Origin: an uncultured bacterium
GTDB taxonomy: Bacteria > Cloacimonadota > Cloacimonadia > Cloacimonadales > Cloacimonadaceae
Reading direction: 5' to 3'
Assembly (NCBI GenBank): GCA_937924555.1
Contig: CALDSN010000098.1
Location: 28,976-92,975 of the forward strand
Length of the DNA stretch: 64,000 nt
Shown: piece after piece, positions 1 to 64,000 of the stretch
How the letters are laid out: each line of letters starts with the position of its first letter
How positions within the stretch are numbered: the stretch's first letter is position 1
Notes under the pieces: model-generated
What the model saw: the letters and a program-made list of their open reading frames with translations, nothing else
What the model was told of the DNA's origin: nothing
Databases searched by the model: none
Position numbers and translations under genes: made by a program

Positions 1-876
1 ATAGGACCCGCATACAGCGATATAACCGCCAGAGTCGGCTTACGGTTGGCAGATTTGGCATATCCCATATATCTCAAGCAGCGGTTGGAGGATTTGTATG
101 CCTACCATAAGCTGAGCATCAGCCCCAAAGCAATGAAGGAGCAGCTTAAAGCTCTGGAAGGGGCTTGGATGGTGCTGGAAAGCTATGTTGGGGATGTGGA
201 AACATTGCTAAATACGGGTATAGACAAGAAAAGCAAAATCCTCTTTGAAGGGGCGCAGGGTGCACTGCTCGACCTCAGCTATGGCAGCTATCCCTATGTA
301 ACCTCCTCCCGTGTGATGACGGATGCAGTGGGGATTGGCACGGGATATTCCGCCAGGAAGATAGATAACATTATCGGCGTGTATAAAGCCTACTGCACCA
401 GAGTTGGCGAAGGACCCTTCCCCACCGAACTGATGGATGAAACGGGTAACCGCATTCGCACCGTGGGCAATGAGTTTGGCAGCACCACCGGCAGACCTCG
501 CCGGGTAGGCTGGTTCGATGCCGTGGCAGCAAGCTATTCGGCAAGGATTAACGATGTGGACAGCATGGCTCTAACCTGCCTGGATGTGCTTAGCGGATTG
601 GAAGAGCTGAAGATTTGCACAGCATACGAGGTGTCCGGCAAGACAAGCAAGCATTACCCCGCACACCCTCTGGAGCAAGACTTGGTGAAACCGGTGTATG
701 AGAGCTTCAAGGGATGGGATAAGGATATCAGCACCTGCAAGAGCTTTGCCAAGCTGCCTGTTAATGCCAAGAGGTATCTGGAGGCGGTGGCGGATTTGCT
801 TAGCATTCCCATCGGCATAGTGTCAGTGGGAAAAGACAGAGAACAGACTTTTAAGCTTAAGATAAAAGGGTATTGA
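1..876 (+). CDS. purA: Adenylosuccinate synthetase (5'-truncated by window edge)
   Basis: Frame open from base 1 (IGPAYSD..RVGLR); motifs FEGAQGALLD, YPYVTSS, RVGEGPFPTE, EFGSTTGRPRRVGWFD. Confidence 0.97.
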   Translation: MGPAYSDITARVGLRLADLAYPIYLKQRLEDLYAYHKLSISPKAMKEQLKALEGAWMVLESYVGDVETLLNTGIDKKSKILFEGAQGALLDLSYGSYPYVTSSRVMTDAVGIGTGYSARKIDNIIGVYKAYCTRVGEGPFPTELMDETGNRIRTVGNEFGSTTGRPRRVGWFDAVAASYSARINDVDSMALTCLDVLSGLEELKICTAYEVSGKTSKHYPAHPLEQDLVKPVYESFKGWDKDISTCKSFAKLPVNAKRYLEAVADLLSIPIGIVSVGKDREQTFKLKIKGY

Positions 877-2057
877 GCATGAAGCGGAGTGTGTTGATAG
901 TTCTTAGTATGCTGTTTGCATACTGTGGGGTGTTTGCCGATACTGCGGACAGTTTATCGCTACCCCTGCCTCAATTCATGAATCCTTTCTATGACAGCTT
1001 TTCCCGTAATTACTTTGGGGCTGCTGCAGCGGGAAGAGGGTATGCCGGAGCAGCCTATCTGGGTGATGTGTGTGGGGTGAGTTTGAATCCTGCTACTTTA
1101 CTGCCGGATTCCACTGCTGTATCTGCCGAGATGGATTTGAAACTGCCGGTTAGAGCAGGCGGATACCCCTCCGTGGCATATTATTCCACCCGCAACCCCT
1201 TTGGCTTGGTGGCGGTGAACGGAAAGCTTAATGATAAGGTAAGTGCTGCCGTTACATACAGCCTGCCTAAATCCATCTATCTGGATGATTTCTCCATTAT
1301 TATCAATCAAGGTGCAGGGATTGTGCAACGCTTTCCCAGCTACTATCTAAACCAGCTTACCCTGAATGCTGCCTATCACAATAAAAACTGGCACTTGGGG
1401 CTGAACCTGAACAACCAATTGCACTATATTGATGATCCCATCTTCCTGCATACTTGGGAACGGGTTCGCAGCTATAAGTATGCGTTAAGGGTTCAACCGG
1501 GTGTCGTTTATTCGGGTAAGCGAATCAGCTTTGGGCTTAGTGCCATGCCTCCGGTGGAGTTCAATTGGGACTTGAAGTTTGCGGAGTATAAGGTGCTGGA
1601 GCCCCTATGGGTAAATGCAGGGCTGAGTCTGACGAACAAAGAGAACCGCTATCTCTTCGACGCAGAATATGAAGAGTTTAGCAAGATAGACCCCAAGTAT
1701 CACGATAGGATGATGCTTAAAGCAGGCTATGAAAAGGACATGGGCAAGGTTATTTACCGTCTGGGTTATCTATATAGCCCGGAAGTGTATAGCGGTGTGA
1801 TAAAACTGCCCGAGAACCCTGAAGCCAGCATGTCCAGCAGTTACTGGTGGGGTGATGTGTCTAAAACCTTGCTTATATACCCCAATGAACAGCATTTCCT
1901 TACCGGTGGCTTTACATACTTTCATAAATACGGCACCTTCAGTGCATCTGCCATGCAGGTTGTTTCCGGGGAGGAAACTCAGTTCCAGTTCAATATGAAC
2001 CTCAGTTTCTATCTGGACAGCATACGCCGATTGGGGCAAAGGAAGCCAAGTGTTTAA
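873..2057 (+). CDS. Signal-peptide protein, probable outer-membrane beta-barrel (FadL/long-chain fatty acid transporter-like)
   Basis: N-terminal signal peptide; 'GAAAAGRGYAG..NPA' FadL-like N-terminus; alternating aromatic/hydrophobic strands. Confidence 0.5.
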   Translation: MSMKRSVLIVLSMLFAYCGVFADTADSLSLPLPQFMNPFYDSFSRNYFGAAAAGRGYAGAAYLGDVCGVSLNPATLLPDSTAVSAEMDLKLPVRAGGYPSVAYYSTRNPFGLVAVNGKLNDKVSAAVTYSLPKSIYLDDFSIIINQGAGIVQRFPSYYLNQLTLNAAYHNKNWHLGLNLNNQLHYIDDPIFLHTWERVRSYKYALRVQPGVVYSGKRISFGLSAMPPVEFNWDLKFAEYKVLEPLWVNAGLSLTNKENRYLFDAEYEEFSKIDPKYHDRMMLKAGYEKDMGKVIYRLGYLYSPEVYSGVIKLPENPEASMSSSYWWGDVSKTLLIYPNEQHFLTGGFTYFHKYGTFSASAMQVVSGEETQFQFNMNLSFYLDSIRRLGQRKPSV

Positions 2058-3177
2058 CCCCGTGGTGCAGATTCGCCGTGTGGAAAGCTATGACCTCCCC
2101 TTGGTTGAGGAAGCGGTACGCAGCTTCTTCAAACTTGCCAAGAGCGGGATGCTTAACCGCTGTAAACGGGTATTGATTAAGCCCAACGCTCTGGGAGCGT
2201 ACCCCCCTGAACGAGCTGTAACTACCCATCCTGTGGTGCTGGAAGCCATCATCCGCTACCTGCTGGAAAAAAAGAAGGAAGTGTGGATTGGAGACAGCCC
2301 AGGTGGAACAGTGAACGTGGATAAAGTATGGCAGACTTGTGGTTTTGCCGACCTGGCTGAACGCTATCCCATTAAGGTAGTAAACCTTTCCACAGAGGGC
2401 TTTCGAGAACTGAAATACAAAGGAACTTCTGTAAAGATAAGCGAGGCATTCTGGCAATGCGGAACAGTTATCAATGTAGCTAAGTATAAAACCCATAGTT
2501 TAACTGCCTTCACCGGTTCGCTGAAGAACCTCTATGGCCTTGTTCCGGGGATGGTCAAGACCGATTACCACCGCCAGTATCCCGATACCAAGGGATTCTC
2601 GGAACTGCTGCTCGCATTGTACGCCCTTACCAAGAAGCGTATCTGTTACAGCTTCATTGATGGCATCGTCGGCATGGATGGTGCAGGTCCTTCAGCCGGC
2701 ACACCCCGCCCCTTTGGCTTGTTCATGGGCTCTAGTTCCATCCCTGCTTTGGACTACACGGCGGCAAGAATCATGGGCTTTGAGCTTGGTGATGTTCCAT
2801 ATATGAGTGCAGCCCTGCATCAGGATGGCATTCTGCCCTCACACATCGTAATCCCCACAAGCTTCAAGCATTATCGCATCCCTAATGCCGATATCCGCGG
2901 AGTGAAGCTTAGCAAGAATACTCTTAAGTATGTTCCTTCCTTCGCCAAGTATGCCTTTAAGGCGTTGTTTGACCTTCATCCCCAGGTAAGTGACCGCTGC
3001 AAGAACTGCGGTATCTGTGCCAAAAGCTGCCCCGTGGGTGCCATCTCATGGAATGCCCCCGAGCACCCATTTGTGCATAGCAACAAGTGTATTAAGTGCA
3101 TGTGTTGCCACGAGCTTTGCCCTTACCAAGCGATAGATATACACAAATCATTTGTTGCCAGGATGGTGATGCGATGA
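2050..3177 (+). CDS. DUF362 family protein with C-terminal 2x[4Fe-4S] ferredoxin domain
   Basis: LIKPN, TTHP, KYKTH, TGSLKNLYG motifs; CKNCGICAKSCP and CIKCMCCHELCP. Confidence 0.9.
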   Translation: MFNPVVQIRRVESYDLPLVEEAVRSFFKLAKSGMLNRCKRVLIKPNALGAYPPERAVTTHPVVLEAIIRYLLEKKKEVWIGDSPGGTVNVDKVWQTCGFADLAERYPIKVVNLSTEGFRELKYKGTSVKISEAFWQCGTVINVAKYKTHSLTAFTGSLKNLYGLVPGMVKTDYHRQYPDTKGFSELLLALYALTKKRICYSFIDGIVGMDGAGPSAGTPRPFGLFMGSSSIPALDYTAARIMGFELGDVPYMSAALHQDGILPSHIVIPTSFKHYRIPNADIRGVKLSKNTLKYVPSFAKYAFKALFDLHPQVSDRCKNCGICAKSCPVGAISWNAPEHPFVHSNKCIKCMCCHELCPYQAIDIHKSFVARMVMR

Positions 3178-3494
3178 AAGCAAGAAAGCAAGCAGCTCCC
3201 AAGAGTGTGCGAGTGGTCTTCTGGTCTGCCTTTTCCTTGATAGCTTTATGGATTTTGCTACTGGGAGGCAACAGCTTTTACAACACTTGGAAGCTCCAGC
3301 GTAAAGTTCACTTACTGGAGAAAGAAACCACCCACCTCAAAGCCGTTAATGATAGCCTTGCCCAAGAGAATGAACGGCTTAAAACGGATCCTGAAGCAGC
3401 CGAGAAAGCTGCACGGGAAAAATTTGGCTTAACCAAACCGGACGAAACAGTCTTCCGCTTTGTCCCCGCCAAAGAGGAAGCTCCGGACAAGTAA
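3174..3494 (+). CDS. ftsB: Septum formation initiator, FtsB/DivIC family
   Basis: ATG overlaps upstream stop; one TM helix, coiled coil, EKAAREKFGLTKPDETVF motif. Confidence 0.85.
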   Translation: MKARKQAAPKSVRVVFWSAFSLIALWILLLGGNSFYNTWKLQRKVHLLEKETTHLKAVNDSLAQENERLKTDPEAAEKAAREKFGLTKPDETVFRFVPAKEEAPDK

Positions 3495-3495
3495 C

Positions 3496-5160
3496 ATGGC
3501 TAATACCCGCAGCTTCGAAATCGCCGGATTCACCTCCATAGCTCCTGAGCTTAGAGAAGAACTGAGAGGCTTGATTTCGCAGATGCTGGAGGTGGATGAT
3601 ATTAACCGTCCCGAAAGGTGCGAAAAGATATTAGATCTCATAGAGCGAAACTGTTCCTTTACCCGCAAATCCCCCGTTCTGCACGAATTCACAGCTATCA
3701 TCATTGAGTACTTGCTGCAATACTTTCTAAGGGTGAAGTGTTCTCATGAGAGCGACATATACCATTTTTTGGGCTTGCTTAATCACACCCCCATCACTCC
3801 CGAATCCCCCTATTATCACACCCTGCTAACCAATATCAAGCCCATTAGCGATGTGGATCCCGGCACTCTCGACAAATTCAACCGTCTCCAGTTGTTATAC
3901 ATTTTCACCGAGAATATGGATTTTGATAATGCCCGACTTTTGCTTGCAGAATTGGAGCAAGTGCTAAGCCGTGAACATGCTCAGTTATGGGTTTTGTTAA
4001 ACTTAGCAAAGGCTCGCATCCTGAAACAGGACAATCGCATCAAAGAGCTGTTCCGCATGCGTTTGCTGCTGATTGTTGAGACCTATGAAGTGGATAGCTG
4101 CGATTCTGCGATAAACTTCCTATTGCGCTGGATTATGGTGGTTAACTGGCAACGCCAGACTGTGCTGAAAAAGGCATTGCTGATGCGGGTTTACCAAAGC
4201 ATCGCAGATCAACGCAGCCTCAACTGTGCTGTGGTGCTCTACGAACTTTTTGCCCTGGAGGACAGGCTGGTTCCCCCCTCAGAGAAGCTTGCCTATCAAA
4301 AGAAGCTTATCAAATTCCCCGCTTCCATTCTCAATGTACAGCAACTGCAAACCCTTTACTTCTTTGCGGGTAACTATAACAATGGAGTGCAATCACACTT
4401 CAAGGAATCCATCCAAAACTATCAGTATTCCAACTACTTCCTGCATAAATGCTGGGAGCACTTGCTGGGCTTAAGCAGGTTTATGCGCATCCAAACCAAG
4501 CCGGAATGTTATTACAGTGCCATGCCCTATCTTGATGTGCGCATCCATGAGCTTAGTAATCAGGTTAGCATGCAGAATAACGCTTATGTGGAAAGCCTTC
4601 AGGCAGATTATGGCAAAATCGAGGAGCTGTATCAGAAAGTGGGTGAACTATCCCTTACAGACAGCCTCACAGGTCTGCGCAATCGTCGTTATCTGGAGAA
4701 TAACCTCTTCCAAATGGTGGTGTTAGCAGCAAGGCATAAAGTGCCGGTGTGTTTCAGCATGTTAGATATCGACTTCTTTAAGCTTACCAATGATACTTTT
4801 GGCCATCAAGCAGGGGATTATGTTCTGAAAGAGCTTGCCCATATCCTAATTAGCGAGTTTCGTAAGAGTGATATCATCATCCGCTATGGCGGGGAAGAAT
4901 TCCTGGTTATTCTCTTTGATTCGGATGTGGAACGAAGCAGCTTGATTATGGACGGCTTGAGGCAGAAGATTGCCCAGCATAGCTTCGAATTCCGTCATCA
5001 CACCATCCCCGTTACGGTTAGCATCGGCATCTCTTGTGATAACAGCCAGGATCCACGTCACAGCGATCTGAACAAATTTATAGCCCATGCGGATAGTGCT
5101 TTATACAAGGCAAAGAACGATGGACGCAACCGTCTGATTGTGTATTCTCCCCATATGTAA
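3496..5160 (+). CDS. Diguanylate cyclase (GGDEF) with long uncharacterised helical N-terminus
   Basis: TDSLTGLRNRRY, DIDFFKLTNDTFGHQAGD, RKSD I-site, RYGGEEF, LYKAKNDGRN; start chosen just after ftsB stop. Confidence 0.9.
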   Translation: MANTRSFEIAGFTSIAPELREELRGLISQMLEVDDINRPERCEKILDLIERNCSFTRKSPVLHEFTAIIIEYLLQYFLRVKCSHESDIYHFLGLLNHTPITPESPYYHTLLTNIKPISDVDPGTLDKFNRLQLLYIFTENMDFDNARLLLAELEQVLSREHAQLWVLLNLAKARILKQDNRIKELFRMRLLLIVETYEVDSCDSAINFLLRWIMVVNWQRQTVLKKALLMRVYQSIADQRSLNCAVVLYELFALEDRLVPPSEKLAYQKKLIKFPASILNVQQLQTLYFFAGNYNNGVQSHFKESIQNYQYSNYFLHKCWEHLLGLSRFMRIQTKPECYYSAMPYLDVRIHELSNQVSMQNNAYVESLQADYGKIEELYQKVGELSLTDSLTGLRNRRYLENNLFQMVVLAARHKVPVCFSMLDIDFFKLTNDTFGHQAGDYVLKELAHILISEFRKSDIIIRYGGEEFLVILFDSDVERSSLIMDGLRQKIAQHSFEFRHHTIPVTVSIGISCDNSQDPRHSDLNKFIAHADSALYKAKNDGRNRLIVYSPHM

Positions 5161-5191
5161 CCCCACTTAAGTAAATCGTAAGTATAAAGCT

Positions 5192-5216
5192 AAGGGCGAA
5201 CAGATTGTTCGCCCTT
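5192..5216. terminator. Hairpin between convergent genes (probable bidirectional terminator)
   Basis: AAGGGCGAAC-agatt-GTTCGCCCTT, perfect 10-bp stem. Confidence 0.65.
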
Positions 5217-5236
5217 GCTTAATTTGGATACGATGC

Positions 5237-6232
5237 TTATTTTACTCGCACAATCTTTTGGGTGTTATTGGTGGATGCGGAGTTGATGTGGCAGAAATAT
5301 ATGCCATTGGCACAGGTGTTCCCCTGTTGATCCAAGCCGTCCCAACTAATCTGATGAAATCCTTCTATTAGCTTGAAGGACTTAAGCATTTGACCACGGG
5401 AGTTGTAGATGCTTACTTCTGCAGTTTCTCCTGCCTTCACATCCACATCCATGGAGGTGACATCACCAATTCTGGCGGGATTGGGATATATGTTTCTCAA
5501 GGCTGTTCCTTGCGGAAGTTCAGGAGCTGCTTGCTCTTCCGGAATGGTCACATTGATGGGTCCAAACATATCACTTCCTTGAAAATCCAAACACTCCAAC
5601 CAGTACCAATAGCTTCCACCTGCGCAAACTTCATCATCGCGATGGGTGTAGGTGGTGGTGGTTGAGCTGTTGGTTGCCGGGATCATTATCGGGGTGATGG
5701 ATACCGCTTCCGCAATATCCTGTATCTCAGCACGATACACGCGATAACCGCGCATGTTTGTTTCGGTTTGGCTTGTCCAGGAAAGGCTTACAAAGCTTGA
5801 TGCACTGTATGCTCCCATGAAGTTGGTAAGCTCCACAGGTAGGGGGACAACGCTCTCCCAGGATGAAAAAGCTCCCCAAGTCCAGCCACCGGTCTCAACC
5901 GCTGCCACATAGGCATAGTAATCCGTGCCGGCATCTAAACCGACAACATCAAACTTATACACGCCGGGGGAATCAAAGCTAAAGCTCGCTGCCCAATCTC
6001 CGGGCTGGTTCCAATTCGGATCGCAATATGCAGGTGCATTATACACCGCTGTGGTGGGGTGCAAGCCAAGATAATAGTAGTCCACATCTGCCGCTGGCTC
6101 AGCCGACCATTTGATTGTTCCCGTAGTGGGGCTTGTTTTCTCGAAGGATACCCAGTTCGGATGCCCGGGCGTTGCTGCTAAACATAAACCAATTACCAAG
6201 ATTAAACTCAGAGCCAGTATAACTCTTTTCAT
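5237..6232 (-). CDS. Secreted protein: FN3/Ig-like domains + FlgD-Ig/T9SS-type C-terminal domain
   Basis: Signal peptide; PLPVELTNF linker domain; NIYPNP...YNSRGQ...WDGLD...GIYFC...KIVRVK. Confidence 0.85.
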   Translation of the reverse strand: MKRVILALSLILVIGLCLAATPGHPNWVSFEKTSPTTGTIKWSAEPAADVDYYYLGLHPTTAVYNAPAYCDPNWNQPGDWAASFSFDSPGVYKFDVVGLDAGTDYYAYVAAVETGGWTWGAFSSWESVVPLPVELTNFMGAYSASSFVSLSWTSQTETNMRGYRVYRAEIQDIAEAVSITPIMIPATNSSTTTTYTHRDDEVCAGGSYWYWLECLDFQGSDMFGPINVTIPEEQAAPELPQGTALRNIYPNPARIGDVTSMDVDVKAGETAEVSIYNSRGQMLKSFKLIEGFHQISWDGLDQQGNTCANGIYFCHINSASTNNTQKIVRVK

Positions 6233-6285
6233 GTGTTCCTCGCAAAATAATTATTTCCCTTTGGGGGATTGGTGACAAGTTATAA

Positions 6286-6301
6286 AGCATGAGCTGTTCC
6301 A
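6286..6301 (-). promoter_or_regulatory. Candidate sigma54 -24/-12 promoter
   Basis: Minus strand TGGAACAGCTCATGCT, GG-N10-GC spacing, ~55 nt before ATG 6232. Confidence 0.45.
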
Positions 6302-6447
6302 AAGCAGTACCACCGTCGTGATATGCCTTCTATATGTTTTGGTAGCTATAAGATACAGAATATCCTAAGAGCTGTATTCCTCCTCCTTAGCTCAGATTTT
6401 GGGGTGGAATTCCATATCTGGATTCCATTATTGGAATTGCTTCCCCC

Positions 6448-6554
6448 CTTAGCCCTTGCCTATGGGGTTACCGTTGAGATACGGTTGCGATTCCCAGTGA
6501 TTTGCTGGGAGGCGCAACCGCATCTCAACGGTAACCCCATAAGCAAGGGCTAGG
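6448..6554. repeat. Long intergenic inverted repeat (42-bp arms)
   Basis: 6448-6489 pairs with 6513-6554 (2 mismatches, 1 G.T); inner TCCCAG/CTGGGA stem. Confidence 0.9.
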
Positions 6555-6580
6555 AAGCGAGAAGGAGAAACCCGTGCATT

Positions 6581-6650
6581 TATTTCGCTACACATAGAAA
6601 TAGCTTGACGAATAAGCAGCCCCTGCTAATGTATCGCTAAATAACGAAAT
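6581..6650 (+). promoter_or_regulatory. sigma70 promoter flanked by two putative ArsR operators
   Basis: TTGACG 6605-6610, TGnTAATGT 6624-6632; TATTTC-N10-GAAATA 6581-6602 and a similar copy 6631-6650. Confidence 0.65.
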
Positions 6651-7260
6651 GGATGTGGATATGGATGCCTTACAGTTGTTTAAGGGATTGGCGGATGAAT
6701 CCAGAATGCAGATTATCCGCTTGCTCAGAACCAAGCCCTATTGTGTGGAAGATATCGCCGAAGAGCTTCAATTGGCGGTTTCCACCGTGTCGGCACACTT
6801 GAAGAAGCTGCAAAGTGCGGGCTTGGTGTATGCCGTAAAAGTGCAATATTACAGTGTATATCATCTAAAGAAGGAGATATTGGAGATGAAACTAAATGAG
6901 ATTATGCCTCCTGAGGCAGAGATAAAGCCGAACAGGACGGAGATTCTGCGCAACAAAGTGTTGCAGACCTATTTCCGGGATGGCAAGGTTAGCCGTTTGC
7001 CCACCCAAAACAAGAAGCGGTGGATAGTGTATCTGGAGATAATAAAGCTCTTTGAGCCGGGGAGAAGCTATCCTGAAAGAGAACTGAATGAGCTTATTGC
7101 CACCGTGTATGAGGACTATTGCATGGTGCGCCGTGAGCTGGTTGATGAGGGAGTGCTGAGCCGCCAGGATGGGATATACCGGCTGGTGGAGAACTATGAA
7201 GCCAATCCGGGCTTTTACCAAAAGATTTGGCGGATGAGCGAGGAAAGCTTGGAGGCGTAG
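6649..7260 (+). CDS. ArsR/SmtB-family regulator with C-terminal DUF2087
   Basis: FKGLADESRMQIIRLL...STVSAHLKKL; LPTQNKKR...YPERELN...DYCMVRRELVD. Confidence 0.88.
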   Translation: MDVDMDALQLFKGLADESRMQIIRLLRTKPYCVEDIAEELQLAVSTVSAHLKKLQSAGLVYAVKVQYYSVYHLKKEILEMKLNEIMPPEAEIKPNRTEILRNKVLQTYFRDGKVSRLPTQNKKRWIVYLEIIKLFEPGRSYPERELNELIATVYEDYCMVRRELVDEGVLSRQDGIYRLVENYEANPGFYQKIWRMSEESLEA

Positions 7261-7377
7261 CAAACAAGACGAAGCCAAGAATTGAGTTGACAAATATTCT
7301 TGGCTTTGTCCCCTTGCAAAAAAGATAAAGCAAGGGGTTGGCGGGCTTTGCTTGCCGGCAAAGATGGTGGTAAACAC

Positions 7378-8919
7378 ATGGTAGGAAAAGCGCTTACATA
7401 CACAACCATTGGCATTGATGCGCAACAGGTATCCGTGGAGTGCGACAGCAGTTCCGGCTTTTATGTGGTGAATATCGTGGGGATGGCGTCCTCTGCAGTC
7501 AAGGAAAGTAAGGACAGGGTGTTTGCCGCCATTAAGAATGCGGGATATGACACCGCTCCCCGAAGGTATACCATAAACCTCGCACCGGCGGATATCAGGA
7601 AGGATAGTGCAGCTTTGGATTTACCTATTGCAGTTGCTGTTCTGGGCTGCAACAAGATCATTAAAGTAAACGACTACCGCAAGATAGGCATCATCGGAGA
7701 GCTTTCCTTGGATGGTAATGTTCGTCCTGTTTCAGGTGTGTTGCCCATTGCCATTGCTGCCCGAAAAGACAACATCGATACTCTGATTGTCCCCTTTGAG
7801 AATGCGGAAGAAGCAGCCATCATCGAAGGCTTGAATGTTATACCCGTTACTTCCCTGCGTGAATGTGCCGATTGGCTTACCGGGCAGATAAATCTGGTTC
7901 CCGCCTCGGTTGACCGCGATAAGATATTCCAGGTGCTGAACGACTTCCCTGTGGATATGCATGATGTAAAGGGGCAGTTTCAGGTAAAACGTGCTTTAGA
8001 GGTTGCCGCAGCAGGTGGGCATAACCTGCTGATGGTTGGTCCTCCCGGTAGCGGTAAAACAATGCTGGCTCGCAGAGTGCCTACCATTCTGCCGGAGCTT
8101 AACTTGGATGAAGCCCTGGAAGCCACCAAGATTCACAGCGTTGCGGGGATGTCCAAACACTTCCGCAACGGAATCCTTACCACGCGTCCCTTTCGATCTC
8201 CACACCACACTATTTCGGACATTGCTCTAATTGGGGGTGGAGCTTTCCCCAAGCCGGGAGAGGTTAGCCTTTCGCACCGCGGTGTATTGTTTTTGGATGA
8301 GTTACCTGAGTTCAAACGTGCAGTTTTGGAAGTGCTGCGTCAGCCATTGGAGGATGGGATTGTAACCATTTCCCGCGCTGCCACAAGCCTCACCTTTCCT
8401 GCCGAGTTTATGTTGATTGCCAGCATGAACCCCTGTCCTTGCGGCTATAACGGGGCAAACATCCCCAATCATAACTGCAATTGTGAGTGGGGAGCCATCC
8501 AGCGTTACCGCAACCGGGTATCCGGTCCCCTGCTGGATAGAATAGACATTCACGTAGAAGTACCGACGGTTACCTACGCGGATTTGGCATCCTTGCCCAC
8601 GGGCGATAGCTCGGCGGTTATCCGCACCAGGGTGAACAAAGCCAGAGCCATACAGCAAGAGCGCTTTGCTGAGTCCGGGATATTCAACAACTCGCAGATG
8701 AACTCCAAGCTATTGCGTAAACATTGCATTCTGGATACTGCCAGCCATGCTCTGTTGCAGAATGCGATAGATAAAATGGGCTATTCTGCCAGAGTGTTCG
8801 ATCGTATCCTGAAGGTTGCGCGCACCATCGCCGATCTGGAAGGCAGCAAGGGTATAAATAGCGAGCATATAAGCGAAGCAATCCAGTATCGTACTTTGGA
8901 TAGAAAGTACTGGAACTGA
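7378..8919 (+). CDS. comM: YifB/ComM Mg-chelatase-like AAA+ ATPase
   Basis: INLAPADIRKD...LDLPIA, GELSLDG, GPPGSGKT, RPFRSPHHT, LFLDELPEF, SGPLLDRID; true start probably 7378. Confidence 0.95.
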   Translation: MVGKALTYTTIGIDAQQVSVECDSSSGFYVVNIVGMASSAVKESKDRVFAAIKNAGYDTAPRRYTINLAPADIRKDSAALDLPIAVAVLGCNKIIKVNDYRKIGIIGELSLDGNVRPVSGVLPIAIAARKDNIDTLIVPFENAEEAAIIEGLNVIPVTSLRECADWLTGQINLVPASVDRDKIFQVLNDFPVDMHDVKGQFQVKRALEVAAAGGHNLLMVGPPGSGKTMLARRVPTILPELNLDEALEATKIHSVAGMSKHFRNGILTTRPFRSPHHTISDIALIGGGAFPKPGEVSLSHRGVLFLDELPEFKRAVLEVLRQPLEDGIVTISRAATSLTFPAEFMLIASMNPCPCGYNGANIPNHNCNCEWGAIQRYRNRVSGPLLDRIDIHVEVPTVTYADLASLPTGDSSAVIRTRVNKARAIQQERFAESGIFNNSQMNSKLLRKHCILDTASHALLQNAIDKMGYSARVFDRILKVARTIADLEGSKGINSEHISEAIQYRTLDRKYWN

Positions 8920-8973
8920 TTTCCGGCTTTAATCATCAATCTTGTTTTTCAGTTACAAGTCAAAACTTTGAGC

Positions 8974-9002
8974 TTGACACCTTTTTGTAACCAGACTATA
9001 GC
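8974..9002 (+). promoter_or_regulatory. sigma70 promoter of AraC gene
   Basis: TTGACA-17 nt-TATAGC. Confidence 0.55.
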
Positions 9003-9031
9003 AAAACTTATCATATATCAAGGATGAACGG

Positions 9032-9876
9032 ATGGATAGCGCATACCACATTCAGAAAGCTCTGGATTACATTGAAGCGAATCTGAAGAACAAGCTCTAT
9101 TTGGAAGAGTTGGCAGACAAGGCCAACTTCTCCGCATGGCACTTTCACCGCGTGTTCAACGCCTTAACGGGGGTCACGGTGGGAGAATGTCAGAAGCATC
9201 ACGGGAACTTGTTTATGGCAGAAAAAGCCTTGAATTGATCGCCGCGGAGTATCAATTCGGCTCACGGGAAGCTTTTTCCCGTGCTTTCAAAAGCTGCTGT
9301 GGCATCAGTCCCGGATTGGTGCGCAAGCGTATGTCGCCCATCATCAACTATTCGCCTGTCCGTCTGCATTCAAGCCGTGCATTAAAAGGAGAGAAAATGC
9401 TTACACCTCGTTTTGAATCCAAAGCTGCCTTCACCGTTATCGGCATGTCCTGCCAAAGCACCATGCAGAACAACGTTATCCCCAAATTGTGGGGTGAATT
9501 CAATGCCCGCTGCGAAGAGATTAAGAACAGCGTGAACCCCAATACTTGCCTTGGCATCTGCATGTCTGATCCCAATGTGGAAATGACCGAGAGCACTCCT
9601 TTCACATATCTTGCCGCGGTGGAAGTAAGCAACAGTGCAGAAGTACCGGAAGGAATGATGGTAAAGAAGCTTCCTGCTTCAGATTATGCTGTATTTGAAC
9701 ACCATGGTAGTCTGGAGACTCTGGGCAATACCTACGATGATATTTATAATGGATGGTTCTCGCAAGCTCCATACTTGCAGGATAAGGATTATGACTTCGA
9801 GCTATACGACGATCGTTTCGTGTTCGGCAGTCCGGATTCAATTATGGAGATTTGGGTTCCCATTAAGGCAAAATAG
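9032..9876 (+). pseudogene. Frameshifted AraC-family regulator with GyrI-like effector domain
   Basis: HTH1 (IQKALDYIE...FSAWHFHRVF...TVGE) in one frame; HTH2 + GyrI (SEAS...YQFGSREAFSRAF...MEIWVPI) resumes in another frame at ~9187. Confidence 0.85.
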
Positions 9877-9895
9877 CAGCTAAATAGGCTTATAT

Positions 9896-9936
9896 AAGCG
9901 GTGGCTGGGTTGCTGAATCCGGCTACCGCTTTTATT
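9896..9936 (+). terminator. Intrinsic terminator
   Basis: AAGCGGTGGCTGG...CCGGCTACCGCTT followed by TTTATT. Confidence 0.75.
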
Positions 9937-9961
9937 GTTTCTTCCCAAGAGGAATAGCTTG

Positions 9962-10021
9962 ATCATTGCATAATCATTGCATGTTTCATCCGTAATAAAC
10001 ATGCAATGATCATGTAATGAT
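9962..10021. repeat. Palindromic repeat family A, copy 1 (ATCATTGCATR 11-mers)
   Basis: 25-bp arms, 10-nt loop; related copies at 49183 and 61164. Confidence 0.9.
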
Positions 10022-10122
10022 AGCCGGTGTGGGATAAATTGGTTGACATAAACGGCGGTTCAAATCTATGTAGCTAAAATAGTTGATTTCTTTAACAAGA
10101 TATAAAATAAGGAGTTACCCTA

Positions 10123-13100
10123 ATGGCTAAACAAAAAAAAGCTACCATGGACGGCAACACAGCTGCTGCTCATGTTGCGTACGCTTTCGCCGAAGTGGCT
10201 GCGATATACCCTATCACGCCATCTTCCACCATGGGTGAGCTTTCCGACGCCTGGGCATCGGAAGGACGCAAGAACATTAATGGCACCACCGTCGATGTTA
10301 TCGAGATGCAATCCGAGGCAGGTGCCGCAGGTGCCGTGCACGGCTCACTTTCTGCCGGTGCGTTAACCACGACCTTCACCGCTTCACAGGGCTTGATGCT
10401 GATGTTGCCCAACATGCACAAGATTGCCGGTGAACTGCTTCCCACAGTTTTCTATGTTACTGCCCGTTCTTTGGCAGCGCAATCTCTCTCCATTTTTGGT
10501 GACCACAGTGATGTGATGAGCGCTCGTAACACAGGCTTTGCCCTAATCGCCTGCAACAGTGTGCAGGAAGTGATGGATCTGGGCTTGGTGGCTCAGCTTG
10601 CCACCATGAAAACCAGCATACCCTTCTTGGTTTTCTTCGATGGCTTCCGCACCAGTCACGAACTACAAAAGATTGATGTGATAGATTATGAAACCATGGC
10701 AGAACTGGATGATGGCGAGCTTATCGAAGCTTTCCGCATGCGTGCCCTCACGCCGGATAATCCCCGCATCAAAGTTGGTCAGCACGCTCCGGATGTTTAT
10801 TTCCAGGGTCGTGAAACCAGCAACCTGCACTACCAGAAAGCTCCCGGCATCATTGCTGAAACGATGAAGCAAGTGGCAGAGAAGATAGGCAGAAGCTATC
10901 AGCTCTTCGATTATGTGGGCCATCCCGAAGCCGAGAGTGTAATTGTTGCCATGGGTAGCGGTTGCGAAACCATTGAAGAAGCTATTAACTATCTTAACAA
11001 TGAACGCCACATGAAGCTTGGCTTGGTGAAAGTACGCGTGTACCGTCCCTTCGACGTGGAAGCATTCCGCGCCAGCCTGCCGAAGAGCGTGAAAAACATA
11101 GCCGTTTTGGATAGGACCAAGGAACCGGGCTCCATCGGCGAACCTCTTTATTTAGACGTGGTTTCTGCCCTGAAGGATAGAAGCGACCTGCATATTATTG
11201 GTGGACGCTATGGCTTGTCCAGCAAAGAATTCACCCCCAGCATGGTGCTTGCCATCTACAAACATTTGGCTGCCAAAGGCTTCCATGGCTTCACCGTTGG
11301 TATCAAGGATGATGTTACAAATCTCTCTCTGCCTATTGATGAGATTATCAGCACCCTCCCGGAGGGAACAATATCCTGCAAGTTCTGGGGCTTAGGTTCC
11401 GATGGTACCGTTGGTGCCAACAAGAACAGCATCAAGATTATCGGCGATAATACCGATATGTATGTGCAGGGTTATTTCCAATATGACAGTAAAAAGAGCG
11501 GTGGAACCACCAGAAGCCATTTGCGCTTTGGTAAAACCCCCATTCATAGCCAATACCTTGTTACCCGTGAGGATTTCGTAGCCTGCCACAATCAGGCATT
11601 TATCGGCAGATTTGACATCCTGGGTGGAATCAAGGAAAATGGCGTGTTCCTGCTGAACTCCAATTGGGATAGCTCCGAAGCTTTCTTCAAACTAACCTGC
11701 GCCATGCAAGAGACCATTATCAACCGCAAGGTTAAATTCTATAACATCGATGGGCTCAAGATTGCCGAAGAAGTTGGTCTTGGCGGTAGAGTAAACACAG
11801 TTATGCAAACTGCCTTCTTCCTCATCTCCGGCGTGCTGGACAGAGAGGAAGCCATTGCTTTGATTAAAGCCAGTATCAAGAAGACCTACGGACGCAAAGG
11901 CGAAGAAGTTGTGCAGATGAACCTGAATGCTGTGGACAAAGTGAATGAAGCTTTGGTACAGATTGAGATTCCTGCCACTCTGCCCGCATGCAATATGCCT
12001 ATGAAGAAGCTCGTGCCGGACGGAATGGATGACTTCACCAATCAGGTTATCGAGCCGATAATGCGTGAAATGGGCGACCAGATTAAGGTCAGCGAAATGA
12101 CCTTAGATGGCTATGTTCCTACCGGAACAGCTAAACTGGAAAAACGCCAGGTTGCTCCCGCAGTGCCACACTGGATTGCCGAGAACTGCATCCAATGTAA
12201 CCAATGCTCCTTTGTATGCCCCCACGCTGCAATTCGCTCCAAGCTGATTAAAGAAGAGGATCTGGCGGATAAGCCGGCAAGCTTCAATACTTTAAAAGCA
12301 ACCGGAGCCGAGGGATACCAGTATAAGATTCAGGTTTACATCGATGACTGCCAAAGCTGCCGTGTATGCGTGAACGAATGCCCTAAAGCTGCCTTGGTGA
12401 TGAAGCCCATCGAAGAAGAACGCAGCGTTGGCGAACAGATAAACTATGAATATTTCGATGCTCTGCCCAACGATGTGATGGCAAACTTCAAGGAAGGCAC
12501 AGTTAAGGGTAGCCAGTTCAAGCAGCCCTTACTGGAGTTCTCCGGTGCCTGCGCAGGTTGCGGTGAAACACCATATATCAAGCTGCTTACCCAGCTTTTT
12601 GGCGACCGCATGATAATTGCCAATGCCACAGGTTGCTCCTCCATTTGGGGCGGCACCTTCCCCACAACTCCATATTGCAAGAACAAGGATGGCAAAGGTC
12701 CCGCCTGGGCAAACAGCCTCTTTGAAGATAATGCGGAGTATGGCTACGGAATGCGTCTCGCAGTGCGTTCGCATCGTAAGCTACTCAAGCTTGCCCTGCA
12801 ACACCTGATGGAAAAGAATATCGATTCTGCACTTAAGGAAGCAATCGGTGCCCGCCTTGAAGCCTGGGATGCCGTGGATGCCCCTGCCAAAGAAAATGCA
12901 GCCAAGATAAAAGCCATGCTGCCCAAAGCCATGGAAACCGCCTGCGAAGGTTGTGCCAAGCTGATGCGCCGTGCCATAGAACTGCAGGATTACCTTATCG
13001 AGAAGTCCATCTGGGCTATCGGTGGTGACGGTTGGGCTTATGATATCGGTTACGGCGGACTTGACCACGTGATGGCTTCCAATCACAATATGAATGTGTT

Positions 13101-13638
13101 TGTGCTGGATACCGAGGTCTATTCCAACACCGGCGGTCAGGCATCCAAATCCACCCCTATGGGCTCAATTGCTCGCTTTGCCGAATCCGGAAAGAGCACC
13201 AGCAAGAAAGACCTGGGGATGATGATGATGAGCTATGGCTATGTGTATGTTGCCTCCATTGCCATGGGTGCAAACAAGAATCAGGCTATTCAGGCAATCC
13301 AGGAAGCAGAAGCTTACCCCGGTCCCGCTATTATTCTTGCTTATGCTCCTTGCATCAACCATGGCATAGATATGTCCATGAGCCAGAAGCATGAGAAGCT
13401 GGCGGTGGATGCAGGTTATTGGTTACTGTATCGTTACAACCCGCTCAACAAACTTCAGGGCAAGAACCCCTTCACTCTGGATAGCAAAGAGCCTACCGTG
13501 AACGTGCAGGAGTTCCTGAATGCCGAGAAGCGTTATTCCGGCTTGAAGAACATCTTCCCGGATAGAGCCACCGAGCTTAATGAAGTTGCCGGCGTGTTCT
13601 TTAAGGAAAGGTACGAAGCTTACAAGAAGCTAACCTAA
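10123..13638 (+). CDS. nifJ: Pyruvate:ferredoxin (flavodoxin) oxidoreductase, single-chain
   Basis: YPITPSS, EMQSEAGAAG, two 4Fe-4S motifs, EFSGACAGCGETPY, GGDGWAYDIG; RBS AAGGAG. Confidence 0.98.
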   Translation: MAKQKKATMDGNTAAAHVAYAFAEVAAIYPITPSSTMGELSDAWASEGRKNINGTTVDVIEMQSEAGAAGAVHGSLSAGALTTTFTASQGLMLMLPNMHKIAGELLPTVFYVTARSLAAQSLSIFGDHSDVMSARNTGFALIACNSVQEVMDLGLVAQLATMKTSIPFLVFFDGFRTSHELQKIDVIDYETMAELDDGELIEAFRMRALTPDNPRIKVGQHAPDVYFQGRETSNLHYQKAPGIIAETMKQVAEKIGRSYQLFDYVGHPEAESVIVAMGSGCETIEEAINYLNNERHMKLGLVKVRVYRPFDVEAFRASLPKSVKNIAVLDRTKEPGSIGEPLYLDVVSALKDRSDLHIIGGRYGLSSKEFTPSMVLAIYKHLAAKGFHGFTVGIKDDVTNLSLPIDEIISTLPEGTISCKFWGLGSDGTVGANKNSIKIIGDNTDMYVQGYFQYDSKKSGGTTRSHLRFGKTPIHSQYLVTREDFVACHNQAFIGRFDILGGIKENGVFLLNSNWDSSEAFFKLTCAMQETIINRKVKFYNIDGLKIAEEVGLGGRVNTVMQTAFFLISGVLDREEAIALIKASIKKTYGRKGEEVVQMNLNAVDKVNEALVQIEIPATLPACNMPMKKLVPDGMDDFTNQVIEPIMREMGDQIKVSEMTLDGYVPTGTAKLEKRQVAPAVPHWIAENCIQCNQCSFVCPHAAIRSKLIKEEDLADKPASFNTLKATGAEGYQYKIQVYIDDCQSCRVCVNECPKAALVMKPIEEERSVGEQINYEYFDALPNDVMANFKEGTVKGSQFKQPLLEFSGACAGCGETPYIKLLTQLFGDRMIIANATGCSSIWGGTFPTTPYCKNKDGKGPAWANSLFEDNAEYGYGMRLAVRSHRKLLKLALQHLMEKNIDSALKEAIGARLEAWDAVDAPAKENAAKIKAMLPKAMETACEGCAKLMRRAIELQDYLIEKSIWAIGGDGWAYDIGYGGLDHVMASNHNMNVFVLDTEVYSNTGGQASKSTPMGSIARFAESGKSTSKKDLGMMMMSYGYVYVASIAMGANKNQAIQAIQEAEAYPGPAIILAYAPCINHGIDMSMSQKHEKLAVDAGYWLLYRYNPLNKLQGKNPFTLDSKEPTVNVQEFLNAEKRYSGLKNIFPDRATELNEVAGVFFKERYEAYKKLT

Positions 13639-13656
13639 GCTAATAAGTATATACAA

Positions 13657-13690
13657 AGAAAGGCGGAACCAAACGGCTCCGCCTTTTCTG
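13657..13690. terminator. Bidirectional intrinsic terminator
   Basis: AGAAAGGCGGAACC-aaac-GGCTCCGCCTTTTCT between convergent nifJ and rfbB. Confidence 0.8.
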
Positions 13691-13706
13691 TTTAAAGCTG
13701 TATATT

Positions 13707-14777
13707 TTAGCCCAGTCCCAGCCGTTCCTGGCGATAACTGTTGTCCTGGATGTGCTGCCACCACTCACGGTTCTCAAGATACCACTCCACAGTCTTGCGG
13801 ATGCCTTGGGTAAAGGAAACGCTTGCTTCCCAGCCCAAGTCATGCTTAATCTTGGAAGCATCAATGGCATAGCGTAGGTCGTGCCCCGGTCTATCCGCCA
13901 CATACTGTATCAGTTCACGGTAGCTGCCCAAGGTTGAGGAAGGCTGCAACTCGTCTAGGTGATCACAGATTTGATGCACGATTTGGATGTTCTGCATCTC
14001 GCAGTTACCGCCAATGTTGTAGGTTTCTCCGGCTTTACCGCGAGTAATTACCGCCTCTATGGCACGGCAATGATCGTCCACATACAGCCAATCGCGTACA
14101 TTAAGTCCCTTGCCATACACAGGCAGAGCTTTATGCGCCAGGCAGTTGATTATCATCAAAGGGATAAGCTTCTCAGGGAACTGGTATGCCCCATAGTTAT
14201 TACTGCAATTGGAGATGGATACCGGCAAGCCAAAAGTGCGATGCCAGGCACGCACCAAGTGGTCGGAACCTGCCTTGGAGGCAGAGTATGGTGAGGAAGG
14301 GTCATAGGGTGTGCTTTCCGTGAAGGCACCGCTAATGCCCAAAGAGCCGAACACCTCATCTGTTGATACATGATGGAAGCGAAAGCCCTGCTTGTCTGCT
14401 TCACTCAGGCTTCTATAATACTTCAGTGATGCTTCCAGCAGCGAGGCAGTGCCAACAAGATTGGTGTTTATGAACTGCATGGGAGCGTCGATGGAACGGT
14501 CAACGTGCGACTCCGCAGCAAAGTTGATGATTGTATCCGGCTGGAAGCTTTCCAGTAAAGCAGCTATTTGTGCCGTGTCGCATATATCCGCTTGGACAAA
14601 GAAATACCTGCTTTCACCATAGCGGGATTCAATATCACGCAAGCTTTCTCTGTTCCCGGCGTAGGTGAGTTTATCGATATTCAGCAACTTCCCGGAAAAG
14701 GCAGGATTGCCAAAAAGGAAGTGGATAAAGTTAGCCCCAATAAAGCCTGCACCACCCGTGAGGACTACATTTTGCAT
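13707..14777 (-). CDS. rfbB: dTDP-glucose 4,6-dehydratase
   Basis: TGGAGFIG, NFAAESHVDRSI, HVSTDEV, YSASK, DRPGHDLRY. Confidence 0.97.
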   Translation of the reverse strand: MQNVVLTGGAGFIGANFIHFLFGNPAFSGKLLNIDKLTYAGNRESLRDIESRYGESRYFFVQADICDTAQIAALLESFQPDTIINFAAESHVDRSIDAPMQFINTNLVGTASLLEASLKYYRSLSEADKQGFRFHHVSTDEVFGSLGISGAFTESTPYDPSSPYSASKAGSDHLVRAWHRTFGLPVSISNCSNNYGAYQFPEKLIPLMIINCLAHKALPVYGKGLNVRDWLYVDDHCRAIEAVITRGKAGETYNIGGNCEMQNIQIVHQICDHLDELQPSSTLGSYRELIQYVADRPGHDLRYAIDASKIKHDLGWEASVSFTQGIRKTVEWYLENREWWQHIQDNSYRQERLGLG

Positions 14778-14782
14778 GAAAC

Positions 14783-15631
14783 CTACTTCAATTTGCCAAG
14801 CAAGCTTTTAAGGTGCTCCAATTCCTGAGGGGTCTTGTACTCCAAGGTTATTTTGCCTTTGCCTTTATGCTCCCGCACGGTTGCCTTCACTCTGAACAGA
14901 GCACTCAATTCCTGCTCGAAGCTGCGAGTTAAGGCAGTACGTTTTGGGGTATCATCCTCTTGCTGTAGGGATTGAACATACACCTTTGCCTTCTCTTCTG
15001 CTTGACGCACGGTTAGTTTATACTTCACAATGAACTCGGCAAAGCTTTGGCGATATTCCTCTTCCACAGCCAGCACGCAACGGGCATGCCCGGGGCTGAG
15101 TAACTCACCACCAACCATTCCCTGCACTTCCTTGGGAAGCTTGAGCAGGCGGATGCTATTGGTGATGGTGGCACGGTCTTTGCCCATCACCTGCGCTATC
15201 TGGGCATGAGTAAGCTGAAAGTCTTCCGCCAAGGCGTTGTAGGCAAGTGCTTCCTCCATGGGGTTAAGGTCTTCGCGCTGGATGTTCTCAATTATCGCCA
15301 ACTGCAATTGCTCTTTCTTGCTTACGCTGCGGATAACCACGGGAACCATGTCCAAGCCGGCAAGTTTGGCAGCTTCCAAACGCCTCTCACCTGCGATAAG
15401 CTCGTATTGAGTGGCACTGGTCTTGGTAACTATCAGGGGTTGGATAATCCCGTTTTCTTTAATCGATTCGCTCAGTTCAGCCAAGCGTTGGGGGTCAAAT
15501 GTCTTGCGCGGTTGATAGCTGTTGGGTTGAATTTGCCCAATGGGCAGAGTGCCTATCCCCAATTGGGGGCTGTTGTTACTATCCCGCTCCGGTATCAGAG
15601 CTGATAAGCCGCGTCCAAGGCGTTCATTCAT
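14783..15631 (-). CDS. parB: ParB/Spo0J partition protein
   Basis: LGRGLSALI, QPRKTF, AGERRLEAA, ENIQREDLN, HTH. Confidence 0.96.
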   Translation of the reverse strand: MNERLGRGLSALIPERDSNNSPQLGIGTLPIGQIQPNSYQPRKTFDPQRLAELSESIKENGIIQPLIVTKTSATQYELIAGERRLEAAKLAGLDMVPVVIRSVSKKEQLQLAIIENIQREDLNPMEEALAYNALAEDFQLTHAQIAQVMGKDRATITNSIRLLKLPKEVQGMVGGELLSPGHARCVLAVEEEYRQSFAEFIVKYKLTVRQAEEKAKVYVQSLQQEDDTPKRTALTRSFEQELSALFRVKATVREHKGKGKITLEYKTPQELEHLKSLLGKLK

Positions 15632-15641
15632 TGCGTTTTCC

Positions 15642-16406
15642 TTACTTGCTGCGTTCTATAACTTCGTTGGCAAGGTTCAGGTAGCTCATCGCTCCCGGAG
15701 ACCGAATATCATACAAAAAGATAGGCTTGCCAAAGCTTGGGGCTTCAGTGAGCTTTATGTTACGGGGAATAACCGAGCGGAACACCTTTTCCCTGAAGTA
15801 ACGGTGCACTTCTTTGGCAACCTGCATGGATAGGTTCACTCGTTTATCGAACATGGTGAGAAGTATTCCCAAGATTCCCAGATTGGGGTTTAGATTCTTT
15901 TGAATAAGCCGTATGGTAGTGAGAAGCTGGCTTACCCCTTCCAGGGCATAGTACTCACACTGAATGGGCACCAACACATCTGTGCTGGCAGTCATGGCAT
16001 TCACCGTAAGCAAGCCCAAAGAGGGCGGGCAATCTATCAGGATGAACTCATAGTCGTTCAAAATGGGCTGCAAGGCTTCCTTCAGCTTGTGCTCACGGGC
16101 AAACTCGTGCACCAGTTCTATCTCCGCTCCGGTAAGATTTATGTTTCCCGGAACGCAGAAAAGGTTCTCGGTATTGGTCGGCATAATCGTATTGGCTATT
16201 GGCACTTTGCCGATGAGGGCATCATACACCTGCAATTCCAGCTTTTCTTTATCTATCCCCACCCCGCTGGAGGCATTACCCTGCGGATCAAAGTCTATCA
16301 GCAGAGTCTTTTTCTCCAACACTGCCAAAGCAGCAGCGAGGTTCACGGCGGTGGTGGTTTTCCCCACTCCGCCTTTTTGGTTAACTATGGTAATTACTTT
16401 TGCCAT
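15642..16406 (-). CDS. parA: ParA/Soj ATPase
   Basis: [31 protein letters not shown]. Confidence 0.97.
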
Positions 16407-16432
16407 ATATGTCCTTATCTTTCTGTCTCAGT

Positions 16433-17074
16433 TCAGCGCATCATCAGGTCACGCTGTTTAATTGCCACAATCCTGCGCAGTCCCAGGTCTGCATCGGTCT
16501 TTTCCCACAGGATCTCATGTTTCAGGTTCTCGATATCGGTCAGTTTCTGGGATTTGTAGAACACCAGCAGTCCCGATGGCTTAAGCAGTCTGCGTAGCGG
16601 TGCCAAATATCTTTCTTCCAAAGCCACTGCTCTGCTTACGATGATATCATAGCTGGGGCGACCTGCCAAAAAGGCATAGTCTTCCACCCTGGCGCATACT
16701 ACAGAAGTGTCATTCAAGGATAGTGCTTCGCTGAATTCCTGCACGGCATGGGTCTTTTTTTGCACGGAATCCAGCATCACCATGGTGCAATCCGGAACCA
16801 CCAACTTCAATGGTATTCCCGGGATTCCACCCCCTGAACCGAAGTCCAGCACTGTCTTATCACTCAAATCCAAACATTCCAGAGCAAGCAGGCTGTCAAG
16901 GAAATGCTGCACCCAATATTTCTCTGCAGGGAGGTTGCGGGATACCAGATTAATCATTCGGTTGGCAGAGGACAAAAGCTGAAAATAGTGCTCAAATCGT
17001 CCCATCAACTGGGCTGGGTTGCTAAAGCCTCGTTCCGTGATATATTCTTCAAAGCGTTTCTTGGGTTCGGTCAT
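16433..17074 (-). CDS. rsmG: 16S rRNA m7G527 methyltransferase
   Basis: NLVS...HFLDSL, LDFGSGGGIPGIPL, VSRAV; directly upstream of parA. Confidence 0.93.
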   Translation of the reverse strand: MTEPKKRFEEYITERGFSNPAQLMGRFEHYFQLLSSANRMINLVSRNLPAEKYWVQHFLDSLLALECLDLSDKTVLDFGSGGGIPGIPLKLVVPDCTMVMLDSVQKKTHAVQEFSEALSLNDTSVVCARVEDYAFLAGRPSYDIIVSRAVALEERYLAPLRRLLKPSGLLVFYKSQKLTDIENLKHEILWEKTDADLGLRRIVAIKQRDLMMR

Positions 17075-19602
17075 GGTGTTTCCTCCGGAAGGTTGCGGAT
17101 GAGTGCTTGCACCAGAAATGATTCATCCTTGTTCATGGTCTTAAGCGCAGCCAAAGCTTGCTTGCTACCGATTTGGCGCAAAGATCTTGCTGCGATATAG
17201 CGATATCTCTCGCTGGGGTGAAAGGCATATTGACTGATGGTTTGGATGCTCTCCTCGCTATTGATGCTTCCCAATAGTGAAATGCAGGAGGTGATATACC
17301 TCTTTGCCGCCAAATGCTTGCGGATAGGCACGATAAGGGTGCTGTCTCCAACCCCTGCAATCAGGCTCATTGCCATCTTGGCTTTTGTACTATCCGCATC
17401 TTCCACAAAGTCGAACAAGCGGCTTTTGAAGGCGGGAACCTCATCCAAAAACGCTTCCAAAGCACGATACTCCAGCCCCGAATCTGTGCTAAGCTTATGC
17501 TCCACAATATAGGGCAAAGCTTCCTCACTACGCGCAGCCAAAACCTTGCGGGCTTCTTTAACCCTATTCACCGCAGAGCCAACTTCCCACTCCGCTGCGG
17601 CGGCAAACACTTCGGCAATAGGCGCATCGGCAGCCACCAAGGGATCCATCTCTATTGCTTCCACCTTTTCCTGCACCTGCTCCGAGGTCTGGTCAATATC
17701 CCTGCCAATGCCGTATGAGCCTTTTTGCCATGTCTTGCCATCGGCTTTGGTGCTATCGGGATAGCTATCTTTTCCGCCCATATCCAGGAACAGCCCAATG
17801 CTCCCCGTGGAGCGGGCAAAGGCACCATTGCCATAGTTCTGGGCTTCATTGCGTTCATAACGGTCATCTCCGTTCTTATCCACGAAGATACCCACAGAGT
17901 TGCTAAGCCCCACCCCATTGCCACCTTGTATGGAATAGGCATCGTTGCCGCCATTGTCTATCAAGGCACCCACGCCCCAATCATGCCCGGCACCTTGTCC
18001 CGGTCCGTGACGACTGTAATAGGTGTCGTTGCCGCCACCGTCATACAGGAAGCCGCAGGATAGATGTATCCCGGAGCCTTGGGGGTAGTAGATGGCATTA
18101 TACACATCGTTGCCGCTTTCGTCTATCAGCACTCCTGTGGCATACCAATAGCCCACACCCTGGGCATAAACACCACCGAGATACTTGTCATTTCCTTTTT
18201 GGTCATAAACCAGTCCCAAACCTCCGGCAAAGTCCGAACGCATGCCAAAGCCCATTCCTTGCCCCATGCTGCGGTAATCATCCGGCATCAGAGGAGCATG
18301 GAAGTATTTACCTCCCAATTGGTAAACATCAGCCCCGGCATAATCCAACACGGCACCCACTCCCCGCACACTGCCCATGCCTTGTGCCATGGTTGTGGCA
18401 GTATAGGTGTCGTTCCCGCTGTAATCCACCAGCATGGCAATCCCTTGCATGGCAGCAGCTTGGGAGAACAATCCGCTTTTATAGATATCCTCTCCGGCAT
18501 AGTCCACATGCAGGTTAAAACCCAGCAGACTGCTGAAGGCATAATCATCGGTCAAATATGTGTCATCACCTTTGATGTCAAAGGACACCCCAAGCCCTGC
18601 CAAAGAGCAGAACATTGCGGTTGCTTTTGTGTTGCGAAACAAATCGTTTCCGCTGTAATCCACCAGCAAATAAGCAAGGTTCTTCCTTCCTGCTTGCAGG
18701 TTAAGCTCATAGATGTCGTTGCCCGCAGGCTCCAGCATCAAACAAACAGGTTTATCGGCATAGTCGTATTGGTCATAATAATCCGCCATCACCGTGCCGA
18801 TAACCATCAAGCCGTGCTTAGTGTTTTTCACTATTGGCTTACGGTTGGTGTACAGCAACTTTGCAGCACCGTTTTTCAGCACCTGTGAGGCAGCCAGGTA
18901 TTTGAGGGATGCATTCTGCAGGAACTCGTAGTTTATATCCTGAAATATCTCTTCCAAAGCCTCGGTAGAAAGGCTATCCGGCTTGGGAAGCTGCATTGCG
19001 GCAAGCAGTTCGTTATATTTTTCCCTGTCCTCTTCTTCAGCGAAGGCATTCAGGTAAAAAGCAGTGAGGCTATCCAGGCGGGCAGTGCCAATACCTGTGC
19101 GAATGGCGTTCATTTCACCGCTTAAGCCGTTTAACACCTGCTCCCAAAACTTAAAGATGTCCTTGGGTTTGCGCACCTTGGCTTCAAACATCTTTTCATA
19201 GGCATAATATGCTTCGGCATACACATCAATGGCATCGGGAGTGCCCCAGGCTATACCGGCAAAGTGGTTTAACTGCACAGCGGGGGACGAGCTGTCCATC
19301 CCGGCGCAAATGCCGCGTAAATCTCCCACTTGATTGATGCCGGCAAGCGGATTCTGCAACGCATTCATGTGCCATGCGCTCTTCTGCTTGCAAGAGAGAT
19401 CCCAATCCTTTTCAAAACTGAGGGACTTGCTGCTCAAGCCTGCTTCTTTCAGCATGGCATCAAGCTGCATCGTGGTTGCTTCACCCAGCACGGAATAGTC
19501 CGCAGATAAACTATCAAGCTCCGAAGCCATAGTGGTTTGGGCATATATTAGGGAACATACAAACAATGTAAGCAGAATGGTAAAAAAGCTTTTATGCAAC
19601 AT
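17071..19602 (-). CDS. Large exported protein with ~12 DxxGxDxY glycine-rich repeats and C-terminal HEAT-like repeats
   Basis: Signal peptide from 19602 (RBS GAGG); repeats DYSGNDTY, DESGNDVY etc.; helical C-terminus. Confidence 0.75.
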   Translation of the reverse strand: MLHKSFFTILLTLFVCSLIYAQTTMASELDSLSADYSVLGEATTMQLDAMLKEAGLSSKSLSFEKDWDLSCKQKSAWHMNALQNPLAGINQVGDLRGICAGMDSSSPAVQLNHFAGIAWGTPDAIDVYAEAYYAYEKMFEAKVRKPKDIFKFWEQVLNGLSGEMNAIRTGIGTARLDSLTAFYLNAFAEEEDREKYNELLAAMQLPKPDSLSTEALEEIFQDINYEFLQNASLKYLAASQVLKNGAAKLLYTNRKPIVKNTKHGLMVIGTVMADYYDQYDYADKPVCLMLEPAGNDIYELNLQAGRKNLAYLLVDYSGNDLFRNTKATAMFCSLAGLGVSFDIKGDDTYLTDDYAFSSLLGFNLHVDYAGEDIYKSGLFSQAAAMQGIAMLVDYSGNDTYTATTMAQGMGSVRGVGAVLDYAGADVYQLGGKYFHAPLMPDDYRSMGQGMGFGMRSDFAGGLGLVYDQKGNDKYLGGVYAQGVGYWYATGVLIDESGNDVYNAIYYPQGSGIHLSCGFLYDGGGNDTYYSRHGPGQGAGHDWGVGALIDNGGNDAYSIQGGNGVGLSNSVGIFVDKNGDDRYERNEAQNYGNGAFARSTGSIGLFLDMGGKDSYPDSTKADGKTWQKGSYGIGRDIDQTSEQVQEKVEAIEMDPLVAADAPIAEVFAAAAEWEVGSAVNRVKEARKVLAARSEEALPYIVEHKLSTDSGLEYRALEAFLDEVPAFKSRLFDFVEDADSTKAKMAMSLIAGVGDSTLIVPIRKHLAAKRYITSCISLLGSINSEESIQTISQYAFHPSERYRYIAARSLRQIGSKQALAALKTMNKDESFLVQALIRNLPEETP

Positions 19603-19757
19603 CTTAACCTCTTTGAGAGGCAAATATCTGTCATGGTATCAAATTGTCAAATCCTTTCCCGTTTCTTATCCCGGTTTGTGCCACCACAGGATTAATACGG
19701 GGTATCTGGGGTGCTGTCCCTAATTCCAACATCACTTCACCACCACATATTTCCGAG

Positions 19758-19807
19758 GTGATTCCCTCATCCCACCCGGGAGTCACGAGGGAGTCACCTA
19801 AGAATGA
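19758..19807. repeat. Palindromic repeat family B, copy 1 (GAGGGAGTCAC 11-mers)
   Basis: 39/40 identical to 33049-33088. Confidence 0.88.
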
Positions 19808-19936
19808 TGAGACATTTCTTGCATGAATGTTCGATATACGCAGGATGAAATTAAAAAAGAGGAAAAGAGGATAAGAGAGGGTTAAGCGGTAAACGTTAGA
19901 CGTTAGACGCGCTGCGAACAATTAGCAACCATTCGA

Positions 19937-20498
19937 GTCCCAGCGGGACGGCATTTTAGATAGAAAAGGTGTATGAACTACATATCCTCCCCCCTGAAAG
20001 TCCCATCGGGATGGCAAACTCACCCTCCCATATACCCCTCCAATTAATGATTAATATGCCATCCCGATGGGACATGACATCGATGCCACTTGTGAAGAGG
20101 CTAATAGGATAGCAGGTTAATAATGCAATGTAGGGGGCTTTCCCTGTGTGTTTGCCCAATGAATGCTAATGGAATAAACTATATCCTGCCGTTAAGTTCG
20201 GAGGGCGACATAGCATAGCGACGGGTTCGGAGCATTTGCGCAGCAATGCGCAGACCCTCGTAACGACACCCCATAAAGTGAATAAGCCCCCTGTGGGCGA
20301 CAGATATTAGCCCGGGGTGCAGCGATAGCGTAACCCCGGGTATGGATTGCTGAACCCTTAACAAAATAGATACCCCCCCCCTCCAAGGGCGGATTCTATC
20401 CGCCCTTGGAGGGGGGGGGTAATAAATGATATACATCTAAGCTACTCATATACCTCGGGTTTACACCTCAGGCTAGTATCTTTACGCTCCGTTGGAGC
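19937..20498. repeat. Cluster of REP/BIME-like short hairpins (RAYT-associated style)
   Basis: GTCCC-agc-GGGAC, 17-bp IR 20000-20016/20057-20073, CCCGGGGT...ACCCCGGG, GCTCC-gtt-GGAGC. Confidence 0.6.
20371..20421. repeat. Perfect 24-bp-arm palindrome with C9/G9 ends
   Basis: TA-C9-TCCAAGGGCGGAT-tct-ATCCGCCCTTGGA-G9-TA. Confidence 0.92.
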
Positions 20499-21143
20499 TT
20501 TGCTGTTATGCCCTTTTCTATGCGATTAAATTAAACGCTTCCTCAATAGACCTTGAAATTCGCTGGAGCATTTCTCCACCAAAACCATTCCCCTGCGGTA
20601 GCAACATCGGCGCTATGTATGTTCCTGCCTTTCAAATGGGATAAGCCGGGTCACAAGACACTCCAGATACATGAACTCCCAGCCCTTAAGCAATGCCCAT
20701 AATGATGTGAGGCAATGTGGTTAGTGCTTTTTCCGTTGATAAACATGGCATTGTTATACCATCGCTGAATAACTATACGATGCTTCTACGGATGAGTAGT
20801 AACAAACCGATAATTTTATCCTCATATACAGCTATGAGTTACAGAGATTCTGGGGAACACTTTGGTAAAAATAGAACTAATATACAAAGGAGGAAAGAAA
20901 ATTATGGATATCGTGGCTAATTGGCTAATTAAACTTAGGGCGTCATTAAAATTACATGGTGAATCGAGCAAAAAACAGAGCTTGACTAGGCAGCATAACC
21001 AATAGGGAGGTAATGATGACTTAGATGGATTCACAACTCGCATAGCAATGTGATGGGGGTTTAATTCCCTTAACACAAAGACTTCAAACATAATATTTCT
21101 TTTAATCACTAGGACAAGTAAATAACAACACAAAGGAGAAACA

Positions 21144-23327
21144 ATGAACAAGAGTTTTATGATCATTTTACTGGGTGTTCTAATTACAGTTTTTTCGATA
21201 GCCCAGATTTATGCCTGCGCAATGACTGCAGTAGTATGCCAAGGTGATTATACATTGCAAAGCGGAATGGTTGATTTCGGTGATGGCTCTTCTGGCGGTG
21301 GAGAATCTTATTGGCTTTACAATCAAAGCAGTTCTAACCAAGACGGACATGGAATGGTGTATTATCATAGAGCGGGATATCCAGGGCATAGCAATAAAGT
21401 ACTGCAATGCAATAACCCTATTGATTCTTTCTTCGGTGGAAGTAACAACCACGTTTATAGGCACAGTGGTCAGTTGAGCAATGCTCCTTACTCAAATAAC
21501 TATAATTGTTTTGTAGGTGCAGCAAAACAGAAACAAGCAAAGATATTCATGGGTCATGTAAGGTTAAGAAGTGATGGCCCTTTGGGAGCTTTTGCGCCTT
21601 TTGTATATCGCCATATAGACTATGTTAATGGAGTGCCCGACACTACTGATTATAGTTTTTCCCATCATGGCACAGTGAATAAATGGAGTCTGTATAATAT
21701 ACCCAGTTTTCAGAGTTGGCTGTCTAATTACGATATCCAGAATATACTAGACGGCAGTCCTACTTACTACTCATTAGCCGACAGTGTGAACAACTATGTA
21801 GACTCAGACTACCTCTTTTTGTGGTTAGTTAAATACATAGAAGATAATGCTGGAGATGTGAAACGAGGCTTAGTGGAAGGGTTGACAGCTCTAACGACAA
21901 ATAACATCGACGGGCAGAAAAACATTTTATTCTCTGATGGGACTGGAGTATATGCTTATTCCAACAACATCGATGCGATTCACAAAATGTCATACAAATC
22001 ACTACAATCTATCTATCATTACATAAGAAGCTCTGGTACCGTAGAAAGCGATTGGACTTCTCTGTCAACGCACAATCTATACTATTTCCCGACACAAGGG
22101 CAAATGGAGATTACTTATAATGCTGATAATTGTGTAACTGCGAGCTTTGCCCTGAAACAAGGATTGAACTGGATTGGATTCCCTGTTTTAGAAAGTACTT
22201 ATGGCTTATATCCAGATTACACACTCAGAGACGTCAATCAATATGCAACTACATTACAAACTAAAAACTTGACTCAACTACAACCAGCTTGGATAATTGA
22301 CGGCGATACACATCTGTGGCCTAATGGTGTATCCCTTTCCAGAACAAACGGCTACATTCTCAACATGAGTAGTGCTTCACCCGTATATGAATACTCAACC
22401 TGTGGCCAGAGAACCCCAAATAGCACTGCTTTGAGTTTATACCAAAACAACGAAAACTGGGTCCCATATTTTGTTACATACTCTCAGACACCTGCAAATG
22501 CCTTTGGTAGTAACTACTCACATGTTACTGCAATATATGCTCAAGACTGGTATAGATACAAGTACAAAGGGCAGTGGTACGGCTATATTCAACAAGGTGC
22601 AACAGGTACTATGGACTATGGGAAGATGTATAAAGTATATGTTGATCAAACCATATCAAACTTCACTTGGTCTGCTTCTGCCAGAACACAAAGTTTTGTG
22701 AAAGAGAACACTAGCTACTTTCAGTTTGCAGAACAGCCAGAATACCAAGCAATTGTGATTGAATCCATTCCTGACAGCCCAATCTTTGATGAAATTGGAG
22801 TGCTAAAGGATGGGTTATGTGTTGGTGCTCTTAAGTTTAATGGTTATCCAATCAATCTTCAAGTGTATGACAACTCTTCACCGGATGAGTATGATTACGT
22901 GCTCTATTCAGGTGCTAAGAGTAGCAACTACATGGAAAAGAAGTATTCGTCTACATCAATAGATATTAAAAATTCAGTGATTGATAGCGGTAGGCATCTA
23001 TTCTCTCTTGTAAGCCTATCGGGCAGTCAAGAAAGTGAAACAGCAGTAAGTCCTGCACTATCTGCGAGCATCTACCCCAATCCAATGCATGGTATCACCA
23101 ATATAGAAATCCAAGCTACCGCAAAGAGTGCAGTTGATGTTAGCATTTTCAACCTAAAGGGGCAATTGGTTAAAGAATTGGTTTCTAGCGAGATATCCAA
23201 GGGAAACAACACCTTTATCTGGGATGGGAAAGCTAATGATGGACGACCTGTAGCTAAAGGTATATACTTCTGTAGGATAATATCACCAAACAATCTATTG
23301 ACAAAGAAGCTGATAGTTTTAGATTAA
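21144..23327 (+). CDS. Secreted class II glutamine amidotransferase-like (Ntn hydrolase) with T9SS-type C-terminal domain
   Basis: Signal peptide then Cys25; NQDGHGMVYY, IFMGHVR, FSHHG, DSDYLF, NILFSDG; C-terminal YPNP...WDGK...GIYF. Confidence 0.75.
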   Translation: MNKSFMIILLGVLITVFSIAQIYACAMTAVVCQGDYTLQSGMVDFGDGSSGGGESYWLYNQSSSNQDGHGMVYYHRAGYPGHSNKVLQCNNPIDSFFGGSNNHVYRHSGQLSNAPYSNNYNCFVGAAKQKQAKIFMGHVRLRSDGPLGAFAPFVYRHIDYVNGVPDTTDYSFSHHGTVNKWSLYNIPSFQSWLSNYDIQNILDGSPTYYSLADSVNNYVDSDYLFLWLVKYIEDNAGDVKRGLVEGLTALTTNNIDGQKNILFSDGTGVYAYSNNIDAIHKMSYKSLQSIYHYIRSSGTVESDWTSLSTHNLYYFPTQGQMEITYNADNCVTASFALKQGLNWIGFPVLESTYGLYPDYTLRDVNQYATTLQTKNLTQLQPAWIIDGDTHLWPNGVSLSRTNGYILNMSSASPVYEYSTCGQRTPNSTALSLYQNNENWVPYFVTYSQTPANAFGSNYSHVTAIYAQDWYRYKYKGQWYGYIQQGATGTMDYGKMYKVYVDQTISNFTWSASARTQSFVKENTSYFQFAEQPEYQAIVIESIPDSPIFDEIGVLKDGLCVGALKFNGYPINLQVYDNSSPDEYDYVLYSGAKSSNYMEKKYSSTSIDIKNSVIDSGRHLFSLVSLSGSQESETAVSPALSASIYPNPMHGITNIEIQATAKSAVDVSIFNLKGQLVKELVSSEISKGNNTFIWDGKANDGRPVAKGIYFCRIISPNNLLTKKLIVLD

Positions 23328-23402
23328 GCATAGTCAATGAACTTGTCCATCGGGTGGGGTAGTCTCCACCCGATGGAATGAAAACAATAAGGGGAAATAA
23401 GT

Positions 23403-25760
23403 ATGCTGACAACAAGACTGAATGGCAGTAGACCGACGCAGAATACAAGCATAGTCATATGGGTAATGCTATTCATTGCCATTTCGGTATTGCATATTGG
23501 CAGCATAAGTGCTGAAGTAATCGTTGTGGCATCTGACAACACCGGACAAGCTAACACCATTCAGGCCGGCATTAATCTGGCTGCGGTTGGTGATACGGTG
23601 TTAATCTCCCATGGGATTTGGACTGGTGCCGTTGTGATTGATAATAAACCGATAACAATTGGGAGTTATTTCATAATTGATGGCGATTCCACCCATATCA
23701 GCCAGACCATTATTGACGGTGAGGATACCAGAACCGGTATTATAATTCAAAACTGTAGCGGTGCTGTTGATACCTTAAAAGTGATTGGACTTACAATCAC
23801 GAATTGCCGTAGTAATTGGTATCCTGATACATCTGATTATTCAGTTGGAGGAGGCATAGGTATCCGTTCGTCTGATGCAAAAGTTATCAGATGTAAAATC
23901 TTCCACAATAGGGCTTATTATGGAGGCGGTATTGGGGTATATCAAGCATCTGTTTACCTATATGGTAACGAAATATTTTCAAATAGCGCTATTACATCTG
24001 GTGGAGGACTGAGTGGAAGAGGGTATAGTAATATGTACATATACTTTGATGGGTATGACCTAAACAGCGTATTTGATAACTATGCCTCGCGAGGTTGTGA
24101 CATCAGTTATGCATACAACAACTATCCTACTTCTGTTATCCTCAATAAAGGATCTGTCAGTTCTTTAGACCCATATTTCTATTTTTTGCCGGGTCAAACA
24201 ACAGTAAATGTTCTTCAGCCGATGATTACTCAAATAGACCACGACCTTTGGGTTAGCCCAGATGGTGACAATAACAATAATGGAGAAACACCACTGTCGC
24301 CACTGAGAAATATTTCATATGCCCTAGCAAAGATAAAACCCATAAGTGGTATTACTCGTACTGTTCATGTAATGCCTGGAACATATTCACGGAGTCAAAC
24401 TAATGAGGCTCTTCCCCTTCAACTAAAAAGCGACGTTAACCTATATGGTTCGGATATGGAAAGTGTCATTCTCGATGCAGAGCATTATGGAAGTTTCATA
24501 TGTGGTAAAGACGCTCAATCAAACCTTTTGATAAAGAACCTATCTCTCATAAATGGTTACTCAACAAACGACTATTTGTTTTGGATGGAGGATGTCGCTA
24601 GTGGGCATACGAACAACCTGACTGTAGATAGCATCCACATTAGAGACTCATGGGTGAAGTTTGATGCTTTCAGGATAATGTCTTGTCACAACCTCACGGT
24701 GAACAACCTCATCATTGAAGATTCTCAAGTGGGTAATGGGTTCAACATATATGCTTATGAGACAGGTAACTTCTCAAATTTCAGAGTACAGAGGCTTAGT
24801 TCAACCAATTATGATATGTATAATTCATCCTGTACGGGTGGAGGAATAGGAAAACCATTAAGTGCAGCAACATTGCAGACCACGATTAATATCTCAAACT
24901 TCCTAATTACCGATATTGTTGATACCTCCCAAATCTGGCAGAACATGCCCAGTGGGTTGTCCATTAGTGTGGAAGGTGGCAATTGCGATTTGAATGTTAG
25001 CAATTGCACTATAGCCAATAATAGCTCAGTTACTCAGAGTGGAGGATTGAACATAACGCTTGAGAACTGCAATATCCAAGTGTATAATACTGTTGTATCG
25101 GGTAATACACCATATGAAGTAGCGATGGCTGCTTTCGATGAATCCTCCTTTGCCGATGTTTCATTCAGTAATTGTATGGTTACCGGTGGTAGTGATAGTT
25201 TGTTCCTGCTTTCCGGGGACATCTCTCACACTTGGCTAGAAGGTAATCAATCTGGTGTTCCACTGTTCAGAGGAGGGGATGATATCCACAACCCGCAGTA
25301 TTACAGCCTTTCTGCCTCTTCTCCCTGCATCGATGCGGGAACACCCGACACTACGGGCTTAAGCCTTTTGCCCTATGACCTGGCGGGGAACATGCGCATC
25401 TGGAATAATGTGATAGATATGGGCTGCTTTGAGTTTGGTGCTCCACCTGTGGGAGTTGACGACCCTGTGGTTCCCCAGCCTACCGGGGCTATCTACGCAA
25501 GCAACTACCCCAATCCCTTTAACCCCGAGACCAATATCAGCTTCTTCCTGCCGGAAGCGGGCAACACCGAGCTGTGCATCTATAACCTGAAAGGGCAGGT
25601 AGTGCGCAGATTGATAAGCTCCCCCTTGGGAGCAGGCACGCACCGGGTGCTGTGGGATGGCAAAGATGAAAGCAACAGCCCTGTTGCCAGCGGGATGTAT
25701 CTCTTCCGGGTGCAGTGCGGTAAACATCAGTTCAGCGGCAAGATGGTATTGGCGAAATAG
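23403..25760 (+). CDS. Secreted parallel beta-helix (pectin-lyase-like/DUF1565) protein with T9SS-type C-terminal domain
   Basis: TIQAGIN...GDTVLI, GGGI repeats, WVSPDGDN...ISYAL, SPCIDAG...DMGCFE, NYPNPFNPET. Confidence 0.85.
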   Translation: MLTTRLNGSRPTQNTSIVIWVMLFIAISVLHIGSISAEVIVVASDNTGQANTIQAGINLAAVGDTVLISHGIWTGAVVIDNKPITIGSYFIIDGDSTHISQTIIDGEDTRTGIIIQNCSGAVDTLKVIGLTITNCRSNWYPDTSDYSVGGGIGIRSSDAKVIRCKIFHNRAYYGGGIGVYQASVYLYGNEIFSNSAITSGGGLSGRGYSNMYIYFDGYDLNSVFDNYASRGCDISYAYNNYPTSVILNKGSVSSLDPYFYFLPGQTTVNVLQPMITQIDHDLWVSPDGDNNNNGETPLSPLRNISYALAKIKPISGITRTVHVMPGTYSRSQTNEALPLQLKSDVNLYGSDMESVILDAEHYGSFICGKDAQSNLLIKNLSLINGYSTNDYLFWMEDVASGHTNNLTVDSIHIRDSWVKFDAFRIMSCHNLTVNNLIIEDSQVGNGFNIYAYETGNFSNFRVQRLSSTNYDMYNSSCTGGGIGKPLSAATLQTTINISNFLITDIVDTSQIWQNMPSGLSISVEGGNCDLNVSNCTIANNSSVTQSGGLNITLENCNIQVYNTVVSGNTPYEVAMAAFDESSFADVSFSNCMVTGGSDSLFLLSGDISHTWLEGNQSGVPLFRGGDDIHNPQYYSLSASSPCIDAGTPDTTGLSLLPYDLAGNMRIWNNVIDMGCFEFGAPPVGVDDPVVPQPTGAIYASNYPNPFNPETNISFFLPEAGNTELCIYNLKGQVVRRLISSPLGAGTHRVLWDGKDESNSPVASGMYLFRVQCGKHQFSGKMVLAK

Positions 25761-25887
25761 AGCATTCTTGGGGCAGACACATAGGGGAAGCCCCTACATC
25801 ACATTATTCACCTGTTAACCAGCTAACCCGCTAATTTAATCACAAATCTGTCACCAAACCCCAAATCTGTCACCCGCATGGTAAAGA

Positions 25888-25903
25888 AGGCACGATTTTT
25901 GCA
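25888..25903 (+). promoter_or_regulatory. sigma54 -24/-12 promoter
   Basis: AGGCACGATTTTTGCA, GG-N10-GC; preceded by direct repeat AAATCTGTCACC x2. Confidence 0.6.
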
Positions 25904-25980
25904 AATCCTTTTTGTTGACACAAAGTCCCGTTTGTGTGGGATGGACTAAACTTATGGCAAGCAACAAGTATCGAGGTTTT

Positions 25981-27150
25981 ATGCGCAAGAAATGGAGAAT
26001 AATCATAGGGATTCTTATTCTGCTGGTGATAATCACCGTGGCAGTTAAGAGCTGTGGCAAGAAGAAAGCGGTGGTTGCGCCCAGCAATACTGCAACCGAG
26101 ACCGCAACCGTCACCAAAGGGGAGATTCTCTCCCGCACGGAGATTACAGGCGAGGTTCAGCCTCAAACCATTGTGTCGCTCAAGTCCAAGGTAAGCGGTA
26201 AGATAGTGAAGTTTTACGCTGCGGAGAATGACTATGTGAAATCCGGGCAGATTATCGCCGATATTGAGCCGGATTACAACCAGGCAAACACGCTGTTTAA
26301 CACCAAAGCGCAGTTGCAGCGTGCCGAGATGCAGCTTGCCAATGCACAGAAGGATTTGGCTGATAAAAGCACTCTGCTGGAGAAGAAATACATCTCCCAA
26401 GAGGAGTTTGACAAGGCATCGGACGCTTTGAAGACCGCTAAGATTGAGTTTGCCCAGGCCAGCAGCCAATACGAAATGATTCGCGATCTGGATGTTCCGG
26501 GCAAGGTTACCCATGTGTATGCCACCTCCAGCGGAGTGGTTATCGAGCGTAACATCAACGAAGGTGAGATGGTGCAATCCAGCATCAGCAGCTATGGTGA
26601 AGGCACAGTGGTGATGAAGATTGCCGACTTGAACAACATGATTGTGAAGAGTAACATCAACGAAGTGGATATCGCCAAGTTCAAGATGGGCCAGGAAGCG
26701 GAGATAAATCTGGATGCCCTGCCATATAAGCAGTTCAGCGGCAGGATAATCAAGATTGCCCCCCAAGCAATAACGGTAAACAATGCCAAGGTGTTCCCCG
26801 TGGAAATAAGCATCAATGCGGTGGGGCAGCTTGCCAAACCGGGGATGACGGCGAATGTAACCATCATCGGCGAATCCCGCAAGGATGTGTTGGTTATACC
26901 CATCCGAGCAGTGTTTAGCAACGACAGTAACCAGGATATCGTGTATTTGGTGTCGGACACCAAGGCTGCTCCGGCAGCAAAGAAAACTAAAGCTATGCCC
27001 GTCTCTGCTCCAAGCGGAGTTGCCACTCCCGTTAAGCTGGGGGCAAATGACCTGCAGCAGGTGGAAGTTATTGAAGGACTAAAAGAAAACGATAAGATAT
27101 TGCTTAATGAGCCGGGAACGCAGAAAGCGAATTTCGGCATGATGATGTAA
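25981..27150 (+). CDS. HlyD/MacA-family periplasmic adaptor (membrane fusion protein)
   Basis: N-terminal TM, GEVQP..VSLKSKVSGKI, lipoyl-like halves, coiled-coil hairpin, KPGMTANV. Confidence 0.92.
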   Translation: MRKKWRIIIGILILLVIITVAVKSCGKKKAVVAPSNTATETATVTKGEILSRTEITGEVQPQTIVSLKSKVSGKIVKFYAAENDYVKSGQIIADIEPDYNQANTLFNTKAQLQRAEMQLANAQKDLADKSTLLEKKYISQEEFDKASDALKTAKIEFAQASSQYEMIRDLDVPGKVTHVYATSSGVVIERNINEGEMVQSSISSYGEGTVVMKIADLNNMIVKSNINEVDIAKFKMGQEAEINLDALPYKQFSGRIIKIAPQAITVNNAKVFPVEISINAVGQLAKPGMTANVTIIGESRKDVLVIPIRAVFSNDSNQDIVYLVSDTKAAPAAKKTKAMPVSAPSGVATPVKLGANDLQQVEVIEGLKENDKILLNEPGTQKANFGMMM

Positions 27151-27159
27151 GAGAGGAAC

Positions 27160-28143
27160 ATGATAAGGATACAGAATTTAAGCCGCAACTTCGGGAATCT
27201 GAAGGCGGTGGATAACATCAGCTTCGACATTAAGGACACGGAGATATTGGGCTTTTTGGGACCCAATGGAGCCGGCAAAACAACCACACTGCGGATGCTG
27301 GTTGGATATTTGCAGCCCAGTGGCGGCAGCATAGAGCTGGACGGCAAGAGCATCTTTGCCGATCCCTTGGCAGCCAGCAGTCAAATAGGGTATTTGCCGG
27401 AGCAGAACCCCTTGTATGATGATATGAGTGTGTCGGAGGCTTTGGCGTATTTTGGTGCCTTGCGCAGCATGAGTAAAGCGGTTTTCAAGGCAAGAAAGGA
27501 ATTCGTGGTGGCAAACTGCGGGTTGGCAGAAGTGTTGAACCAGCGCATCGGGACATTATCCAAAGGCTATCGTCAAAGGGTTGGTTTGGCGCAGGCAATA
27601 TTGCACGACCCACGCATCCTTATCCTGGATGAGCCTACCTCCGGACTGGATCCCAACCAGATAATGGAAATCCGCGACCTTATCCGCACCTTGGGCAAAG
27701 AAAAGATGCTTATCCTTTCCAGCCATATTATGCAGGAAGTGCAGGCACTTTGCGACCGAGTGGTGATTATCAACAAAGGCAAGATTATTGTGGACGACCA
27801 AAAGGAAAACCTGGGCAACTATCTGGAGAATAGCGAAGTGCTGCATCTTGAAGTAGAAGGTGAAGGGATAGAGTTTGGCGCATTTGCAGAGCAGTATGCC
27901 GGGCTTGAACTGCAAAGCGAAGCAGTTGATGAAAGGCATTGCATACTGAAGCTGAAACAACCCAAGGGTATGGATTTACGTCAGGATGTATCCCGATATA
28001 TAAACGAAAAAGGATGGCTTATCCTGGAAATGCGGGTGGAAAAACAGAGCTTGGAACAGATATTCCACCGTTTGACGGGGGAAGATAACAGTGTGCATTT
28101 TACAGCACCTCAAACGGATGAGAACATCGAGGAGCAACAATGA
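27160..28143 (+). CDS. ABC-2 transporter ATP-binding subunit (GldA-like)
   Basis: GPNGAGKTT, LSKGYRQRV, LDEPTSGLDPNQI, SSH. Confidence 0.93.
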   Translation: MIRIQNLSRNFGNLKAVDNISFDIKDTEILGFLGPNGAGKTTTLRMLVGYLQPSGGSIELDGKSIFADPLAASSQIGYLPEQNPLYDDMSVSEALAYFGALRSMSKAVFKARKEFVVANCGLAEVLNQRIGTLSKGYRQRVGLAQAILHDPRILILDEPTSGLDPNQIMEIRDLIRTLGKEKMLILSSHIMQEVQALCDRVVIINKGKIIVDDQKENLGNYLENSEVLHLEVEGEGIEFGAFAEQYAGLELQSEAVDERHCILKLKQPKGMDLRQDVSRYINEKGWLILEMRVEKQSLEQIFHRLTGEDNSVHFTAPQTDENIEEQQ

Positions 28144-28862
28144 GAGCAATTTGGATAATAGCTAAAAAAGAATACCAACTTGCCATGCGCTCCATCTCCA
28201 CCTACATTGTGCTTACGCTGTTCTTGGTGGTAAGTGGCTTGTTCTTCTCCAATATCATCTTCAAAGTGGGGCTGGCGGAAATGCGCAGCTTGTTTGAGAT
28301 CATGCATGTGGTATTTGTATTCTACATTCCTGCCATAACCATGGGAAGCATAGCCAGGGAAAGGCAGAGCGGCACACTTGAGCTTCTGTCCACCCTGCCG
28401 ATAAAGCTCTCCTCCATCATCTGGGGGAAAGTGCTTTCCTGCTTGATGCAGCTTAAGACCTTGGTAGCTTTCACGCTGGTGTTTTTGGGGATAATCGCCA
28501 TCTTTGGCGAAGGGATAGACTATGGTGCGGTGGTGTGCGGATATCTGGGCTTGATTCTTGCGGGAACAGCCTATATCAGCATTGGGGTGTTCGCCAGCAG
28601 TTTACCGAGCAACCAGATACTGGCCTTTGTGCTGGCACTGTTGATTTCTGCCTTCTTCTATGTACTGAAGTTCCTCATTGTGCTAATCCCCATGAACCTG
28701 ATGCAGCCCTTGATGTATTTGAGTTTCGACAATCACCTTGCCAGTTTTCTGAAGGGAGTGGTGGATACCAGAGACATCCTGTTCTTCCTTGCCGTGACGG
28801 CAGTCTTTGCCTTGTTGGCGGAGTTTAACCTGCAAAGCAGAAACATGATGCAGGAGCGCTAG
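28140..28862 (+). CDS. ABC-2 permease (GldF-like)
   Basis: IAKKE, ITMGSIARERQSGTLELL, KGVVDTRDILFF. Confidence 0.9.
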   Translation: MRAIWIIAKKEYQLAMRSISTYIVLTLFLVVSGLFFSNIIFKVGLAEMRSLFEIMHVVFVFYIPAITMGSIARERQSGTLELLSTLPIKLSSIIWGKVLSCLMQLKTLVAFTLVFLGIIAIFGEGIDYGAVVCGYLGLILAGTAYISIGVFASSLPSNQILAFVLALLISAFFYVLKFLIVLIPMNLMQPLMYLSFDNHLASFLKGVVDTRDILFFLAVTAVFALLAEFNLQSRNMMQER

Positions 28863-28863
28863 G

Positions 28864-30441
28864 ATGAAGATACTTAATAAGAACAGAAATACCGTCCTAA
28901 GCACTCTGTTACTGAAACTGGGGATAATCCTGCTGGTGCTGTTGGTTGCCGGGTATCTGAAGCTGAGGCTGGATCTATCCTATAACAAAGCCTATTCCCT
29001 CAGCGCAGTTAGCAAAGAGGCAGTACGCAGCCTGAAAGATAACATGGTACTAAAGATCTATGCCAGCGAAGAGCTGCCTCCCGAAATGAGCAAGCTGGAT
29101 AGATACTTCAAAGACCTGCTTACCGAGTATCGCATGGCAAGCCGGGGTAAGTTCCATTATGAGTTCATCCGGGGCTTAAGCATGGATGAACTGCGCACCC
29201 AAGCCGAAGAGAATGGCTTGAGCAGTATGTTCTTCAACATCTATGAGAACGATAAAACCACCAACAAAGAAGTTATCTATGGGGTGGTGTTTGAGTATCA
29301 GGGTAAGTTCGATTCCATGAACCTGCTTCCCCGCATAGAGCCGAAGCTGGAGTATGAGCTAACCCTTAAGGTGCAGAAGCTCTCCAAATACATCCTGCCG
29401 GAAATCTCTGTGTTCCGGGATTCGCTTTTCGTGCAATTACCTTCTAAGCGTTATGAGCAAGCCTTATTTTCCAACTATCAGGTGGTGGATACCGACCTGC
29501 TAACCCCTCCCAAACAGACGGATGTGATGATCTTTGGCGGAGTGTTGGACAGCCTGTCCATGACCCAGCTTTACAACTTGGATCAGTACGTGATGAAAGG
29601 GGGCAAGCTGTTGGTGATGCAAGACAGAGTTGCTACCGACGGCAGTGCTATCTTCCCGTTGGATTCGAATATCTTCCCCTTCCTGGAGAACTATGGGGTG
29701 CAGATTGATGAGAATATGGCAATGGATATCTATTGTGACATCCGTCAAATAGGGGTGGAGAACTCTTTGCCTTTCCCCATTTATCCGGTGCTACGCGGTT
29801 CCGATCACCCTATAACGCGTAATATTGCGGACATTGTAATGTATCTTTCCAATGGCTTACATTTTGTGAAGAAGGATGGTTTACGCTTCACACCTATCCT
29901 CCAAACCTCTGCAACCAGCGGGATACTGGAAGCACCGGACTTCCTTTTGGAAGAGAAGGTGTTCCGCAGCCCGGATCCACAGCTTTTCAGTAAACCTCCT
30001 ATCACCATGGGGGCTATTGTGGAAGGCAAGGCTAACAGCTTTTTTGCCGCTAAACCCGAGTACCAGAAGCCGGGCTTTGTGAAACAAACAGACAAGTTCC
30101 AGATGGTGGTGTATGGCGATAGAGACCTTAGTATTGATTCTGATAAAGAAATCTTTGCCGACCGCAATTACATTGTGCTGAACGCAGTGGATTGGATGCT
30201 GAAACGCAATTCCATGATCGCTATTCGCTCACGCCATATGCAAACAAGCATCCTCAACATCCCCTACTATATGCAGAAACACGAGATAGTATGGGGAGAT
30301 GTAGCCAAGATAGAGCGGAATATCAAGACAGGCATCAAGCTTGCCAGCACCGTTGTACCTTCCTTGTTGTTGATAGGCATAGGGTTGTTTATGGCATTAA
30401 GACGCAAGCAAATGCAAGGGTTTAAGAATGAAGAAGAATAA
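28864..30441 (+). CDS. GldG-like ABC transporter auxiliary component
   Basis: RLDLS..KAYSLS, LEYELT, LDQYVMKGGKLL, C-terminal TM. Confidence 0.85.
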   Translation: MKILNKNRNTVLSTLLLKLGIILLVLLVAGYLKLRLDLSYNKAYSLSAVSKEAVRSLKDNMVLKIYASEELPPEMSKLDRYFKDLLTEYRMASRGKFHYEFIRGLSMDELRTQAEENGLSSMFFNIYENDKTTNKEVIYGVVFEYQGKFDSMNLLPRIEPKLEYELTLKVQKLSKYILPEISVFRDSLFVQLPSKRYEQALFSNYQVVDTDLLTPPKQTDVMIFGGVLDSLSMTQLYNLDQYVMKGGKLLVMQDRVATDGSAIFPLDSNIFPFLENYGVQIDENMAMDIYCDIRQIGVENSLPFPIYPVLRGSDHPITRNIADIVMYLSNGLHFVKKDGLRFTPILQTSATSGILEAPDFLLEEKVFRSPDPQLFSKPPITMGAIVEGKANSFFAAKPEYQKPGFVKQTDKFQMVVYGDRDLSIDSDKEIFADRNYIVLNAVDWMLKRNSMIAIRSRHMQTSILNIPYYMQKHEIVWGDVAKIERNIKTGIKLASTVVPSLLLIGIGLFMALRRKQMQGFKNEEE

Positions 30442-31363
30442 GAAAGCACTGCTGATAGCCCTAATCCTGCTTTTTGTGATATACGTCGTTTTGCGTCTCA
30501 AGCGTCCCGAGGAAAAGCAAAGCCCTATCTTCGGGCTGGATTCATTGGCAATTGCCTCCATTGAGATGTATGACATGGCAGATACCTTGAAGCTGCAAAA
30601 GACCAAGGGCACCTGGAACCTGCTGTATCCCGTGGTGTGGAAGGCAGATACCCTGCGGGTAGGCGAACTATTCCACAAAGTGCTGATGGCAAAATCTCCC
30701 AAAACCGAAATGGGAGTTGGTAAACAAGCAGTGGACAACTTTCAACTGAATGACAGCCAAGCCCTTCATGTAATCATTGGAGACAGTAAGGGCAAGAAAA
30801 AGGTGCATGTGCTGTTCAGTAATATGGGTAATCCCTATGACTATTTCCGCTATGCCGGGGATGACAAGGTGTTCCAAATCAAGACCAAGGTGATGAATTC
30901 TTTTAGTCCTGATATTGCATATTGGCGGTCTCCGGATGTGGTGCAGCACACAGAAGAAGCCTTGGAAAGGATAGAGGTTAAACATCCCCAAAACAGCTAT
31001 ATCCTAACCCGTAAGGGCAGCAACTGGTTCTTCAAGGATGCGCTAAACGACTTTGCCATACCTTCCTCAAATCTGGCGATTATGAAGATTGTGCACCTCC
31101 TGAGCAATCTGGATTCGTTCGTGTTTATCGATGGCAATGACGCGAAATATAAGGATAAGTTCAAGGAACCTGCTTGTGAGGTTACTTTATACCTGTCCAA
31201 CAAGAGCACCCAGAAGCTCAGCTTTGCCCTACATGAGGACAAGAACTACCTGATGATGATTGATGATGACCCAACCGTGTTGTTCCTGGTCTCAACCGAT
31301 TCCGTATATCGTTTCTTACGGAGTGCAGAGATATTCAAGCTTAGAGGATACTTACAAGGATGA
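30428..31363 (+). CDS. DUF4340 domain protein
   Basis: N-terminal TM; W.L..P..WKAD; usual position after GldG-like gene. Confidence 0.75.
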   Translation: MKKNKKALLIALILLFVIYVVLRLKRPEEKQSPIFGLDSLAIASIEMYDMADTLKLQKTKGTWNLLYPVVWKADTLRVGELFHKVLMAKSPKTEMGVGKQAVDNFQLNDSQALHVIIGDSKGKKKVHVLFSNMGNPYDYFRYAGDDKVFQIKTKVMNSFSPDIAYWRSPDVVQHTEEALERIEVKHPQNSYILTRKGSNWFFKDALNDFAIPSSNLAIMKIVHLLSNLDSFVFIDGNDAKYKDKFKEPACEVTLYLSNKSTQKLSFALHEDKNYLMMIDDDPTVLFLVSTDSVYRFLRSAEIFKLRGYLQG

Positions 31364-31782
31364 TTACCATCAGCACCGTTACATCCTTGAACAGGGAAAC
31401 ATACACCCAGCTATTAGCTCTTTGGGATGAAGCAGGTATAAGCAACCCTGCCCGTAGCGACAGCTTTGAGGCAATCAATCACAGTTTAAGCAACGGTGGC
31501 ACTGTGCTAACGGCAACTGAGGGAGAAAACTTATTGGGCTCAGCTTGGCTCACTCACGACTTTCGCCGTCTCTATGTTCATCACATGGCAGTTATGCCCA
31601 AGCACCAGAACAAAGGCATCGGGGCATCGCTTATTACCAAAGCGTTGGAGATTGCGCACAGTTTAGGCTATCAAGCAAAGCTGGAAGTGCATAAGGATAA
31701 TCCATCCGCCAGGCATCTGTATAGAAAGTATGGCTTCACCGAGTTGGATGGGTATATTACTATGATAAAGAGAGATATCTAA
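31360..31782 (+). CDS. GNAT N-acetyltransferase
   Basis: MAVMPKHQNKGIG, N..ARHLYRKYGF. Confidence 0.9.
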   Translation: MITISTVTSLNRETYTQLLALWDEAGISNPARSDSFEAINHSLSNGGTVLTATEGENLLGSAWLTHDFRRLYVHHMAVMPKHQNKGIGASLITKALEIAHSLGYQAKLEVHKDNPSARHLYRKYGFTELDGYITMIKRDI

Positions 31783-31805
31783 ACAGCCGCTACGAGGAGT
31801 TTAGC

Positions 31806-32903
31806 ATGAAGAAGAGAGTTCTTGTCGCCACCGGTGGAGGTGACTGCCCCGGTTTGAATGCCGTTATCCGCGCCATAGTGAAACGTGCCTCCCGTGAGCA
31901 TAACTGGGAGATAATCGGCAGCATCGATGCCTTCGATGGCTTGCTGCGAGACCCTATGCACTTGGTTGAACTAACCCCGGAAAAGGTTGCCGGCATACAT
32001 GTGCAAGGCGGCACCATAATTGGCACCACCAACAAGGGCGGTCCTTTTGCCTGGCCCATCAAGAATGCAGATGGCACCTGGGATACGGTGGATAGAAGCA
32101 AGGACTTCATGGATAGGCTTCGCTATCAGAACATCGATGCCGTAATCAATATCGGCGGTGATGGTTCCCAGCGTATTTCGCAACAGCTTTTCGAGCTTGG
32201 CTGCCCCATTATTGGAGTGCCCAAGACCATAGATAATGACCTTAGCCTCACGGATTTTACCTTCGGGTTCCAAACTGCCGTGGATATCGCCACGGATGCC
32301 GTGGACAAGCTGGTAACAACCGCTGCCAGTCACCACAGAGTGCTCATTCTGGAAGTTATGGGACGTTATGCGGGCTGGATTGCTCTGCATGCCTCCATCG
32401 CAGGCGGGGCAGAGGTGTGCCTTATTCCTGAGATTCCTTATGATATCAATAAGGTTATGGAAGCCTTGAACACCCGCATCGACAACGGTAAAGGTTTTGC
32501 CAACATCGTTATTGCCGAGGGTGCCATGCCCATCGCCGGAGAAATGACCTTTTCCGAGAACGACACTCCCGGAGCGATGAAGATTCGCTTGGGTGGTGCC
32601 GGATTGCGCCTCTCCCAGGAGCTTAAAGATGCTGGCTGCAGCATTGAGATTAGAGAAACCATCCTCGGTCACCTTCAACGCGGAGGCAGTCCCAATGCCT
32701 TCGACCGCATCCTTGCCTCCCAATTCGGGGTAAAAGCCTTTGAGCTGGTGTTGGAGCAGAAGTGGGGGCACATGGTGGCATACCGGCATCCAAATATTGT
32801 CGCTGTTCCAATTAAAGAAGCCATTCAAGAGTATAACCTGGTGGATACAAAATCTGACCTGATGAACACCGCCAGAGGCATGGGTATCTGCTTGGGGGAT
32901 TGA
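31806..32903 (+). CDS. pfkA: 6-phosphofructokinase (ATP-dependent, G104/K124 type)
   Basis: TGGGDCPGLN, GGTIIGT, IGGDGS, PKTIDND, EVMGRYAGW, LGHLQRGG. Confidence 0.95.
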   Translation: MKKRVLVATGGGDCPGLNAVIRAIVKRASREHNWEIIGSIDAFDGLLRDPMHLVELTPEKVAGIHVQGGTIIGTTNKGGPFAWPIKNADGTWDTVDRSKDFMDRLRYQNIDAVINIGGDGSQRISQQLFELGCPIIGVPKTIDNDLSLTDFTFGFQTAVDIATDAVDKLVTTAASHHRVLILEVMGRYAGWIALHASIAGGAEVCLIPEIPYDINKVMEALNTRIDNGKGFANIVIAEGAMPIAGEMTFSENDTPGAMKIRLGGAGLRLSQELKDAGCSIEIRETILGHLQRGGSPNAFDRILASQFGVKAFELVLEQKWGHMVAYRHPNIVAVPIKEAIQEYNLVDTKSDLMNTARGMGICLGD

Positions 32904-32932
32904 GTGTAAACATTATTCACTTTTAAGTTCTG

Positions 32933-32970
32933 AAACCGCAACCAATTGATTAGGCTGCGGTTTTTTTTTT
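32933..32970 (+). terminator. Intrinsic terminator after pfkA
   Basis: AAACCGCAACC...GGCTGCGG followed by T10. Confidence 0.85.
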
Positions 32971-33027
32971 GCGGGGTTCATTCTTCTCCCCTCCATTTCC
33001 TTTAAGCTTCCTTGCAGATTTCAGTAT

Positions 33028-33099
33028 TCATTCTTAGTTGATTCCCTCGTGATTCCCTCATCCGACCCGGGAGTCACGAGGGAGTCACGAGGGAGTGAT
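33028..33099. repeat. Palindromic repeat family B, copy 2
   Basis: (T/G)TGATTCCCTC x2, then CCGGGAGTCAC GAGGGAGTCAC GAGGGAGTGAT. Confidence 0.88.
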
Positions 33100-33321
33100 G
33101 TGGCTTGGCAGCAGGTGAGGTGTAGCGAGAAAGTTCTTGACAGATTGCCTTTGCCAATTATCTTGTAGCTATACATCAAAGAGATAAAGCAATCCAAAAA
33201 TCCAATAACCCTCATTAGGGTTTATTATTTGGCAAAACAACCAAAGTTACCATGCCCAATGGGCTTGAACGCTATCTACAAAAGTGGTTATGAAAATCGC
33301 ATAAACCACGGAGCAGGATGA

Positions 33322-34158
33322 ATGATTAAAGAAATGGGACGTCTTAACATAGACGACTTTAAGTTTCTGGATGCATCGGTGGAGAAAATCTTCCGTAATG
33401 TGGAAAAAGGCAAATTCGCCTTGGCAGAAAAACAAATAATTGAAATCGGCAACACAGCTAACTACTTTGTGCGCGAAGAACTGGGCAAAAGGTTAGCTCA
33501 ATATTCCGGCAATGGCGAAATGGATGAAATATGCAGTCATTTGCTGGATAACTTCATCTATGGGGTGCGGGCAACCGGACTTTTTTACTTCTATTACAAG
33601 CACCAAAGCCGTCCGGAAGTGATAGTTAAAACTATCGAAAAGACCTTTGAGAGTGTGCCTTGGGAATCCGAAACCATCTGTTTTGACATGTGGAAAAAGG
33701 CTCCCGAAGTGATGAAGGAACATATGCCCCGCTGGGCTGAATCCCCCAACGAAAAGAAACGTGCCATCAGTATGCATGGCATGGAAAATATAGCCTCACG
33801 GCACCCCCAATATATCCTAACCTTTATCTCCAATCTATTGGATGACGAAAGCGAAGAAGTGCAGAAGAAGATAAGCCACATCCTTACTCAAGTGGGACGT
33901 CAACGCCCTCTGCAATGCTACAGCAATGTTCGCCGTTGGCTAATCGATGCCGATGAAAAGCGCATCCGCACCATCTGGCAGACCATGAAGAAGCTGGCTA
34001 ACATCTTCACCCAAAAGAGCAAAAGGGACAAATCAGCAGACTTTATCAACATTACCCAGCGCACTGTTCACGAATGGAGAAACGACCCCAATCACAATGT
34101 CTCCAGTATGGGAAACAAGCTTGCCGGGTTAATGAACATAAAAAGTAAGAAATCGTAG
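33322..34158 (+). CDS. HEAT-repeat protein, DNA alkylation repair-like
   Basis: All-helical, repeated W..S.NE..R / L.DESEEVQK.ISH.L patterns. Confidence 0.55.
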   Translation: MIKEMGRLNIDDFKFLDASVEKIFRNVEKGKFALAEKQIIEIGNTANYFVREELGKRLAQYSGNGEMDEICSHLLDNFIYGVRATGLFYFYYKHQSRPEVIVKTIEKTFESVPWESETICFDMWKKAPEVMKEHMPRWAESPNEKKRAISMHGMENIASRHPQYILTFISNLLDDESEEVQKKISHILTQVGRQRPLQCYSNVRRWLIDADEKRIRTIWQTMKKLANIFTQKSKRDKSADFINITQRTVHEWRNDPNHNVSSMGNKLAGLMNIKSKKS

Positions 34159-34168
34159 GGTAACAAAC

Positions 34169-34960
34169 TTGGCGGAACAGGGTCTTTCCCGCATTGCCAT
34201 CATCCTTGTAGAGCCTATCTACAGCGGTAATGTTGGGGCAATTGCCAGAATCATGAATAACTTCGGGGTGAGCGAATTGCGCATCGTGGGCAAGGTGCCG
34301 GAGAAGAACGACTTTTACCTCGCCATGCACTCCGGGCACATCCTGGAGCAAGCAAAGACCTTTGATACTTTGGAAGAGGCAATTGCCGGGTTGGACAGGG
34401 TTATCGCCTTCTCCCGCCGCATTGGAAAAACTAAGCCCATGGACATGAATCCCCGCGAGATGGCACGCTATGTGCACGCTTTACCCAAGCTGAACATTGG
34501 CTTGGTGTTTGGCAGAGAAACTTCCGGTTTAACCGATAAAGAAGCGGATTTATGCGAGTTTCGTTGCCACTTCCCTGCGAATCCCGAGTTCCCCTCTATC
34601 AACCTGGCGCAAGCAGTGGCATTGGCTATCTGGGAACTGTATGCTTTGCCCATGGACGAACAGGCAAAGATTAACGCCAAACTGCACGCAGTTAGCGGAG
34701 AAGAGCTGGATAGCATCCGCAATTATATGCTGGAAGTGATGCAGGCGATAGGCTTCTTCCGCAGCTATGAGAGCACGAATTGGGAAGGCTTCCTGAAAAA
34801 GATGATGGCGCAGCTTAACCCCAATAAAACCATGCTGTACAGATTCAGACAGATGTTTAACCGCTTCCATGTGCTGGTTACAGGAAAAGGTCTGGGCTAT
34901 GGTTCGGAAATTGCTGTCCAAAAGACTGATGATATAACAGAGGAAGCAGGAGAGAAATAA
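34169..34960 (+). CDS. trmJ: tRNA (C/U32-2'-O)-methyltransferase TrmJ, SPOUT family
   Basis: ILVEP..SGNVGAIARIMNNFG, VFGRETSGL, SINLAQAV. Confidence 0.88.
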   Translation: MAEQGLSRIAIILVEPIYSGNVGAIARIMNNFGVSELRIVGKVPEKNDFYLAMHSGHILEQAKTFDTLEEAIAGLDRVIAFSRRIGKTKPMDMNPREMARYVHALPKLNIGLVFGRETSGLTDKEADLCEFRCHFPANPEFPSINLAQAVALAIWELYALPMDEQAKINAKLHAVSGEELDSIRNYMLEVMQAIGFFRSYESTNWEGFLKKMMAQLNPNKTMLYRFRQMFNRFHVLVTGKGLGYGSEIAVQKTDDITEEAGEK

Positions 34961-34997
34961 CTTACAAACAGAGCTTCCTAAGGTAAGGAGCTTGATG

Positions 34998-35744
34998 ATG
35001 GCGAGCAAAAGTGATGCTAAGTTTGCAGATATCCAAAGGGAAGTTGCAGCTTATTGCAGCGAACACGGCGACCCCGTATTGGTGGCGAAGTATAGCCGCT
35101 ATTTCAGAGAAGGCTATGATGCCTATGGGCTTAGCGAAGAGAAAGTGCATACACTTCGCGACAATATATCCTCCAAGTACAATCTAAACTGCAAGGAAAT
35201 TATCCGCTTGGGCGAACAGCTTTTACAACCGGGGAAGTATGAATATGGCACGGTGGCGATTCTCCTTCTGATGAAGCAGACCGCAGCCTACGATGCAGAT
35301 ACTCTGCAGGGAGTGAAAAGCTGGTTTGATTCAGGTGTTAACAATTGGGCTCACTCGGACATCCTGTGCTCGCGGGTAACTCCGGTGTTCCTGGAAAAGG
35401 GAATTGCCCCTTTGGAAAGCTTTGCCTCATGGCGAAAAGCTGAGAGCAGATGGACCAGACGTGCCGTGCCCGTAACCATGCTTTGCCTGCGTAAGACAGC
35501 AAATCCGCAGGAACTGCTCAGCTTCCTTAACCCGATGATGGACGATGCGGAAAGAGTGGTGCACCAAGGTTTGGGCTGGTTCCTTAGAGAGCTGTGGAAA
35601 TTACACCCGCAGCCTGTGGAAGACTTCCTGCTGCAACATAAGAACCATTGTGCCAGGCTAATTATCCAATACGCCACAGAAAAGATGACTTCGGAGCATA
35701 AACTCCGCTTTCGCAAAGATAAGATTAAGAAGGGATTGATATGA
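34998..35744 (+). CDS. DNA alkylation repair protein (AlkD-like HEAT)
   Basis: VNNWAHSD, WTRRAV, VHQGLGWFLRE, LIIQYATEK; RBS AAGGAG. Confidence 0.8.
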   Translation: MASKSDAKFADIQREVAAYCSEHGDPVLVAKYSRYFREGYDAYGLSEEKVHTLRDNISSKYNLNCKEIIRLGEQLLQPGKYEYGTVAILLLMKQTAAYDADTLQGVKSWFDSGVNNWAHSDILCSRVTPVFLEKGIAPLESFASWRKAESRWTRRAVPVTMLCLRKTANPQELLSFLNPMMDDAERVVHQGLGWFLRELWKLHPQPVEDFLLQHKNHCARLIIQYATEKMTSEHKLRFRKDKIKKGLI

Positions 35745-38476
35745 AACGCATATTTGTTATTTTGTTAATGCTGATAAGCCTAAGCTCGCTTGTTTATGGC
35801 TTGCAACTGGTAGTGCCATTTGAGGTCCCCGCTGAGGGATTTGATTCCATAACTTTAGCTAAGCTTGGCTATGGCAGCACGGTTAACCCCGGTAGTATGC
35901 AAATGCCGGTTAAAAGCATAAATGTGTTGCTGCCTCCGGGAGCTAAAGTGTTGGATTATACTATCACTTTAACAAGCCCCAAGCCTGTAATGGGATATGC
36001 GCCAGTGCGCAACAATGCCTTTAGTGACGGGGATAAGCTGCTCAGTAGGGCTAATGATGACCGCACACTTCCTGCATCTGTGTATCTTGGGATGCGAAAA
36101 TGGGGAGAGCTATGCTATGCAGCATTTAATGTTCTGCCGGCAACTTGGGACGGAGCTATGTGGCAATGGAGCCCTTCCTGCACTATAGATATCAGTTTCA
36201 GCCAAAGCAAAGCCACAGGCAAGATACCCTCCAGTTTTACTGATAACAGCTTCTTTGCCAACCCCGGCGCAATAAATAAATGGTACACGAAGGACACCCA
36301 GCGTAACTATGACATATTGGTGATTGGAACCCCCGAACTGTATGCCGCCATGTCAAGCTGGGTGAGCTTCCGCTTCAATCAGGGCTTGCAGGTAAGCTTC
36401 ACCGAGATTGCCACTGCCCTCAGCCAGGGAACGGGTACTTCTAATGCTGAGAAGCTGCGTAGCTACTTGCAAAGCCAGTATAGCAGCAATAACTTCTGCT
36501 ATCTGCTGCTCTTGGGAGATTATAACACCATCCCGGTTGCCTACCTTACTCCGGAACCGGATGGTTGGGACCAAGTACCTTCAGACTTCTTCTATGGAGA
36601 CCTCAGCAGCAATTGGGATAGCGATAATGACGGGCGATTGGGGGAATACTCCGGCGGGAACCTGAACCAAGACTATGAAGTGGACTTCACCCCTGAGGTG
36701 TTTGTGGGAAGGCTTTCCACCAATAGTCCTGCATTGATGGCAAACATAGCAGGCAGGATTGTTGCCTACGAGCAAAGCACAGAGCCATGGAAGCAGAAAA
36801 ACCTGCTGCCAGCGGCGTATCTGAACTATAATAACGAGCCGGAAGCAGGTTTGTCCGCCACGGACGGTGCGGACTTCATGGAATATGTTAGGGATACAGC
36901 CCTGGCGGGACAGCAGAACTTCAGCATGTATGAACAGCTTGGAGTGGTGCCTTCCTATCCGGGTGACCTTGCTCTCTCAGAGGAGAACTTCCGCGAGGTG
37001 CTGAATACCCAAAGCTGGGGGATGATAAACTGGAGCGCTCATGGCAGCGGGACATCCTCGGCACGTAAGATATGGATGGACGACATCAACGAGGATAATT
37101 TCCCTGATCAGGACGAGATGACATGGATGGGCTTGGTGGATAGAAGCAGCTTTGACAATCTGGATACCAACACAGGAACGGTCATCTTTGCCGCTTCCTG
37201 CTATAATGGGCTTATCGATGCTGATGAGCCTTGCTTGGCGGAATACGCCTTGCAAAAGAGAGCCGTGGGGGTTCTGGGTGCCACGCGCACGGGTTGGTAT
37301 AAGGTGGGTTGGCGCAACCCGGGATGGGGTGGGCTAAGCTCTTACAACTACCATTTCTTGGAGAACTTCCGCCAAACAGGGATGGATTTGGGCACTTCGC
37401 ATGCCTATACCAACCTGTTACATACTCGCTATTACCTCTTTGGAGATCCGCTGGATTCGGGAGGGATAATATGGCCTGAACTGCAGAACGTATATGCCTA
37501 CCTGCTGTTTGGTGATCCCTTGATTGGCTATACTCCCAACCCAATCCCTCCCCAAGGAGAAGTGTTGGTGTGGGAACCCACAGGACAGCAAGGCATTGCA
37601 GTGGTAAACGCCCTGCGTGAAACTCTCAACATGAATGTTATCTACACAGATAAGCTTATCCCGGATTATGATTATATCCATAACTTTGCTGCGGTGTTCT
37701 GTCTCTTGGGCTTAGGCGAGGATACTTACGAGCTTGAGCCTGATTCATTCGAGCATAGCCTGTTAAACAGCTATCTTGAGGAAGGGGGAAGCCTGTATCT
37801 GGAACGAGGCTCGATTCCCAATACCATCATCTCACCTCTCTGGGCTAAGCTTGGTGCAAGTTCCTTGCCAAATGCCGTAACTCCCATACAAAGCATCAGG
37901 CACCTTAGCTCCAATATGACATGGCAATATGATGCTACATCAACCCTTGCTCAGGCACTTACACCAGCATCTGACTCTGCTTTACCCTTGTTTGCCACAA
38001 ACAATATGGATCCCATCGATGCCTACCTCTCCATCTGGAACAGCAATGGTTTGTATCACAGTATTGCTTCATCCTTCTCGCTTGCAAGAGTGTTGGAGGG
38101 AGAAAATAGCCTTGCAGATATGCTGAGTATTGTGTGTGACACTTTGGGAATTAGCACGGGTAACCCATCTTCTGTGCAGGATGAAACTAATATCATGCCC
38201 ATCCGGAGGGTGAGTTCATATCCCAATCCCGGAAGGGGAACTGTGCACTTTGCTCTTAGTAACATCAAGGGAGTGCCCATTGAACTGAATATCTATAACA
38301 TCAAGGGGCAATTGGTGAGAGGCTTGGCTTCCCCTGCAGGTTCCTCCGATACAATCCGGTTACTATGGGATTGCCGTGATTCCGCCGGTAGAGCTTGTGG
38401 TAGTGGAATATACCTTTATCACGCAAGGGTTGGTGATATTAGTATTAGTGGTAAGCAAATCCTGCTAAAGCAATAG
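35741..38476 (+). CDS. Peptidase C25 (gingipain-like) with propeptide and T9SS-type C-terminal domain
   Basis: LLLGD, SDFFY, VFVGRL, catalytic WSAHG and SCYNG, YPNP...GIYLY. Confidence 0.88.
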   Translation: MKRIFVILLMLISLSSLVYGLQLVVPFEVPAEGFDSITLAKLGYGSTVNPGSMQMPVKSINVLLPPGAKVLDYTITLTSPKPVMGYAPVRNNAFSDGDKLLSRANDDRTLPASVYLGMRKWGELCYAAFNVLPATWDGAMWQWSPSCTIDISFSQSKATGKIPSSFTDNSFFANPGAINKWYTKDTQRNYDILVIGTPELYAAMSSWVSFRFNQGLQVSFTEIATALSQGTGTSNAEKLRSYLQSQYSSNNFCYLLLLGDYNTIPVAYLTPEPDGWDQVPSDFFYGDLSSNWDSDNDGRLGEYSGGNLNQDYEVDFTPEVFVGRLSTNSPALMANIAGRIVAYEQSTEPWKQKNLLPAAYLNYNNEPEAGLSATDGADFMEYVRDTALAGQQNFSMYEQLGVVPSYPGDLALSEENFREVLNTQSWGMINWSAHGSGTSSARKIWMDDINEDNFPDQDEMTWMGLVDRSSFDNLDTNTGTVIFAASCYNGLIDADEPCLAEYALQKRAVGVLGATRTGWYKVGWRNPGWGGLSSYNYHFLENFRQTGMDLGTSHAYTNLLHTRYYLFGDPLDSGGIIWPELQNVYAYLLFGDPLIGYTPNPIPPQGEVLVWEPTGQQGIAVVNALRETLNMNVIYTDKLIPDYDYIHNFAAVFCLLGLGEDTYELEPDSFEHSLLNSYLEEGGSLYLERGSIPNTIISPLWAKLGASSLPNAVTPIQSIRHLSSNMTWQYDATSTLAQALTPASDSALPLFATNNMDPIDAYLSIWNSNGLYHSIASSFSLARVLEGENSLADMLSIVCDTLGISTGNPSSVQDETNIMPIRRVSSYPNPGRGTVHFALSNIKGVPIELNIYNIKGQLVRGLASPAGSSDTIRLLWDCRDSAGRACGSGIYLYHARVGDISISGKQILLKQ

Positions 38477-38513
38477 ACTTTGTCCTTTTAAGGGAGAGGC
38501 TTACACCTTCTGT

Positions 38514-41423
38514 TTAAGCTTCTCCCTCCAATGCTTCCTGAATCTTGTCAGAGAGTTCTTTCAGGGTGAAGGGTTTGGATATGAAGTGCACATCTGCATC
38601 CAATATACTCTGGTGAGCGATAACATTCGCAGTGTAGCCGGACATAAACAGGCTCTTAATCTTTGGGTGAATAGCAGTGATGTTCTTGGTTAAATCTCTG
38701 CCGTTCATTTCGGGCATTATCACATCCGTTATCAACAGCTTAATCTCTCCCACATAATCCTTAGCTATTTGAATGGCTTCTCTTGGGTTCCCGGCACAGA
38801 TGACTTCAAAGCCCATCTTCTCCACCATCCGCTTGGTTATGCGCATAATGGCAGGCTCATCTTCCACCAGCATCACAACACCGCTTCCCTGCAGCACTGT
38901 GCCATTGTGTTCAGAGGGTTTGGCTTCACCCGAGGCGTTGATGTAACGGGGGAAGTATATTCTAAAGGTGGAGCCTACTCCAGGCTCGCTGTACACTCCA
39001 ATAAAGCCGTTATTCTGCTTCACTATTCCGTAGATGGTGGATAAGCCCAGTCCTGTTCCTCTGCCCACTTCCTTGGTGGTAAAGAACGGCTCGAAGAGGC
39101 TTTCCAGCAGGTTTTTCTCAATTCCACAGCCATTGTCGCTGACCGACAGACACACAAACTCTCCGGGTAATACTCCGCTTTTACGGGCACAATCCACTTC
39201 ATTAATAGTTACTGCACTCGTTTCAATGCGTATTTCTCCCACATTACGGATGGCATCACGTGCATTTATACACAGATTAGTTAACACCTGGTCCAGTTGA
39301 GAGGGGTCAATCTTGATGTCCCACAGGTCTTCTCCGGGGAACCACAACAGATTAATATCCTCCCCAATAAGCCGTTCCAGCATCTTAAGCATGTTCTGCA
39401 AGGCGATATTCAGGTTCAGCACCTGAGGGGCAATGGTTTGCTTCCTGGCGAAGGCAAGAAGCTGCTTGGTGAGTTCCGAAGAGCGTTTACCTGCTTTGAT
39501 AATCTCATTCAGATCTTCATAGAGCGGGTTATCTTCGCCAATTTCCTCTGCCAAAAACATGGCATGTCCGATAATGATGCTGAGCATGTTATTAAAGTCA
39601 TGCGCTACTCCTCCGGCAAGCCGTCCCACAGATTCTATCTTTTGCGCTTGGCTAAGCTGTTCCTGTAACCTATCCTTTTCAGCTTCAGCTCTCTTACGCT
39701 CGGTGACATCCATGAAGATACATGCAAACTGCATCGGAGCAGGGCGGAAGGCCGTAACCTCGAAATACTTGTCCAATTCTCTTGCATAGCTCTCAAAATG
39801 CGCGGGTTCCCCGGTTAATGCCACCTTCCCATATTTTTCGACCCAGTGCTTCTCAATATCCGGTAACACATCCAATACTCTTTTACCGGCAATATGTTCA
39901 TTCCGTAACCCCGTAATGCGTTCAAAAGCCGGATTTACGGCGATAAATCTATAGTCTATCGGTTCGCCGGCTTCATTACAGATAATATCATGCAGAGCAA
40001 ATCCATCCAACATTTCGTTGAACAGGATTTGGTATTTGCTTTCTATCCTTCTCTGCTTCTCCAAAGCAATTGCCAAGCTAATCTTACTGTAGCTGAGATT
40101 GGATATCATTCCTGCAAGCTTACCATAGTATGCCATTATCGCTTCCACTTTCTGCTTATTCCACCGCGGAACTCTTCTTAGGGCTGCAATGTAATCTTCT
40201 TCGTTAAAACCGTATAATCTTGCTTGATTGCGAAATAGCTCTTCATCGACTACTTCATCATCATACATGAATTGCCCGAGGAATATGTTACCCACATGTT
40301 TCCCTCCTAACACGATGGGGGTTACTAAATCCCAGAGGTTGTTTTTACAGTGATATGCTTTAAAGGTACCCAGTTCCACACCCTTAGAGAGAACTACATC
40401 ACTTTCCACACAGTTAAGGCGGGTGGCAGGATTTACGCGGTGGAACTTAGTGCAGATATCTTGCCAGCCGACAGAAATAAGCACCTTACCTTCCACATCC
40501 AAAATTCCACATACGGCATTTGTTAATGTATGAAAATCAGTTAGTAGGGATTGAAGTGCATCCACATCCAGAATATGCTCCAGCTTTAGGTCGCTGAGGT
40601 CACCAGTGGGATCAGTTATGGCATTAAGCTTGTCGCGGACTGCCGCTTCGCTGTCTTTTAAAGCTTGTTCAGCCTCAATTTGCTTGGTGATGTCAATAAC
40701 CGTGGTAATGAAGTTTATAAAGTTTCCATCCTTATCCCGGTTGGCGGCAACGCTCATATCACCCCATATATAGCTGCCATTCTTGTGGACATACCGTTTC
40801 CTGAAGCGTACAGAATCCTTTTCTCCGCTTAGCAGGGGGCTAATCTCCCTCTCTACCATTTGGATATCTTCCGGGGGAGTTATCTCCTGCCAAGTGTGCG
40901 CAACAAGCTCTTTTTCCTCATAACCCAGCATAGCGCAAAAAGCAGGATTAACCCTTATCTCTCCGTTTGGTTGGGTGATGGATTTTCCCACATTAGAGCC
41001 ATCAAAGATCTTCTTGAACATCAGTTCGCTTGCTCGTAAGGCATCGTCCAAGGCGATTTTTTCGCTGATGTCTCTTGCTGAGGCGAAAAAATACTCGCCG
41101 TGGAGGGATGTACGCCATTCCATCCAATGAAAGCTGCCATTGCGTGCCCGTATCCTATTGTTGAAGTTGAGCACTTTTTCCCCGCTCCGTAAGCGTTGCA
41201 TTTCCTGCTTTGTGCTCTCCACATCATCGGGATGGACATAACTTAGGATATTCTGACCCAACATCTCTTCAATAGGGTAACCAAAGGTTTCTTCCCACTG
41301 AGCGTTAAGCTTGCAAAAGATACCATCTCCGGTGGTTATGCAAAGCAAGTCCAAAGAAGAATCAAAAAAACTGTTAACCAAGTCTAAACTGTTGTTCGGC
41401 ATACGGTTATTGCTTACATCCAT
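38514..41423 (-). CDS. Hybrid sensor histidine kinase: PAS-PAS-PocR-PAS-HisKA-HATPase-REC
   Basis: VHPDD PAS, WQDICTKFHR...CVESD PocR, AGGVAHDFNN, FEPFFTTK..GTGLGL, LLITDVIMP. Confidence 0.93.
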   Translation of the reverse strand: MDVSNNRMPNNSLDLVNSFFDSSLDLLCITTGDGIFCKLNAQWEETFGYPIEEMLGQNILSYVHPDDVESTKQEMQRLRSGEKVLNFNNRIRARNGSFHWMEWRTSLHGEYFFASARDISEKIALDDALRASELMFKKIFDGSNVGKSITQPNGEIRVNPAFCAMLGYEEKELVAHTWQEITPPEDIQMVEREISPLLSGEKDSVRFRKRYVHKNGSYIWGDMSVAANRDKDGNFINFITTVIDITKQIEAEQALKDSEAAVRDKLNAITDPTGDLSDLKLEHILDVDALQSLLTDFHTLTNAVCGILDVEGKVLISVGWQDICTKFHRVNPATRLNCVESDVVLSKGVELGTFKAYHCKNNLWDLVTPIVLGGKHVGNIFLGQFMYDDEVVDEELFRNQARLYGFNEEDYIAALRRVPRWNKQKVEAIMAYYGKLAGMISNLSYSKISLAIALEKQRRIESKYQILFNEMLDGFALHDIICNEAGEPIDYRFIAVNPAFERITGLRNEHIAGKRVLDVLPDIEKHWVEKYGKVALTGEPAHFESYARELDKYFEVTAFRPAPMQFACIFMDVTERKRAEAEKDRLQEQLSQAQKIESVGRLAGGVAHDFNNMLSIIIGHAMFLAEEIGEDNPLYEDLNEIIKAGKRSSELTKQLLAFARKQTIAPQVLNLNIALQNMLKMLERLIGEDINLLWFPGEDLWDIKIDPSQLDQVLTNLCINARDAIRNVGEIRIETSAVTINEVDCARKSGVLPGEFVCLSVSDNGCGIEKNLLESLFEPFFTTKEVGRGTGLGLSTIYGIVKQNNGFIGVYSEPGVGSTFRIYFPRYINASGEAKPSEHNGTVLQGSGVVMLVEDEPAIMRITKRMVEKMGFEVICAGNPREAIQIAKDYVGEIKLLITDVIMPEMNGRDLTKNITAIHPKIKSLFMSGYTANVIAHQSILDADVHFISKPFTLKELSDKIQEALEGEA

Positions 41424-41617
41424 CTAATCTTCCTAATCCACACATCTCATTAAATTGCTGTTGAAGTCCGCACATTGTCGGGATTTCCTCGCTTTGGCCT
41501 TCGCCAAGGCACACCTCACCTAAGCTTGCTTGATATACATACTAAACATATATCTTTCTGAGGCAACTACAATAATTTAGCTCCTCATCCTACTCGCTTG
41601 TTATAGATATCCTGTCT

Positions 41618-41694
41618 GGTATCAATACGGTATCATTACGGACTTATTGCGGACAAACAGCGCAATGAGTCCGTAATGATACCGTGTTTATCCC
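41618..41694. repeat. Palindromic repeat family C (GGTATCATTAC 11-mers)
   Basis: 25-bp stem 41627-41651/41661-41685, one G.T, 9-nt loop. Confidence 0.88.
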
Positions 41695-41749
41695 AAGAAG
41701 ACAGAGGGGAAATAACAAGAGCCAAATTGGGGAGGCTGAGGGAAGGAAA

Positions 41750-43435
41750 TCAGCGAGGTGTATATAAAAAAACCATATCCCCCTTGTTATACGAGGGATA
41801 GGATGCTACCAAGCGATAATCACGGGTGAACTTCACATTTAAGGCAAGTTCTAGTTTGTGGATGAACTCTTGTTTCAATTCTCCAGCGAGAGACAGCAAC
41901 ACTGGTTTTGAGGGGGTATCACTCTTTGCCAGAATGGCAAAATATAGGTCTTCCGTTTCCCGGGACCACAGCACTGTGCCGGGTTCGAAACTGCCAAGGG
42001 CATACACCAAACCGGGATGCTTATACACGGCGATTATCCCCTGTTGAGGGGTGAAGCCATAACGCGAAAGGATACCCTCTGTCTGGGTTAGGAACGCCCA
42101 CTTTGGGAAGTCATATTTAATGCCCTTATAGGCGTTATTCTGCATGTATAATGGTTGAGAACGGTATGGATGCTGCACATATTGAAACAAGCCGAAAAAC
42201 AGCACATATAGCATGATGTACGCTGCATAGCGGATAGCTTTGGCGGGATAGAATAAACCCAGCAGCAAGCTGAACCCGCCAAGCAGCAGTGAATAGTAGT
42301 ATTTGGCACCCCAATTGAGCGGGTTGGACGAACCCAAGGCACCCAGATAGGGAAGATAGAGCAGCATACCAATAAGGATTATATAGAGGTAATTGTCTCG
42401 CAGGAAACTGGGAACTGCCTTTGCTGTGGTGCTAAGATGCAAGCTGGGGGGAAGTAGCAAATAACCGATTGAGAGGTACACATAGAACAACAGGAACCCG
42501 GAGAGCAGCATCTCACCCTGCAGATGGGAGTATAAGCCGGTGGCGGTTACATAGAGCAGCATCCCCAGGGCTGCCAAGGATGCCGTTAGCTTCATGCCTT
42601 TGTTTCCGGTGAGGAGGGTGATGCGTGCCAGCAGCAGCACAACGAGAGCTTGCAACATGGCGTATAGGTTCAGTTTGGCAATATCCATTAAAGATTTGAC
42701 GAGGAGCTTGGTGTCGTAGATGATATACTTGCTCAGATAGTGGTAGAAATTGCCATAATAGGCTATCATGCCGGGTTGGATAAGCAGATTGAGCAAGGTG
42801 GCGGTGCCAAGCCATGCCAAGATGAAGGCAAGTAAGCTCCTTAGCTTATGTTGTTTGGAACATAGAAGGACGACGCTGCCGAGTAGCAATCCACCCAAGG
42901 CGGTGGGGAGTTTAACCGCCAAGATGAAGGCAAGCGGGATGGCGGAAATAGCTGAGAACAGGGTATGGTATCTTTCCTTACCTGCAGTAGCCAAGAGCAT
43001 GGATGCGGCAAAGAGGGTTAGGAGAAACTGGTTTAAGCTGTTGTAGGAAAGCTCGGAAGGAGAGCCGGCATAGGAGGCGATGAATCCTGAAAAAGCCGCA
43101 AGAAAGATAAAAGGGAAGGATATCGCTTTACTCCGCCTATAGCTAAGCACCAGATATATGCTGCTGGCAAGGTAAGTTGTGGCGAGGAGATTTATCAGCA
43201 ACCCAAGAAAACGCAGGGGTATAAGTCGGCGCATGGCTGTGGGAAGGAGGGAGCGGAGGAGGATATGCTCATACATATGCCCGCCGAACTCCACAGGTTG
43301 GGCATCCTGATAACGCAGCACATAATAGCCTGCATCACTGAAGTCAAAGGCTTTGTCAAAGCCCCAGATGATGGTGCCCAGTGAGAAGAGGACAAGCAAA
43401 ATGCCGATGATGGTGTGAAGCGGTTGCTTAGCCAA
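41750..43435 (-). CDS. Polytopic membrane protein, probable GT-C glycosyltransferase (GtrC-like)
   Basis: TM1 followed by acidic loop FDFSDAGYY; ~12 TM; periplasmic C-terminus; follows gtrA/GT2. Confidence 0.65.
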   Translation of the reverse strand: MAKQPLHTIIGILLVLFSLGTIIWGFDKAFDFSDAGYYVLRYQDAQPVEFGGHMYEHILLRSLLPTAMRRLIPLRFLGLLINLLATTYLASSIYLVLSYRRSKAISFPFIFLAAFSGFIASYAGSPSELSYNSLNQFLLTLFAASMLLATAGKERYHTLFSAISAIPLAFILAVKLPTALGGLLLGSVVLLCSKQHKLRSLLAFILAWLGTATLLNLLIQPGMIAYYGNFYHYLSKYIIYDTKLLVKSLMDIAKLNLYAMLQALVVLLLARITLLTGNKGMKLTASLAALGMLLYVTATGLYSHLQGEMLLSGFLLFYVYLSIGYLLLPPSLHLSTTAKAVPSFLRDNYLYIILIGMLLYLPYLGALGSSNPLNWGAKYYYSLLLGGFSLLLGLFYPAKAIRYAAYIMLYVLFFGLFQYVQHPYRSQPLYMQNNAYKGIKYDFPKWAFLTQTEGILSRYGFTPQQGIIAVYKHPGLVYALGSFEPGTVLWSRETEDLYFAILAKSDTPSKPVLLSLAGELKQEFIHKLELALNVKFTRDYRLVASYPSYNKGDMVFLYTPR

Positions 43436-43445
43436 GCAGCGAACC

Positions 43446-44387
43446 CTATTTGTCTTTGCGGATAATATAGCCGGGGCGGTTCTTTACCTCGTCGAAGATG
43501 CGCAGTAGATACTGTGCCAACACGCTGATGGAAAGGAGGATAAGTCCGCAGAAGAAGGACATGATGATGAGGGTGGTAGTCCAACCGGGAACACGGAAAC
43601 CGCCAAGTTGGTCTTCCCCCATCAGCTTGAGGATGATGGAGATAACTATCACCACCAAAGAAAGCACAAAGGAACCACCGCCCACAAAGGAGATTAGTTT
43701 GATGGGGAAATCTGAGGAGGCATAGAAAGTATCCTTGAACAGTCGAAGCTTCTTTTTGAAGGTCCAGCGGGATTTATGTCCTTTAGTGCTGGGGCGTTCA
43801 TAGGGTAAGTAAAGAGGATCGAAGCCGAGGCGCATCACCTCGATTAATGCGGAGGTGTTTATGGGGTGGATGCGCTGGTTCAGGATGTCGGCAACTTCTC
43901 TATCCACAGCGAAGATATCGGCACCAAGAGGAGGGAAACTGATGTCGGAGAGCTTATTCATAAGGAGGTAGTAGCTGCGGGCAAAAAGCTCGTTAAAGAT
44001 TCCGTCGTTGCGTTTGCTGCGGAAGGGGATAATCACCTGTGCGCCTTTCTGCCACTCCCGGTATATCTGCACATAAACTTCCAGAGGGGTTTGCCAGTCG
44101 TCCGGCATCATGCTCACCAGATCCCCTTTTGCCACAGATAACCCGGCAAAGATGGCGTAGTGAGAGCTGTAGTTGCGGCTGAGGCGGTATGCCTGCACCT
44201 TGGGGGATGACGCTTCAAGGGTCTTGGCGATGTTGTAGGAGTCATCGGTGGAGCCGTCATCGATAATGATGAATTCGAACTCTATGCCTTCGGCTTGGAA
44301 ACCGGAAGCAAGCTTGTGATACACCTGCGGGATGCGGTTGCCACTGTGGTATGACAACAGAATGAGAGAGAACAAGCCTGTTCTCAT
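43446..44387 (-). CDS. GT2 polyprenol-phosphate glycosyltransferase (GtrB/ArnC-like)
   Basis: IIDDGSTD, RLSRNYS, two C-terminal TMs, YLLRIFDEVKNRPGYII; ATGA overlap with gtrA. Confidence 0.92.
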   Translation of the reverse strand: MRTGLFSLILLSYHSGNRIPQVYHKLASGFQAEGIEFEFIIIDDGSTDDSYNIAKTLEASSPKVQAYRLSRNYSSHYAIFAGLSVAKGDLVSMMPDDWQTPLEVYVQIYREWQKGAQVIIPFRSKRNDGIFNELFARSYYLLMNKLSDISFPPLGADIFAVDREVADILNQRIHPINTSALIEVMRLGFDPLYLPYERPSTKGHKSRWTFKKKLRLFKDTFYASSDFPIKLISFVGGGSFVLSLVVIVISIILKLMGEDQLGGFRVPGWTTTLIIMSFFCGLILLSISVLAQYLLRIFDEVKNRPGYIIRKDK

Positions 44388-44776
44388 TGCTTTCCTCCTT
44401 GGGGGGAAAATACGATGCGCGACCAATGGTAGTTATAGGCTAAAGTGAAGGGAATAACCATGTAAGAAAGCAGCCAGTTCGGGAAAGGCAATAACACCCG
44501 GAATACATATAACATTCCCATGCCCAGGAGCATCCCCGAAAGATACACGGCGAAGTATTGCAGCATTTGCTTGGAGCTGTGACGGCTGCTGAAGGTGAAA
44601 ATGCGGTTAAGCGTATAGGAAAGCAGAATGGTGGTGATGTAGGTAAGCATGTAGGTAAGCTGCAAGGGTGTGTGATATAGCTCCAAACAAACATATAGGA
44701 TAAGCATGGAGAGGAGGGTTACCACCACTCCCACTCCGGAAAAGCGGATGAAGTCTCTGACACTAAAGTCCCGCAT
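44384..44776 (-). CDS. GtrA-family flippase
   Basis: FIRFSGVG, four TMs, [20 protein letters not shown]. Confidence 0.88.
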
Positions 44777-45890
44777 ATTGCTCCAGTGTGGATACAATGT
44801 GTTGCAATTCTTCTGTGGCAAGATATGGATTCATAGGTAAGCTGAGGCAGTGTTGGGCAATCTCCTCGGCAATGGGGAAGGAGCAGTGAGACATTTCTTG
44901 GTAGGCTTCCTGCTTGTGGGGAGGAATGGGGTAGTGAATCATGGTGCTTACCCCGGCTTGCTGTAAGTGAGATTCCAGGGCTATACGGTTCTGCGTTTGG
45001 ATAACAAATTGATGCCAACAGGGAATAAGCTCTTCTGCGGCAGGAGAGACAGAGCGAAGCTTGGTATAGGGTAAGATTATCTCGGGATTGTTCACTCCCA
45101 GATATGCATTAGCTATATTGTGACGCAACAGGTTGTGGGCATCCAGATGCGGGAGTTTAACCCGAAGGATGGCTGCTTGAAGCTCATCCAAACGGCAATT
45201 GTAACCTTTGTAAAGGTTGTGATACTTGCGGCTGGAACCGTAGTTTGCCAACATGCGCAGTTTAGTAGCAAGCTCATCGTCATTGGTTGTAATAGCACCC
45301 CCATCGCCATATGCTCCCAGGTTTTTACCGGGGTAAAAGCTGAAGGCCGCAGCATCACCCCAAGCCCCGCACTTGATACCGTTGTATGATGCACCATGTG
45401 CTTGAGCTGCATCTTCCAGAACCTTTAAATTATATTGCGAGGCAAGCTTGTTGATAGGCTTCATATCAGCAGGCATACCGTATAAATGAACGGGGATGAT
45501 GGCTTTGCTGCGTGGGGTTATAGCTTGTTCAATACGTTTGGGATCAAGGTTGTAAGTAAGCACGTCTGGTTCAACGGGGATGGGGGTAGCTCCGCAGTAG
45601 CTTACGGCTAACCAAGTGGCAATATAGGTGTTGGAGGGGACAAGAACCTCATCTCCTGCACCAATGCCCCATGCTGTAAGCGCTAAAAACAAAGCATCAA
45701 GTCCATTGCTGACCCCTATGCAGTGCTTTACCCCGATGTATGCTGCAAACTCCTGCTCGAAAGCAGCCACTTCCTCGCCCAGAATATACCAACCCTTAGC
45801 CATCACTTTGGCTATGGCTGCGTCAATCTCCTGCTTCAGCTCACGATAGCTGTTGCCAATGTCGTAGAAGGGGATATCATGCTTTTGCAT
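44763..45890 (-). CDS. fdtB: dTDP-3-amino-3,6-dideoxyhexose aminotransferase (FdtB/QdtB, DegT family)
   Basis: [36 protein letters not shown]. Confidence 0.9.
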
Positions 45891-46278
45891 AGCGGAGATA
45901 CTCGTTATAGTCTCTGATGTAGTCACCTTCGTCAAAGTACTCTGAACAAAGAACCATCAATACTGCTCCCGGGCAGAACTCGCATATATCCACCCACAAA
46001 CCGGGAGCAATGGTAGCAAGATACATGGGGGTATCGAGGGTCAGTTCCTGTGTGCTATGCCCATCACTGATTCGCAACCTGCACGAACCATTCAGACAGA
46101 TAAAACTCTGGTTCAGTTCTTTATGAGCGTGTCCTCCACGATTAAAGCAGCCATCATTTCCCCAGATGTAGAACACTCGCTTAATTATGAAGGGTAAGTC
46201 CTTCTCACCTTCCACAACAGAGAGGTTACCCCGGGCATCGAACATGGTGCTTATTGGCTTAAGCTCTATGTTCATCAT
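45877..46278 (-). CDS. fdtA: dTDP-4-keto-6-deoxyhexose 3,4-ketoisomerase (FdtA/QdtA cupin)
   Basis: [30 protein letters not shown]. Confidence 0.92.
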
Positions 46279-46826
46279 AAGGCATATCCGTGATATTTGT
46301 CAATAAGGTAGGCAGTGACGGTACTTCTAATATCGTCAGTTCCGGGATGCTTTCTTGATGTACCTGGGTGGTAAATCAGCTCTATCTCACCAGTGGGTCC
46401 TTCTGCTCTTCCTACGACAACCCACCCCAGTTTTGCATGCAAACTACGTATGGCAGTATTACTCGCCAATTGGGATGCTGCCAATGGCTTTCCGGCAAGA
46501 TGCATATAATCATGCATCATTTCTGTACCATATCCTTTGCCCTGGTATTCACCGCTTAAGGCTATGGTATGAGTAGTGAAACTTCCTCTATCTGTAAGAG
46601 TAACAAATCCAATCGTAGTACCCGGTTCATCAATAGTCTCGAATAGGTACGCACGCATTTGATGCTTATTTGTCTTCCACCAATCTACCTGATCCTTTAA
46701 GTTGCGATAGGGCAAGTCTATTGTCGCTAGCTTTTCCAGATTTTCGTTATAGATTATGCGCATGCTGTCCAAGTGCTTCAATGTCCTAACTCTAACTCTT
46801 TTTAACTGAATCTGACTTTTAAGCAT
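46275..46826 (-). CDS. GNAT acyltransferase (putative sugar N-acyltransferase)
   Basis: EYQGKGYG motif A, N.AIRSLHAKLGW; start 46826 overlaps crotonase stop. Confidence 0.75.
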   Translation of the reverse strand: MLKSQIQLKRVRVRTLKHLDSMRIIYNENLEKLATIDLPYRNLKDQVDWWKTNKHQMRAYLFETIDEPGTTIGFVTLTDRGSFTTHTIALSGEYQGKGYGTEMMHDYMHLAGKPLAASQLASNTAIRSLHAKLGWVVVGRAEGPTGEIELIYHPGTSRKHPGTDDIRSTVTAYLIDKYHGYAL

Positions 46827-47550
46827 CCAATACCCCTCTACCCACAGAGTTCTGCACCATTGACACAACCATGGCATATTCGGGATCATCGGCTTGGGGC
46901 ATATTATATCCACCATGTCCCTTGAAATGCTGCTTGTAAAGCCGATAATTATGGTTCCCACTGTTTAGTTTTGCACACAACTCCTGCAAGCGAGTTAACA
47001 AGTTTACCTCGCATAATTCATCCACCAATTCCATAGCTGCTGCTTGCATTGGGTTGATGAACTCACCCATCAGAAGCATTCTAGCGCTGTGTAATCCTGC
47101 TTTGGCTATGATCTCACGCATCAATCCGGGAAGGCTTATACCTTTGGGATATTCAGGGAAACCAATCTTGATTTTTTCGTTGGCATCAATTAAACGATAG
47201 TCTGTGGCTAAAGCAAGTACAGCCCCGCTTCCCACAGCATGACCATTGATTGCGGAGATAATCAACTTAGAACTACGGAGGACTTTATAGAGCAAAATAT
47301 CCAGCAGATACAGAGTGCGGATTGCGCTCTCTTGTTCCAATTTTGCCATAGCTTCAAGGTTCATTCCGGTGCAAAAAGCACGCTCCGACCCCGTGAAGCA
47401 GATTATATCCACTTTAGGGTCACTATCATACTTATCAAAGGCTGTTGCTAGTTCAACAATAATCTCTTGAGTCAGTGAATTCTTTTGTTCAGATCTCAAA
47501 GTTAGTAAAACAGAGTTATCGGTTATGTAGCTGACAAATACATTATCCAT
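46819..47550 (-). CDS. Crotonase-fold (enoyl-CoA hydratase/isomerase) protein
   Basis: NSLT.E, AFCTGMNL, AINGHAVGSG..LALATDYR, GFPE, GLVDEL-like motif. Confidence 0.88.
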   Translation of the reverse strand: MDNVFVSYITDNSVLLTLRSEQKNSLTQEIIVELATAFDKYDSDPKVDIICFTGSERAFCTGMNLEAMAKLEQESAIRTLYLLDILLYKVLRSSKLIISAINGHAVGSGAVLALATDYRLIDANEKIKIGFPEYPKGISLPGLMREIIAKAGLHSARMLLMGEFINPMQAAAMELVDELCEVNLLTRLQELCAKLNSGNHNYRLYKQHFKGHGGYNMPQADDPEYAMVVSMVQNSVGRGVLDA

Positions 47551-47563
47551 GGTTTCTCCCGCT

Positions 47564-48421
47564 TTACACCAAGCTTTCCAGATACTCGCCATATCCGCTT
47601 TTTCTTATTGGAGCTGCGATTCTTAGCAATTGCTCTTTGCTGATAAAACCTTTCCGATAAGCTATCTCTTCGATGCAGCCTATCTTAAAGCCCTGTCTTT
47701 GTTCTATCACCGAGATGAACTGTGATGCCTGCAACAAGGACTCAAATGTCCCCGTATCCAGCCAGGCATAGCCCCTACCAAACACCAGCACATTAAGCTT
47801 ATTCATCTCCAGATATACTTTGTTCACATCCGTGATTTCATATTCACCTCGGGCAGATGGTTGTATCCTATGGGCAATCTCCACCACACTGTTATCGTAG
47901 AAGTATAATCCCGGCACGGCATAGGTGGATTTCGGCTCGCTGGGTTTTTCTTCCAGGCTAAGCACCTTTCCGCAGGAAGCGAACTCCACCACTCCATAAC
48001 GCTGGGGGTCAACCACGGGATAAGCAGTGATGATGGCTCCATCGGGCTTAGTGCACTCTGCCAGCCTGCTTTGGATATCCGCTCCGTAAAAGATGTTATC
48101 TCCCAGGATAAGGCATACGCTATCTCCGCCAATGAAATCTGCACCAAGCACAAAAGCCTGTGCCAAACCGTTGGGAACTTCCTGCGCCACATAGCTGAAG
48201 CACATCCCAAGTTGGCTACCATCACCCAATAATTTTATGAAACTTTCTTGTTCGGCTGGAGTGGTGATTATCAACACTTCCCTTATGCCAGCAAGCATTA
48301 GCACGGAGAGGGGGTAATATATCATCGGCTTGTCATAAACAGGCATAAGCTGCTTACTGACGGCAATGGTCAAGGGGTGCAATCTGGTGCCGGAACCTCC
48401 GGCGAGGATGATACCTTTCAT
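47564..48421 (-). CDS. rfbA: Glucose-1-phosphate thymidylyltransferase
   Basis: [49 protein letters not shown]. Confidence 0.97.
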
Positions 48422-48663
48422 TGTTCCTTACAGGACTTTCAGCTTTTTCCACCGCTAAAAGCCATCTATTATCCTTATAATTATCTTGATATTGCCTTTG
48501 TGACGGGAGTCCCCGTAGCTGTCAATTCATTTCTTGTTTGAAGGAGCAGGTAGCATGCGATTTGCATGATGAAGCAGCGTAGCTTTCCTTATTTTCTCTC
48601 TTGACGAGGATCAAGCTTTTTGATGAGTGTGCCACAAAAATATAAGTCATCAAGGAGTTCACC

Positions 48664-49158
48664 ATGGATGCTATCATTAGACTTGCTACAGATGTGGACA
48701 AGGAATCCGTGATTGGTATTCTAAACCACTATATCCAAAACAGCATGGCGGCATATCCACAACATCCAATGCCCCTGCAAGCATGGGAACCGATGCTTGC
48801 TATGTGTCGTGACAACAATCTCTGGGTGGCAGAAATCCCCGGAGAAGGGGTTGTAGGCTTTGCCATGCTAAAGTGGTATATGACCAAGGATAGCTTTGCG
48901 CACACCGCCGAAACAGGCTATTTCATCCACCCCGCTCACACGGGTAAAGGCTTGGGCAAGTTGCTTCTCACTGCATTGGAAGATGCCGCCAAAAAGATGG
49001 GTGTTACAATGCTGGTTGCCAATATCTCCTCGTTGAACCCCGAAAGTCTTGCCTTTCACAAGAGAACAGGATTTGTTGAATGCGGAACTATCCCGGCAGT
49101 GGGTGAGAAGAAAGGTAGCAAGTTCGACATCGTGTGGGTGTATAAGGCTATCGCATAG
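48664..49158 (+). CDS. GNAT N-acetyltransferase (phosphinothricin/MddA-like)
   Basis: YFIHPAHTGKGLG, NPESLAFHKRTGF..CG. Confidence 0.88.
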   Translation: MDAIIRLATDVDKESVIGILNHYIQNSMAAYPQHPMPLQAWEPMLAMCRDNNLWVAEIPGEGVVGFAMLKWYMTKDSFAHTAETGYFIHPAHTGKGLGKLLLTALEDAAKKMGVTMLVANISSLNPESLAFHKRTGFVECGTIPAVGEKKGSKFDIVWVYKAIA

Positions 49159-49182
49159 TCTAAAACAAGCTTCTTCCTTGCT

Positions 49183-49254
49183 ATCATTACATGATCATTG
49201 CATAATCATTGCATAAGAAACATGCAATGATTAGGTAATGAGCATGTAATTCAA
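49183..49254. repeat. Palindromic repeat family A, copy 2
   Basis: Three 11-mers per arm; between convergent genes. Confidence 0.88.
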
Positions 49255-49279
49255 ATGAGAGGATAAGAACATAGGAGCG

Positions 49280-50470
49280 TTAGCCCATAGGATGTTGGGT
49301 GTCTATATTCTGTACTCTAATGATGAAATAGAGCATCCCGGCAAAGCCAAAAGCAGAGGCAGAGAAAAGGTTTATCGCCGGGTTGTAGTTCCACAGCAAG
49401 GCTCCCCCAAAGGCTGCCACCGATACCACCACATCGCGGATAAGGTAGTATCTGCCAAAGGTGCTTGCCTTGGCACCTTCAGGGGCAAGCGAGAGTATGA
49501 GGGATTTGCGGGAAGGCTCGCCGAATTCTTTTAAGCCTCTAATGATAAACGCAATTATCAGAGCAGGAAAACTGCGCGAGAAATAGAGCACCAAAGGGAA
49601 GATGGCAAAGTTGAAGAAAGTGATAGCTACATAAGGCTTACGGCTGCTTTTATCGGCAAGATATGCCACGGGGATATACACCAGCATCGCCGTTAGCATC
49701 TCCACCGTGGTTAACACGCCGAATTGAAAAGCGCTCAGGTTGCGATTGTTCATCACCCACACCACCACAAAGGCATAGGGTATCTGCTCGCAGAAGCGGA
49801 TCAAGATATCTGATACCAATAGATTCTTGAGATTGCGATTGAAGCTATGTTTAATACCCTTGACGTTCTTGCTGTTATGGGGAGAGCTTTTATCCGAAAT
49901 GTAACGTTGTTGCACCACAAGGGCTACCAACGCAAAGAAAATTGCGGCTAAGAAGGCATATCGCACTCCCTGCAACCTGCCGAAGTGAACGATGAAGAAT
50001 CCCCCGATTAGGGGACCCAACGCCATAGGAACACGGCGAATAAGGGAATGCAGGGTGATGCCCATGGTCTGTTTATCCTTGGGCAACACTGCCGAAACAA
50101 GCTCCATCGTTGCAGGCAGGGAAAGCGATGTCCAGGATAAAAAGAACACAGAGCCTAGCAATACCGCATACCAGCTTGGGACAAGCACCACAATAAGGTA
50201 GCCAAAGATAGCCAGAAAGTTGAAGCAGAGTAGTGATTTCTTGTAACCGATTCTTGTGGCAAGCCAGCCACCGGGGTATGAATACAGAGCTGAAAGCAGG
50301 TTGTCCATGCCGTTCAGTAAGCCGATTCCTATTGTTGAACCGCCCAAGGCAAGGAGATAGATGGGTAGGAAACGCTCTGCCATCTTTTCGCCCAAACCTA
50401 CCAGCACCGCCATAATAAGCATAGCAGCCATGCTGGGTCTCAAGCCCAGGAAATCAACCACTTTCTTCAT
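49280..50470 (-). CDS. MFS transporter
   Basis: 12 TM; GWLATRIGYKK and YLADKSSRK motif-A-like repeats. Confidence 0.9.
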   Translation of the reverse strand: MKKVVDFLGLRPSMAAMLIMAVLVGLGEKMAERFLPIYLLALGGSTIGIGLLNGMDNLLSALYSYPGGWLATRIGYKKSLLCFNFLAIFGYLIVVLVPSWYAVLLGSVFFLSWTSLSLPATMELVSAVLPKDKQTMGITLHSLIRRVPMALGPLIGGFFIVHFGRLQGVRYAFLAAIFFALVALVVQQRYISDKSSPHNSKNVKGIKHSFNRNLKNLLVSDILIRFCEQIPYAFVVVWVMNNRNLSAFQFGVLTTVEMLTAMLVYIPVAYLADKSSRKPYVAITFFNFAIFPLVLYFSRSFPALIIAFIIRGLKEFGEPSRKSLILSLAPEGAKASTFGRYYLIRDVVVSVAAFGGALLWNYNPAINLFSASAFGFAGMLYFIIRVQNIDTQHPMG

Positions 50471-50490
50471 GCTTACCTACGCTAATGATG

Positions 50491-52212
50491 TCAGCGCTGT
50501 TGCAAAGCCTGCAAGGCTTGTTTTGCTTTCTCTTGAAAGCCGGGAAACACACTGTCGTCCAGTGCTTTGATATAGTATTCCTTAGCACGGATAAGGTCGT
50601 TGTTAGCTTCCAGGATAAAGCCAATATGGTAGGCAATCTCTCCGGGGAGATTCTCCATTTGCATGGGGATTTGGATGTACTCCATAGCTTTTTGGGTGTA
50701 ACCTGATAGCATATAAAACCACGCCATACTGTCATGATAATAGGCATTGTTGGGGTCCAACTCCAAGGCTTTTGTGATAAGGCTGCCTGCTTCCTGCAGG
50801 GAATCGGGATAGTCCAGTAAACTGAAGCCCAGGTCGTTGAGAAACACGGGATTATCGTGGAAGCGGACCACAGCTTTACGCAGTGAAGAAAGCTTTTCCT
50901 GTTCTCTACCCTCAAGCAGGTACTTCGAAATAACACTGGTCCAATCCTCTTCATAGCCTTGGTCTCGGTTCACGAAGTATTCACTAAGCTCGGTGCGAAG
51001 TGCTTTGAGTGAATCGGGTGGGTTCAGGAAATCCTTGTGAGCGCTGATGATATAACGCGAAAGAGGGTTATCAGGCAATCGTTTCTCACAGGCTTTCTGC
51101 AAATCAGAGTAGTCCTCTGTATCTGCCTCAGCAGAGTTCTGTAGTTTAAGGGTAAAGCGTAGAGTGTGGTACAGCATCATATCGTCCACATCTTTGCTGC
51201 CATGCAGTAGGTCAGCATAATCAAGAGCTGTACCCATGGCAGGGGAAAATAGGGACTGACCGAAAAGGAACACTGCAAGTTCGGCAAGTTCTTCGGGCGT
51301 GTGTATTGAGTTGGTGGTGGCTTCGCGGCAACGCAGCAGAATGCTGTCGTCAAAACGCATATATGCGGCAAAAGCCAACTCGGCAATGAGCTGTGTGTCG
51401 CTTGTAGCAAGGATGGAATCAGCCAAACTGAGAACTAATTTGAGTTTCAGGGTTTTATTAGCCGTCTGCAGGAAATCCTTCATTGCCTCTTTGTCCTGGG
51501 GATAAGCGTAACTTGAAAATAGCTTTGCGGCTTCCTCATCATCAGCTTGGCGAATAGTAAGGTCATTCACCATCTTGGCAGTGATTACCGAGGGGTTTAG
51601 TGCGTAAGCTTCCTTCATGATGTTCAGAGCTTTGTTTCTATCTGTCATGGTATACATATTAGCACAATAAATGAGGTCATCCGCATTGCCCTTTGCCAGC
51701 TTGTAAGCCTGTTGTAAGAGCTTTTCATCAGCTTTTTGTTCATCAAGATATTGCTGGAAGTACTTCTGCAGATATGCTCTGCTGGAGGGGAAACGCGCTA
51801 CGGACTCATTAATCGCCCATTGCATTCCTGTAGAATCCTGCGCTTCGTAATAAACGCTGTATGCCATCTTAAGCAAGTCTTGGTCGAAAACCATACTCTT
51901 GCGAGCTGCATTGAAAGCAGCGGGGACATCCTCGCCGATATCCTGCCCATTAATATAGGCGTAACCGCTGTTTATCAGTATCTGGCGGGGTATCTGCCGG
52001 CTATCTATATCTTGCAGCTGTGCCAAGCGATATAACTCATCCGCAGCTTGGTAGTTACCTTCATAATGCATCAGCGAACCGGAAATGTAATAGTATATGG
52101 ACGCAATTGTGGGATGTGAGTTATCCGGCTCTGCCTGAGGGAACTGTGCCGAGGGTGTGGCACAGGCAGAGAGAAGCAGAAGCACAATAGCCAGAAGGTA
52201 TATGCGATGCAT
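50491..52212 (-). CDS. TPR-repeat lipoprotein
   Basis: Lipobox LSAC; C-terminal TPRs LNDLGF, ALELDPNNAYYHDSMAW. Confidence 0.85.
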   Translation of the reverse strand: MHRIYLLAIVLLLLSACATPSAQFPQAEPDNSHPTIASIYYYISGSLMHYEGNYQAADELYRLAQLQDIDSRQIPRQILINSGYAYINGQDIGEDVPAAFNAARKSMVFDQDLLKMAYSVYYEAQDSTGMQWAINESVARFPSSRAYLQKYFQQYLDEQKADEKLLQQAYKLAKGNADDLIYCANMYTMTDRNKALNIMKEAYALNPSVITAKMVNDLTIRQADDEEAAKLFSSYAYPQDKEAMKDFLQTANKTLKLKLVLSLADSILATSDTQLIAELAFAAYMRFDDSILLRCREATTNSIHTPEELAELAVFLFGQSLFSPAMGTALDYADLLHGSKDVDDMMLYHTLRFTLKLQNSAEADTEDYSDLQKACEKRLPDNPLSRYIISAHKDFLNPPDSLKALRTELSEYFVNRDQGYEEDWTSVISKYLLEGREQEKLSSLRKAVVRFHDNPVFLNDLGFSLLDYPDSLQEAGSLITKALELDPNNAYYHDSMAWFYMLSGYTQKAMEYIQIPMQMENLPGEIAYHIGFILEANNDLIRAKEYYIKALDDSVFPGFQEKAKQALQALQQR

Positions 52213-53273
52213 TACTTAACCTTGAAGGAATTGGAGATGGTGTATAGCTCCACAAGGATGGGCAGTTTATCCCCTGCAGGAAAATATACGATGTTGTCTA
52301 TCAGGTAGGCTGTTTTGGTGTCAGCATCCCAAAAGGCAAAGCTTTGAAAGCCTCCTCCAATGGCAAGCTTCATGTTCTTCCAAGCGCCTAGCAGTCGGTA
52401 ACCTTCGTATTTACCAAACTTAAAGGGCTCTTTGCGGATAAGCTGCGCATCAAACTCGTCCCCTTCAAAGTACTTTTGCCCCAGTTCTTTACGCTTGTTC
52501 AACACCCAGTTAATATCCAGCTTATTTTCGGGCATGGCTTCGTAATACACAGATACGTACTTATCCGGAATCTCGCGGTTTTGCATCTTGGCACGATAAA
52601 GGAAACTGAGGAATCTTCCCTGTTTGTCATTGGAGAATATACGATAGGTGTCGGGTATTTGGATGCTATAAGGGTAGTTATCAAAGAAAGACGAGGGAAG
52701 CACTTTACCTTGATAGGCGTAGTAGCCCTGACGTTCGGCAAAGCGTTGTAAGAGGATACTGAAGATTGGGTCTGCTTGCACCGCACCAATCTTGCTAAGG
52801 CTAAGAGCATCCTTGGCAAGGAGGAATAGGATAATCTGATCTCGTGAGCTGTGGTTTCTGCTTACAAAAAGGTCACCACCACTTTGCTGAACCCGGGTGA
52901 TGAAGTCCTTTGCCAGAACGCTTCGCATGTAAGTGGATACGGGGGCGGTGCTCTCCAGATCGCCGATATATACAATATTCTTATACTTGGCAAGGGTGTT
53001 TGCCTCTGCAACATCTGTAAGGATGAGGTTGAAGTACTTTTCTGGATACACTATAGGCACTTCCCGCTCGATACCGCTGCGGACGAAAGGCTCCAATGCC
53101 TTCCAATTGGCTGGATCGCAGAACACATGTACATCTCTGTCATCGCCCATTGCCAAAGGCTTGGCATGGTCAATAATCTTGTCGAACATAGTGTAACGTT
53201 CATTTTCTGCTTTGGGCTTTGAGCAACCCACCAAGAGCAGTAAAGAGAGAAGAAACAGGAGATATCTGCGCAT
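52212..53273 (-). CDS. DUF4837-family lipoprotein
   Basis: Lipobox LVGC; E..FNL; RLLGAW...GGGF.SF motif. Confidence 0.7.
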   Translation of the reverse strand: MRRYLLFLLSLLLLVGCSKPKAENERYTMFDKIIDHAKPLAMGDDRDVHVFCDPANWKALEPFVRSGIEREVPIVYPEKYFNLILTDVAEANTLAKYKNIVYIGDLESTAPVSTYMRSVLAKDFITRVQQSGGDLFVSRNHSSRDQIILFLLAKDALSLSKIGAVQADPIFSILLQRFAERQGYYAYQGKVLPSSFFDNYPYSIQIPDTYRIFSNDKQGRFLSFLYRAKMQNREIPDKYVSVYYEAMPENKLDINWVLNKRKELGQKYFEGDEFDAQLIRKEPFKFGKYEGYRLLGAWKNMKLAIGGGFQSFAFWDADTKTAYLIDNIVYFPAGDKLPILVELYTISNSFKVK

Positions 53274-53274
53274 G

Positions 53275-53832
53275 TTATGCCTCCTTACGACGCGGTATTC
53301 TTAGGTAGTTGATACCGCTGATAACAGTGATAGCCGCCACCAACCAGAACCAAATGCTGATGGTAAGTATGACGGTTGGGCTTATCTCTACCGCTGTAGC
53401 CCAGAAGACGAATGCTGCAATGATGCCCAGCATCTGCATCACAGTCTTAATTTTACCTAGCTTATCAGCTGCAACCACGATGCCCCGGCGTTGATATACC
53501 TCTCGTAATATGGTAACCAGCAATTCACGGGCAAAGATGATGAGAAAGATAATCTTGCTGAGATTAAAAGGAGGCAGCCAACAAAGACCAAACAAGGCAG
53601 AAAGCACGAGTAGCTTATCAGCCAAGGGATCCATTATCTTGCCGAAATCGCTTATCACATTATACTTACGAGCCAACATCCCATCCAGATAATCCGTGAT
53701 TGAAGCCACCACAAAAACGGTAAGGGCATACCAATTGCGCTTATCATGCAGCGATACGAATAGAAAGTACAAAAATACGGGTACCAGTAAGAAACGAAGG
53801 ATGGTGAGGGCATTAGGAAGGTTGCGTTTCAT
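53275..53832 (-). CDS. pgsA: CDP-diacylglycerol-glycerol-3-phosphate 3-phosphatidyltransferase
   Basis: PNALTILR, TDYLDGMLAR...GKIMDPLADK, GKIKT. Confidence 0.95.
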   Translation of the reverse strand: MKRNLPNALTILRFLLVPVFLYFLFVSLHDKRNWYALTVFVVASITDYLDGMLARKYNVISDFGKIMDPLADKLLVLSALFGLCWLPPFNLSKIIFLIIFARELLVTILREVYQRRGIVVAADKLGKIKTVMQMLGIIAAFVFWATAVEISPTVILTISIWFWLVAAITVISGINYLRIPRRKEA

Positions 53833-54685
53833 CTTCACTCTCCACCAAAGTGGGTGCAGCATTGGGATTGATAATCTGCACGGGACGTTCTGCTAAAGCT
53901 ACTTCATGCTCGAAAGTATGCAGCGTGAAATGGGTGATGAGTGTGCCGATAAAAGCAGCAGCCAGTTGTGCTAGAAACACCCAATAGGGCACCAGCATCG
54001 GCAAATGCTGGAGATATATGAACCCAAAGTAACCCGCTATGCTGATGGGGAGGGGGATAAGTAGCATAGACCAAGTGTGTTCCACGCCTTGCTTGTGGTG
54101 GCGAATAATATCCACCACGGTATGATGTTTGCCTTTACTGAGAAGCAGAGTGTGCAGTTCGTAGCTTAGTCGACTGAATACGAAGATAAGTAACAGCACG
54201 ATAGAGGTAAATATGTGGAACACGATGCTGCGCCTGTTTAATACCTTCAATTCGTCCAACAAGCTATTATATGCGGTTGCCTGACTATCGATGTCTGCTT
54301 CGCTAATGTGGCTGCGGAGAATGTCCAACACCAAGGGCTTGCTCTTCAAGGCTTGGATGTTTGGCTCAAAGCTGATGGTTATTACAGCGGGAAGCTTATA
54401 GTCAGCTATCATTTCCTCACTTAAAGGCAGGTCGTATGCTGTTACAAGCTCATTGGCAGCCTCGGAGGCGGTTTCATAAATGACACTTCTTACTGCAGGG
54501 ATTGGCTTTATCTCTGTCAAGATGCTTTGCACTTTAGTGGAATCGGCAATATAAGCATACACCGATAGCTTGGATATAGCATCAAGCTTGGATTGAGTAC
54601 TCAGGGCGTGCTCATAGCCCAAATACTGCCATGCGCCGAACAGAGCAACGAGCATTACTATAACTAAGAAAAAGCGAGTGGTCAT
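53813..54685 (-). CDS. ftsX: FtsX-like cell division permease
   Basis: TM, periplasmic domain with LPAVITISF, three further TMs. Confidence 0.55.
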   Translation of the reverse strand: MTTRFFLVIVMLVALFGAWQYLGYEHALSTQSKLDAISKLSVYAYIADSTKVQSILTEIKPIPAVRSVIYETASEAANELVTAYDLPLSEEMIADYKLPAVITISFEPNIQALKSKPLVLDILRSHISEADIDSQATAYNSLLDELKVLNRRSIVFHIFTSIVLLLIFVFSRLSYELHTLLLSKGKHHTVVDIIRHHKQGVEHTWSMLLIPLPISIAGYFGFIYLQHLPMLVPYWVFLAQLAAAFIGTLITHFTLHTFEHEVALAERPVQIINPNAAPTLVESEDETQPS

Positions 54686-54687
54686 AT

Positions 54688-55317
54688 TTACTGTCCTTTC
54701 TCCAGATGGAATATCAGGGAGCTTTTTTCAACTTCGGTTGTGTAAAGGAGTCGCATCTGCTGCTTATAAGCTTCTTGGATAAGTTCCTGTTTGCGAGATG
54801 CGGGATATAGCAGCACTGCATGCTTGCCTGCTGATAGGTTCCTCGAGCAGAAAGCTAAAATATCCGGCAGAGTGCAGCAAAGCTCGGTGCGACACATTGC
54901 TCTGGATACGTTGGGACTGATTAAGCCGTGTCCCAGCTTCTGCCAGGGTGGATTGGAGATAATCAGGTCAAAGCCCGATATATCGTGGAAGCTTCGCAAG
55001 TCCGTATTGACAAAGCTTAGTTGCAGCTTAAGATTCTCTGCATTGGCGATTGCCAAGTGGTGTAGTTCTGCTTGGATTTCCAAGCCGAAGATATCCCACA
55101 TCGGCATGGCAAGCTTAAGCATCAGGCATAGTATTCCACTACTGCTCCCTGCTTCCAAAACTCTCTGCGGATTGTTGCTAAAGTTCTGTTTGATATATGC
55201 ATAAAGGGCAGCAGTGGCGGAGCTCACACCCAGAGCACTGCTATCTTGCAATAAACTGTGAGGTGCTTGCATCAATTCTGCAGGCAAGCTGACTTCACGA
55301 TACATTTGGGGTTCCAC
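54688..55317 (-). CDS. tRNA1(Val) A37 N6-methyltransferase-like SAM-dependent MTase
   Basis: LEAGSSSG, GLEIQ, FDLIISNPPW, MCRTE. Confidence 0.75.
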   Translation of the reverse strand: MEPQMYREVSLPAELMQAPHSLLQDSSALGVSSATAALYAYIKQNFSNNPQRVLEAGSSSGILCLMLKLAMPMWDIFGLEIQAELHHLAIANAENLKLQLSFVNTDLRSFHDISGFDLIISNPPWQKLGHGLISPNVSRAMCRTELCCTLPDILAFCSRNLSAGKHAVLLYPASRKQELIQEAYKQQMRLLYTTEVEKSSLIFHLEKGQ

Positions 55318-55319
55318 CC

Positions 55320-56225
55320 TCAGCCAATCTCCAGCATTCGGGTAATGCTCTGCTTTGCCTTCTCGGCAATAGCAGGCTCCACTTTGATGAGGTGCTGGTG
55401 TTGAAGGAGAGCTTGATACACATGCTCCATAGTAGTCTTCTTCATGTTCTTACATGCTGCTTGGGTAGATAGGGCATGCATCTGTTTTTCGGGATAAAGG
55501 TGCTTCAAATACTTGGTGAAGGTGGCTTCTGTGGCGATTATTGCCTTATCTCCCGTCTCCATCCATTTTGCCATTCCCCCGGTGCTCATCACCAGGTCTG
55601 CATGGCGCAGGATGTCTTCATCGCACTCAGGATGCGCCAACAGCGTATAATCTGGGTACTTCTCTTTCATGTTTAGCACCTGTTGCTCTGTGAAGCCCCA
55701 TTGATGCACCGGGCAATAACCATGCCAGGTAATCACTTCTCTACTGCTTTGCGCCCCAGCCCATGCCCCAAGGTTTTTGTCTGGAACAAACAGGATAGGT
55801 TTGTCTTCAGGCAATGATTGTAACACCTTCACGGCATTGGAAGAGGTGCAACAGATGTCGCTCTCTGCTTTTACCTGCACACTGGAATTAACATAGCACA
55901 CCACCGGTGATCCGGGATGACGGCTCTTGAAGTCCCTCAGTTGGGCGGCATTAATCATATCTGCCATGGGACAACCCGCATCGAGGGCAGGCAGCAGGAT
56001 TTCGCTATTTGGGTTCAGGATGGCTGCTGTTTCTGCCATGAAGCGCACTCCGCAAAAAACTATCACTTCAGCATCCAATTGCGATGCCAATATGGAGAGC
56101 TGCAGGGAGTCTCCCCGATAGTCTGCCAAGTCCTGTATCTCCACAGCTTGGTAGTTATGCGCCAGGATAACGGCGGATTTTTCTTCTTTCAGCTTCTGTA
56201 TCTTCTTCTTTAAGTCGGTATTCAT
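55320..56225 (-). CDS. nadA: Quinolinate synthase A
   Basis: ILAHNYQ, FCGVRFMAE, AGCPMA, YVNSS, CTSSN, CPVH, HPEC, CKNM. Confidence 0.97.
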   Translation of the reverse strand: MNTDLKKKIQKLKEEKSAVILAHNYQAVEIQDLADYRGDSLQLSILASQLDAEVIVFCGVRFMAETAAILNPNSEILLPALDAGCPMADMINAAQLRDFKSRHPGSPVVCYVNSSVQVKAESDICCTSSNAVKVLQSLPEDKPILFVPDKNLGAWAGAQSSREVITWHGYCPVHQWGFTEQQVLNMKEKYPDYTLLAHPECDEDILRHADLVMSTGGMAKWMETGDKAIIATEATFTKYLKHLYPEKQMHALSTQAACKNMKKTTMEHVYQALLQHQHLIKVEPAIAEKAKQSITRMLEIG

Positions 56226-56236
56226 GCTATCCTCAT

Positions 56237-56671
56237 TTATTGTCCGGTATGTCCAAACCCACCAGACTGTCTCTCGCTGGCATCAAGAGTATCCGATTCC
56301 ACTAATTCAGGTATTGCCACAGGGCATATCACCAACTGTGCAATGCGCATTTTTGCTTCGATGCTAAATGTATCTTTACCCATGTTTATCAGGATCACTT
56401 TAATCTCACCCCGGTAGTCCGCATCAATGGTGCCGGGGCTATTCAACACACTAACTCCATGCTTCAATGCCAAGCCGCTGCGAGGGCGAACCTGTCCTTC
56501 ATAACCTTGGGGGATCTGCATGGCAATTCCCGTGGGAACTGCAACGATATCGCCCGCTTGCAGGTTGACAGGCTCGGTAATATCGGCAAACAGATCGAAG
56601 CCGGAAGCATGCTCCGTCATGCGCTGCGGCACTGTGGCAGAGGGGCTAAGCCTGGTAAAAGCAAGCTTCAT
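56237..56671 (-). CDS. dut: dUTP diphosphatase
   Basis: SGFDL, RPRSGLA, GTIDADYRGEI, RIAQL, GGFGHTG. Confidence 0.97.
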   Translation of the reverse strand: MKLAFTRLSPSATVPQRMTEHASGFDLFADITEPVNLQAGDIVAVPTGIAMQIPQGYEGQVRPRSGLALKHGVSVLNSPGTIDADYRGEIKVILINMGKDTFSIEAKMRIAQLVICPVAIPELVESDTLDASERQSGGFGHTGQ

Positions 56672-57558
56672 GATTTGCGGGTTAGCAGGTATTCTGCCAG
56701 GATATCCAGCTTAAGGGCTTTCTCTCCTAAGGGAGCTATTATCTGCCGCGCTTTTTCGGTTAATTCTGCGGCTTTGGCACGGGATTCCTCGATGCCATAA
56801 ACAGAGGGGAAAGTGGCTTTGCTCACTCCGGCATCTTTACCAATGCTTTTCCCCAGCTCTTCCTGCGAGCCCTCGATATCCAAAAGATCGTCCACTATCT
56901 GGAACACCAGCCCAATAAGTCTGCCATATTCTTCAATCAGTTTCAGCTCGTTTTCCGGGGCACCACCAGCCAAAGCACCGAAGCGCAGGCAGATATTTAT
57001 CAAACGGGCGGTTTTATTCTCATGGATATAATTCAGGGTCTTCTTGTCCACTTTCTTGCCTTCGGATTCGATATCCACCATCTGTCCGGCAATCAAGCCC
57101 TTAATGCCCACTTCCTGAGCCAACTCACGAATGAACTGCACCCGTAGGGAGGCATCAATCTCAGCTAAGGTTATCAGTTCGAAAGCACTTATCAACAGTG
57201 CATCTCCCGCCAGCAAGGCAACCCCTTCGCCAAACATGGCATGGCAGGATTTCTTTCCTCTGCGGTATTCGTCGTCATCAATATCCGGCAGGTCATCGTG
57301 AATAAGCGAGAAAGTGTGGATCATCTCGATGGCAGCTGCCACGGGAGTAATTGGCTCCACATCTTCGCTATACATCCCAAATGCCAACAGGGTAAGGTAG
57401 GGACGCAAACGTTTTCCACCGGCAAACACGCTATAGCGAATGGCTTTATGTATCTCTTTGGGATATTCATCCTTACGGGGGAGGAATCTATCCAGAATGA
57501 TATTTACCAACTCCTGCTTCTCTTTCATGTCCTTTTTAAGCAGTATCTTTCTATCCAT
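56668..57558 (-). CDS. ispA: Polyprenyl (farnesyl/geranyl) diphosphate synthase
   Basis: GGKRLRP, LIHDDLPDIDDDEYRRG, FQIVDDLLD, GKD...KATF. Confidence 0.95.
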   Translation of the reverse strand: MDRKILLKKDMKEKQELVNIILDRFLPRKDEYPKEIHKAIRYSVFAGGKRLRPYLTLLAFGMYSEDVEPITPVAAAIEMIHTFSLIHDDLPDIDDDEYRRGKKSCHAMFGEGVALLAGDALLISAFELITLAEIDASLRVQFIRELAQEVGIKGLIAGQMVDIESEGKKVDKKTLNYIHENKTARLINICLRFGALAGGAPENELKLIEEYGRLIGLVFQIVDDLLDIEGSQEELGKSIGKDAGVSKATFPSVYGIEESRAKAAELTEKARQIIAPLGEKALKLDILAEYLLTRKS

Positions 57559-57793
57559 TTACATCCTCCGAAGCTTTGGGATTGGTTATCTGAGAACTAA
57601 GCAGCTTTATCTTGGCTTCGGCTTCTCCCAAACGGCTTTGGCAGTGGTTCAGGTAAGCAACGCCTTCCTCATATAATCTCAAGAGTTCATCCAGCTTGGT
57701 ATCTCCTCCGGATAGGCGTTCAACAATGCTTTCAAGCTCTTCCAGGGCAGATTCGAAGCTCAAGGGGCTAATTTTATCTGTTATGGCACTCAT
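57551..57793 (-). CDS. xseB: Exodeoxyribonuclease VII small subunit
   Basis: SFESALEELESIV...YEEGV...C...L..AE.KI; upstream of ispA. Confidence 0.93.
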   Translation of the reverse strand: MSAITDKISPLSFESALEELESIVERLSGGDTKLDELLRLYEEGVAYLNHCQSRLGEAEAKIKLLSSQITNPKASEDVNG

Positions 57794-57849
57794 GATAAAT
57801 CTCTCCCATTATCTATTTCACGCCTGTTTACAGAGGTTCTCTGTTTTTG

Positions 57850-58503
57850 TCAATTAGAAAGTGTAATAATTGCCAAAGCCACACCACTTTGGACTTCTAT
57901 CCTTGCCTCTTCCGCTTCAATTTCGTTGCTGATCCCCCGGCTTTGCTCTTTGCTGATGCACAAACGGTACAGCGAATACTTAAGCCCTAGGGAGTTAACA
58001 AACTCCACCTTGTCACTAAGCGGGATCAGGGAGAGGGTATGCCCTTCGTGACCATATAGTGTAGTGGTTTCGTGGATGATAAATATCTGTTGCCTTTCAT
58101 TTTCTACCCGAAGCTGCACCCCACTATCCACAGCCATCAGCAGGTTTTGCACAATTGCCATGGCATGGTCGAAGCGTCCCTGCATGTCGTTGCAGATAAT
58201 AATCTCCCGAAAGCCTTGCTCCATAGCCCACCTGATGGCAAGCTCCGTATCAGTTTCTTTCTTCTCGGCAGGATGACGGATAATGGTTGTTTGAGGATAC
58301 TTTGCCAAGAGTGAGCCCTCAACTGAATCCATATCTCCGATGATGATGCTAGGTTCTAAGCCCAACTCGTTGATACGCTGCAAGCCGCTATCTACGGCGA
58401 TCAGGCAATCACGGACTGAGATGCTTTCGTAGCGTGATACTATTTGCCGGGGAGCGTGATTTGTAAAAAGAAATGCTTTTGGGGTGGCATCAGCGAGATG
58501 CAT
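57850..58503 (-). CDS. thiN: Thiamine pyrophosphokinase
   Basis: AVDSG, IGDMDS, EKKETDTELA, GRFDH, GLKY, GISNE. Confidence 0.9.
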   Translation of the reverse strand: MHLADATPKAFLFTNHAPRQIVSRYESISVRDCLIAVDSGLQRINELGLEPSIIIGDMDSVEGSLLAKYPQTTIIRHPAEKKETDTELAIRWAMEQGFREIIICNDMQGRFDHAMAIVQNLLMAVDSGVQLRVENERQQIFIIHETTTLYGHEGHTLSLIPLSDKVEFVNSLGLKYSLYRLCISKEQSRGISNEIEAEEARIEVQSGVALAIITLSN

Positions 58504-59401
58504 AGGCAGGTTCGTCTATCCGGTTCAGATAGGCAATGGGGTTTAGCTTTTCCTCGTTCCGGCGCACTTCGTAATGCAGATGCGGTCCAGTTGACCTTCC
58601 CGAATTACCCATTAAGCCAATTATCTGCCCTTTGCTTACTTCTTCGCCCACACGCACCAAATAGCTGTAAAGATGAGCATAAACTGTTTCGTAGCCATTC
58701 TCGTGATTTATAATCAATCGCTTGCCATATCCTGTGTCATAATCTTGTTTGCTAACAACACCCTTTGCTGTGGCATACACGGGAGTGCCGGCTTGATTGG
58801 CAATATCAATTCCATAATGGAATTCAATCTCATTGCTGATGGGATGCACCCGCAAGCCCCAACCATCCGAGATGCGTCCAAAACTGGGGTAGATGGAGGG
58901 CATGCTATCCGGGGTTATCTCCCCTTCCGGCAAACCATATACAGTGGCATTGCCAAGCTCTGGATGGGACACATAGGATAGGATATACACCAGCTTCTGT
59001 TCCAGGTCATTAATCTGGTTCTTAAGGGCGGGGTCATAGGCAAAATCTGTCTGCTTTGCTCCAAGCTCCGGACTGTAAGAAGGATAAACCTTTTCGCTGG
59101 GTTCCGTCTTCACTCGCAGGGTATCCAGCATCACATAGATGGAATCCACCGTGGCAGCATAGAAATCCACTTTGTTGCGCAGACTGTTATTCTCTGTTTC
59201 CAGTTGTTCCAGCTTGGCTGTACGTTTGGATAAACCTCTGCCATACACCAAACTGAACACTGAAGAGCCAACTAGCAATACAATGAATATCACCAACGCC
59301 GCAAAGCTCCAGCGGGGTAACAGCAGATACCGCTCCTCTCCATCCGGGGTTATTTGATAGCTTATCTTAAGCTTATGCGGGGGTAGAAATTCGTGGGACA
59401 T
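58490..59401 (-). CDS. M23 family metallopeptidase
   Basis: TM + coiled coil; HYGIDIA, YAHL, STGPHLHYEV. Confidence 0.93.
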   Translation of the reverse strand: MSHEFLPPHKLKISYQITPDGEERYLLLPRWSFAALVIFIVLLVGSSVFSLVYGRGLSKRTAKLEQLETENNSLRNKVDFYAATVDSIYVMLDTLRVKTEPSEKVYPSYSPELGAKQTDFAYDPALKNQINDLEQKLVYILSYVSHPELGNATVYGLPEGEITPDSMPSIYPSFGRISDGWGLRVHPISNEIEFHYGIDIANQAGTPVYATAKGVVSKQDYDTGYGKRLIINHENGYETVYAHLYSYLVRVGEEVSKGQIIGLMGNSGRSTGPHLHYEVRRNEEKLNPIAYLNRIDEPAYASR

Positions 59402-59447
59402 GGCTTTCTAAACAATCCTTAATTAAGATTCAGTTGCAGCACTTCGG

Positions 59448-59463
59448 TGCAAGTTTCGTGCCA
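59448..59463 (-). promoter_or_regulatory. sigma54 -24/-12 promoter
   Basis: Minus strand TGGCACGAAACTTGCA, exact match to TGGCACG-N4-TTGCA. Confidence 0.75.
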
Positions 59464-59477
59464 AGGGGTAAGCAAAA

Positions 59478-59553
59478 TGGCATCCCGTAGGGGAATCGAA
59501 CCCCTGTTGCGTGACTGAGAATCACGAGTCCTAGGCCACTAGACGAACGGGAC
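59478..59553 (-). tRNA. tRNA-Glu(CTC)
   Basis: Cloverleaf; anticodon arm CGTGA-TTCTCAG-TCACG; GGTTCGATTCC; encoded CCA. Confidence 0.96.
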
Positions 59554-59594
59554 GAATAACAAGCGGTTTTCATAAAATGGCAAAACCAAAAAAC

Positions 59595-59669
59595 TGGCGA
59601 CCCCTAGGGGAATCGAACCCCTCTTGCAAGAATGAAAATCTTGAGTCCTGACCGATAGACGAAGGGGTC
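59595..59669 (-). tRNA. tRNA-Glu(TTC)
   Basis: Anticodon arm CAAGA-TTTTCAT-TCTTG; T-loop; encoded CCA. Confidence 0.96.
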
Positions 59670-59675
59670 GCAAAC

Positions 59676-59750
59676 TGGTGATCCAGGGCAGGCTCGAACT
59701 GCCGACTCTCTGCTTAAAAGGCAGATACTCTACCACTGAGTTACTGGACC
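59676..59750 (-). tRNA. tRNA-Lys(TTT)
   Basis: Anticodon arm TCTGC-CTTTTAA-GCAGA; GTTCGAG; encoded CCA. Confidence 0.96.
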
Positions 59751-60080
59751 TATTTTCGGTTAAGTTTTCTCACCAAATTTAGGAGCCCGGTTTCTGTCAA
59801 GGAAAAAGTGGTTGCTTTTCTGCCACATACCACTCATTTACATTCTGTCACGCATTTCTGAAGCATGACTATGGGAGTGTCTTTCCTTATTTGTTGCTAT
59901 CTGAGTTGTTTGCTGGCTTCCGAGGGCATGAATTAGGTTGACAGATTTGATATTATGCAATTTATGCTTGCGGCTATCTCAGTTTACTTACTGGCACAGC
60001 TTGATATAGCCATGTAGTGTAGATTGAATGTTGTACGCTTTTCGATGCACTCATCTAATAAGAATAAGTGGGAGTCCCCT

Positions 60081-60243
60081 ATGAAACAGTTGTTGTTGAT
60101 TTTGATTACATTGTGCTTTGTTGTGATTAGCTATGCCCAAACCCCTGTATGGCAATGGACTACCGGAGCAACTGTGAGCGGAAGTCAGTTTTGTAAAGAT
60201 GCTTGCTTTGATAGTAATTGCTAAACTTGGTGGAGAGCTGTAG
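60081..60243 (+). pseudogene. Collapsed remnant of a secreted SBBP-type beta-propeller protein
   Basis: RBS GGAG, signal peptide, AQTPVWQW..., stop after 47 aa; +1 frame reads IVIAKLGGEL*. Confidence 0.6.
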
Positions 60244-60283
60244 TGACCTTTGACATTTACAATATGCTTGCTCTAACTCACGC

Positions 60284-61150
60284 TTGATGCACTACCAAAC
60301 CTATAAACGGATTCTCTCGCCCTCTGGGGGGATGAATATCTACCGGGGCTGTAATCACGGTTGTATTTATTGCGACAGTCGCAGCAAATGCTACGGTATG
60401 CTGCACGATTTCGAGGATATAGAAGTAAAAACTGATGCTCCAGTTATGCTGAGAGAAGAGCTTAAATCCAAACGTAAAAAGTGTATCATCGGCACCGGGG
60501 CTATGAGCGATCCATACATTCCCCTGGAAGCAGAACTGCAATACACTCGCAGGTGCCTGATGGAGATTGCGGAGCAAGGCTTTGGCTTAGCGATACAAAC
60601 GAAATCCAAGCTCATCCTGCGAGATTTGGATTTACTGCAAGAGATTAACCGCAATGCCCGTTGTGTGGTGCAAATGACGCTAACCACATACAATGAATCT
60701 CTATGTAAGCTGCTGGAACCGGATGTGTGCGGCACTGCCGAAAGAGTGGAAGTATTACAGATACTGCATGACAATCATATTCCCACCGTGGTGTGGCTGT
60801 GCCCTATCCTGCCTTTTATCAACGATACGGAGGATAATCTGCGTGGAATATTGGGTTATTGCCGAGAAGTGGGAGTGCGAGGCATCCTGAACTTCGGAAT
60901 TGGCATGACTCTGCGCGAAGGTAACCGAGAATACTTCTATGCCAAGCTGGATCAGCATTTTCCATTGCTACGGCAGCGTTATGTAAGGAGTTATGGCAAC
61001 AGCTATATCCTCAACTCTCCCAATCACAAAAGCCTGATGCGCATCTTCAATGCTTATTGCGATGAGGCTGGTATCTTATATGGTGAGAACAGGATATTTG
61101 CATATTTGAGGCAGTGGGAACCGGATGCTGAGCAATTGGAGATTTTCTAA
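60284..61150 (+). CDS. Radical SAM protein, SplB/Rv2578c-like
   Basis: MNIYRGCNHGCIYCDSR, GAMSDPY, IQTKS, PILPFIND. Confidence 0.9.
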   Translation: MMHYQTYKRILSPSGGMNIYRGCNHGCIYCDSRSKCYGMLHDFEDIEVKTDAPVMLREELKSKRKKCIIGTGAMSDPYIPLEAELQYTRRCLMEIAEQGFGLAIQTKSKLILRDLDLLQEINRNARCVVQMTLTTYNESLCKLLEPDVCGTAERVEVLQILHDNHIPTVVWLCPILPFINDTEDNLRGILGYCREVGVRGILNFGIGMTLREGNREYFYAKLDQHFPLLRQRYVRSYGNSYILNSPNHKSLMRIFNAYCDEAGILYGENRIFAYLRQWEPDAEQLEIF

Positions 61151-61163
61151 GCCCTTTCTTGGA

Positions 61164-61236
61164 ATCATTGCATGATCATTGCATGTTTATTACGGACAAA
61201 ACATGCAATGATTAGGTAATGATTATGCAATTCAAG
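61164..61236. repeat. Palindromic repeat family A, copy 3
   Basis: ATCATTGCATG x2; loop is near reverse complement of copy-1 loop. Confidence 0.88.
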
Positions 61237-61354
61237 CAAGGAGGTCTATGCCGAAGCGAGAAGAAAAACCTGCTTGATTAAGGAGACCAAAAAAACACTT
61301 GACCAATATAAGCATATCTTATATGGGGAAGAATATGATAAAAATGGAGCCAAA

Positions 61355-61666
61355 ATGAACATACATTTTCGTGATGTCCAGACCGGCAGCGTGGAAGCCA
61401 GAGCAATTCTGGAGATAGCTGAGGGAGTGTTTTTGAACGAAGTAACCATCTTGAACATTGATGGTGAAACGGTGGTGGAGTTCCCCCGTAAGAGCTTTGT
61501 GGGCAAAACCAAACGAACTTTCTATATCGATATCATCACCTTTGAAGATAACGATAAACGCATAGTGTGGGAACTGGAAGTGAAAAAAGCCTATCGTGAG
61601 TGGCGTAAGACGAACAAGAAAGTCCTTGTATATGAAGAAAATAAGATAAATGGAGGATCATCATGA
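61355..61666 (+). CDS. Small protein, divergent SpoVG-like fold
   Basis: RBS GGAG; pattern A.A.lei..g..l.ev.i...G..V.FP.K...DI..R...v..AY. Confidence 0.5.
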   Translation: MNIHFRDVQTGSVEARAILEIAEGVFLNEVTILNIDGETVVEFPRKSFVGKTKRTFYIDIITFEDNDKRIVWELEVKKAYREWRKTNKKVLVYEENKINGGSS

Positions 61667-62877
61667 TCACCGATTTGCAAGATATCCTATCGACCAATAT
61701 CAAGGGTATGAAGCGTTCCGCAATTCGCGAACTGCTGAAGTATCTTGGAACTCCGGGCCTGATCTCCTTTTCCGGAGGTTTTCCCAGCCCTGCTTCCTTC
61801 CCCACGGAAGAGCTGAAAGAGATAATTACGGACGTTATGGACAATGAGGCTGCCTATGCCCTGCAATATGGTGCCACAGAGGGAGATATCCTGCTGCGCA
61901 CCTTGTTGGTGGAGCGTTACAAAGCCAGCGGCGTGGACATGAGCATCGATAATATGATCATCACCACTGCCTCACAGCAGGCTTTGGATCTCATTGCCAA
62001 GATGTTCATCAATCGTGGCGACTATGTAATCGTGGGCTTGCCCTCCTATCTGGGTGGACTTTCTGCCTTCAATTCATACGGAGCTAATATGGTTGGCATC
62101 CCCATGGATGAGGAAGGCGAAGACCCCAACATCCTTGAAGCCAAGCTGATAGAGCTTATCGGCATGGGTAAGAAACCGAAGTTTATCTATCTGATTCCTG
62201 ATTTCCAGAACCCAGCGGGGGTAACTATGAGCGAACGCCGCCGCAAAGAAATCCTGGAATTGGCATATAAGTATGATGTGCTTATTATCGAGGATAGTCC
62301 CTATCGCGAGCTTCGCTATGAAGGTACTGCACAAAAGACCATCTATGAAATGGACGGAACAGGTCATGTGGTGCTGCTTGGCACTTTCAGCAAGATATTC
62401 TGCCCCGGATTCCGCATTGGTTGGGTGGTAGGACATCCCGATGTGCTGGATAAAATCGTGGTGGGCAAACAGGCAACAGACCTATGCACCCCGCCCTTCA
62501 CCCAACGCATTGCTGCCCGTTATATCGAGAGAGGCTTCCTGGATCCCAAGATTGCCGAAATCCGCAAGATGTATGCCAAGAAACAACAGAATATGCTTAA
62601 GTCTCTGGAAGAATACATGCCCGAGGAAGTAAGCTGGACGCACCCTGAAGGCGGATTGTTCTTGATGGCGCATGGACCGGAAAACCTGGATACCAATGCC
62701 ATCCTGCTGGATTGTATCAAGGAAGCCAATGTTGCTTATGTTGCCGGAAACAGCTTCTTCTGCGATGGTAGCGGGAACAACACCATGCGCTTGAACTTCA
62801 GCTATGAAGATATCGAGAAAAACACCGAAGGCTGCCAACGCTTGGGTGCCTTCCTGAAGAAAGTAATCAAGAAATAA
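61663..62877 (+). CDS. PLP-dependent class I aminotransferase (LysN/ARO8-like)
   Basis: ISFSGGFP, LQYG, PDFQNPAG, IIEDSPY, GTFSKIFCPGFRIGW, PEGGLF. Confidence 0.93.
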   Translation: MITDLQDILSTNIKGMKRSAIRELLKYLGTPGLISFSGGFPSPASFPTEELKEIITDVMDNEAAYALQYGATEGDILLRTLLVERYKASGVDMSIDNMIITTASQQALDLIAKMFINRGDYVIVGLPSYLGGLSAFNSYGANMVGIPMDEEGEDPNILEAKLIELIGMGKKPKFIYLIPDFQNPAGVTMSERRRKEILELAYKYDVLIIEDSPYRELRYEGTAQKTIYEMDGTGHVVLLGTFSKIFCPGFRIGWVVGHPDVLDKIVVGKQATDLCTPPFTQRIAARYIERGFLDPKIAEIRKMYAKKQQNMLKSLEEYMPEEVSWTHPEGGLFLMAHGPENLDTNAILLDCIKEANVAYVAGNSFFCDGSGNNTMRLNFSYEDIEKNTEGCQRLGAFLKKVIKK

Positions 62878-62897
62878 AAATATAACCTGGAGGTACG

Positions 62898-63197
62898 ATG
62901 TCCAACAAAGTCGAAAAAGACAGAATGGGCATGATCATTCGTGCGGAAGACACTCCGGAAAAGATGGAAGTGGAAGTTACCGAGGTTAAAGCACCCGGTG
63001 ATGACGATTCTCCCGTACTGATCTATTACAATTGGTGCAAGAAGTGCGGTATCTGCGTAGCTTTTTGCCCCACCGGCTGCTTGGGAAGAAAGAGCGATGG
63101 CTCACCCTATGTGGCAGCACCCGAAAAGTGTATTCACTGTGAAACCTGCGACCGCTTGTGTCCTGATTTCGCCATAACCGGCGCAAAGGACCGTTGA
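62898..63197 (+). CDS. 2x[4Fe-4S] ferredoxin-like delta subunit of 2-oxoacid:ferredoxin oxidoreductase
   Basis: CKKCGICVAFCP, CIHCETCDRLCPDFAI; upstream of korA. Confidence 0.9.
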   Translation: MSNKVEKDRMGMIIRAEDTPEKMEVEVTEVKAPGDDDSPVLIYYNWCKKCGICVAFCPTGCLGRKSDGSPYVAAPEKCIHCETCDRLCPDFAITGAKDR

Positions 63198-63206
63198 GGA
63201 GAAAAG

Positions 63207-64000
63207 ATGCCGAAGAAAGAAATAAAAAGCAAAGCAGCCCCCAAGCCAAAGAAAGAAAGCATCGCCGTGAAACCGGAAAGCAAGCTGAGTGAACTAGAGG
63301 CTACCCGCGAGCGTAAGAATGTGCTGATGCAAGGTAACGAAGCAGTAGCATACGGTGCCTTGGATGCAGGTGTAAACTTCTTTGCCGGATACCCGATAAC
63401 TCCCTCCACCGAAGTGGCAGAAATCCTTGCAGCAGAGCTCCCCAAGCGTGGCGGAACCTTTATCCAGATGGAAGATGAGATTGCCTCAATCTGCGCCATC
63501 ACCGGAGCTTCCCTCGCCGGAGCAAAGTCCCTTACCGCAACCAGCGGACCGGGATTCTCCCTGATGCAGGAAGGCATTGGTTTTGCCAAGATTACCGAAA
63601 CCCCTTGTGTGGTGGTAAACGTGCAGCGCATGGGACCCAGCACCGGCATGCCCACCAGTCCCGCTCAAGGTGACATGATGCAGGCAAAATGGGGCTCTCA
63701 CGGAGACTCCCCGGCAATCGTGCTGTATCCCGCAACGGTTAAAGAAAGTTATGAACTAACTATCAGAGCGGTTAACCTCTCCGAGAAATACCGTACCTGT
63801 GTGATTCTGCTGCTGGATGAGGTAATAGGGCACATGCGTGAAGCCGTGAAATTGCCGGATATGGCGAATGTGCGTGTTATCAACCGCATCAAGCCCACAG
63901 TGCCCCCACATTGGTATAAGCACTATGACGAGAACCAGAAATATCTCTCCCCGCTTGCCAGCTATGGCGAAGGATATCGCTTCCATGTTACGGGCTTGAC
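63207..64000 (+). CDS. korA: 2-oxoacid:ferredoxin oxidoreductase alpha subunit (3'-truncated by window edge)
   Basis: QGNEAVAYGA, AGYPITPSTE, QMEDEIAS, ATSGPGFSLMQE, QRMGPSTG.PT..QGD. Confidence 0.93.
   Translation, partial: MPKKEIKSKAAPKPKKESIAVKPESKLSELEATRERKNVLMQGNEAVAYGALDAGVNFFAGYPITPSTEVAEILAAELPKRGGTFIQMEDEIASICAITGASLAGAKSLTATSGPGFSLMQEGIGFAKITETPCVVVNVQRMGPSTGMPTSPAQGDMMQAKWGSHGDSPAIVLYPATVKESYELTIRAVNLSEKYRTCVILLLDEVIGHMREAVKLPDMANVRVINRIKPTVPPHWYKHYDENQKYLSPLASYGEGYRFHVTGL

Follow-up and report, generated by a model that had tools for sequence, protein, structure and literature searches.

The pneumococcal BOX, Neisseria Correia and enterobacterial ERIC elements are MITEs of ~50-150 nt, imperfectly palindromic, intergenic and found in either orientation, and in BOX elements the number of internal modules varies. 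In parC of plasmid R1, ParR binds 11-bp iterons, one per helical turn, an arrangement also found at other ribbon-helix-helix operators. REPIN and REP-BIME elements accompany RAYT transposases in Pseudomonas and Enterobacteria. REP sequences have stems of 5-13 bp (PMC3733652), and the REPIN description (PMC3116915) portrays long hairpins dispersed through intergenic regions.

We analysed a 64-kb stretch of DNA (hereafter the window) from an uncultured bacterium of the Cloacimonadaceae (Cloacimonadota) that contains seven hairpins (Table 1). With moderate confidence, we propose that they belong to a superfamily of short palindromic repeats (~45-110 nt), non-coding and dispersed, that extends across the Cloacimonadaceae, is REPIN/MITE-like in kind, operates at the DNA level and changes by 11-nt slippage. 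This lineage-wide group is apparently undescribed. Like REPINs and REP-BIMEs, the elements are short, non-coding, intergenic, palindromic and multi-copy, form several lineage-specific families per genome with long vertical persistence, and may stand beside differing elements, as in BIMEs. However, they carry no GTAG/CGTC tag, their stems are 19-50 bp of tandem 11-nt units rather than short and GC-rich, they occupy divergent promoter spacers besides 3' ends, and the single RAYT of a relative has another, classical REP type alongside. They share size, imperfect palindromy, intergenic location and either orientation with the BOX, Correia and ERIC elements, and variable module number with BOX; but here the module is just 11 nt and itself forms the inverted arms, the unit sequence varies by family while the period is fixed, and neither a target-site duplication nor a parent IS was recognised at the elements. 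The tandem 11-bp units in two blocks recall parC and, by analogy, would imply protein binding in helical phase. Unlike in parC, the two blocks are inverted, giving a palindrome capable of forming a hairpin or cruciform, and the elements are chromosomal and dispersed (~1 per 9 kb in the window), with no partition operon beside them; the parA-parB genes at 14.8-16.4 kb adjoin none.

Hairpins of the window

Table 1. Position, structure and setting of the seven hairpin elements; strand '.' denotes no assigned strand.
Element	Position	Strand	Inverted repeat	Structure	Fold; A-model score	Setting
X6.5 hairpin	6448..6554	.	6450-6552, arms 92% complementary	107 nt, near-perfect; arms ~48-50 nt, loop 7 nt	-96.4 kcal/mol, z = -14.4	Divergent spacer, Por_Secre_tail gene (5237-6232, minus) and HTH_5/DUF2087 gene (6649-7260, plus)
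A family, subtype A1	9946..10029	minus	9962-10021	16-nt loop TTTATTACGGATGAAA on minus strand	100.0 bits minus, 59.6 plus	Begins 7 nt past canonical terminator (~9922-9955) of AraC/GyrI-like gene; ~100 nt upstream of PFOR gene (10123)
B family, short	19735..19815	.	~19758-19801 (shorter)	GGTGATTCCCTCA / loop TCCCACCCG / GGAGTCACGA GGGAGTCACC; 1 + 2 units; left flank contains CCACAT	z = -4.8	At margin of a 1.5-kb region free of ORFs; gene 17071-19623 (minus) lies downstream
B family	33015..33110	.	33039-33087/96	(TGATTCCCTCG) x2, loop TCCGACCCG, (GGGAGTCACGA) x2.5		~70 nt downstream of canonical terminator (~32935-32970) of PFK gene; upstream of TTGACA promoter-like site at 33137
C family	41613..41696	.	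41617-41695	ATCAATACGGT ATCATTACGGA CTTATTGCGGA, loop CAAACAG, complementary units after	-57.1 kcal/mol, z = -10.2; 36.5 bits, E = 3.7e-5	Between two minus-strand genes, 54 nt past stop codon at 41750
A family, subtype A2	49175..49258	plus	49186-49250	Outer module CTTCCTTGCT, then 3 + 3 units, short loop AAGAAA	92.3 bits plus, 61.0 minus	Between convergent GNAT (stop 49158) and MFS (stop 49280) genes
A family, subtype A1	61156..61245	plus	61163-61224	Loop TTTATTACGGACAAAA, then outer module TTCAAGCAAGGAGG	99.8 bits plus, 59.8 minus	Begins 13 nt past stop of radical-SAM (SPL-type) gene

The first-pass annotation had placed long hairpins at ~6.5, 10.0, 19.8, 33.1, 41.6, 49.2 and 61.2 kb; all seven were recovered, all are intergenic, and all fold far better than shuffled sequence (z-scores of -4.3 to -14.4, with none of 200 shuffles as stable). 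Period-11 arrays detected by Tandem Repeats Finder are confined to hairpin arms (9962, 9992, 33039, 33069, 41618, 49183 and 61164). The units given in that annotation, ATCATTGCATG for A, ATCATTACGGT for C and GTCACGAGGGA for B, proved correct, and at up to one mismatch they lie within the window only inside hairpins, save for a stray match at 55808. Unrelated bacterial DNA (837 kb) contains 14 hairpins with stems of at least 19 bp, none of them 11-nt periodic; the 64-kb window has seven such hairpins, with a lag-11 identity of 0.75-1.0 in five. The shuffles and unrelated genomes exclude chance palindromes, and the window sequence is identical in three independent ENA assemblies, with related copies in JGI, NCBI and Logan assemblies. 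Chance or assembly artefact, for which we found no point in favour, is thereby refuted and retains a negligible probability.

Sequence families and the 11-nt period

The 11-nt period is common to at least 10 sequence families, comprising A, B, C and at least seven others in related genomes. Across elements from at least 10 families, autocorrelation is best at lag 11 in 22 of 23, and pooled identity is 0.63 at this lag versus 0.20-0.30 at others. The description of the arms as tandem 11-mers holds for six of the window hairpins; X6.5, with degenerate units GGTTACCGTTG / AGATACGGTTG and an apical B-like unit CGATTCCCAG, is weakly periodic (identity of 0.43-0.49 at lag 11 versus 0.44-0.45 at lag 6), and 235 kb of related DNA yielded no further copy of it.

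Twelve A copies align end to end with 73% column identity and a conserved asymmetry, namely an outer left unit ATCATTAC and two to three left units versus three right; against a covariance model of the family, A copies score 84-104 bits in one orientation and 43-75 in the other. The model also matches families K (37.9 bits), C (36.5), D (33.3) and J (29.2), along with A-like (33.7) and C-like (31.1) elements, and no score in 719 kb of control DNA exceeded 17.9 bits; it did not detect B or X6.5. A and C further share an apical module, TTATTRCGGACAAA, and lie adjacent to each other in one related genome (L160). On these three grounds A and C are demonstrably related. By sequence, B and X6.5 are not detectably related to them, given the absence of a model match and, for B, an ATCA core in the opposite arm: in families A, C, D, E, I and J it is the left arm that has ATCA and the right arm that has TGAT. 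The suggestion of one diverged architecture had been based on A and C sharing 7/11 unit positions and B and C 6/11; the arithmetic was right, but 6/11 is the chance level given 11 rotations and two strands.

An outer module, CTTCCTTGCT/AGCAAGGAG, is found, like the ATCA unit core, in many families. The motif CTTCCTTGCT recurs beside families A, F, G and K and an A-like element; in the window it has 16 matches versus 6.2 expected, three of them at hairpins. In the architecture that we propose, every element is bounded by an inverted module (often YTCCTTGCT...AGCAAGGAR); each arm has one to three 11-nt units specific to the family, many with an ATCA start, and the apex is a short loop.

Dispersal and comparison of orthologous sites

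Copies of a single family occupy unrelated intergenic sites, within and across genomes and in either orientation. The window holds three A and two B elements, the B copies being 97.5% identical over 40 nt, and A, B and C recur in related genomes at both orthologous and non-orthologous sites; A copies stand in non-orthologous contexts in L048, L127, L130, L159, L160 and L161, L165 has two copies of E, and L173 has three of F. Three contigs terminate within elements (L150, L165 and L167), and a further B copy lies at the extreme end of L167 (8826-8852). As the first-pass annotation had anticipated, unit number varies, and it does so in 11-nt steps: the C copy of L160 (2417-2489), 22 nt from an A element, has exactly one unit fewer (TATCATTACGG).

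At orthologous sites the arms remain largely complementary despite turnover of unit sequence between species at one locus. The site downstream of the radical-SAM gene is occupied in three lineages, including L167 (92.7% nucleotide identity over 4.3 kb) and L168/L169 (84% amino acid identity), and the entire element is inverted in L168. The site after the PFK gene carries B, B' or H variants, with B-related elements in L173/L174 (units CACAGGAGTCA) and L170-172 (units GGGAGGGTTAC) and none in L176/L177. Upstream of PFOR, an orthologous copy is present in L150 (flanks with 91% nucleotide identity), L163 and L165 lack the element, and different repeats occupy this position in L164. No empty-versus-filled orthologous pair was recovered, so insertion was not seen directly. 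Among strains of one species (L179-L188) element presence is invariant, and in different species elements persist at orthologous positions; mobile DNA would account for this, but old sites, possibly domesticated or functional, would do so equally well.

We propose that copies spread by a DNA-level process, either transposition or recombination, that is probably enzyme-catalysed. Resident copies would then evolve in place through slippage during replication from one 11-nt direct repeat to another, and hairpin-templated (quasipalindrome) correction may keep the arms matched. The period, one helical turn, could be the footprint of a putative protein bound to consecutive units along a single face of the helix.

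We found neither an autonomous partner nor a cognate enzyme; the sole transposase-like gene seen is a RAYT carried by L179 and its relatives (a 198-aa Y1_Tnp protein scoring 78.6 bits against NF047646, cut-off 80, with E. coli TnpA-REP, 4ER8, as its best PDB match). Its occurrence in Cloacimonadaceae, and the long-hairpin, dispersed, intergenic habit reminiscent of REPINs (PMC3116915), would suit a reading in which the elements are ordinary REP/REPIN sequences and a RAYT gene at another genomic locus mobilises them. Yet the L179 gene is flanked by short GC-rich classical REPs, GTGGGAAGCAGAAGCTTCCCAC and GGCAAGCTTCCGCTTGCC, rather than 11-nt-unit hairpins, and these REPs are absent from the window; GTAG/CGTC tetramers lie near an end in three of 28 elements, the chance level; and the stems greatly exceed those of REPs (PMC3733652). 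We regard this explanation as very unlikely. The earlier proposal of a lineage-specific class resembling REPs or non-autonomous elements is supported, with Cloacimonadaceae families that recur at non-orthologous intergenic sites in several genomes, although they are not classical REPs.

From the strict period one may reasonably infer candidate phased binding sites. In one alternative, the elements would be host-function arrays of such sites on double-stranded DNA, kept for chromosome organisation or insulation rather than mobility; a nucleoid-associated, partition-like or regulatory protein would contact each arm at one 11-bp unit for every turn of the helix. The constancy of the period across sequence-unrelated families, the conserved ATCA/TGAT core at unit starts, the retention of orthologous sites as sequence drifts, the stable presence among strains, the location between transcription units past terminators and the analogy with ParR at parC are all consistent with such a function. 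However, A, B, C and X6.5, co-resident in one window, differ so greatly in their units that a single protein could recognise little beyond ATCA, which B has in the opposite arm; moreover, all spacer types are occupied, the distance to promoters is not fixed, and the elements lack an associated candidate for the binding protein. We consider this alternative unlikely.

Gene context and transcript strand

All 25 elements checked are intergenic, with ~15 in tandem, two in convergent and four to five in divergent spacers; they lie in either orientation and often after canonical terminators. These placements bear on whether the elements instead act as RNA, as the structured-RNA option of the first-pass annotation would have it. 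Long transcribed hairpins would then be RNase III sites, 3'-end stabilisers or translation-control structures, with an AAGGAG-like outer module paired with CUCCUU and the period reflecting the helical repeat of A-form RNA (11 bp). The predicted RNA hairpins are very stable, some copies are intercistronic (e.g., at 61.2 kb), G·U pairs occur, and the outer module resembles a Shine-Dalgarno/anti-Shine-Dalgarno pair. Stems of at least 22 bp are long enough for RNase III. Against this, neither G·U pairs (23 on the sense strand, 21 on the antisense) nor strand stability (sense favoured in eight copies, antisense in seven, equal in three) shows a sense bias. The asymmetric A element is more often antisense than sense to flanking transcription (five versus two independent copies) and is inverted at an orthologous site. 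Further, several copies come after a canonical terminator or occupy the promoter spacer of divergent genes, compensatory covariation is almost absent from the alignment (one of 20 pairs), and an Rfam search returned no match beyond spurious sub-threshold miRNA-hairpin hits. Action as RNA is accordingly disfavoured, and we judge it distinctly unlikely.

Intrinsic terminators offer a final comparison, being likewise stem-loops 3' of genes. The window hairpins differ in having far longer stems and no trailing U-tract, and the adjoining genes are already terminated upstream of them (9922-9955 and 32935-32970, and likewise in relatives at the post-PFK site). In our reading, the elements work neither as mRNA structures on the sense strand nor as intrinsic terminators.

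Intergenic hairpins with 11-nt arm units

The first-pass annotation had described seven intergenic hairpins whose arms are built from 11-nt units, and this description is borne out by the agreement of their positions, tandem arrays, folding scores and a control on unrelated DNA. An inverted-repeat finder recovered six of them, and the short 19.8-kb copy was seen by reading the sequence (see table). Period-11 arrays (Tandem Repeats Finder) are confined within the window to the arms of these hairpins, as are the three 11-mers quoted in that annotation (at most one mismatch), bar one stray match. All seven are more stable than their dinucleotide shuffles (z from -4.3 to -14.4; none of 200 shuffles as stable). 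The control comprised 837 kb of unrelated bacterial DNA, namely loci of unrelated genomes matched by chance to the degenerate pattern ATCATTRCNNNATCATTRC, and gave 14 hairpins whose stems reach 19 bp or more, all of them lacking an 11-nt period, versus seven such hairpins in the 64-kb window, five with a lag-11 identity of 0.75-1.0. Among the matches listed for ATCATTRCNNNATCATTRC on genome contigs, almost all were due to chance, the contig L048 holding the sole genuine one.

The arm period likewise stands as a shared property. Across 23 non-redundant elements from at least 10 families, 11 was the best within-arm autocorrelation lag in 22 (lags 4 to 17 compared), with a pooled identity of 0.63 at lag 11 versus 0.20-0.30 at all other lags; in the 6.5-kb hairpin the periodicity is weak, lag 6 tying with lag 11. 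Arms hold one to three units and may differ from each other (1 vs 3 in L048; 2 vs 3 in A1, the family A subtype with a 16-nt loop), and the family C copy of contig L160 differs from that of the window by exactly one unit, TATCATTACGG.

Contigs of three ENA digester metagenome assemblies are identical in sequence to the window, so the hairpins do not stem from assembly errors. PFOR and PFK of the window share 80-92% identity with proteins whose source is named as Candidatus Cloacimonetes or Cloacimonadaceae, and the Por_Secre_tail proteins are consistent with a Cloacimonadaceae assignment. The elements occur at 7 copies per 64 kb (about 1 per 9 kb) and are flanked by ordinary housekeeping genes; all seven are intergenic, as are all 25 elements checked overall. 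The 64-kb window holds no transposase or recombinase gene.

The 19.8-kb copy lies at the edge of a 1.5-kb ORF-free region of lower GC, adjoining gidB-parA-parB and near the cumulative GC-skew minimum; the region contains a perfect 24-bp hairpin with C9/G9 runs, an inverted sequence pair and small tandem repeats (AAAAGAGG x3, ACGTTAG x2.4). An oriC at 19.6-21.1 kb was considered and is unconfirmed, neither a DnaA-box cluster nor parS being found there. DnaA-box-like 9-mers (TTATCCACA, at most one mismatch) number 45 in the window versus 16 expected from shuffles; they are spread rather than clustered, and the excess may be compositional.

Hairpin elements and other features in the window and in contigs of relatives (positions refer to the window unless an L-numbered contig is named)
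Feature	Position	Units or remarks
6.5-kb hairpin	6450-6552	
Family A, 10.0 kb	9962-10021	
Family B, 19.8 kb		short copy
Family B, 33.0 kb	33039-33087	
Family C, 41.6 kb	41617-41695	
Family A, 49.2 kb	49186-49250	
Family A, 61.2 kb	61163-61224	
Family D	L163, from 13600	ATCATACCACT
Family E	L165/L166	CTATCATCTTA / CTATCCTCTCT
Family F	L173	three copies; CACTCAAACCC
Family G	L176/L177	
Family H	L170-172	
Family B'	L173/L174	CACAGGAGTCA
A-like element	L176	
Families I, J, C-like	L179	
Family K	L170, 20540-20623	ATCATTGCCCA
198-aa Y1 transposase, RAYT-like	L179:13445-14620	
Empty site of RAYT-like gene	L184:12484-12565	
Spacer of 10.0-kb hairpin	9877-10122	gene-order change
Spacer of 33.0-kb hairpin	32903-33322	gene-order change
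8-nt tandem array	L164:1-45	TTCCACCY x5; contig start
gidB-parA-parB	14783-17074	minus strand
ORF-free region	19624-21143	
Inverted pair	~19995-20075	CCCATCGGGATGG...CCATCCCGATGGG
24-bp hairpin	20371-20421	
36-nt tandem repeat	44608-44680	2 copies, 78% match, with perfect 12-nt repeat; between/overlapping minus-strand ORFs
tRNA cluster	59478-59750	Glu-CTC, Glu-TTC, Lys-TTT; minus strand
11-mer arrays	L151:84-135; L122:1560-1650 / L156:1545-1640; L125:309-380 / L157	ATCATTGCATG / ATCATGCAATG, or TGCAACGAT-type units

Families in relatives and the reach of the superfamily

A scan of metagenomes with the A-hairpin pattern returned 43 loci, of which about 8 were genuine and the others unrelated palindromes; together with L048, it places family A copies in seven further contigs. 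By BLAST, L150 alone is orthologous to a window site (10.0 kb), the other contigs representing unrelated contexts, and in L160 an A and a C element lie 22 nt apart. Further hairpins with very different units were found near the relatives' homologues of the window's PFOR, PFK and radical-SAM genes, and each family also occurs at several loci. No A or B copies were found in viral contig, phage and plasmid collections.

Family A is a defined, asymmetric unit, its 12 copies aligning over about 75-85 nt with a mean column identity of 73%. The left part of the consensus reads (CTCCTG)CT-ATCATTACNTR-ATCATTGCATR, followed by TTTATTACGGAYRAAA or by a third unit plus AAGAAA/ATGAAA; after the loop, the right part reads CATGCAATGAT-TAKGYAATGAT-CATGCAAT. 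The outer left unit is always ATCATTAC and faces GCAATGAT, so that an A·C mismatch is conserved. A covariance model trained on these 12 copies favours one orientation by 25-45 bits, which allows elements to be oriented; of the independent copies compared with co-directional neighbouring genes, two run sense and five antisense.

The proposal that all these hairpins form one superfamily is valid for their architecture and, among the families, for a core group, as indicated by matches to the A model, a shared ATCA core and a common outer module. The A model scores family K at 37.9 bits, C at 36.5, the A-like element at 33.7, D at 33.3, the C-like element at 31.1 and J at 29.2, with a top match of 17.9 bits on 719 kb of unrelated DNA; it finds no match to B, the 6.5-kb hairpin, E, F, H or I. 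Families A and C have in common ATCATTRC and an apical TTATTRCGGACAAA module. ATCA opens the unit on left arms, and TGAT on right arms, in A, C, D, E, I and J, and family B has the ATCA core in the opposite arm. By our own calculation the core has a chance of about 4-5% per family and is seen in 5 of 9 independent groups, which is unlikely to be fortuitous even when corrected for motif choice. The outer inverted module, YTCCTTGCT...AGCAAGGAR, flanks A, F, G, K and the A-like element and occurs near B and H (16 matches to the motif in the window versus 6.2 expected). The A model detected no sequence kinship of B and the 6.5-kb hairpin, and it is the architecture that places them in the superfamily; the 6/11 similarity between B and C units, which had been offered as a sign of kinship, is at the chance level.

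Behaviour at orthologous sites

The 61.2-kb site, after the radical-SAM gene, is also occupied in L167 (92.7% nucleotide identity over 4.3 kb) and in L168/L169 (84% amino acid identity), and is thus filled in all three lineages. Window and L167 differ in unit content, and in L168 the whole element is inverted, including the 2-vs-3 unit asymmetry and the loop. Downstream of PFK, each species has a canonical terminator, followed by B in the window, B' in L173/L174, H in L170-172 and no element in L176/L177; the synteny beyond differs in every species compared. Upstream of PFOR, an A element is common to the window and L150 and absent in L163 and L165. The sites upstream of PFOR and downstream of PFK are therefore occupied in a subset of the species, and synteny shifts there too.

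Two side observations concern the same sites. The hairpin spacers of PFK and PFOR are precisely where gene order differs among species (window versus L163-L165, L170, L173 and L176), and the elements may coincide with rearrangement breakpoints. Contig L164 starts with an unrelated 8-nt tandem array, which directly precedes the conserved PFOR promoter and occupies the position that the A hairpin has in the window.

At the strain level, three 11-nt-unit hairpins are invariant in presence across L179-L188, strains of one species, with no gain or loss; L178 is the same strain as the window (99.994% identity). No clean empty site was recovered among the orthologous loci compared, and the element flanks show no consistent direct repeat that would represent a target-site duplication, the exact ends being undefined without an empty site. 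From the radical-SAM, PFK and PFOR comparisons and the strain invariance, we conclude that the elements are long-lived residents, which change in place and are occasionally flipped or replaced. That they are immobile arrays of phased binding sites serving a host function we regard as unlikely.

All six contigs with the PFK variant P0245 (L189-L194) end at one point, 102 nt after the PFK stop; their last ~100 nt carry direct repeats, TTTT(T/A)ACCCCTAAACGACACA(A/T)C, at ~30-nt spacing, which are probably the start of a CRISPR array.

DNA-level and competing readings

Hairpins of this stability, about 15 of which lie in tandem spacers, could act in transcripts, and a structured RNA had been among the original suggestions. 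We consider an RNA-level role unlikely: the elements occur in both orientations, and in the 18 that lie between co-directional genes, G·U pairs are balanced (23 sense, 21 antisense) and folding is more stable on the sense strand in 8, on the antisense strand in 7 and the same on both in 3. Besides the roughly 15 tandem spacers, 2 convergent and 4-5 divergent ones hold elements. With Rfam 15 the three tRNAs alone pass the gathering thresholds, no element matching; in E-value mode only miRNA-precursor models appear, at 21-30 bits versus thresholds of 50-100. Compensatory covariation in the A alignment is seen in 1 of 20 pairs, as expected of a young repeat family and not of a conserved RNA. G·U and stability balance, spacer types, Rfam and covariation together disfavour a sense-strand RNA function. 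An intrinsic-terminator function is likewise disfavoured: none of the seven window hairpins is followed by a T-run, and canonical hairpin-plus-T-run terminators already stand upstream of the 10.0-kb and 33.0-kb copies and of the L170/L173 counterparts. We therefore favour a DNA-level entity.

Several other likenesses were set aside. Promoter and terminator scans gave the counts seen in shuffles. For the 61.2-kb copy, a Shine-Dalgarno role of the outer module was dropped because the ATG at 61248 does not share the frame of the ORF downstream and the gene call in L167 starts ~120 nt later. Likenesses to Fur boxes, PhoB boxes, CsrA sites (GGA loop), DNA-uptake sequences and tyrosine-recombinase core sites each suit one family or orientation only.

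Among DNA repeats, the elements resemble those of REP/REPIN-RAYT systems in being intergenic, and with 7 copies in 64 kb and contigs breaking inside them they may also be present in many copies per genome. Catalogued REPs have stems of 5-13 bp, loops of 2-20 nt and a GTAG or CGTC tag, the GTAG type being associated with RAYT genes (PMC3733652). The stems here are longer (19-50 bp), the loops compatible (3-20 nt), and GTAG, CTAC, CGTC or GACG lies within ~8 nt of an end in 3 of 28 elements, which is at chance level. A 198-aa, RAYT-like Y1 transposase is encoded in L179 and six sister contigs (L180-L183, L186, L187); its score with the NCBIfam ‘REP-associated tyrosine transposase’ model is 78.6 bits (cut-off 80), and its top solved-structure match is the E. 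coli TnpA-REP (4ER8). Short, GC-rich REPs of classical type flank its gene (GTGGGAAGCAGAAGCTTCCCAC and GGCAAGCTTCCGCTTGCC, GGGAAGC-N-GCTTCCC type), with a run of four GGGAAGCAGAAGCTTCCC-type hairpins among them. In the sister strains L184, L185 and L188 the gene is absent, with empty sites after PFK, L184 keeping a single REP pair. This is apparently a REPtron that strains of one Cloacimonadaceae species may have or lack. Its REPs are absent from the window and are not 11-nt-unit hairpins, and in the L179 group, the relative in which this was tested, no RAYT flanked by 11-nt-unit hairpins was found. Thus, the Cloacimonadaceae have an ordinary REP-RAYT system besides the 11-nt-unit elements, which are ruled out as the REPs of that RAYT, at least in the L179-type genome; that RAYTs mobilise them as REPs is, all told, very unlikely.

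With MITEs the elements share inverted termini, the whole element being an inverted repeat with the conserved outer module CTCCTGCT/CTTCCTTGCT ... AGCAGGAG/AGCAAGGAG. They form a superfamily of palindromes dispersed between genes in either orientation, whose arm period is strictly 11 nt; unit changes go in 11-nt steps, and arm complementarity is kept as the sequence turns over. Our preferred reading, held with about as much confidence as doubt, is that they are REPIN/MITE-like DNA elements. They would spread via a DNA transaction and evolve in place by slippage between direct 11-nt repeats, their arms being kept matched by hairpin-templated correction. The period may be a protein footprint with one unit per helical turn; the closest parallels are ParR on the 11-bp iterons of R1 parC and multi-site transposon ends. 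As strict one-helical-turn modularity is kept across many sequence-unrelated families in one phylum-level lineage, a new protein-DNA system can be tentatively proposed, although we hold it unlikely: a putative Cloacimonadota recombinase, transposase or chromatin protein would read 11-bp modules on hairpin, cruciform or duplex DNA, with the modules of each family co-evolving, in a manner REPIN-RAYT-like and yet mechanistically distinct. What confidence the REPIN/MITE-like, binding-array, RNA-level and RAYT readings leave falls to artefact and to unlisted explanations.

Lineage-specific intergenic palindromic repeats are well known as a kind; arms modular by the helical turn across sequence-unrelated families are an unusual variant. 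In a limited full-text literature, we found no published account of Cloacimonadota repeat content or of 11-nt-unit hairpin repeats. The Cloacimonadota are abundant, uncultured syntrophs of anaerobic digesters, and palindromic repeats at this density break short-read assemblies. Three contigs are cut within an element, L150 at its start and L165 and L167 at their ends (L167 in a B copy), which is the usual effect of multi-copy repeats on such assemblies. The elements may also mark the synteny breakpoints after PFK and before PFOR, and in them the concerted evolution of hairpin arms can be studied as it occurs in nature. If the 11-nt period is a protein footprint, it would provide a sequence-independent signature for the partner protein and for similar elements in other uncultured phyla.

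Separately, tandem or palindromic arrays of very similar 11-mers or of TGCAACGAT-type units were seen in contigs of unrelated metagenomes (L151, L122/L156, L125/L157), Ga-numbered contigs that we take to be from termite-gut and freshwater samples; modular palindromes like these may thus occur outside the Cloacimonadota too.

What the first reader, a model, noticed from the sequence alone, without database searches (positions are those of the whole stretch)
21144..23327. Secreted class II GATase-like Ntn hydrolase activated by signal-peptide removal
Seen: MNKSFMIILLGVLITVFSIAQIYA|CAMTAV places Cys directly after a predicted SPase I site. It is followed by motifs paralleling EgtC/YafJ-type GATase II (DGHG, GHVR, HHG for HNG, DSD for DSE, LFSDG), two 'L..G.NW' domains and a T9SS-type CTD. 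Known: Ntn hydrolases need a free N-terminal Cys, normally from Met removal or autoproteolysis, and class II GATases are cytoplasmic. Inference: an extracellular amidohydrolase (gamma-glutamyl, peptide or amide substrate) using the signal peptidase as activator. The Asn-to-His oxyanion change hints at new specificity, relevant to amino-acid/peptide fermentation.
Basis: partly seen in the sequence, partly recalled or inferred. Interest (0 to 1): 0.7.

Follow-up and report, generated by a model that had tools for sequence, protein, structure and literature searches.

The report
Secreted glutamine-amidotransferase-fold hydrolase, Cloacimonadota
This gene encodes an exported enzyme built on the normally cytoplasmic class-II glutamine-amidotransferase fold; its catalytic cysteine sits directly after the export signal, and it belongs to a large, unstudied family of such exported enzymes with no known substrate.

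Summary
The ORF 21144-23327 (727 aa) is real and its quoted motifs are present. An AlphaFold model of residues 25-335 (pLDDT 86) matches PurF, EgtC, PA1307 and SPO2029 at probability 1.0. A family profile hits class-II GATase structures down to E=4e-16. The motifs GHVR, HHG and DSD align with the Arg, Asn-Gly and Asp of those enzymes. The C-terminus is a type-A T9SS sorting domain.

The protein is not a one-off. A profile search found 387 cluster representatives. In 93 of the 127 where the nucleophile could be placed, a signal peptide ends exactly at it (81 Cys, 12 Ser). Others carry an internal H-N|C or H-E|C junction, which implies autoprocessing.

The lipobox rule fails for the window protein and for 17 of 18 subfamily members. 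Cleavage after Cys+1 is compatible in only 2 of 66 outside relatives. Exposure of Cys25 by signal peptidase I is therefore the favoured reading, but it remains inferred.

The subfamily is Cloacimonadota-specific and has Asn-to-His fixed (18/18). It is always followed by a conserved 785-aa T9SS partner gene. The substrate is unknown; conserved Arg and Asp suggest a glutamine or gamma-glutamyl amide.

Verdict: a new variant of a known kind, of moderate interest.

The parts
21132..21139 (+). Shine-Dalgarno AAAGGAGA, 4 nt before the ATG
   Evidence: read directly
21144..21215 (+). Sec-type signal peptide, residues 1-24: n-region MNKS, h-region F5-I19, c-region AQIYA
   Evidence: Hydrophobicity and the (-3,-1) rule. 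The PROSITE lipobox rule is not met.
21216..21218 (+). Cys25 codon: predicted N-terminal nucleophile and first residue of strand beta-1
   Evidence: Invariant in the subfamily and in the 22-sequence broad alignment A3. The model has beta-1 at mature residues 2-8.
21216..22133 (+). Class-II GATase-fold Ntn hydrolase domain, residues 25-330
   Evidence: AF2 pLDDT 86, pTM 0.90. Foldseek hits to PurF, EgtC, 1te5 and 3mdn at probability 1.0. Profile A3 against PDB: 3mdn 3.7e-16, 1te5 7.8e-12, PurF 9e-5.
21561..21563 (+). Arg140 of GHVR, aligned with the Arg of PurF GHVRYAT (alpha-carboxylate binder in class-II GATases)
   Evidence: R in 18/18 subfamily members and 107/109 others
21666..21671 (+). 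His175-Gly176, aligned with the oxyanion-hole Asn-Gly of PurF AHNG; the Asn is replaced by His
   Evidence: H in 18/18 subfamily members; in the rest N 99, H 6, D 3, A 1
21801..21809 (+). Asp220-Ser221-Asp222, aligned with DSE of 3mdn (the Asp binds the substrate alpha-amino group in class-II GATases)
22134..23063 (+). All-beta middle region, residues 331-640, shared with at least 36 other exported family representatives; function unknown
   Evidence: blastp. AF2 pLDDT 66. Foldseek gives only generic Ig-like / beta-sandwich matches.
23070..23318 (+). T9SS type-A C-terminal sorting domain, residues 643-725 (FlgD-Ig-like)
   Evidence: Pfam PF18962 2e-11 and TIGR04183 8e-12, both above their cut-offs
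23403..25760 (+). Conserved partner gene: 785-aa exported protein with a choice-of-anchor-Q domain, a beta-helix-type core (DUF1565 weak in relatives) and a T9SS CTD
   Evidence: Its core (residues 1-690) lies immediately downstream in L001, L005, L006, L008, L009, L010/L011 and L012. No + strand terminator lies in the 75-nt gap.

Best explanation
The gene encodes a T9SS-exported, stand-alone amidohydrolase of the class-II glutamine-amidotransferase (Ntn) fold in a Cloacimonadota bacterium.

Shown: the fold; the conserved Cys25, His138, Arg140, His174, Gly176, Asp220 and Ser221; the Sec-type leader; the type-A T9SS sorting domain; membership of a large exported family; and a conserved downstream partner gene.

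Inferred pathway: Sec exports the precursor. Signal peptidase I cuts at IYA|C. That leaves Cys25 with a free alpha-amino group, which acts as the general base for its own thiol, as in all Ntn hydrolases. The folded protein is then passed through the T9SS by its C-terminal domain and ends up released or surface-attached.

The conserved Arg140 and Asp220 are the residues that hold the alpha-carboxylate and alpha-amino group of glutamine in PurF, GlmS and EgtC. The likeliest substrates are therefore free glutamine or gamma-glutamyl amides, yielding glutamate. This is the weakest step. His175 replaces the oxyanion-hole Asn and is assumed to donate the equivalent hydrogen bond.
For: Fold: Foldseek top hits are PurF, EgtC, PA1307 and SPO2029, all at probability 1.0, with TM 0.62-0.71 normalised to EgtC.

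Sequence: 13 of 16 members hit Pfam GATase_4. Profile A3 hits 3mdn at 3.7e-16, 1te5 at 7.8e-12 and PurF at 9e-5, with GHvR, aH[N/H]G and DS[D/E] in register.

Conservation across 127 proteins: Cys/Ser1, His, Arg, His, Gly, Asp and Ser are near-invariant.

Export: CTD above curated cut-offs. T9SS cargoes lose their Sec signal peptide in the periplasm before translocation, and T9SS is reported as possibly present in Cloacimonadota (PMC11285876).

Cleavage site: a signal peptide ends at the nucleophile in 93 of 127 relatives, and 12 of these have Ser, which cannot be lipidated. The lipobox rule fails for the window protein and for 17 of 18 subfamily members. A site before Cys, or one residue upstream of it, fits the (-3,-1) rule in 38 and 21 of 66 outside relatives. 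A site after Cys+1 fits in only 2.

The only leaderless, Cys-less subfamily calls checked (P0011) trace to a frameshift, and AYAC is still encoded in frame upstream.
Against: No signal-peptide predictor and no experimental N-terminus were available. Five (-3,-1) sites exist, including SIA|Q at residue 20.

The window protein alone is below the Pfam GATase_4 threshold (11.7 bits against a cut-off of 23).

The oxyanion-hole Asn is missing, so activity could be altered or lost.

The N-terminal Cys is not inside any local sequence alignment to a solved structure. Its equivalence rests on register and on the model, whose coordinates I could not inspect.

A periplasmic thiol could be oxidised. No expression data were found. 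T9SS machinery genes were not searched for in this genome.
Confidence: 0.62

Rival explanations
1. Same enzyme, different activation. Signal peptidase I cuts upstream at SIA|Q (after residue 20, a Gln at +1 as is common in the FCB group). The 4-residue remnant QIYA is then removed by Ntn-type autoproteolysis (an N-to-S acyl shift by Cys25), as with the propeptide of B. subtilis PurF.
For: A20|Q21 satisfies the (-3,-1) rule. In 23 of 93 leader-at-nucleophile relatives the -1 residue is Asp or Glu, usually with Ala at -2, so signal peptidase cannot be the enzyme that frees the Cys there. Classes B and C of the family have H-N|C or H-E|C junctions far from any signal peptide, which shows the fold can self-process. 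B. subtilis PurF has an 11-residue propeptide ending Glu|Cys (own knowledge).
Against: Gln at -4 is not conserved in the subfamily, where P, N, H, K and S also occur. By contrast, [YFQ]-[AS]|C is found in all members. The H-[NE] motif that precedes the Cys in the self-processing classes is absent here.
Confidence: 0.2
2. The Ntn domain is a pseudoenzyme or binding module. With the oxyanion-hole Asn replaced by His, it binds a glutamine-like or gamma-glutamyl ligand on the cell surface without turnover, perhaps targeting the beta-helix partner.
For: The Asn-to-His change is fixed in 18 of 18 subfamily members. The protein always pairs with a beta-helix T9SS protein and carries a large non-catalytic beta-rich region.
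Against: Cys, His138, Arg140, His174, Gly176, Asp220 and Ser221 all remain invariant, which is hard to explain without catalysis. His at this site recurs in 6 otherwise canonical relatives. His can donate a hydrogen bond to an oxyanion.
Confidence: 0.1
3. Cys25 is the lipidated +1 residue of a lipoprotein (signal peptidase II). The protein is membrane-anchored and the Cys is not catalytic.
For: A leader followed by Ala-Cys looks superficially like a lipobox. 13 of 93 relatives, and 1 of 18 subfamily members, do satisfy PROSITE PS51257.
Against: The window protein fails the rule: Gln at -4 gives a polar c-region typical of signal peptidase I substrates. 12 relatives have Ser at this position. 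N-acylation would block the alpha-amine that Ntn catalysis needs, yet the catalytic set is conserved. T9SS type-A cargoes are soluble periplasmic intermediates (PMC11285876).
Confidence: 0.05
4. Signal peptidase cuts after A-C-A (residue 26), removing Cys25, so the mature protein starts at Met27 and has no nucleophile.
For: A-C-A|M is a textbook AXA site, and it is valid in 15 of 15 subfamily members.
Against: The equivalent site is valid in only 2 of 66 relatives outside the subfamily. An invariant Cys that is always discarded is not explicable. The P0011 call that starts at Met27 is a frameshift artefact.
Confidence: 0.03

Closest known systems
EgtC (ergothioneine-pathway gamma-glutamyl amidohydrolase; PDB 4zfj, 4zfk, 4zfl)
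   Same: A stand-alone class-II GATase-fold Ntn hydrolase with no synthase domain. It is among the best structural matches (E 8e-9, TM 0.62-0.71 normalised to EgtC). It shares the Cys nucleophile at the chain start and the conserved Arg, Gly and Asp.
   Different: EgtC is cytoplasmic, about 230 aa and single-domain. Its Cys2 is freed by Met removal, and it has a canonical Asn-Gly. TIGR03442 gives no hit to the window protein, and relatives score 21-58 bits against a cut-off of 218. There is no egt gene context.
YafJ-type / GATase_4 proteins of unknown function (SPO2029, PDB 3mdn; PA1307, PDB 1te5)
   Same: These are the closest by sequence profile (3.7e-16 and 7.8e-12). The NxDG[WF]G, GHxR, HNG, DSE and SDG motifs are in register.
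   Different: They are cytoplasmic, about 250-270 aa, with no leader, no extra domains and no CTD. Their functions are also unknown, so they do not supply a substrate.
PurF amidophosphoribosyltransferase glutaminase domain (PDB 1ecf, 1ao0)
   Same: Top Foldseek hits (1e-9). GHVRYAT and AHNG align to the family's GHvR and aH[N/H]G. B. subtilis PurF matures by removing an N-terminal propeptide in front of the Cys (own knowledge), as classes B and C of this family must.
   Different: PurF is a true amidotransferase with a fused PRTase domain and an ammonia channel, and it is cytoplasmic. The window protein has no acceptor domain.
Gram-negative penicillin V acylases / choloylglycine hydrolases (PF02275)
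   Same: A mechanistic precedent recalled from my own knowledge: periplasmic Ntn hydrolases in which signal-peptide removal leaves the catalytic Cys as residue 1. I could not retrieve a supporting passage from the paper library.
   Different: A different Ntn family. The window protein shows no Pfam or Foldseek match to it. These enzymes have no T9SS CTD and recognise acyl rather than glutamyl groups.
T9SS type-A cargo proteins (e.g. P. gingivalis RgpB, PorU)
   Same: A Sec leader plus a C-terminal Ig-like sorting domain (TIGR04183). The middle-region model weakly resembles the PorU beta-sandwich domains.
   Different: Known cargoes are proteases, glycosidases, adhesins and similar. No paper in the library links T9SS with a GATase-type or Ntn enzyme.

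Membership tests
Class-II (Ntn-type) glutamine amidotransferase fold superfamily | Four-layer alpha-beta-beta-alpha Ntn fold | tested here: met
   AF2 pLDDT 86, pTM 0.90. All 38 Foldseek matches with E<=1e-3 are class-II GATase-fold proteins: PurF, EgtC, 1te5, 3mdn, AsnB / beta-lactam synthetase and GltS.
Class-II (Ntn-type) glutamine amidotransferase fold superfamily | Nucleophilic Cys as first residue of the mature chain, at the start of beta-1 | tested here: inconclusive
   Cys25 is invariant and immediately precedes strand 2-8 of the model. A leader ends there in 93 of 127 relatives. The actual mature N-terminus cannot be determined with these tools.
Class-II (Ntn-type) glutamine amidotransferase fold superfamily | Oxyanion-hole Asn-Gly (PurF Asn101-Gly102) | tested here: not met
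   Gly176 is present but the Asn is His175, in 18 of 18 subfamily members. 99 of 109 other relatives keep Asn.
Class-II (Ntn-type) glutamine amidotransferase fold superfamily | Arg and Asp that bind the alpha-carboxylate and alpha-amino group of glutamine (PurF Arg73, Asp127) | tested here: met
   Arg140 (GHVR) and Asp220 (DSD) align to PurF GHVR and 3mdn DSE and are near-invariant.
Class-II (Ntn-type) glutamine amidotransferase fold superfamily | Fused or partnered synthase (acceptor) domain that uses the ammonia, i.e. a true amidotransferase | tested here: not met
   The rest of the protein is beta-sandwich modules plus a CTD. It is a stand-alone hydrolase like EgtC or YafJ, not a transferase.
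Pfam GATase_4 (PF13230) | Score at or above the gathering threshold (23 bits) | tested here: not met
   The window protein scores 11.7 bits, E 0.12. 13 of 16 subfamily members give hits, best E 7e-6. Canonical relatives P0068 (52 bits) and P0097 (40 bits) pass.
EgtC (TIGR03442) | Equivalog score of at least 218 bits and an egt gene neighbourhood | tested here: not met
   No hit for the window protein. Relatives score 21-58 bits. The neighbours are parAB, rsmG, a HEAT-repeat protein, a beta-helix T9SS protein and efflux / ABC genes.
T9SS type-A cargo | C-terminal sorting domain TIGR04183 / PF18962 above cut-off | tested here: met
   45 bits (cut-off 23) and 44.5 bits (cut-off 27), at residues 643-725.
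T9SS type-A cargo | N-terminal Sec signal peptide | tested here: met
   A basic n-region, a 15-residue h-region and a polar c-region with small residues at -3 and -1. This is a heuristic only; SignalP was not available.
T9SS type-A cargo | T9SS machinery (PorK/L/M/N, SprA, PorU/V) encoded in the same genome | not tested
   Only 64 kb of the genome is available. The literature lists Cloacimonadota among phyla that may have T9SS (PMC11285876). Three CTD proteins lie in this window.
Bacterial lipoprotein (signal peptidase II substrate) | Lipobox, PROSITE PS51257 rule, ending at the Cys | tested here: not met
   The window protein fails (Gln at -4). 17 of 18 subfamily members and 80 of 93 class-A relatives also fail, and 12 relatives have Ser instead of Cys.
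Choloylglycine hydrolase / penicillin V acylase (PF02275) | Sequence or fold match to the CBAH family | tested here: not met
   No Pfam hit and none among the listed Foldseek matches. The resemblance lies only in the proposed activation mode.

The most novel reading that the evidence does not exclude
Class-II GATase-fold hydrolases have an unrecognised, large extracellular radiation in Cloacimonadota and other uncultured lineages. In it, the Sec signal peptidase takes over the activating cut that Met-aminopeptidase or autoproteolysis performs in all studied members. The nucleophile can be Ser as well as Cys. In the window's subfamily, a His-for-Asn oxyanion hole and an obligate beta-helix T9SS partner form a two-protein surface system. 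That system would process an extracellular gamma-glutamyl- or glutamine-containing polymer or metabolite, such as poly-gamma-glutamate or gamma-glutamyl peptides, to feed glutamate fermentation.
Probability: 0.2. Interest if true: 0.7.

Novelty: new variant of a known kind. Interest (0 to 1): 0.5.

Why it matters
Class-II glutamine amidotransferase domains are textbook cytoplasmic modules. Their activation depends on freeing Cys1 by Met removal or self-cleavage.

An exported family in which the signal-peptide junction coincides with the nucleophile would add a third, host-protease-dependent activation route for this fold. This family comprises hundreds of 50%-identity clusters, most carrying T9SS sorting domains, and some have Ser in place of Cys. 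It would also define a new class of extracellular amidohydrolases in abundant but uncultured anaerobic-digester and sediment bacteria.

The work also corrects a recurrent mis-annotation ('flagellar basal body rod modification protein') and flags a conserved two-gene module whose substrate is unknown. The practical value is in enzyme discovery (glutaminase or gamma-glutamyl hydrolase activities) and in understanding nitrogen and amino-acid scavenging by Cloacimonadota. No function has been shown yet.

Tried and rejected
1. Rosetta-stone link between the 785-aa neighbour and the beta-helix region fused to ~1000-aa family members. blastp matched only the shared CTD and HHalign gave probability 3%. 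Rejected.

2. Lipoprotein reading. The PROSITE lipobox rule is not met, and Ser variants exist. Rejected as the main reading.

3. EgtC orthology. Far below the TIGR03442 cut-off, with no egt context. Rejected.

4. A specific fold for the middle region. The model has pLDDT 66, and Foldseek gave only generic Ig / beta-sandwich matches at TM 0.14-0.21. Uninformative.

5. A genuine leaderless isoform (P0011 and P0012 start at Met27). Traced in P0011 to a frameshift upstream. P0012 was not checked.

6. Expression evidence. Only DNA metagenomes and one run of unknown type with patchy contigs were found. Nothing usable.

7. Literature. No paper links T9SS with Ntn or GATase enzymes and none describes secreted class-II GATases. 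I could not retrieve a passage documenting the penicillin V acylase precedent, so it is cited as own knowledge.

8. Known RNA in the ORF-poor 1.5 kb upstream. Only spurious hairpin matches far below threshold.

9. Sigma-70 promoter scan. Fewer sites than in shuffles, so uninformative.
Full report
**1. The observation**

The ORF at 21144-23327 on the + strand is real and encodes 727 aa. A strong Shine-Dalgarno sequence, AAAGGAGA, lies 4 nt before the ATG.

The C-terminal 83 residues are a type-A T9SS sorting domain, above the curated cut-offs of both Pfam and NCBIfam.

Only one literal 'L..G.NW' exists, at residue 337. The second NW, at 438, lacks the Gly.

**2. The fold**

On its own the protein barely touches Pfam GATase_4 (E 0.12, 11.7 bits). 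A word-indexed search found only 23 close clusters (37-78% identity). All come from metagenomes or metagenome-assembled genomes. One is mis-named 'flagellar basal body rod modification protein' because of the FlgD-Ig-like CTD.

Of 16 full-length members, 13 hit GATase_4 individually, with a best E of 7e-6.

An AlphaFold2 model of the mature N-terminal domain (Cys25 to residue 335) is confident: pLDDT 86, pTM 0.90. Strand beta-1 begins right after the Cys. Foldseek against the PDB returns only class-II GATase-fold proteins at the top, all at probability 1.0: PurF, EgtC, PA1307 (1te5) and SPO2029 (3mdn). TM-scores are 0.62-0.71 normalised to EgtC.

A 22-sequence profile starting at the nucleophile (A3) hits solved structures as follows:

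| Structure | E-value |
|---|---|
| 3mdn | 3.7e-16 |
| 1te5 | 7.8e-12 |
| PurF | 9e-5 |
| GFAT | 1.7e-3 |
| EgtC | 0.035 |

In these alignments the family's GHvR lies on PurF GHVRYAT, aH[N/H]G lies on PurF AHNG, and DS[D/E] lies on 3mdn DSE. From established knowledge of PurF and GlmS, these are the glutamine alpha-carboxylate-binding Arg, the oxyanion-hole Asn-Gly, and the alpha-amino-binding Asp.

**3. A large exported family**

An exhaustive HMMER search of 1.84 billion cluster representatives with the N-domain profile gave 387 proteins at E<=1e-3 and 153 at E<=1e-10. I surveyed the 169 sequences in hand and could place the nucleophile in 127 of them.

| Class | Members | Description |
|---|---|---|
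| A | 93 | hydrophobic leader ends exactly at the nucleophile (81 Cys, 12 Ser); 68 also carry the T9SS CTD |
| B | 15 | leader plus a 15-40-residue linker, usually ending H-N before the Cys |
| C | 7 | Cys lies more than 110 residues in, usually after H-E |
| Other | 12 | short leaders, probably mis-called starts (9), or polar leaders with no signal peptide (3) |

One class C member (P0072) is named 'DUF2341 domain-containing protein' from a Bathyarchaeota archaeon. Classes B and C must self-process.

Across the family the following positions are near-invariant: Cys/Ser1, His138, Arg140, Pro152, His174, Gly176, Asp220 and Ser221.

NCBI already names some canonical members 'class II glutamine amidotransferase [Candidatus Cloacimonadota bacterium]'. 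No NCBIfam model is specific to the group. No paper in the library connects T9SS with a GATase-type or Ntn enzyme.

**4. Where the leader is cut**

The (-3,-1) rule allows cleavage after residues 18, 20, 24, 26 and 29 of the window protein.

Within the subfamily, the site before Cys and the A-C-A|M site are both valid in 15 of 15 members. The subfamily alone cannot decide between them. The wider family can. Among the 66 class-A Cys members outside the subfamily, a site directly before Cys is valid in 38 and a site one residue further upstream in 21. A site after Cys+1 is valid in only 2.

The PROSITE lipobox rule fails for the window protein (Gln at -4), for 17 of 18 subfamily members, and for 80 of 93 class-A members. 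The 12 Ser variants cannot be lipidated at all.

P0011 and P0012 appeared to start at Met27. For P0011 the cause is a frameshift. The AYAC|AMTAVV junction is still encoded in frame upstream, and a hydrophobic leader sits in another frame.

The favoured reading is therefore signal peptidase I cleavage at IYA|C, exposing Cys25. It is not proven.

In 23 of 93 class-A relatives the -1 residue is Asp or Glu, which signal peptidase I should not accept. At least part of the family must trim a short remnant by Ntn-type autoprocessing. For the window protein, a cut at SIA|Q followed by removal of QIYA remains a live rival.

**5. The Asn-to-His change**

His replaces the oxyanion-hole Asn in 18 of 18 subfamily members. 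Among the 109 others, 99 keep Asn and 6 have His independently; the remaining four have Asp (3) or Ala (1). The change is a fixed, recurrent and tolerated variant.

Every other catalytic residue stays invariant, so loss of function is unlikely. The consequence for specificity is unknown.

**6. The rest of the protein**

Residues 331-640 form an all-beta region shared with at least 36 other representatives of 690-770 aa. This makes 'Ntn domain + beta region + CTD' the commonest architecture in the family.

The model of this region is only moderately confident (pLDDT 66). Foldseek finds only generic Ig-like and beta-sandwich similarities.

**7. Organism and context**

Genome-collection loci place the subfamily in Cloacimonadota. 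The closest is a Candidatus Cloacimonas sp. MAG at 73% identity. Hits carrying other phylum labels are all on 2.5-4 kb contigs and are probably mis-binned. The locus occurs verbatim in bioreactor-sludge and wastewater metagenomes.

The surrounding genes are ordinary chromosome: PFOR, rmlB, parB, parA and rsmG upstream, and an efflux adaptor and a GldA/F/G-like ABC transporter downstream.

The upstream neighbours vary between loci, but the downstream gene does not. The core of the 785-aa T9SS protein at 23403-25760 lies immediately after the hydrolase gene in L001, L005, L006, L008, L009, L010/L011 and L012. This holds even in L008, where the hydrolase is only about 26% identical to the window protein. 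The partner has a choice-of-anchor-Q domain, and relatives show weak DUF1565 (beta-helix-type) hits.

No + strand terminator-like site lies in the 75-nt gap between the two genes. This is a conserved two-gene module, probably an operon.

A tempting Rosetta-stone link to the beta-helix region fused in ~1000-aa family members did not hold up.

**8. Mechanism and function**

Shown: the fold, the conserved catalytic constellation, the leader, the CTD, the family context and the partner gene.

Inferred, in order:
1. Sec export.
2. Signal peptidase I cleavage before Cys25.
3. Folding in the periplasm.
4. T9SS translocation via the CTD (pathway as reviewed in PMC11285876).
5. Extracellular or surface-bound hydrolysis of an amide.

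Arg140 and Asp220 are retained, so a substrate with a free alpha-amino-acid head group is the most economical guess. Candidates are L-glutamine or a gamma-glutamyl compound. I hold that at about 40%.

**9. Verdict**

The core of the interpretation (an exported Ntn / class-II GATase-fold hydrolase with its nucleophile at the signal-peptide junction) is supported. The activation step, the substrate and the meaning of His175 remain inferences.

The statement that such enzymes are cytoplasmic is contradicted by a large, partly annotated but unstudied exported family.

I rate this a new variant of a known kind, with moderate interest (0.5).

Noticed in passing
window 23403-25760: A 785-aa T9SS-CTD protein with a choice-of-anchor-Q domain (beta-helix-type; DUF1565 weak in relatives). 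It is a strictly conserved downstream partner of the hydrolase gene in seven independent loci. Its function is unknown.
   Followed up: partly
P0046, P0061, P0064, P0069, P0113, P0129, P0134, P0163 and others: 12 of 93 leader-at-nucleophile family members have Ser instead of Cys at position 1 (e.g. ASRFWA, GSRFWA), and the members checked keep the rest of the catalytic set. A Ser nucleophile would be unusual for the class-II GATase fold.
   Followed up: partly
P0047, P0055, P0057, P0085, P0089 (class B); P0052, P0053, P0071, P0072, P0096, P0146 (class C): Family members whose Cys is preceded by a conserved H-N or H-E, either 15-40 residues after the signal peptide or hundreds of residues into the protein. 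This implies autoproteolytic maturation. One (P0072) is from a Bathyarchaeota archaeon and is fused to DUF2341.
   Followed up: partly
P0026-P0029: The nearest outgroup to the window subfamily is a set of ~330-aa proteins with a 24-residue polar, non-hydrophobic leader before the Cys. They end just where the middle domain would begin (…NWVCLSLLSC). P0026 also has HHG; P0027-P0029 have Asp or Glu at that site. Their origin is unknown.
   Followed up: no
class-A relatives, e.g. P0059 FAD|C, P0062 LAE|C, P0108 AAD|C: 23 of 93 relatives have Asp or Glu at -1 and usually Ala at -2. Signal peptidase would therefore leave one acidic residue in front of the Cys, which must be trimmed by another step.
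   Followed up: partly
window 20373-20419 (within the ORF-poor gap 19624-21143): A perfect 20-bp G/C-rich hairpin (C9TCCAAGGGCGG…CCGCCCTTGGAG9) sits in a 1.5-kb stretch with no convincing ORF, upstream of the gene. Rfam gives only spurious miRNA-hairpin matches far below threshold.
   Followed up: partly
window 25262-25822: The part of the partner gene that encodes the CTD has about 7-10 times the contig depth of its surroundings in run X1 (about 3-4 times in X2), with many variants. CTD-coding sequence is highly repeated among genes or populations and breaks assemblies there.
   Followed up: no
L005 8262-9932 and 9979-10746: In Cloacimonetes UBA5456 the partner gene is split into two ORFs (556 + 255 aa) that together cover the window's 785-aa protein. 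This is a frameshift, a pseudogene or an assembly error.
   Followed up: no
window 17071-19623 (- strand): An 850-aa protein with a leader ending LIYA|QTT (Gln at +1), a long Gly/Asp/Tyr-rich repetitive region and C-terminal HEAT repeats. It is divergently oriented from the hydrolase gene and is not conserved next to it in other loci.
   Followed up: no
P0002 (NCBI MAG 'Bacteroidetes bacterium ADurb.Bin174'); L003, L007: Subfamily members are annotated 'flagellar basal body rod modification protein' because the T9SS CTD resembles the FlgD Ig domain. Some sit on 2.5-4 kb contigs binned to Bacteroidetes, Phycisphaerales or Firmicutes MAGs, which is probably mis-binning.
   Followed up: partly
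window 27160-30441: A GldA / GldF / GldG-like ABC transporter (all below the equivalog cut-offs) lies just downstream of an RND-type adaptor gene, close to the two T9SS cargo genes.
   Followed up: no

Follow-up and report, generated by a model that had tools for sequence, protein, structure and literature searches.

Eight co-oriented genes of an uncultured Cloacimonadota bacterium place enzymes for a dTDP-linked amino sugar beside an acyltransferase, a crotonase and a set of membrane proteins, which raises the question of what sugar they make, how it is acylated and where it is delivered. Our preferred answer, to which we assign a probability of about 0.68, is that the operon encodes a three-component, lipid-carrier surface glycosylation system that uses an N-acylated 3-amino-3,6-dideoxyhexose.

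Operon layout and the dTDP-3-amino sugar genes

The window, by which we mean the whole 64,000-nucleotide stretch analysed, carries all eight genes on the minus strand at 41750-48421, mostly overlapping (Table 1), as the first-pass annotation had described them. Likely starts lie within the open reading frames of the crotonase (46819-47592; start Met15 at 47550), the aminotransferase (44763-45935; start 45890), GtrA (44384-44821; start 44776) and the GT2 glycosyltransferase (43446-44426; start 44387). The listed GNAT reading frame, from a GTG at 46961, is overlong; because every homologue is 183 aa long, we use the shorter coordinates of Table 1. With these revised starts, the successive junctions are a gap of 13 nt, overlaps of 8, 4, 14, 14 and 4 nt, and a gap of 10 nt. 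No polysaccharide genes flank the operon in the window. Six or more independent contigs of Cloacimonadota share this operon order, with 47-93% amino-acid identity in L001/L002, L003, L006/L007, L008, L010 and L015, so the arrangement is not due to chance.

Table 1. Genes of the operon and the unlinked rfbB gene, in window coordinates
Feature	Coordinates	Strand	Basis or remark
rfbA/rmlA, glucose-1-phosphate thymidylyltransferase	47564..48421	-	TIGR01207; first in operon
Crotonase-superfamily protein, 243 aa from Met15	46819..47550	-	ECH_1
GNAT acyltransferase, 183 aa, predicted dTDP-3-amino sugar N-acyltransferase	46275..46826	-	Acetyltransf_1/3/7
FdtA/QdtA-type dTDP-4-keto-6-deoxyglucose 3,4-ketoisomerase	45877..46278	-	PF05523
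FdtB/QdtB-type PLP-dependent 3-aminotransferase	44763..45890	-	DegT family
GtrA-family small membrane protein, candidate lipid-linked sugar flippase	44384..44776	-	PF04138
GtrB/ArnC-type GT2, polyprenyl-phosphate glycosyltransferase, hydrophobic C-terminal segments	43446..44387	-	PDB GtrB/ArnC, NCBIfam
Integral membrane protein, 561 aa, predicted GT-C transferase with C-terminal soluble domain	41750..43435	-	AF2/Foldseek
rfbB, pathway's second step, unlinked to operon	13707..14777	-	TIGR01181

RfbA exceeds the TIGR01207 cut-off (454 bits vs 361) and is 86-93% identical across all related loci. The rfbB gene that had been placed at 13.7 kb, about 28 kb from the operon, likewise scores above its cut-off (477 bits vs 365), and the reported absence of rfbC and rfbD agrees with our finding no rmlC or rmlD among the scanned window reading frames of at least 150 aa. 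The FdtA-like protein (PF05523, E 1.4e-42) has A. thermoaerophilus FdtA as its best PDB match (2pa7, E 3e-35), with QdtA at E 3e-30, and keeps the catalytic His-x-His of its GHAH motif (RGGHAHK aligned with RGFHAHK of 2pa7). The DegT-family aminotransferase (E 3.9e-114) best matches QdtB (3frk, E 2.8e-121) and also matches DesV (2oga) and WlaRG (5u1z). With these best matches and the conserved His pair, the earlier assignment to dTDP-3-amino-3,6-dideoxyhexose synthesis is real. RfbA and RfbB would yield dTDP-4-keto-6-deoxyglucose, from which the isomerase and aminotransferase would make dTDP-Fuc3N or dTDP-Qui3N; the isomerase is slightly nearer to FdtA than to QdtA and the aminotransferase nearest to QdtB, a difference that concerns the galacto or gluco configuration at C4 of the product.

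Proposed lipid-linked transfer and acceptor

GtrA matches PF04138 well above the cut-off (E 2.7e-17; 63.5 bits vs 26.1). The GT2 enzyme aligns over its full length with the GtrB protein sll0501 (5ekp, E 1.9e-30) and with ArnC (E 1e-25), and among NCBIfam models it matches PgfS, the best, and ArnC. The 561-aa membrane protein has no Pfam, NCBIfam or PDB sequence match. Its AF2 model (pLDDT 83.6, pTM 0.86) has 13 helices, and the top Foldseek matches are ArnT (5f15, the best), STT3, PglB, Emb and AftA. Each has a probability of 1.0, a moderate TM-score (0.41-0.46) and an E-value no better than 2e-4; all high-probability matches are GT-C enzymes. In an acidic motif of the loop that follows the first helix, D34 is invariant and D31 nearly so. 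The family, with 1171 representatives, lacks a Pfam model, and a distant member reaches 25.3 bits against PMT_2, just under the cut-off of 26.1. Relatives always occur with a GT2 and sugar-modifying genes: one (P0017) neighbours GtrA, two SDR enzymes and a GT2, and two others (P0018 and P0019) neighbour a GT2 and a DegT aminotransferase. The model and its structural matches suggest that the 561-aa protein is a GT-C fold transferase, as had been proposed.

The Gtr systems of Shigella and Salmonella, whose three-component mechanism is established, similarly co-encode GtrA, a GtrB-like GT2 and a GT-C transferase (here predicted) and follow the same logic of single-sugar addition (Mann & Whitfield 2016; PMC11127046). 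Whereas they draw UDP-glucose from the general pool, the substrate here would be a dTDP-derived N-acyl 3-amino-3,6-dideoxyhexose made by the operon itself, in a cloacimonadotal host and with a GT-C protein whose family lacks a Pfam model. We know of no GtrB-type enzyme for which a dTDP-sugar donor has been established biochemically. The GT2 would transfer the sugar to undecaprenyl phosphate, GtrA would aid membrane crossing of the lipid-linked sugar, and the GT-C enzyme would pass it to a surface glycan outside the cytoplasm. As with each enzymatic step and the acyl group, we infer the acceptor, of which an LPS O-chain or a capsular-type polysaccharide appears likeliest.

The acceptor could also be protein, with a PMT- or PglB-like GT-C enzyme adding the single sugar to secreted or T9SS-sorted surface proteins. 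The presence of STT3 and PglB among the top structural matches points in this direction, as do PgfS, which belongs to a protein-glycosylation system, and the abundance of T9SS cargo genes in the window, where a C25 peptidase lies 3 kb from the operon and is syntenic in L001. However, that synteny is confined to the closest relative, the operon abuts other polysaccharide genes in L003, L006 and L008, and acceptor class is beyond Foldseek's discrimination at a TM-score of about 0.4. We therefore regard a protein acceptor as unlikely.

The acyl module

The GNAT protein has Acetyltransf_1/3/7 Pfam matches and a GNAT fold in its AF2 model (pLDDT 88). A search of 5.8 billion proteins returned only eight clusters of this family, and the gene adjoins fdtA in all loci examined. 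The crotonase (ECH_1, 107 bits, E 1.4e-30) also forms a narrow family, of about 11 clusters; it shows the crotonase fold and the motifs of the oxyanion hole, the His of its NGHA motif is invariant, and it matches more than 120 PDB crotonases at E < 1e-5. Aligned to rat enoyl-CoA hydratase (1ey3), it is a one-Glu enzyme with Val at the E144 position and the E164 equivalent kept; across all module crotonases the former is Val, Leu or Phe and the latter is invariant. A canonical enoyl-CoA hydratase was rejected on this ground, as one of its two catalytic glutamates is missing in every member. Purifying selection acts on both GNAT and crotonase (dN/dS 0.13-0.30), with values of 0.13-0.17 for the GNAT.

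Over 20 loci, drawn from two phyla, place the two genes next to fdtA/fdtB. All three runnable checks on which the first-pass annotation could have failed, this linkage and the GT-C fold among them, came out in its favour. Bacteroidales and termite-gut loci have the order fdtA-fdtA'-GNAT-KASIII-SDR-crotonase-fdtB within Wzx/GT loci, and the gut Bacteroidales carriers with Wzx-type polysaccharide loci include Parabacteroides goldsteinii. The usual module adds a FabH-like KASIII and a FabG/PhaB-like reductase (SDR), which the original idea of acyl supply by the crotonase alone had overlooked; in most relatives these two enzymes would provide the acyl precursor. The GNAT would then take a short-chain acyl-CoA made ready by the one-Glu crotonase and use it to N-acylate the sugar at its 3-amino group; the acyl is probably a C4 group, of a kind with crotonyl, 3-hydroxybutyryl or butenoyl.

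A simpler possibility is that the GNAT merely N-acetylates the sugar, giving Fuc3NAc or Qui3NAc, with the crotonase in an unrelated or purely structural role. Phosphinothricin acetyltransferase, SpeG and other acetyltransferases are the closest structural neighbours of the GNAT, the crotonase lacks one catalytic Glu, and the window contains neither the KASIII nor the SDR reductase that would furnish a special acyl-CoA. Yet the crotonase is kept beside the GNAT in every locus of both phyla, it is under purifying selection with no variation at Glu133, His104 or the oxyanion-hole region, and the KASIII and ketoreductase of most loci would make no sense for acetyl transfer. Moreover, L003 has brought in a separate, dedicated FdtC-type LbH N-acetyltransferase (7s43, E 1e-56). 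This locus also counts against our own reading, since its GNAT must be superfluous, form another product or have a different substrate altogether. In the window operon the GNAT is the sole N-acyltransferase. Acetyl transfer alone seems improbable to us, slightly more so than a protein acceptor.

Transfer of a longer acyl group has partial parallels. In E. coli O103, Salmonella O55 and Acinetobacter, FdhC and QdhC act as 3-hydroxybutanoyltransferases (PMC4869667, citing Liu et al. 2010). The enzyme here resembles them in being a GNAT-superfamily protein beside fdtA/fdtB, predicted to N-acylate dTDP-Fuc3N or dTDP-Qui3N. Unlike them, the GNAT here has a dedicated crotonase and usually also a KASIII and a ketoreductase. 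The first-pass annotation had likened it to FdhC, but we detected no relation beyond the GNAT fold: no FdhC chain matched the GNAT at E <= 1 with its single sequence or at E <= 10 with its profile, and FdhC was not among the top 50 Foldseek matches. The anthrose operon antABCD of Bacillus anthracis (PMC6947953) also groups a crotonase-family gene with amino-sugar genes. The enzyme roles there are those reportedly assigned by Dong et al. (2008/2010), with the crotonase-family enzyme probably preparing the acyl-CoA donor. AntD, the acyltransferase, has a left-handed beta-helix and uses a 4-amino sugar, unlike the GNAT here with its predicted 3-amino sugar substrate, and anthrose is added by cytoplasmic glycosyltransferases rather than by a Gtr-like route. 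Because the crotonase here lacks the first of the hydratase glutamates, the proposed analogy to an anthrose-type hydratase is weak. In fungal siderophore synthesis, the crotonase SidH makes an enoyl-CoA that the GNAT transacylase SidF transfers to an amine. This pairing is an analogy only, as the acceptor is N5-hydroxyornithine in another pathway; SidH (7oeq) is among the crotonase's PDB matches and has the longest query coverage.

The acyl group might instead be discarded, as in the ArnA/ArnC/ArnD pathway, where N-formyl is a transient handle; what the GT-C enzyme then attached to lipid A or core would be a cationic sugar with a free amine. The ArnA-ArnT pathway does resemble the operon in leading from an N-acylated amino sugar nucleotide through an ArnC-like GT2 and Und-P to a GT-C enzyme; the ArnT and ArnC matches fit this, and the neighbours of distant GT-C relatives include a GT2, a DegT aminotransferase, a Polysacc_deac_1 (ArnD-like) deacetylase or a pair of small EamA-like (ArnE/F-like) proteins. 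It is a UDP-pentose route, however, whereas the route here is dTDP-hexose; no deacylase domain (ArnD, Polysacc_deac_1) occurs among the eight genes, Polysacc_deac_1 being found only near the distant relatives, and GtrA is present instead of an ArnE/F pair. There would be no point in so elaborate and strain-variable an acyl module if its product were discarded, and the same module occurs in ordinary Wzx-type polysaccharide loci. We find removal of the acyl group as doubtful as simple acetylation, and in the surface glycosylation system that we favour it is probably retained.

Precedent and strain variation

The claim of novelty holds for the combination, not for every pairing within it. Region 3 of the Xanthomonas campestris wxc cluster (wxcK-wxcO) adds a Fuc3NAc side branch to a rhamnan O-antigen (PMC8042644, PMC12573098, PMC13133917) and, by its published description, likewise clusters an Fdt-type aminotransferase and isomerase with glycosyltransferase and membrane proteins and attaches a 3-acylamino-3,6-dideoxyhexose branch via a 'distinct mechanism'. 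It is genetic precedent for joining an Fdt sugar to a Gtr-like route (PMC8042644, PMC12573098). There, the acetyl group is set by the LbH domain of the bifunctional WxcM, whereas here that role would fall to a GNAT and a crotonase, joined in some loci by KASIII and SDR. The system is one of known parts newly combined, not a new kind of system.

Within this combination the acyl module varies between strains. A near-identical sibling strain differs from the window by exactly the KASIII/reductase segment and the GNAT allele, a cassette swap, and the window allele is divergent from the sibling's. Because the KASIII and reductase are missing and the GNAT allele is different, central metabolism is the probable source of acyl-CoA in the window strain, which may attach an acyl group different from that of its relatives.

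The operon and its sugar

The operon is real and conserved. ORF listing and translation give eight minus-strand genes in a single orientation at 41750-48421, bearing out the observation in the first-pass annotation, and Pfam and NCBIfam identify seven of the eight. Several mechanical ORF starts lay too far upstream and were revised from homologue lengths and junction sequences; with the revised starts the junctions comprise a 13-nt gap, overlaps of 8, 4, 14, 14 and 4 nt, and a 10-nt gap, which is an operon-like layout. A promoter and terminator consensus scan of 41300-49300 was uninformative, since counts were not above those in shuffles. The gene order is kept in the related loci L001/L002, L003, L006/L007, L008, L010/L014 and L015, at 47-93% amino acid identity. 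A word-indexed search of 5.8 billion proteins returned 8 clusters for the GNAT, 11 for the crotonase and 11 for the 561-aa membrane protein. When one genome per species was scanned across 185,579 species, the GNAT occurred in only 4 MAGs, all Candidatus Cloacimonas or Cloacimonadota, and the scan thus gave no cultured organism with all eight genes.

The sugar enzymes have close characterised relatives. The isomerase best matches A. thermoaerophilus FdtA (2pa7, E 3e-35), with QdtA next (E 3e-30), and retains the His-x-His pair, and the aminotransferase best matches the 3-aminotransferase QdtB (3frk, E 2.8e-121), followed by DesV and WlaRG. Together, these matches point to a dTDP-3-amino-3,6-dideoxyhexose, either Fuc3N or Qui3N, as the predicted product. 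The rfbB gene is far from the remaining pathway genes, in a minus-strand block (13707-17074) where it directly adjoins parB, parA and gidB; rmlC and rmlD were not found among the scanned window ORFs of at least 150 aa.

Features of the operon and of the surrounding window
Feature	Position	Strand	Evidence or description
RfbA	operon	-	TIGR01207, 454 bits, above cut-off
Crotonase	start 47550	-	ECH_1, E 1.4e-30
GNAT	46275-46826	-	183 aa; Pfam/NCBIfam
FdtA	operon	-	PF05523, E 1.4e-42
FdtB, DegT-family aminotransferase	start 45890	-	E 3.9e-114
GtrA	start 44776	-	PF04138
GT2	start 44387	-	best NCBIfam models PgfS and ArnC
561-aa hydrophobic protein	eighth gene	-	no Pfam, NCBIfam or PDB sequence match
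RfbB	13707-14777	-	TIGR01181, 477 bits; sole rfbB found in window
T9SS cargo gene	5237-6232	-	C-terminal sorting domain
Low-GC region	20000-25760		GC 0.40-0.44
T9SS cargo gene	21144-23327		large gene in low-GC region
T9SS cargo gene	23403-25760		large gene in low-GC region
GldA/GldF/GldG-like ABC transporter set	27160-31363	+	ABC_tran, ABC2_membrane, ABC_transp_aux, then DUF4340 protein
Peptidase_C25 protein	35741-38476	+	911 aa; possibly PorU-like; no NCBIfam model match
PocR/PAS hybrid histidine kinase	38514-41423	-	969 aa
Divergent GNAT	48664-49158	+	phosphinothricin/arsinothricin N-acetyltransferase type
Three tRNA genes	59478-59750	-	Glu-CTC, Glu-TTC, Lys-TTT

An acyl-supply module beside the fdt genes

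The first-pass annotation had outlined a Gtr-like route with anthrose-type acyl supply and an FdhC-like GNAT. The pathway outline was largely right; however, the likenesses to the anthrose operon, antABCD (PMC6947953), and to FdhC, which with QdhC represents the known GNAT 3-hydroxybutanoyltransferases (PMC4869667), are functional analogies only, as one defining feature of each family fails here. For the GNAT, no FdhC chain was found by single-sequence or profile search and none appeared in the Foldseek top 50, and the enzyme is therefore an independent lineage and not a member of the FdhC family. Its AlphaFold2 model (pLDDT 88) is a standard GNAT, with phosphinothricin acetyltransferase and SpeG as the nearest structures. 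Given the invariant adjacency to fdtA and fdtB, the fact that the window operon encodes no second acyltransferase, and evidence of purifying selection (dN/dS 0.13-0.17), we infer that it is probably the N-acyltransferase of the 3-amino sugar.

For the crotonase, the feature that fails is the first catalytic Glu of a canonical hydratase. Aligned with rat enoyl-CoA hydratase (1ey3), the window enzyme has Val at the E144 position (GSGAVLA versus GGGCELA) but keeps the E164 equivalent (GFPEY versus GQPEI). The same pattern is seen in all Cloacimonadota members and in the Bacteroidales ones, which carry Val, Leu or Phe at the first position; neither Glu133 nor the His of NGH(A/S) varies in the alignment that includes the latter. 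The PDB matches include single-Glu mitochondrial delta3,delta2-enoyl-CoA isomerases (1xx4, 1sg4), and FabM-type isomerases are another example of single-Glu crotonases. An MMCD-type decarboxylase was also considered; by eye, the enzyme has Met at what we take to be the position equivalent to MMCD His66. The reaction may be isomerisation, inefficient dehydration or something else. Strict retention beside the GNAT and purifying selection (dN/dS ~0.3 versus the allele of a sibling strain) nonetheless argue that the crotonase is functional.

The expected linkage of crotonase and GNAT to fdt genes in other genomes held strongly, in Cloacimonadota, gut Bacteroidales and termite-gut loci. The proposed pair is indeed part of the linked unit, but that unit normally has four genes and not two. 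Most Cloacimonadota relatives carry two extra genes between rfbA and the crotonase gene, encoding a FabH-like KASIII (TIGR00747, 329 bits, above cut-off) and an SDR that scores best against the acetoacetyl-CoA reductase and FabG models; this slot is empty in the window and in L008. A metagenome scan found distant GNAT relatives (36-44% identity) in 11 further contigs, and those extending far enough have the order fdtA-fdtA'-GNAT-KASIII-SDR-crotonase-fdtB. Exact-sequence look-up traced module proteins to a termite-gut metagenome, to an Odoribacter splanchnicus MAG and to Parabacteroides goldsteinii DSM 19448, whose GNAT is WP_046146736.1 and whose crotonase is WP_046146733.1. In L019 and L026 the module lies inside ordinary Wzx/glycosyltransferase polysaccharide loci that have neither GtrA nor the GT-C gene. 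The main unexplained point is L003, which keeps the crotonase and GNAT and has in the KASIII-SDR slot (8789-9280 of that contig) a 163-aa left-handed beta-helix enzyme very similar to characterised dTDP-3-amino-sugar N-acetyltransferases (7s43, E 1e-56; WxcM-like 4mzu). The simplest reading of an FdtC-type acetyltransferase alongside the GNAT, although conjectural, is that both enzymes draw on one dTDP-3-amino-sugar pool and give two acyl forms.

Lipid-linked transfer and the acceptor

For the GT2, full-length alignments were obtained with Synechocystis GtrB (5ekp, E 1.9e-30) and with ArnC (E 1e-25). The GT-C-like nature proposed for the 561-aa protein is borne out by its predicted fold. An AlphaFold2 model built from 11 homologues (pLDDT 83.6, pTM 0.86) has ~13 transmembrane helices and, after them, a C-terminal domain of alpha/beta type, and every high-probability Foldseek match in the PDB is a GT-C enzyme (TM 0.41-0.46), including ArnT (5f15, E 1.9e-4), yeast and canine STT3, PglB, EmbA/B/C and AftA, whereas transporters and GPCRs score TM ~0.1. 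Wzy- and WaaL-type identities were considered and rejected, as neither appears among the structural matches. GT-C enzymes use an acidic motif in the first outer loop; in the 561-aa protein, a conserved WGFDKAFDF(S/T)DAGYY motif lies in the loop that follows helix 1, in a region where D34, K28, R41 and Y42 are invariant and D31 nearly so. A full HMMER search puts the family at 1171 representatives with E <= 1e-3, of which 556 reach E <= 1e-10. Pfam made no GT-C assignment in 10 sampled members except for one near-threshold match, in a distant relative (PMT_2, 25.3 bits versus a cut-off of 26.1); this match and the predicted structure are the two ties of the protein to GT-C.

The gene neighbours of distant family members are informative. 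P0017 (35% identical) lies with gtrA, two SDR sugar enzymes, a GT2 and its GT-C gene. The neighbours of P0018 (L033) are a GT2, a DegT aminotransferase, hexapeptide acyltransferases, an ATP-grasp enzyme and a Polysacc_deac_1 deacetylase, and those of P0019 (L034) are a GT2, a DegT aminotransferase, an aminotransferase/ATP-grasp fusion, methyltransferases and two small proteins, one EamA-like; both are Arn-like amino-sugar clusters. Judging from these partners, the family would consistently supply the third component of pathways that are lipid-linked and in most cases handle amino sugars. P0113, a further member, carries a fused SASA domain of the sialate-O-acetylesterase type.

The operon shares its architecture with three-component periplasmic glycosylation systems (PMC11127046 and the review cited there), and there is genetic precedent for side-branch addition of such a sugar in Xanthomonas wxcK-wxcO, where clustered fdt-like and membrane genes add a 3-acylamino-3,6-dideoxyhexose branch (PMC8042644, PMC12573098, PMC13133917). 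Polysaccharide genes (Wzx, GT4 enzymes and epimerases) border the operon in L003, L006 and L008, which favours a surface polysaccharide as the probable acceptor over two rivals, lipid A or core in an Arn-like manner and protein. Downstream of the operon in L006, a JGI metagenome contig, a Dlt-like set at 12447-16514 (AMP-binding enzyme, GNAT-like protein, PP-binding carrier protein and MBOAT) suggests further acylation of a surface polymer.

The window and L001, its closest relative, have other operon neighbours. Immediately downstream lie the PocR/PAS kinase and C25 peptidase genes, a synteny seen only in L001. A homologue of the divergent GNAT adjoins the operon in L001 (77% identity); the one in L003 (68% identity) is ~2 kb upstream of rfbA, with two other genes in between. 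Elsewhere in the window, the two large genes of the low-GC region are assigned as T9SS cargo because of their FlgD_ig and Por_Secre_tail C-terminal domains; the T9SS-type cargo genes, the C25 peptidase and a DUF4837 protein are consistent with an FCB-group origin.

Cassette replacement between close strains

The window organism has a very close relative, represented by contigs L032 and L013 (dS 0.022 for rfbA, 0.012 for fdtA and 0.039 for fdtB), and comparison with these contigs reveals a strain-level swap. The rfbA DNA is 99.4% identical up to position 47552, from which point L032 has the KASIII and SDR genes that the window lacks. Simple deletion of the two genes is rejected because the flanks are mosaic: the crotonase gene has also been replaced over its first ~45 and last ~20 codons, as has most of the GNAT gene. 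In sliding comparison with L013, identity falls to ~55% in the patch at 47561-47426 (crotonase N-terminus) and to 52-67% at 46885-46346 (crotonase C-terminus and nearly all of the GNAT), while the DNA between and around these patches is 92-100% identical; GNAT dS is 1.5-2.1. The window GNAT groups with that of L031 in a subclade with changes in motifs (TP to TH, PLAGSQL to PLAASQL, RHMN to R(S/N)LH) that are conserved in all other members, including those of Bacteroidales. From the loss of acyl-supply genes together with the change of GNAT allele, we infer that the acyl group probably changed between these close strains.

A more speculative model, to which we give a probability of roughly 0.3, treats the GNAT, the one-Glu crotonase, the KASIII and the ketoreductase as a new portable module that would decorate Fuc3N or Qui3N with an unusual short acyl group, unsaturated or hydroxylated, such as crotonyl or 3-butenoyl. 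In Cloacimonadota the module would be connected to a new GT-C family specific for amino sugars, and strains would diversify a surface epitope by exchanging GNAT alleles and acyl-supply genes. Literature searches gave no relevant paper on fdt genes together with an enoyl-CoA hydratase and nothing specific on Cloacimonadota LPS. What is new is the module of GNAT and one-Glu crotonase, with or without KASIII and SDR, for which we found no paper, its coupling to a Gtr-like route, and a family that is GT-C by predicted fold and has no Pfam model.

If correct, these findings widen three-component periplasmic glycosylation to include a dTDP-derived 3-amino-6-deoxy sugar that is N-acylated and made by the same operon, and they define a predicted GT-C family of more than 1000 representatives that appears to be tied to amino-sugar pathways. 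The acyl-group change, if true, would be surface-glycan diversification, and the cassette swap would offer a clean natural example of how such chemistry diversifies between strains. The undescribed acyl-supply module is also present in cultured human-gut Bacteroidales (Parabacteroides goldsteinii and Odoribacter splanchnicus), and hence testable there, where it may shape capsule or LPS antigenicity.
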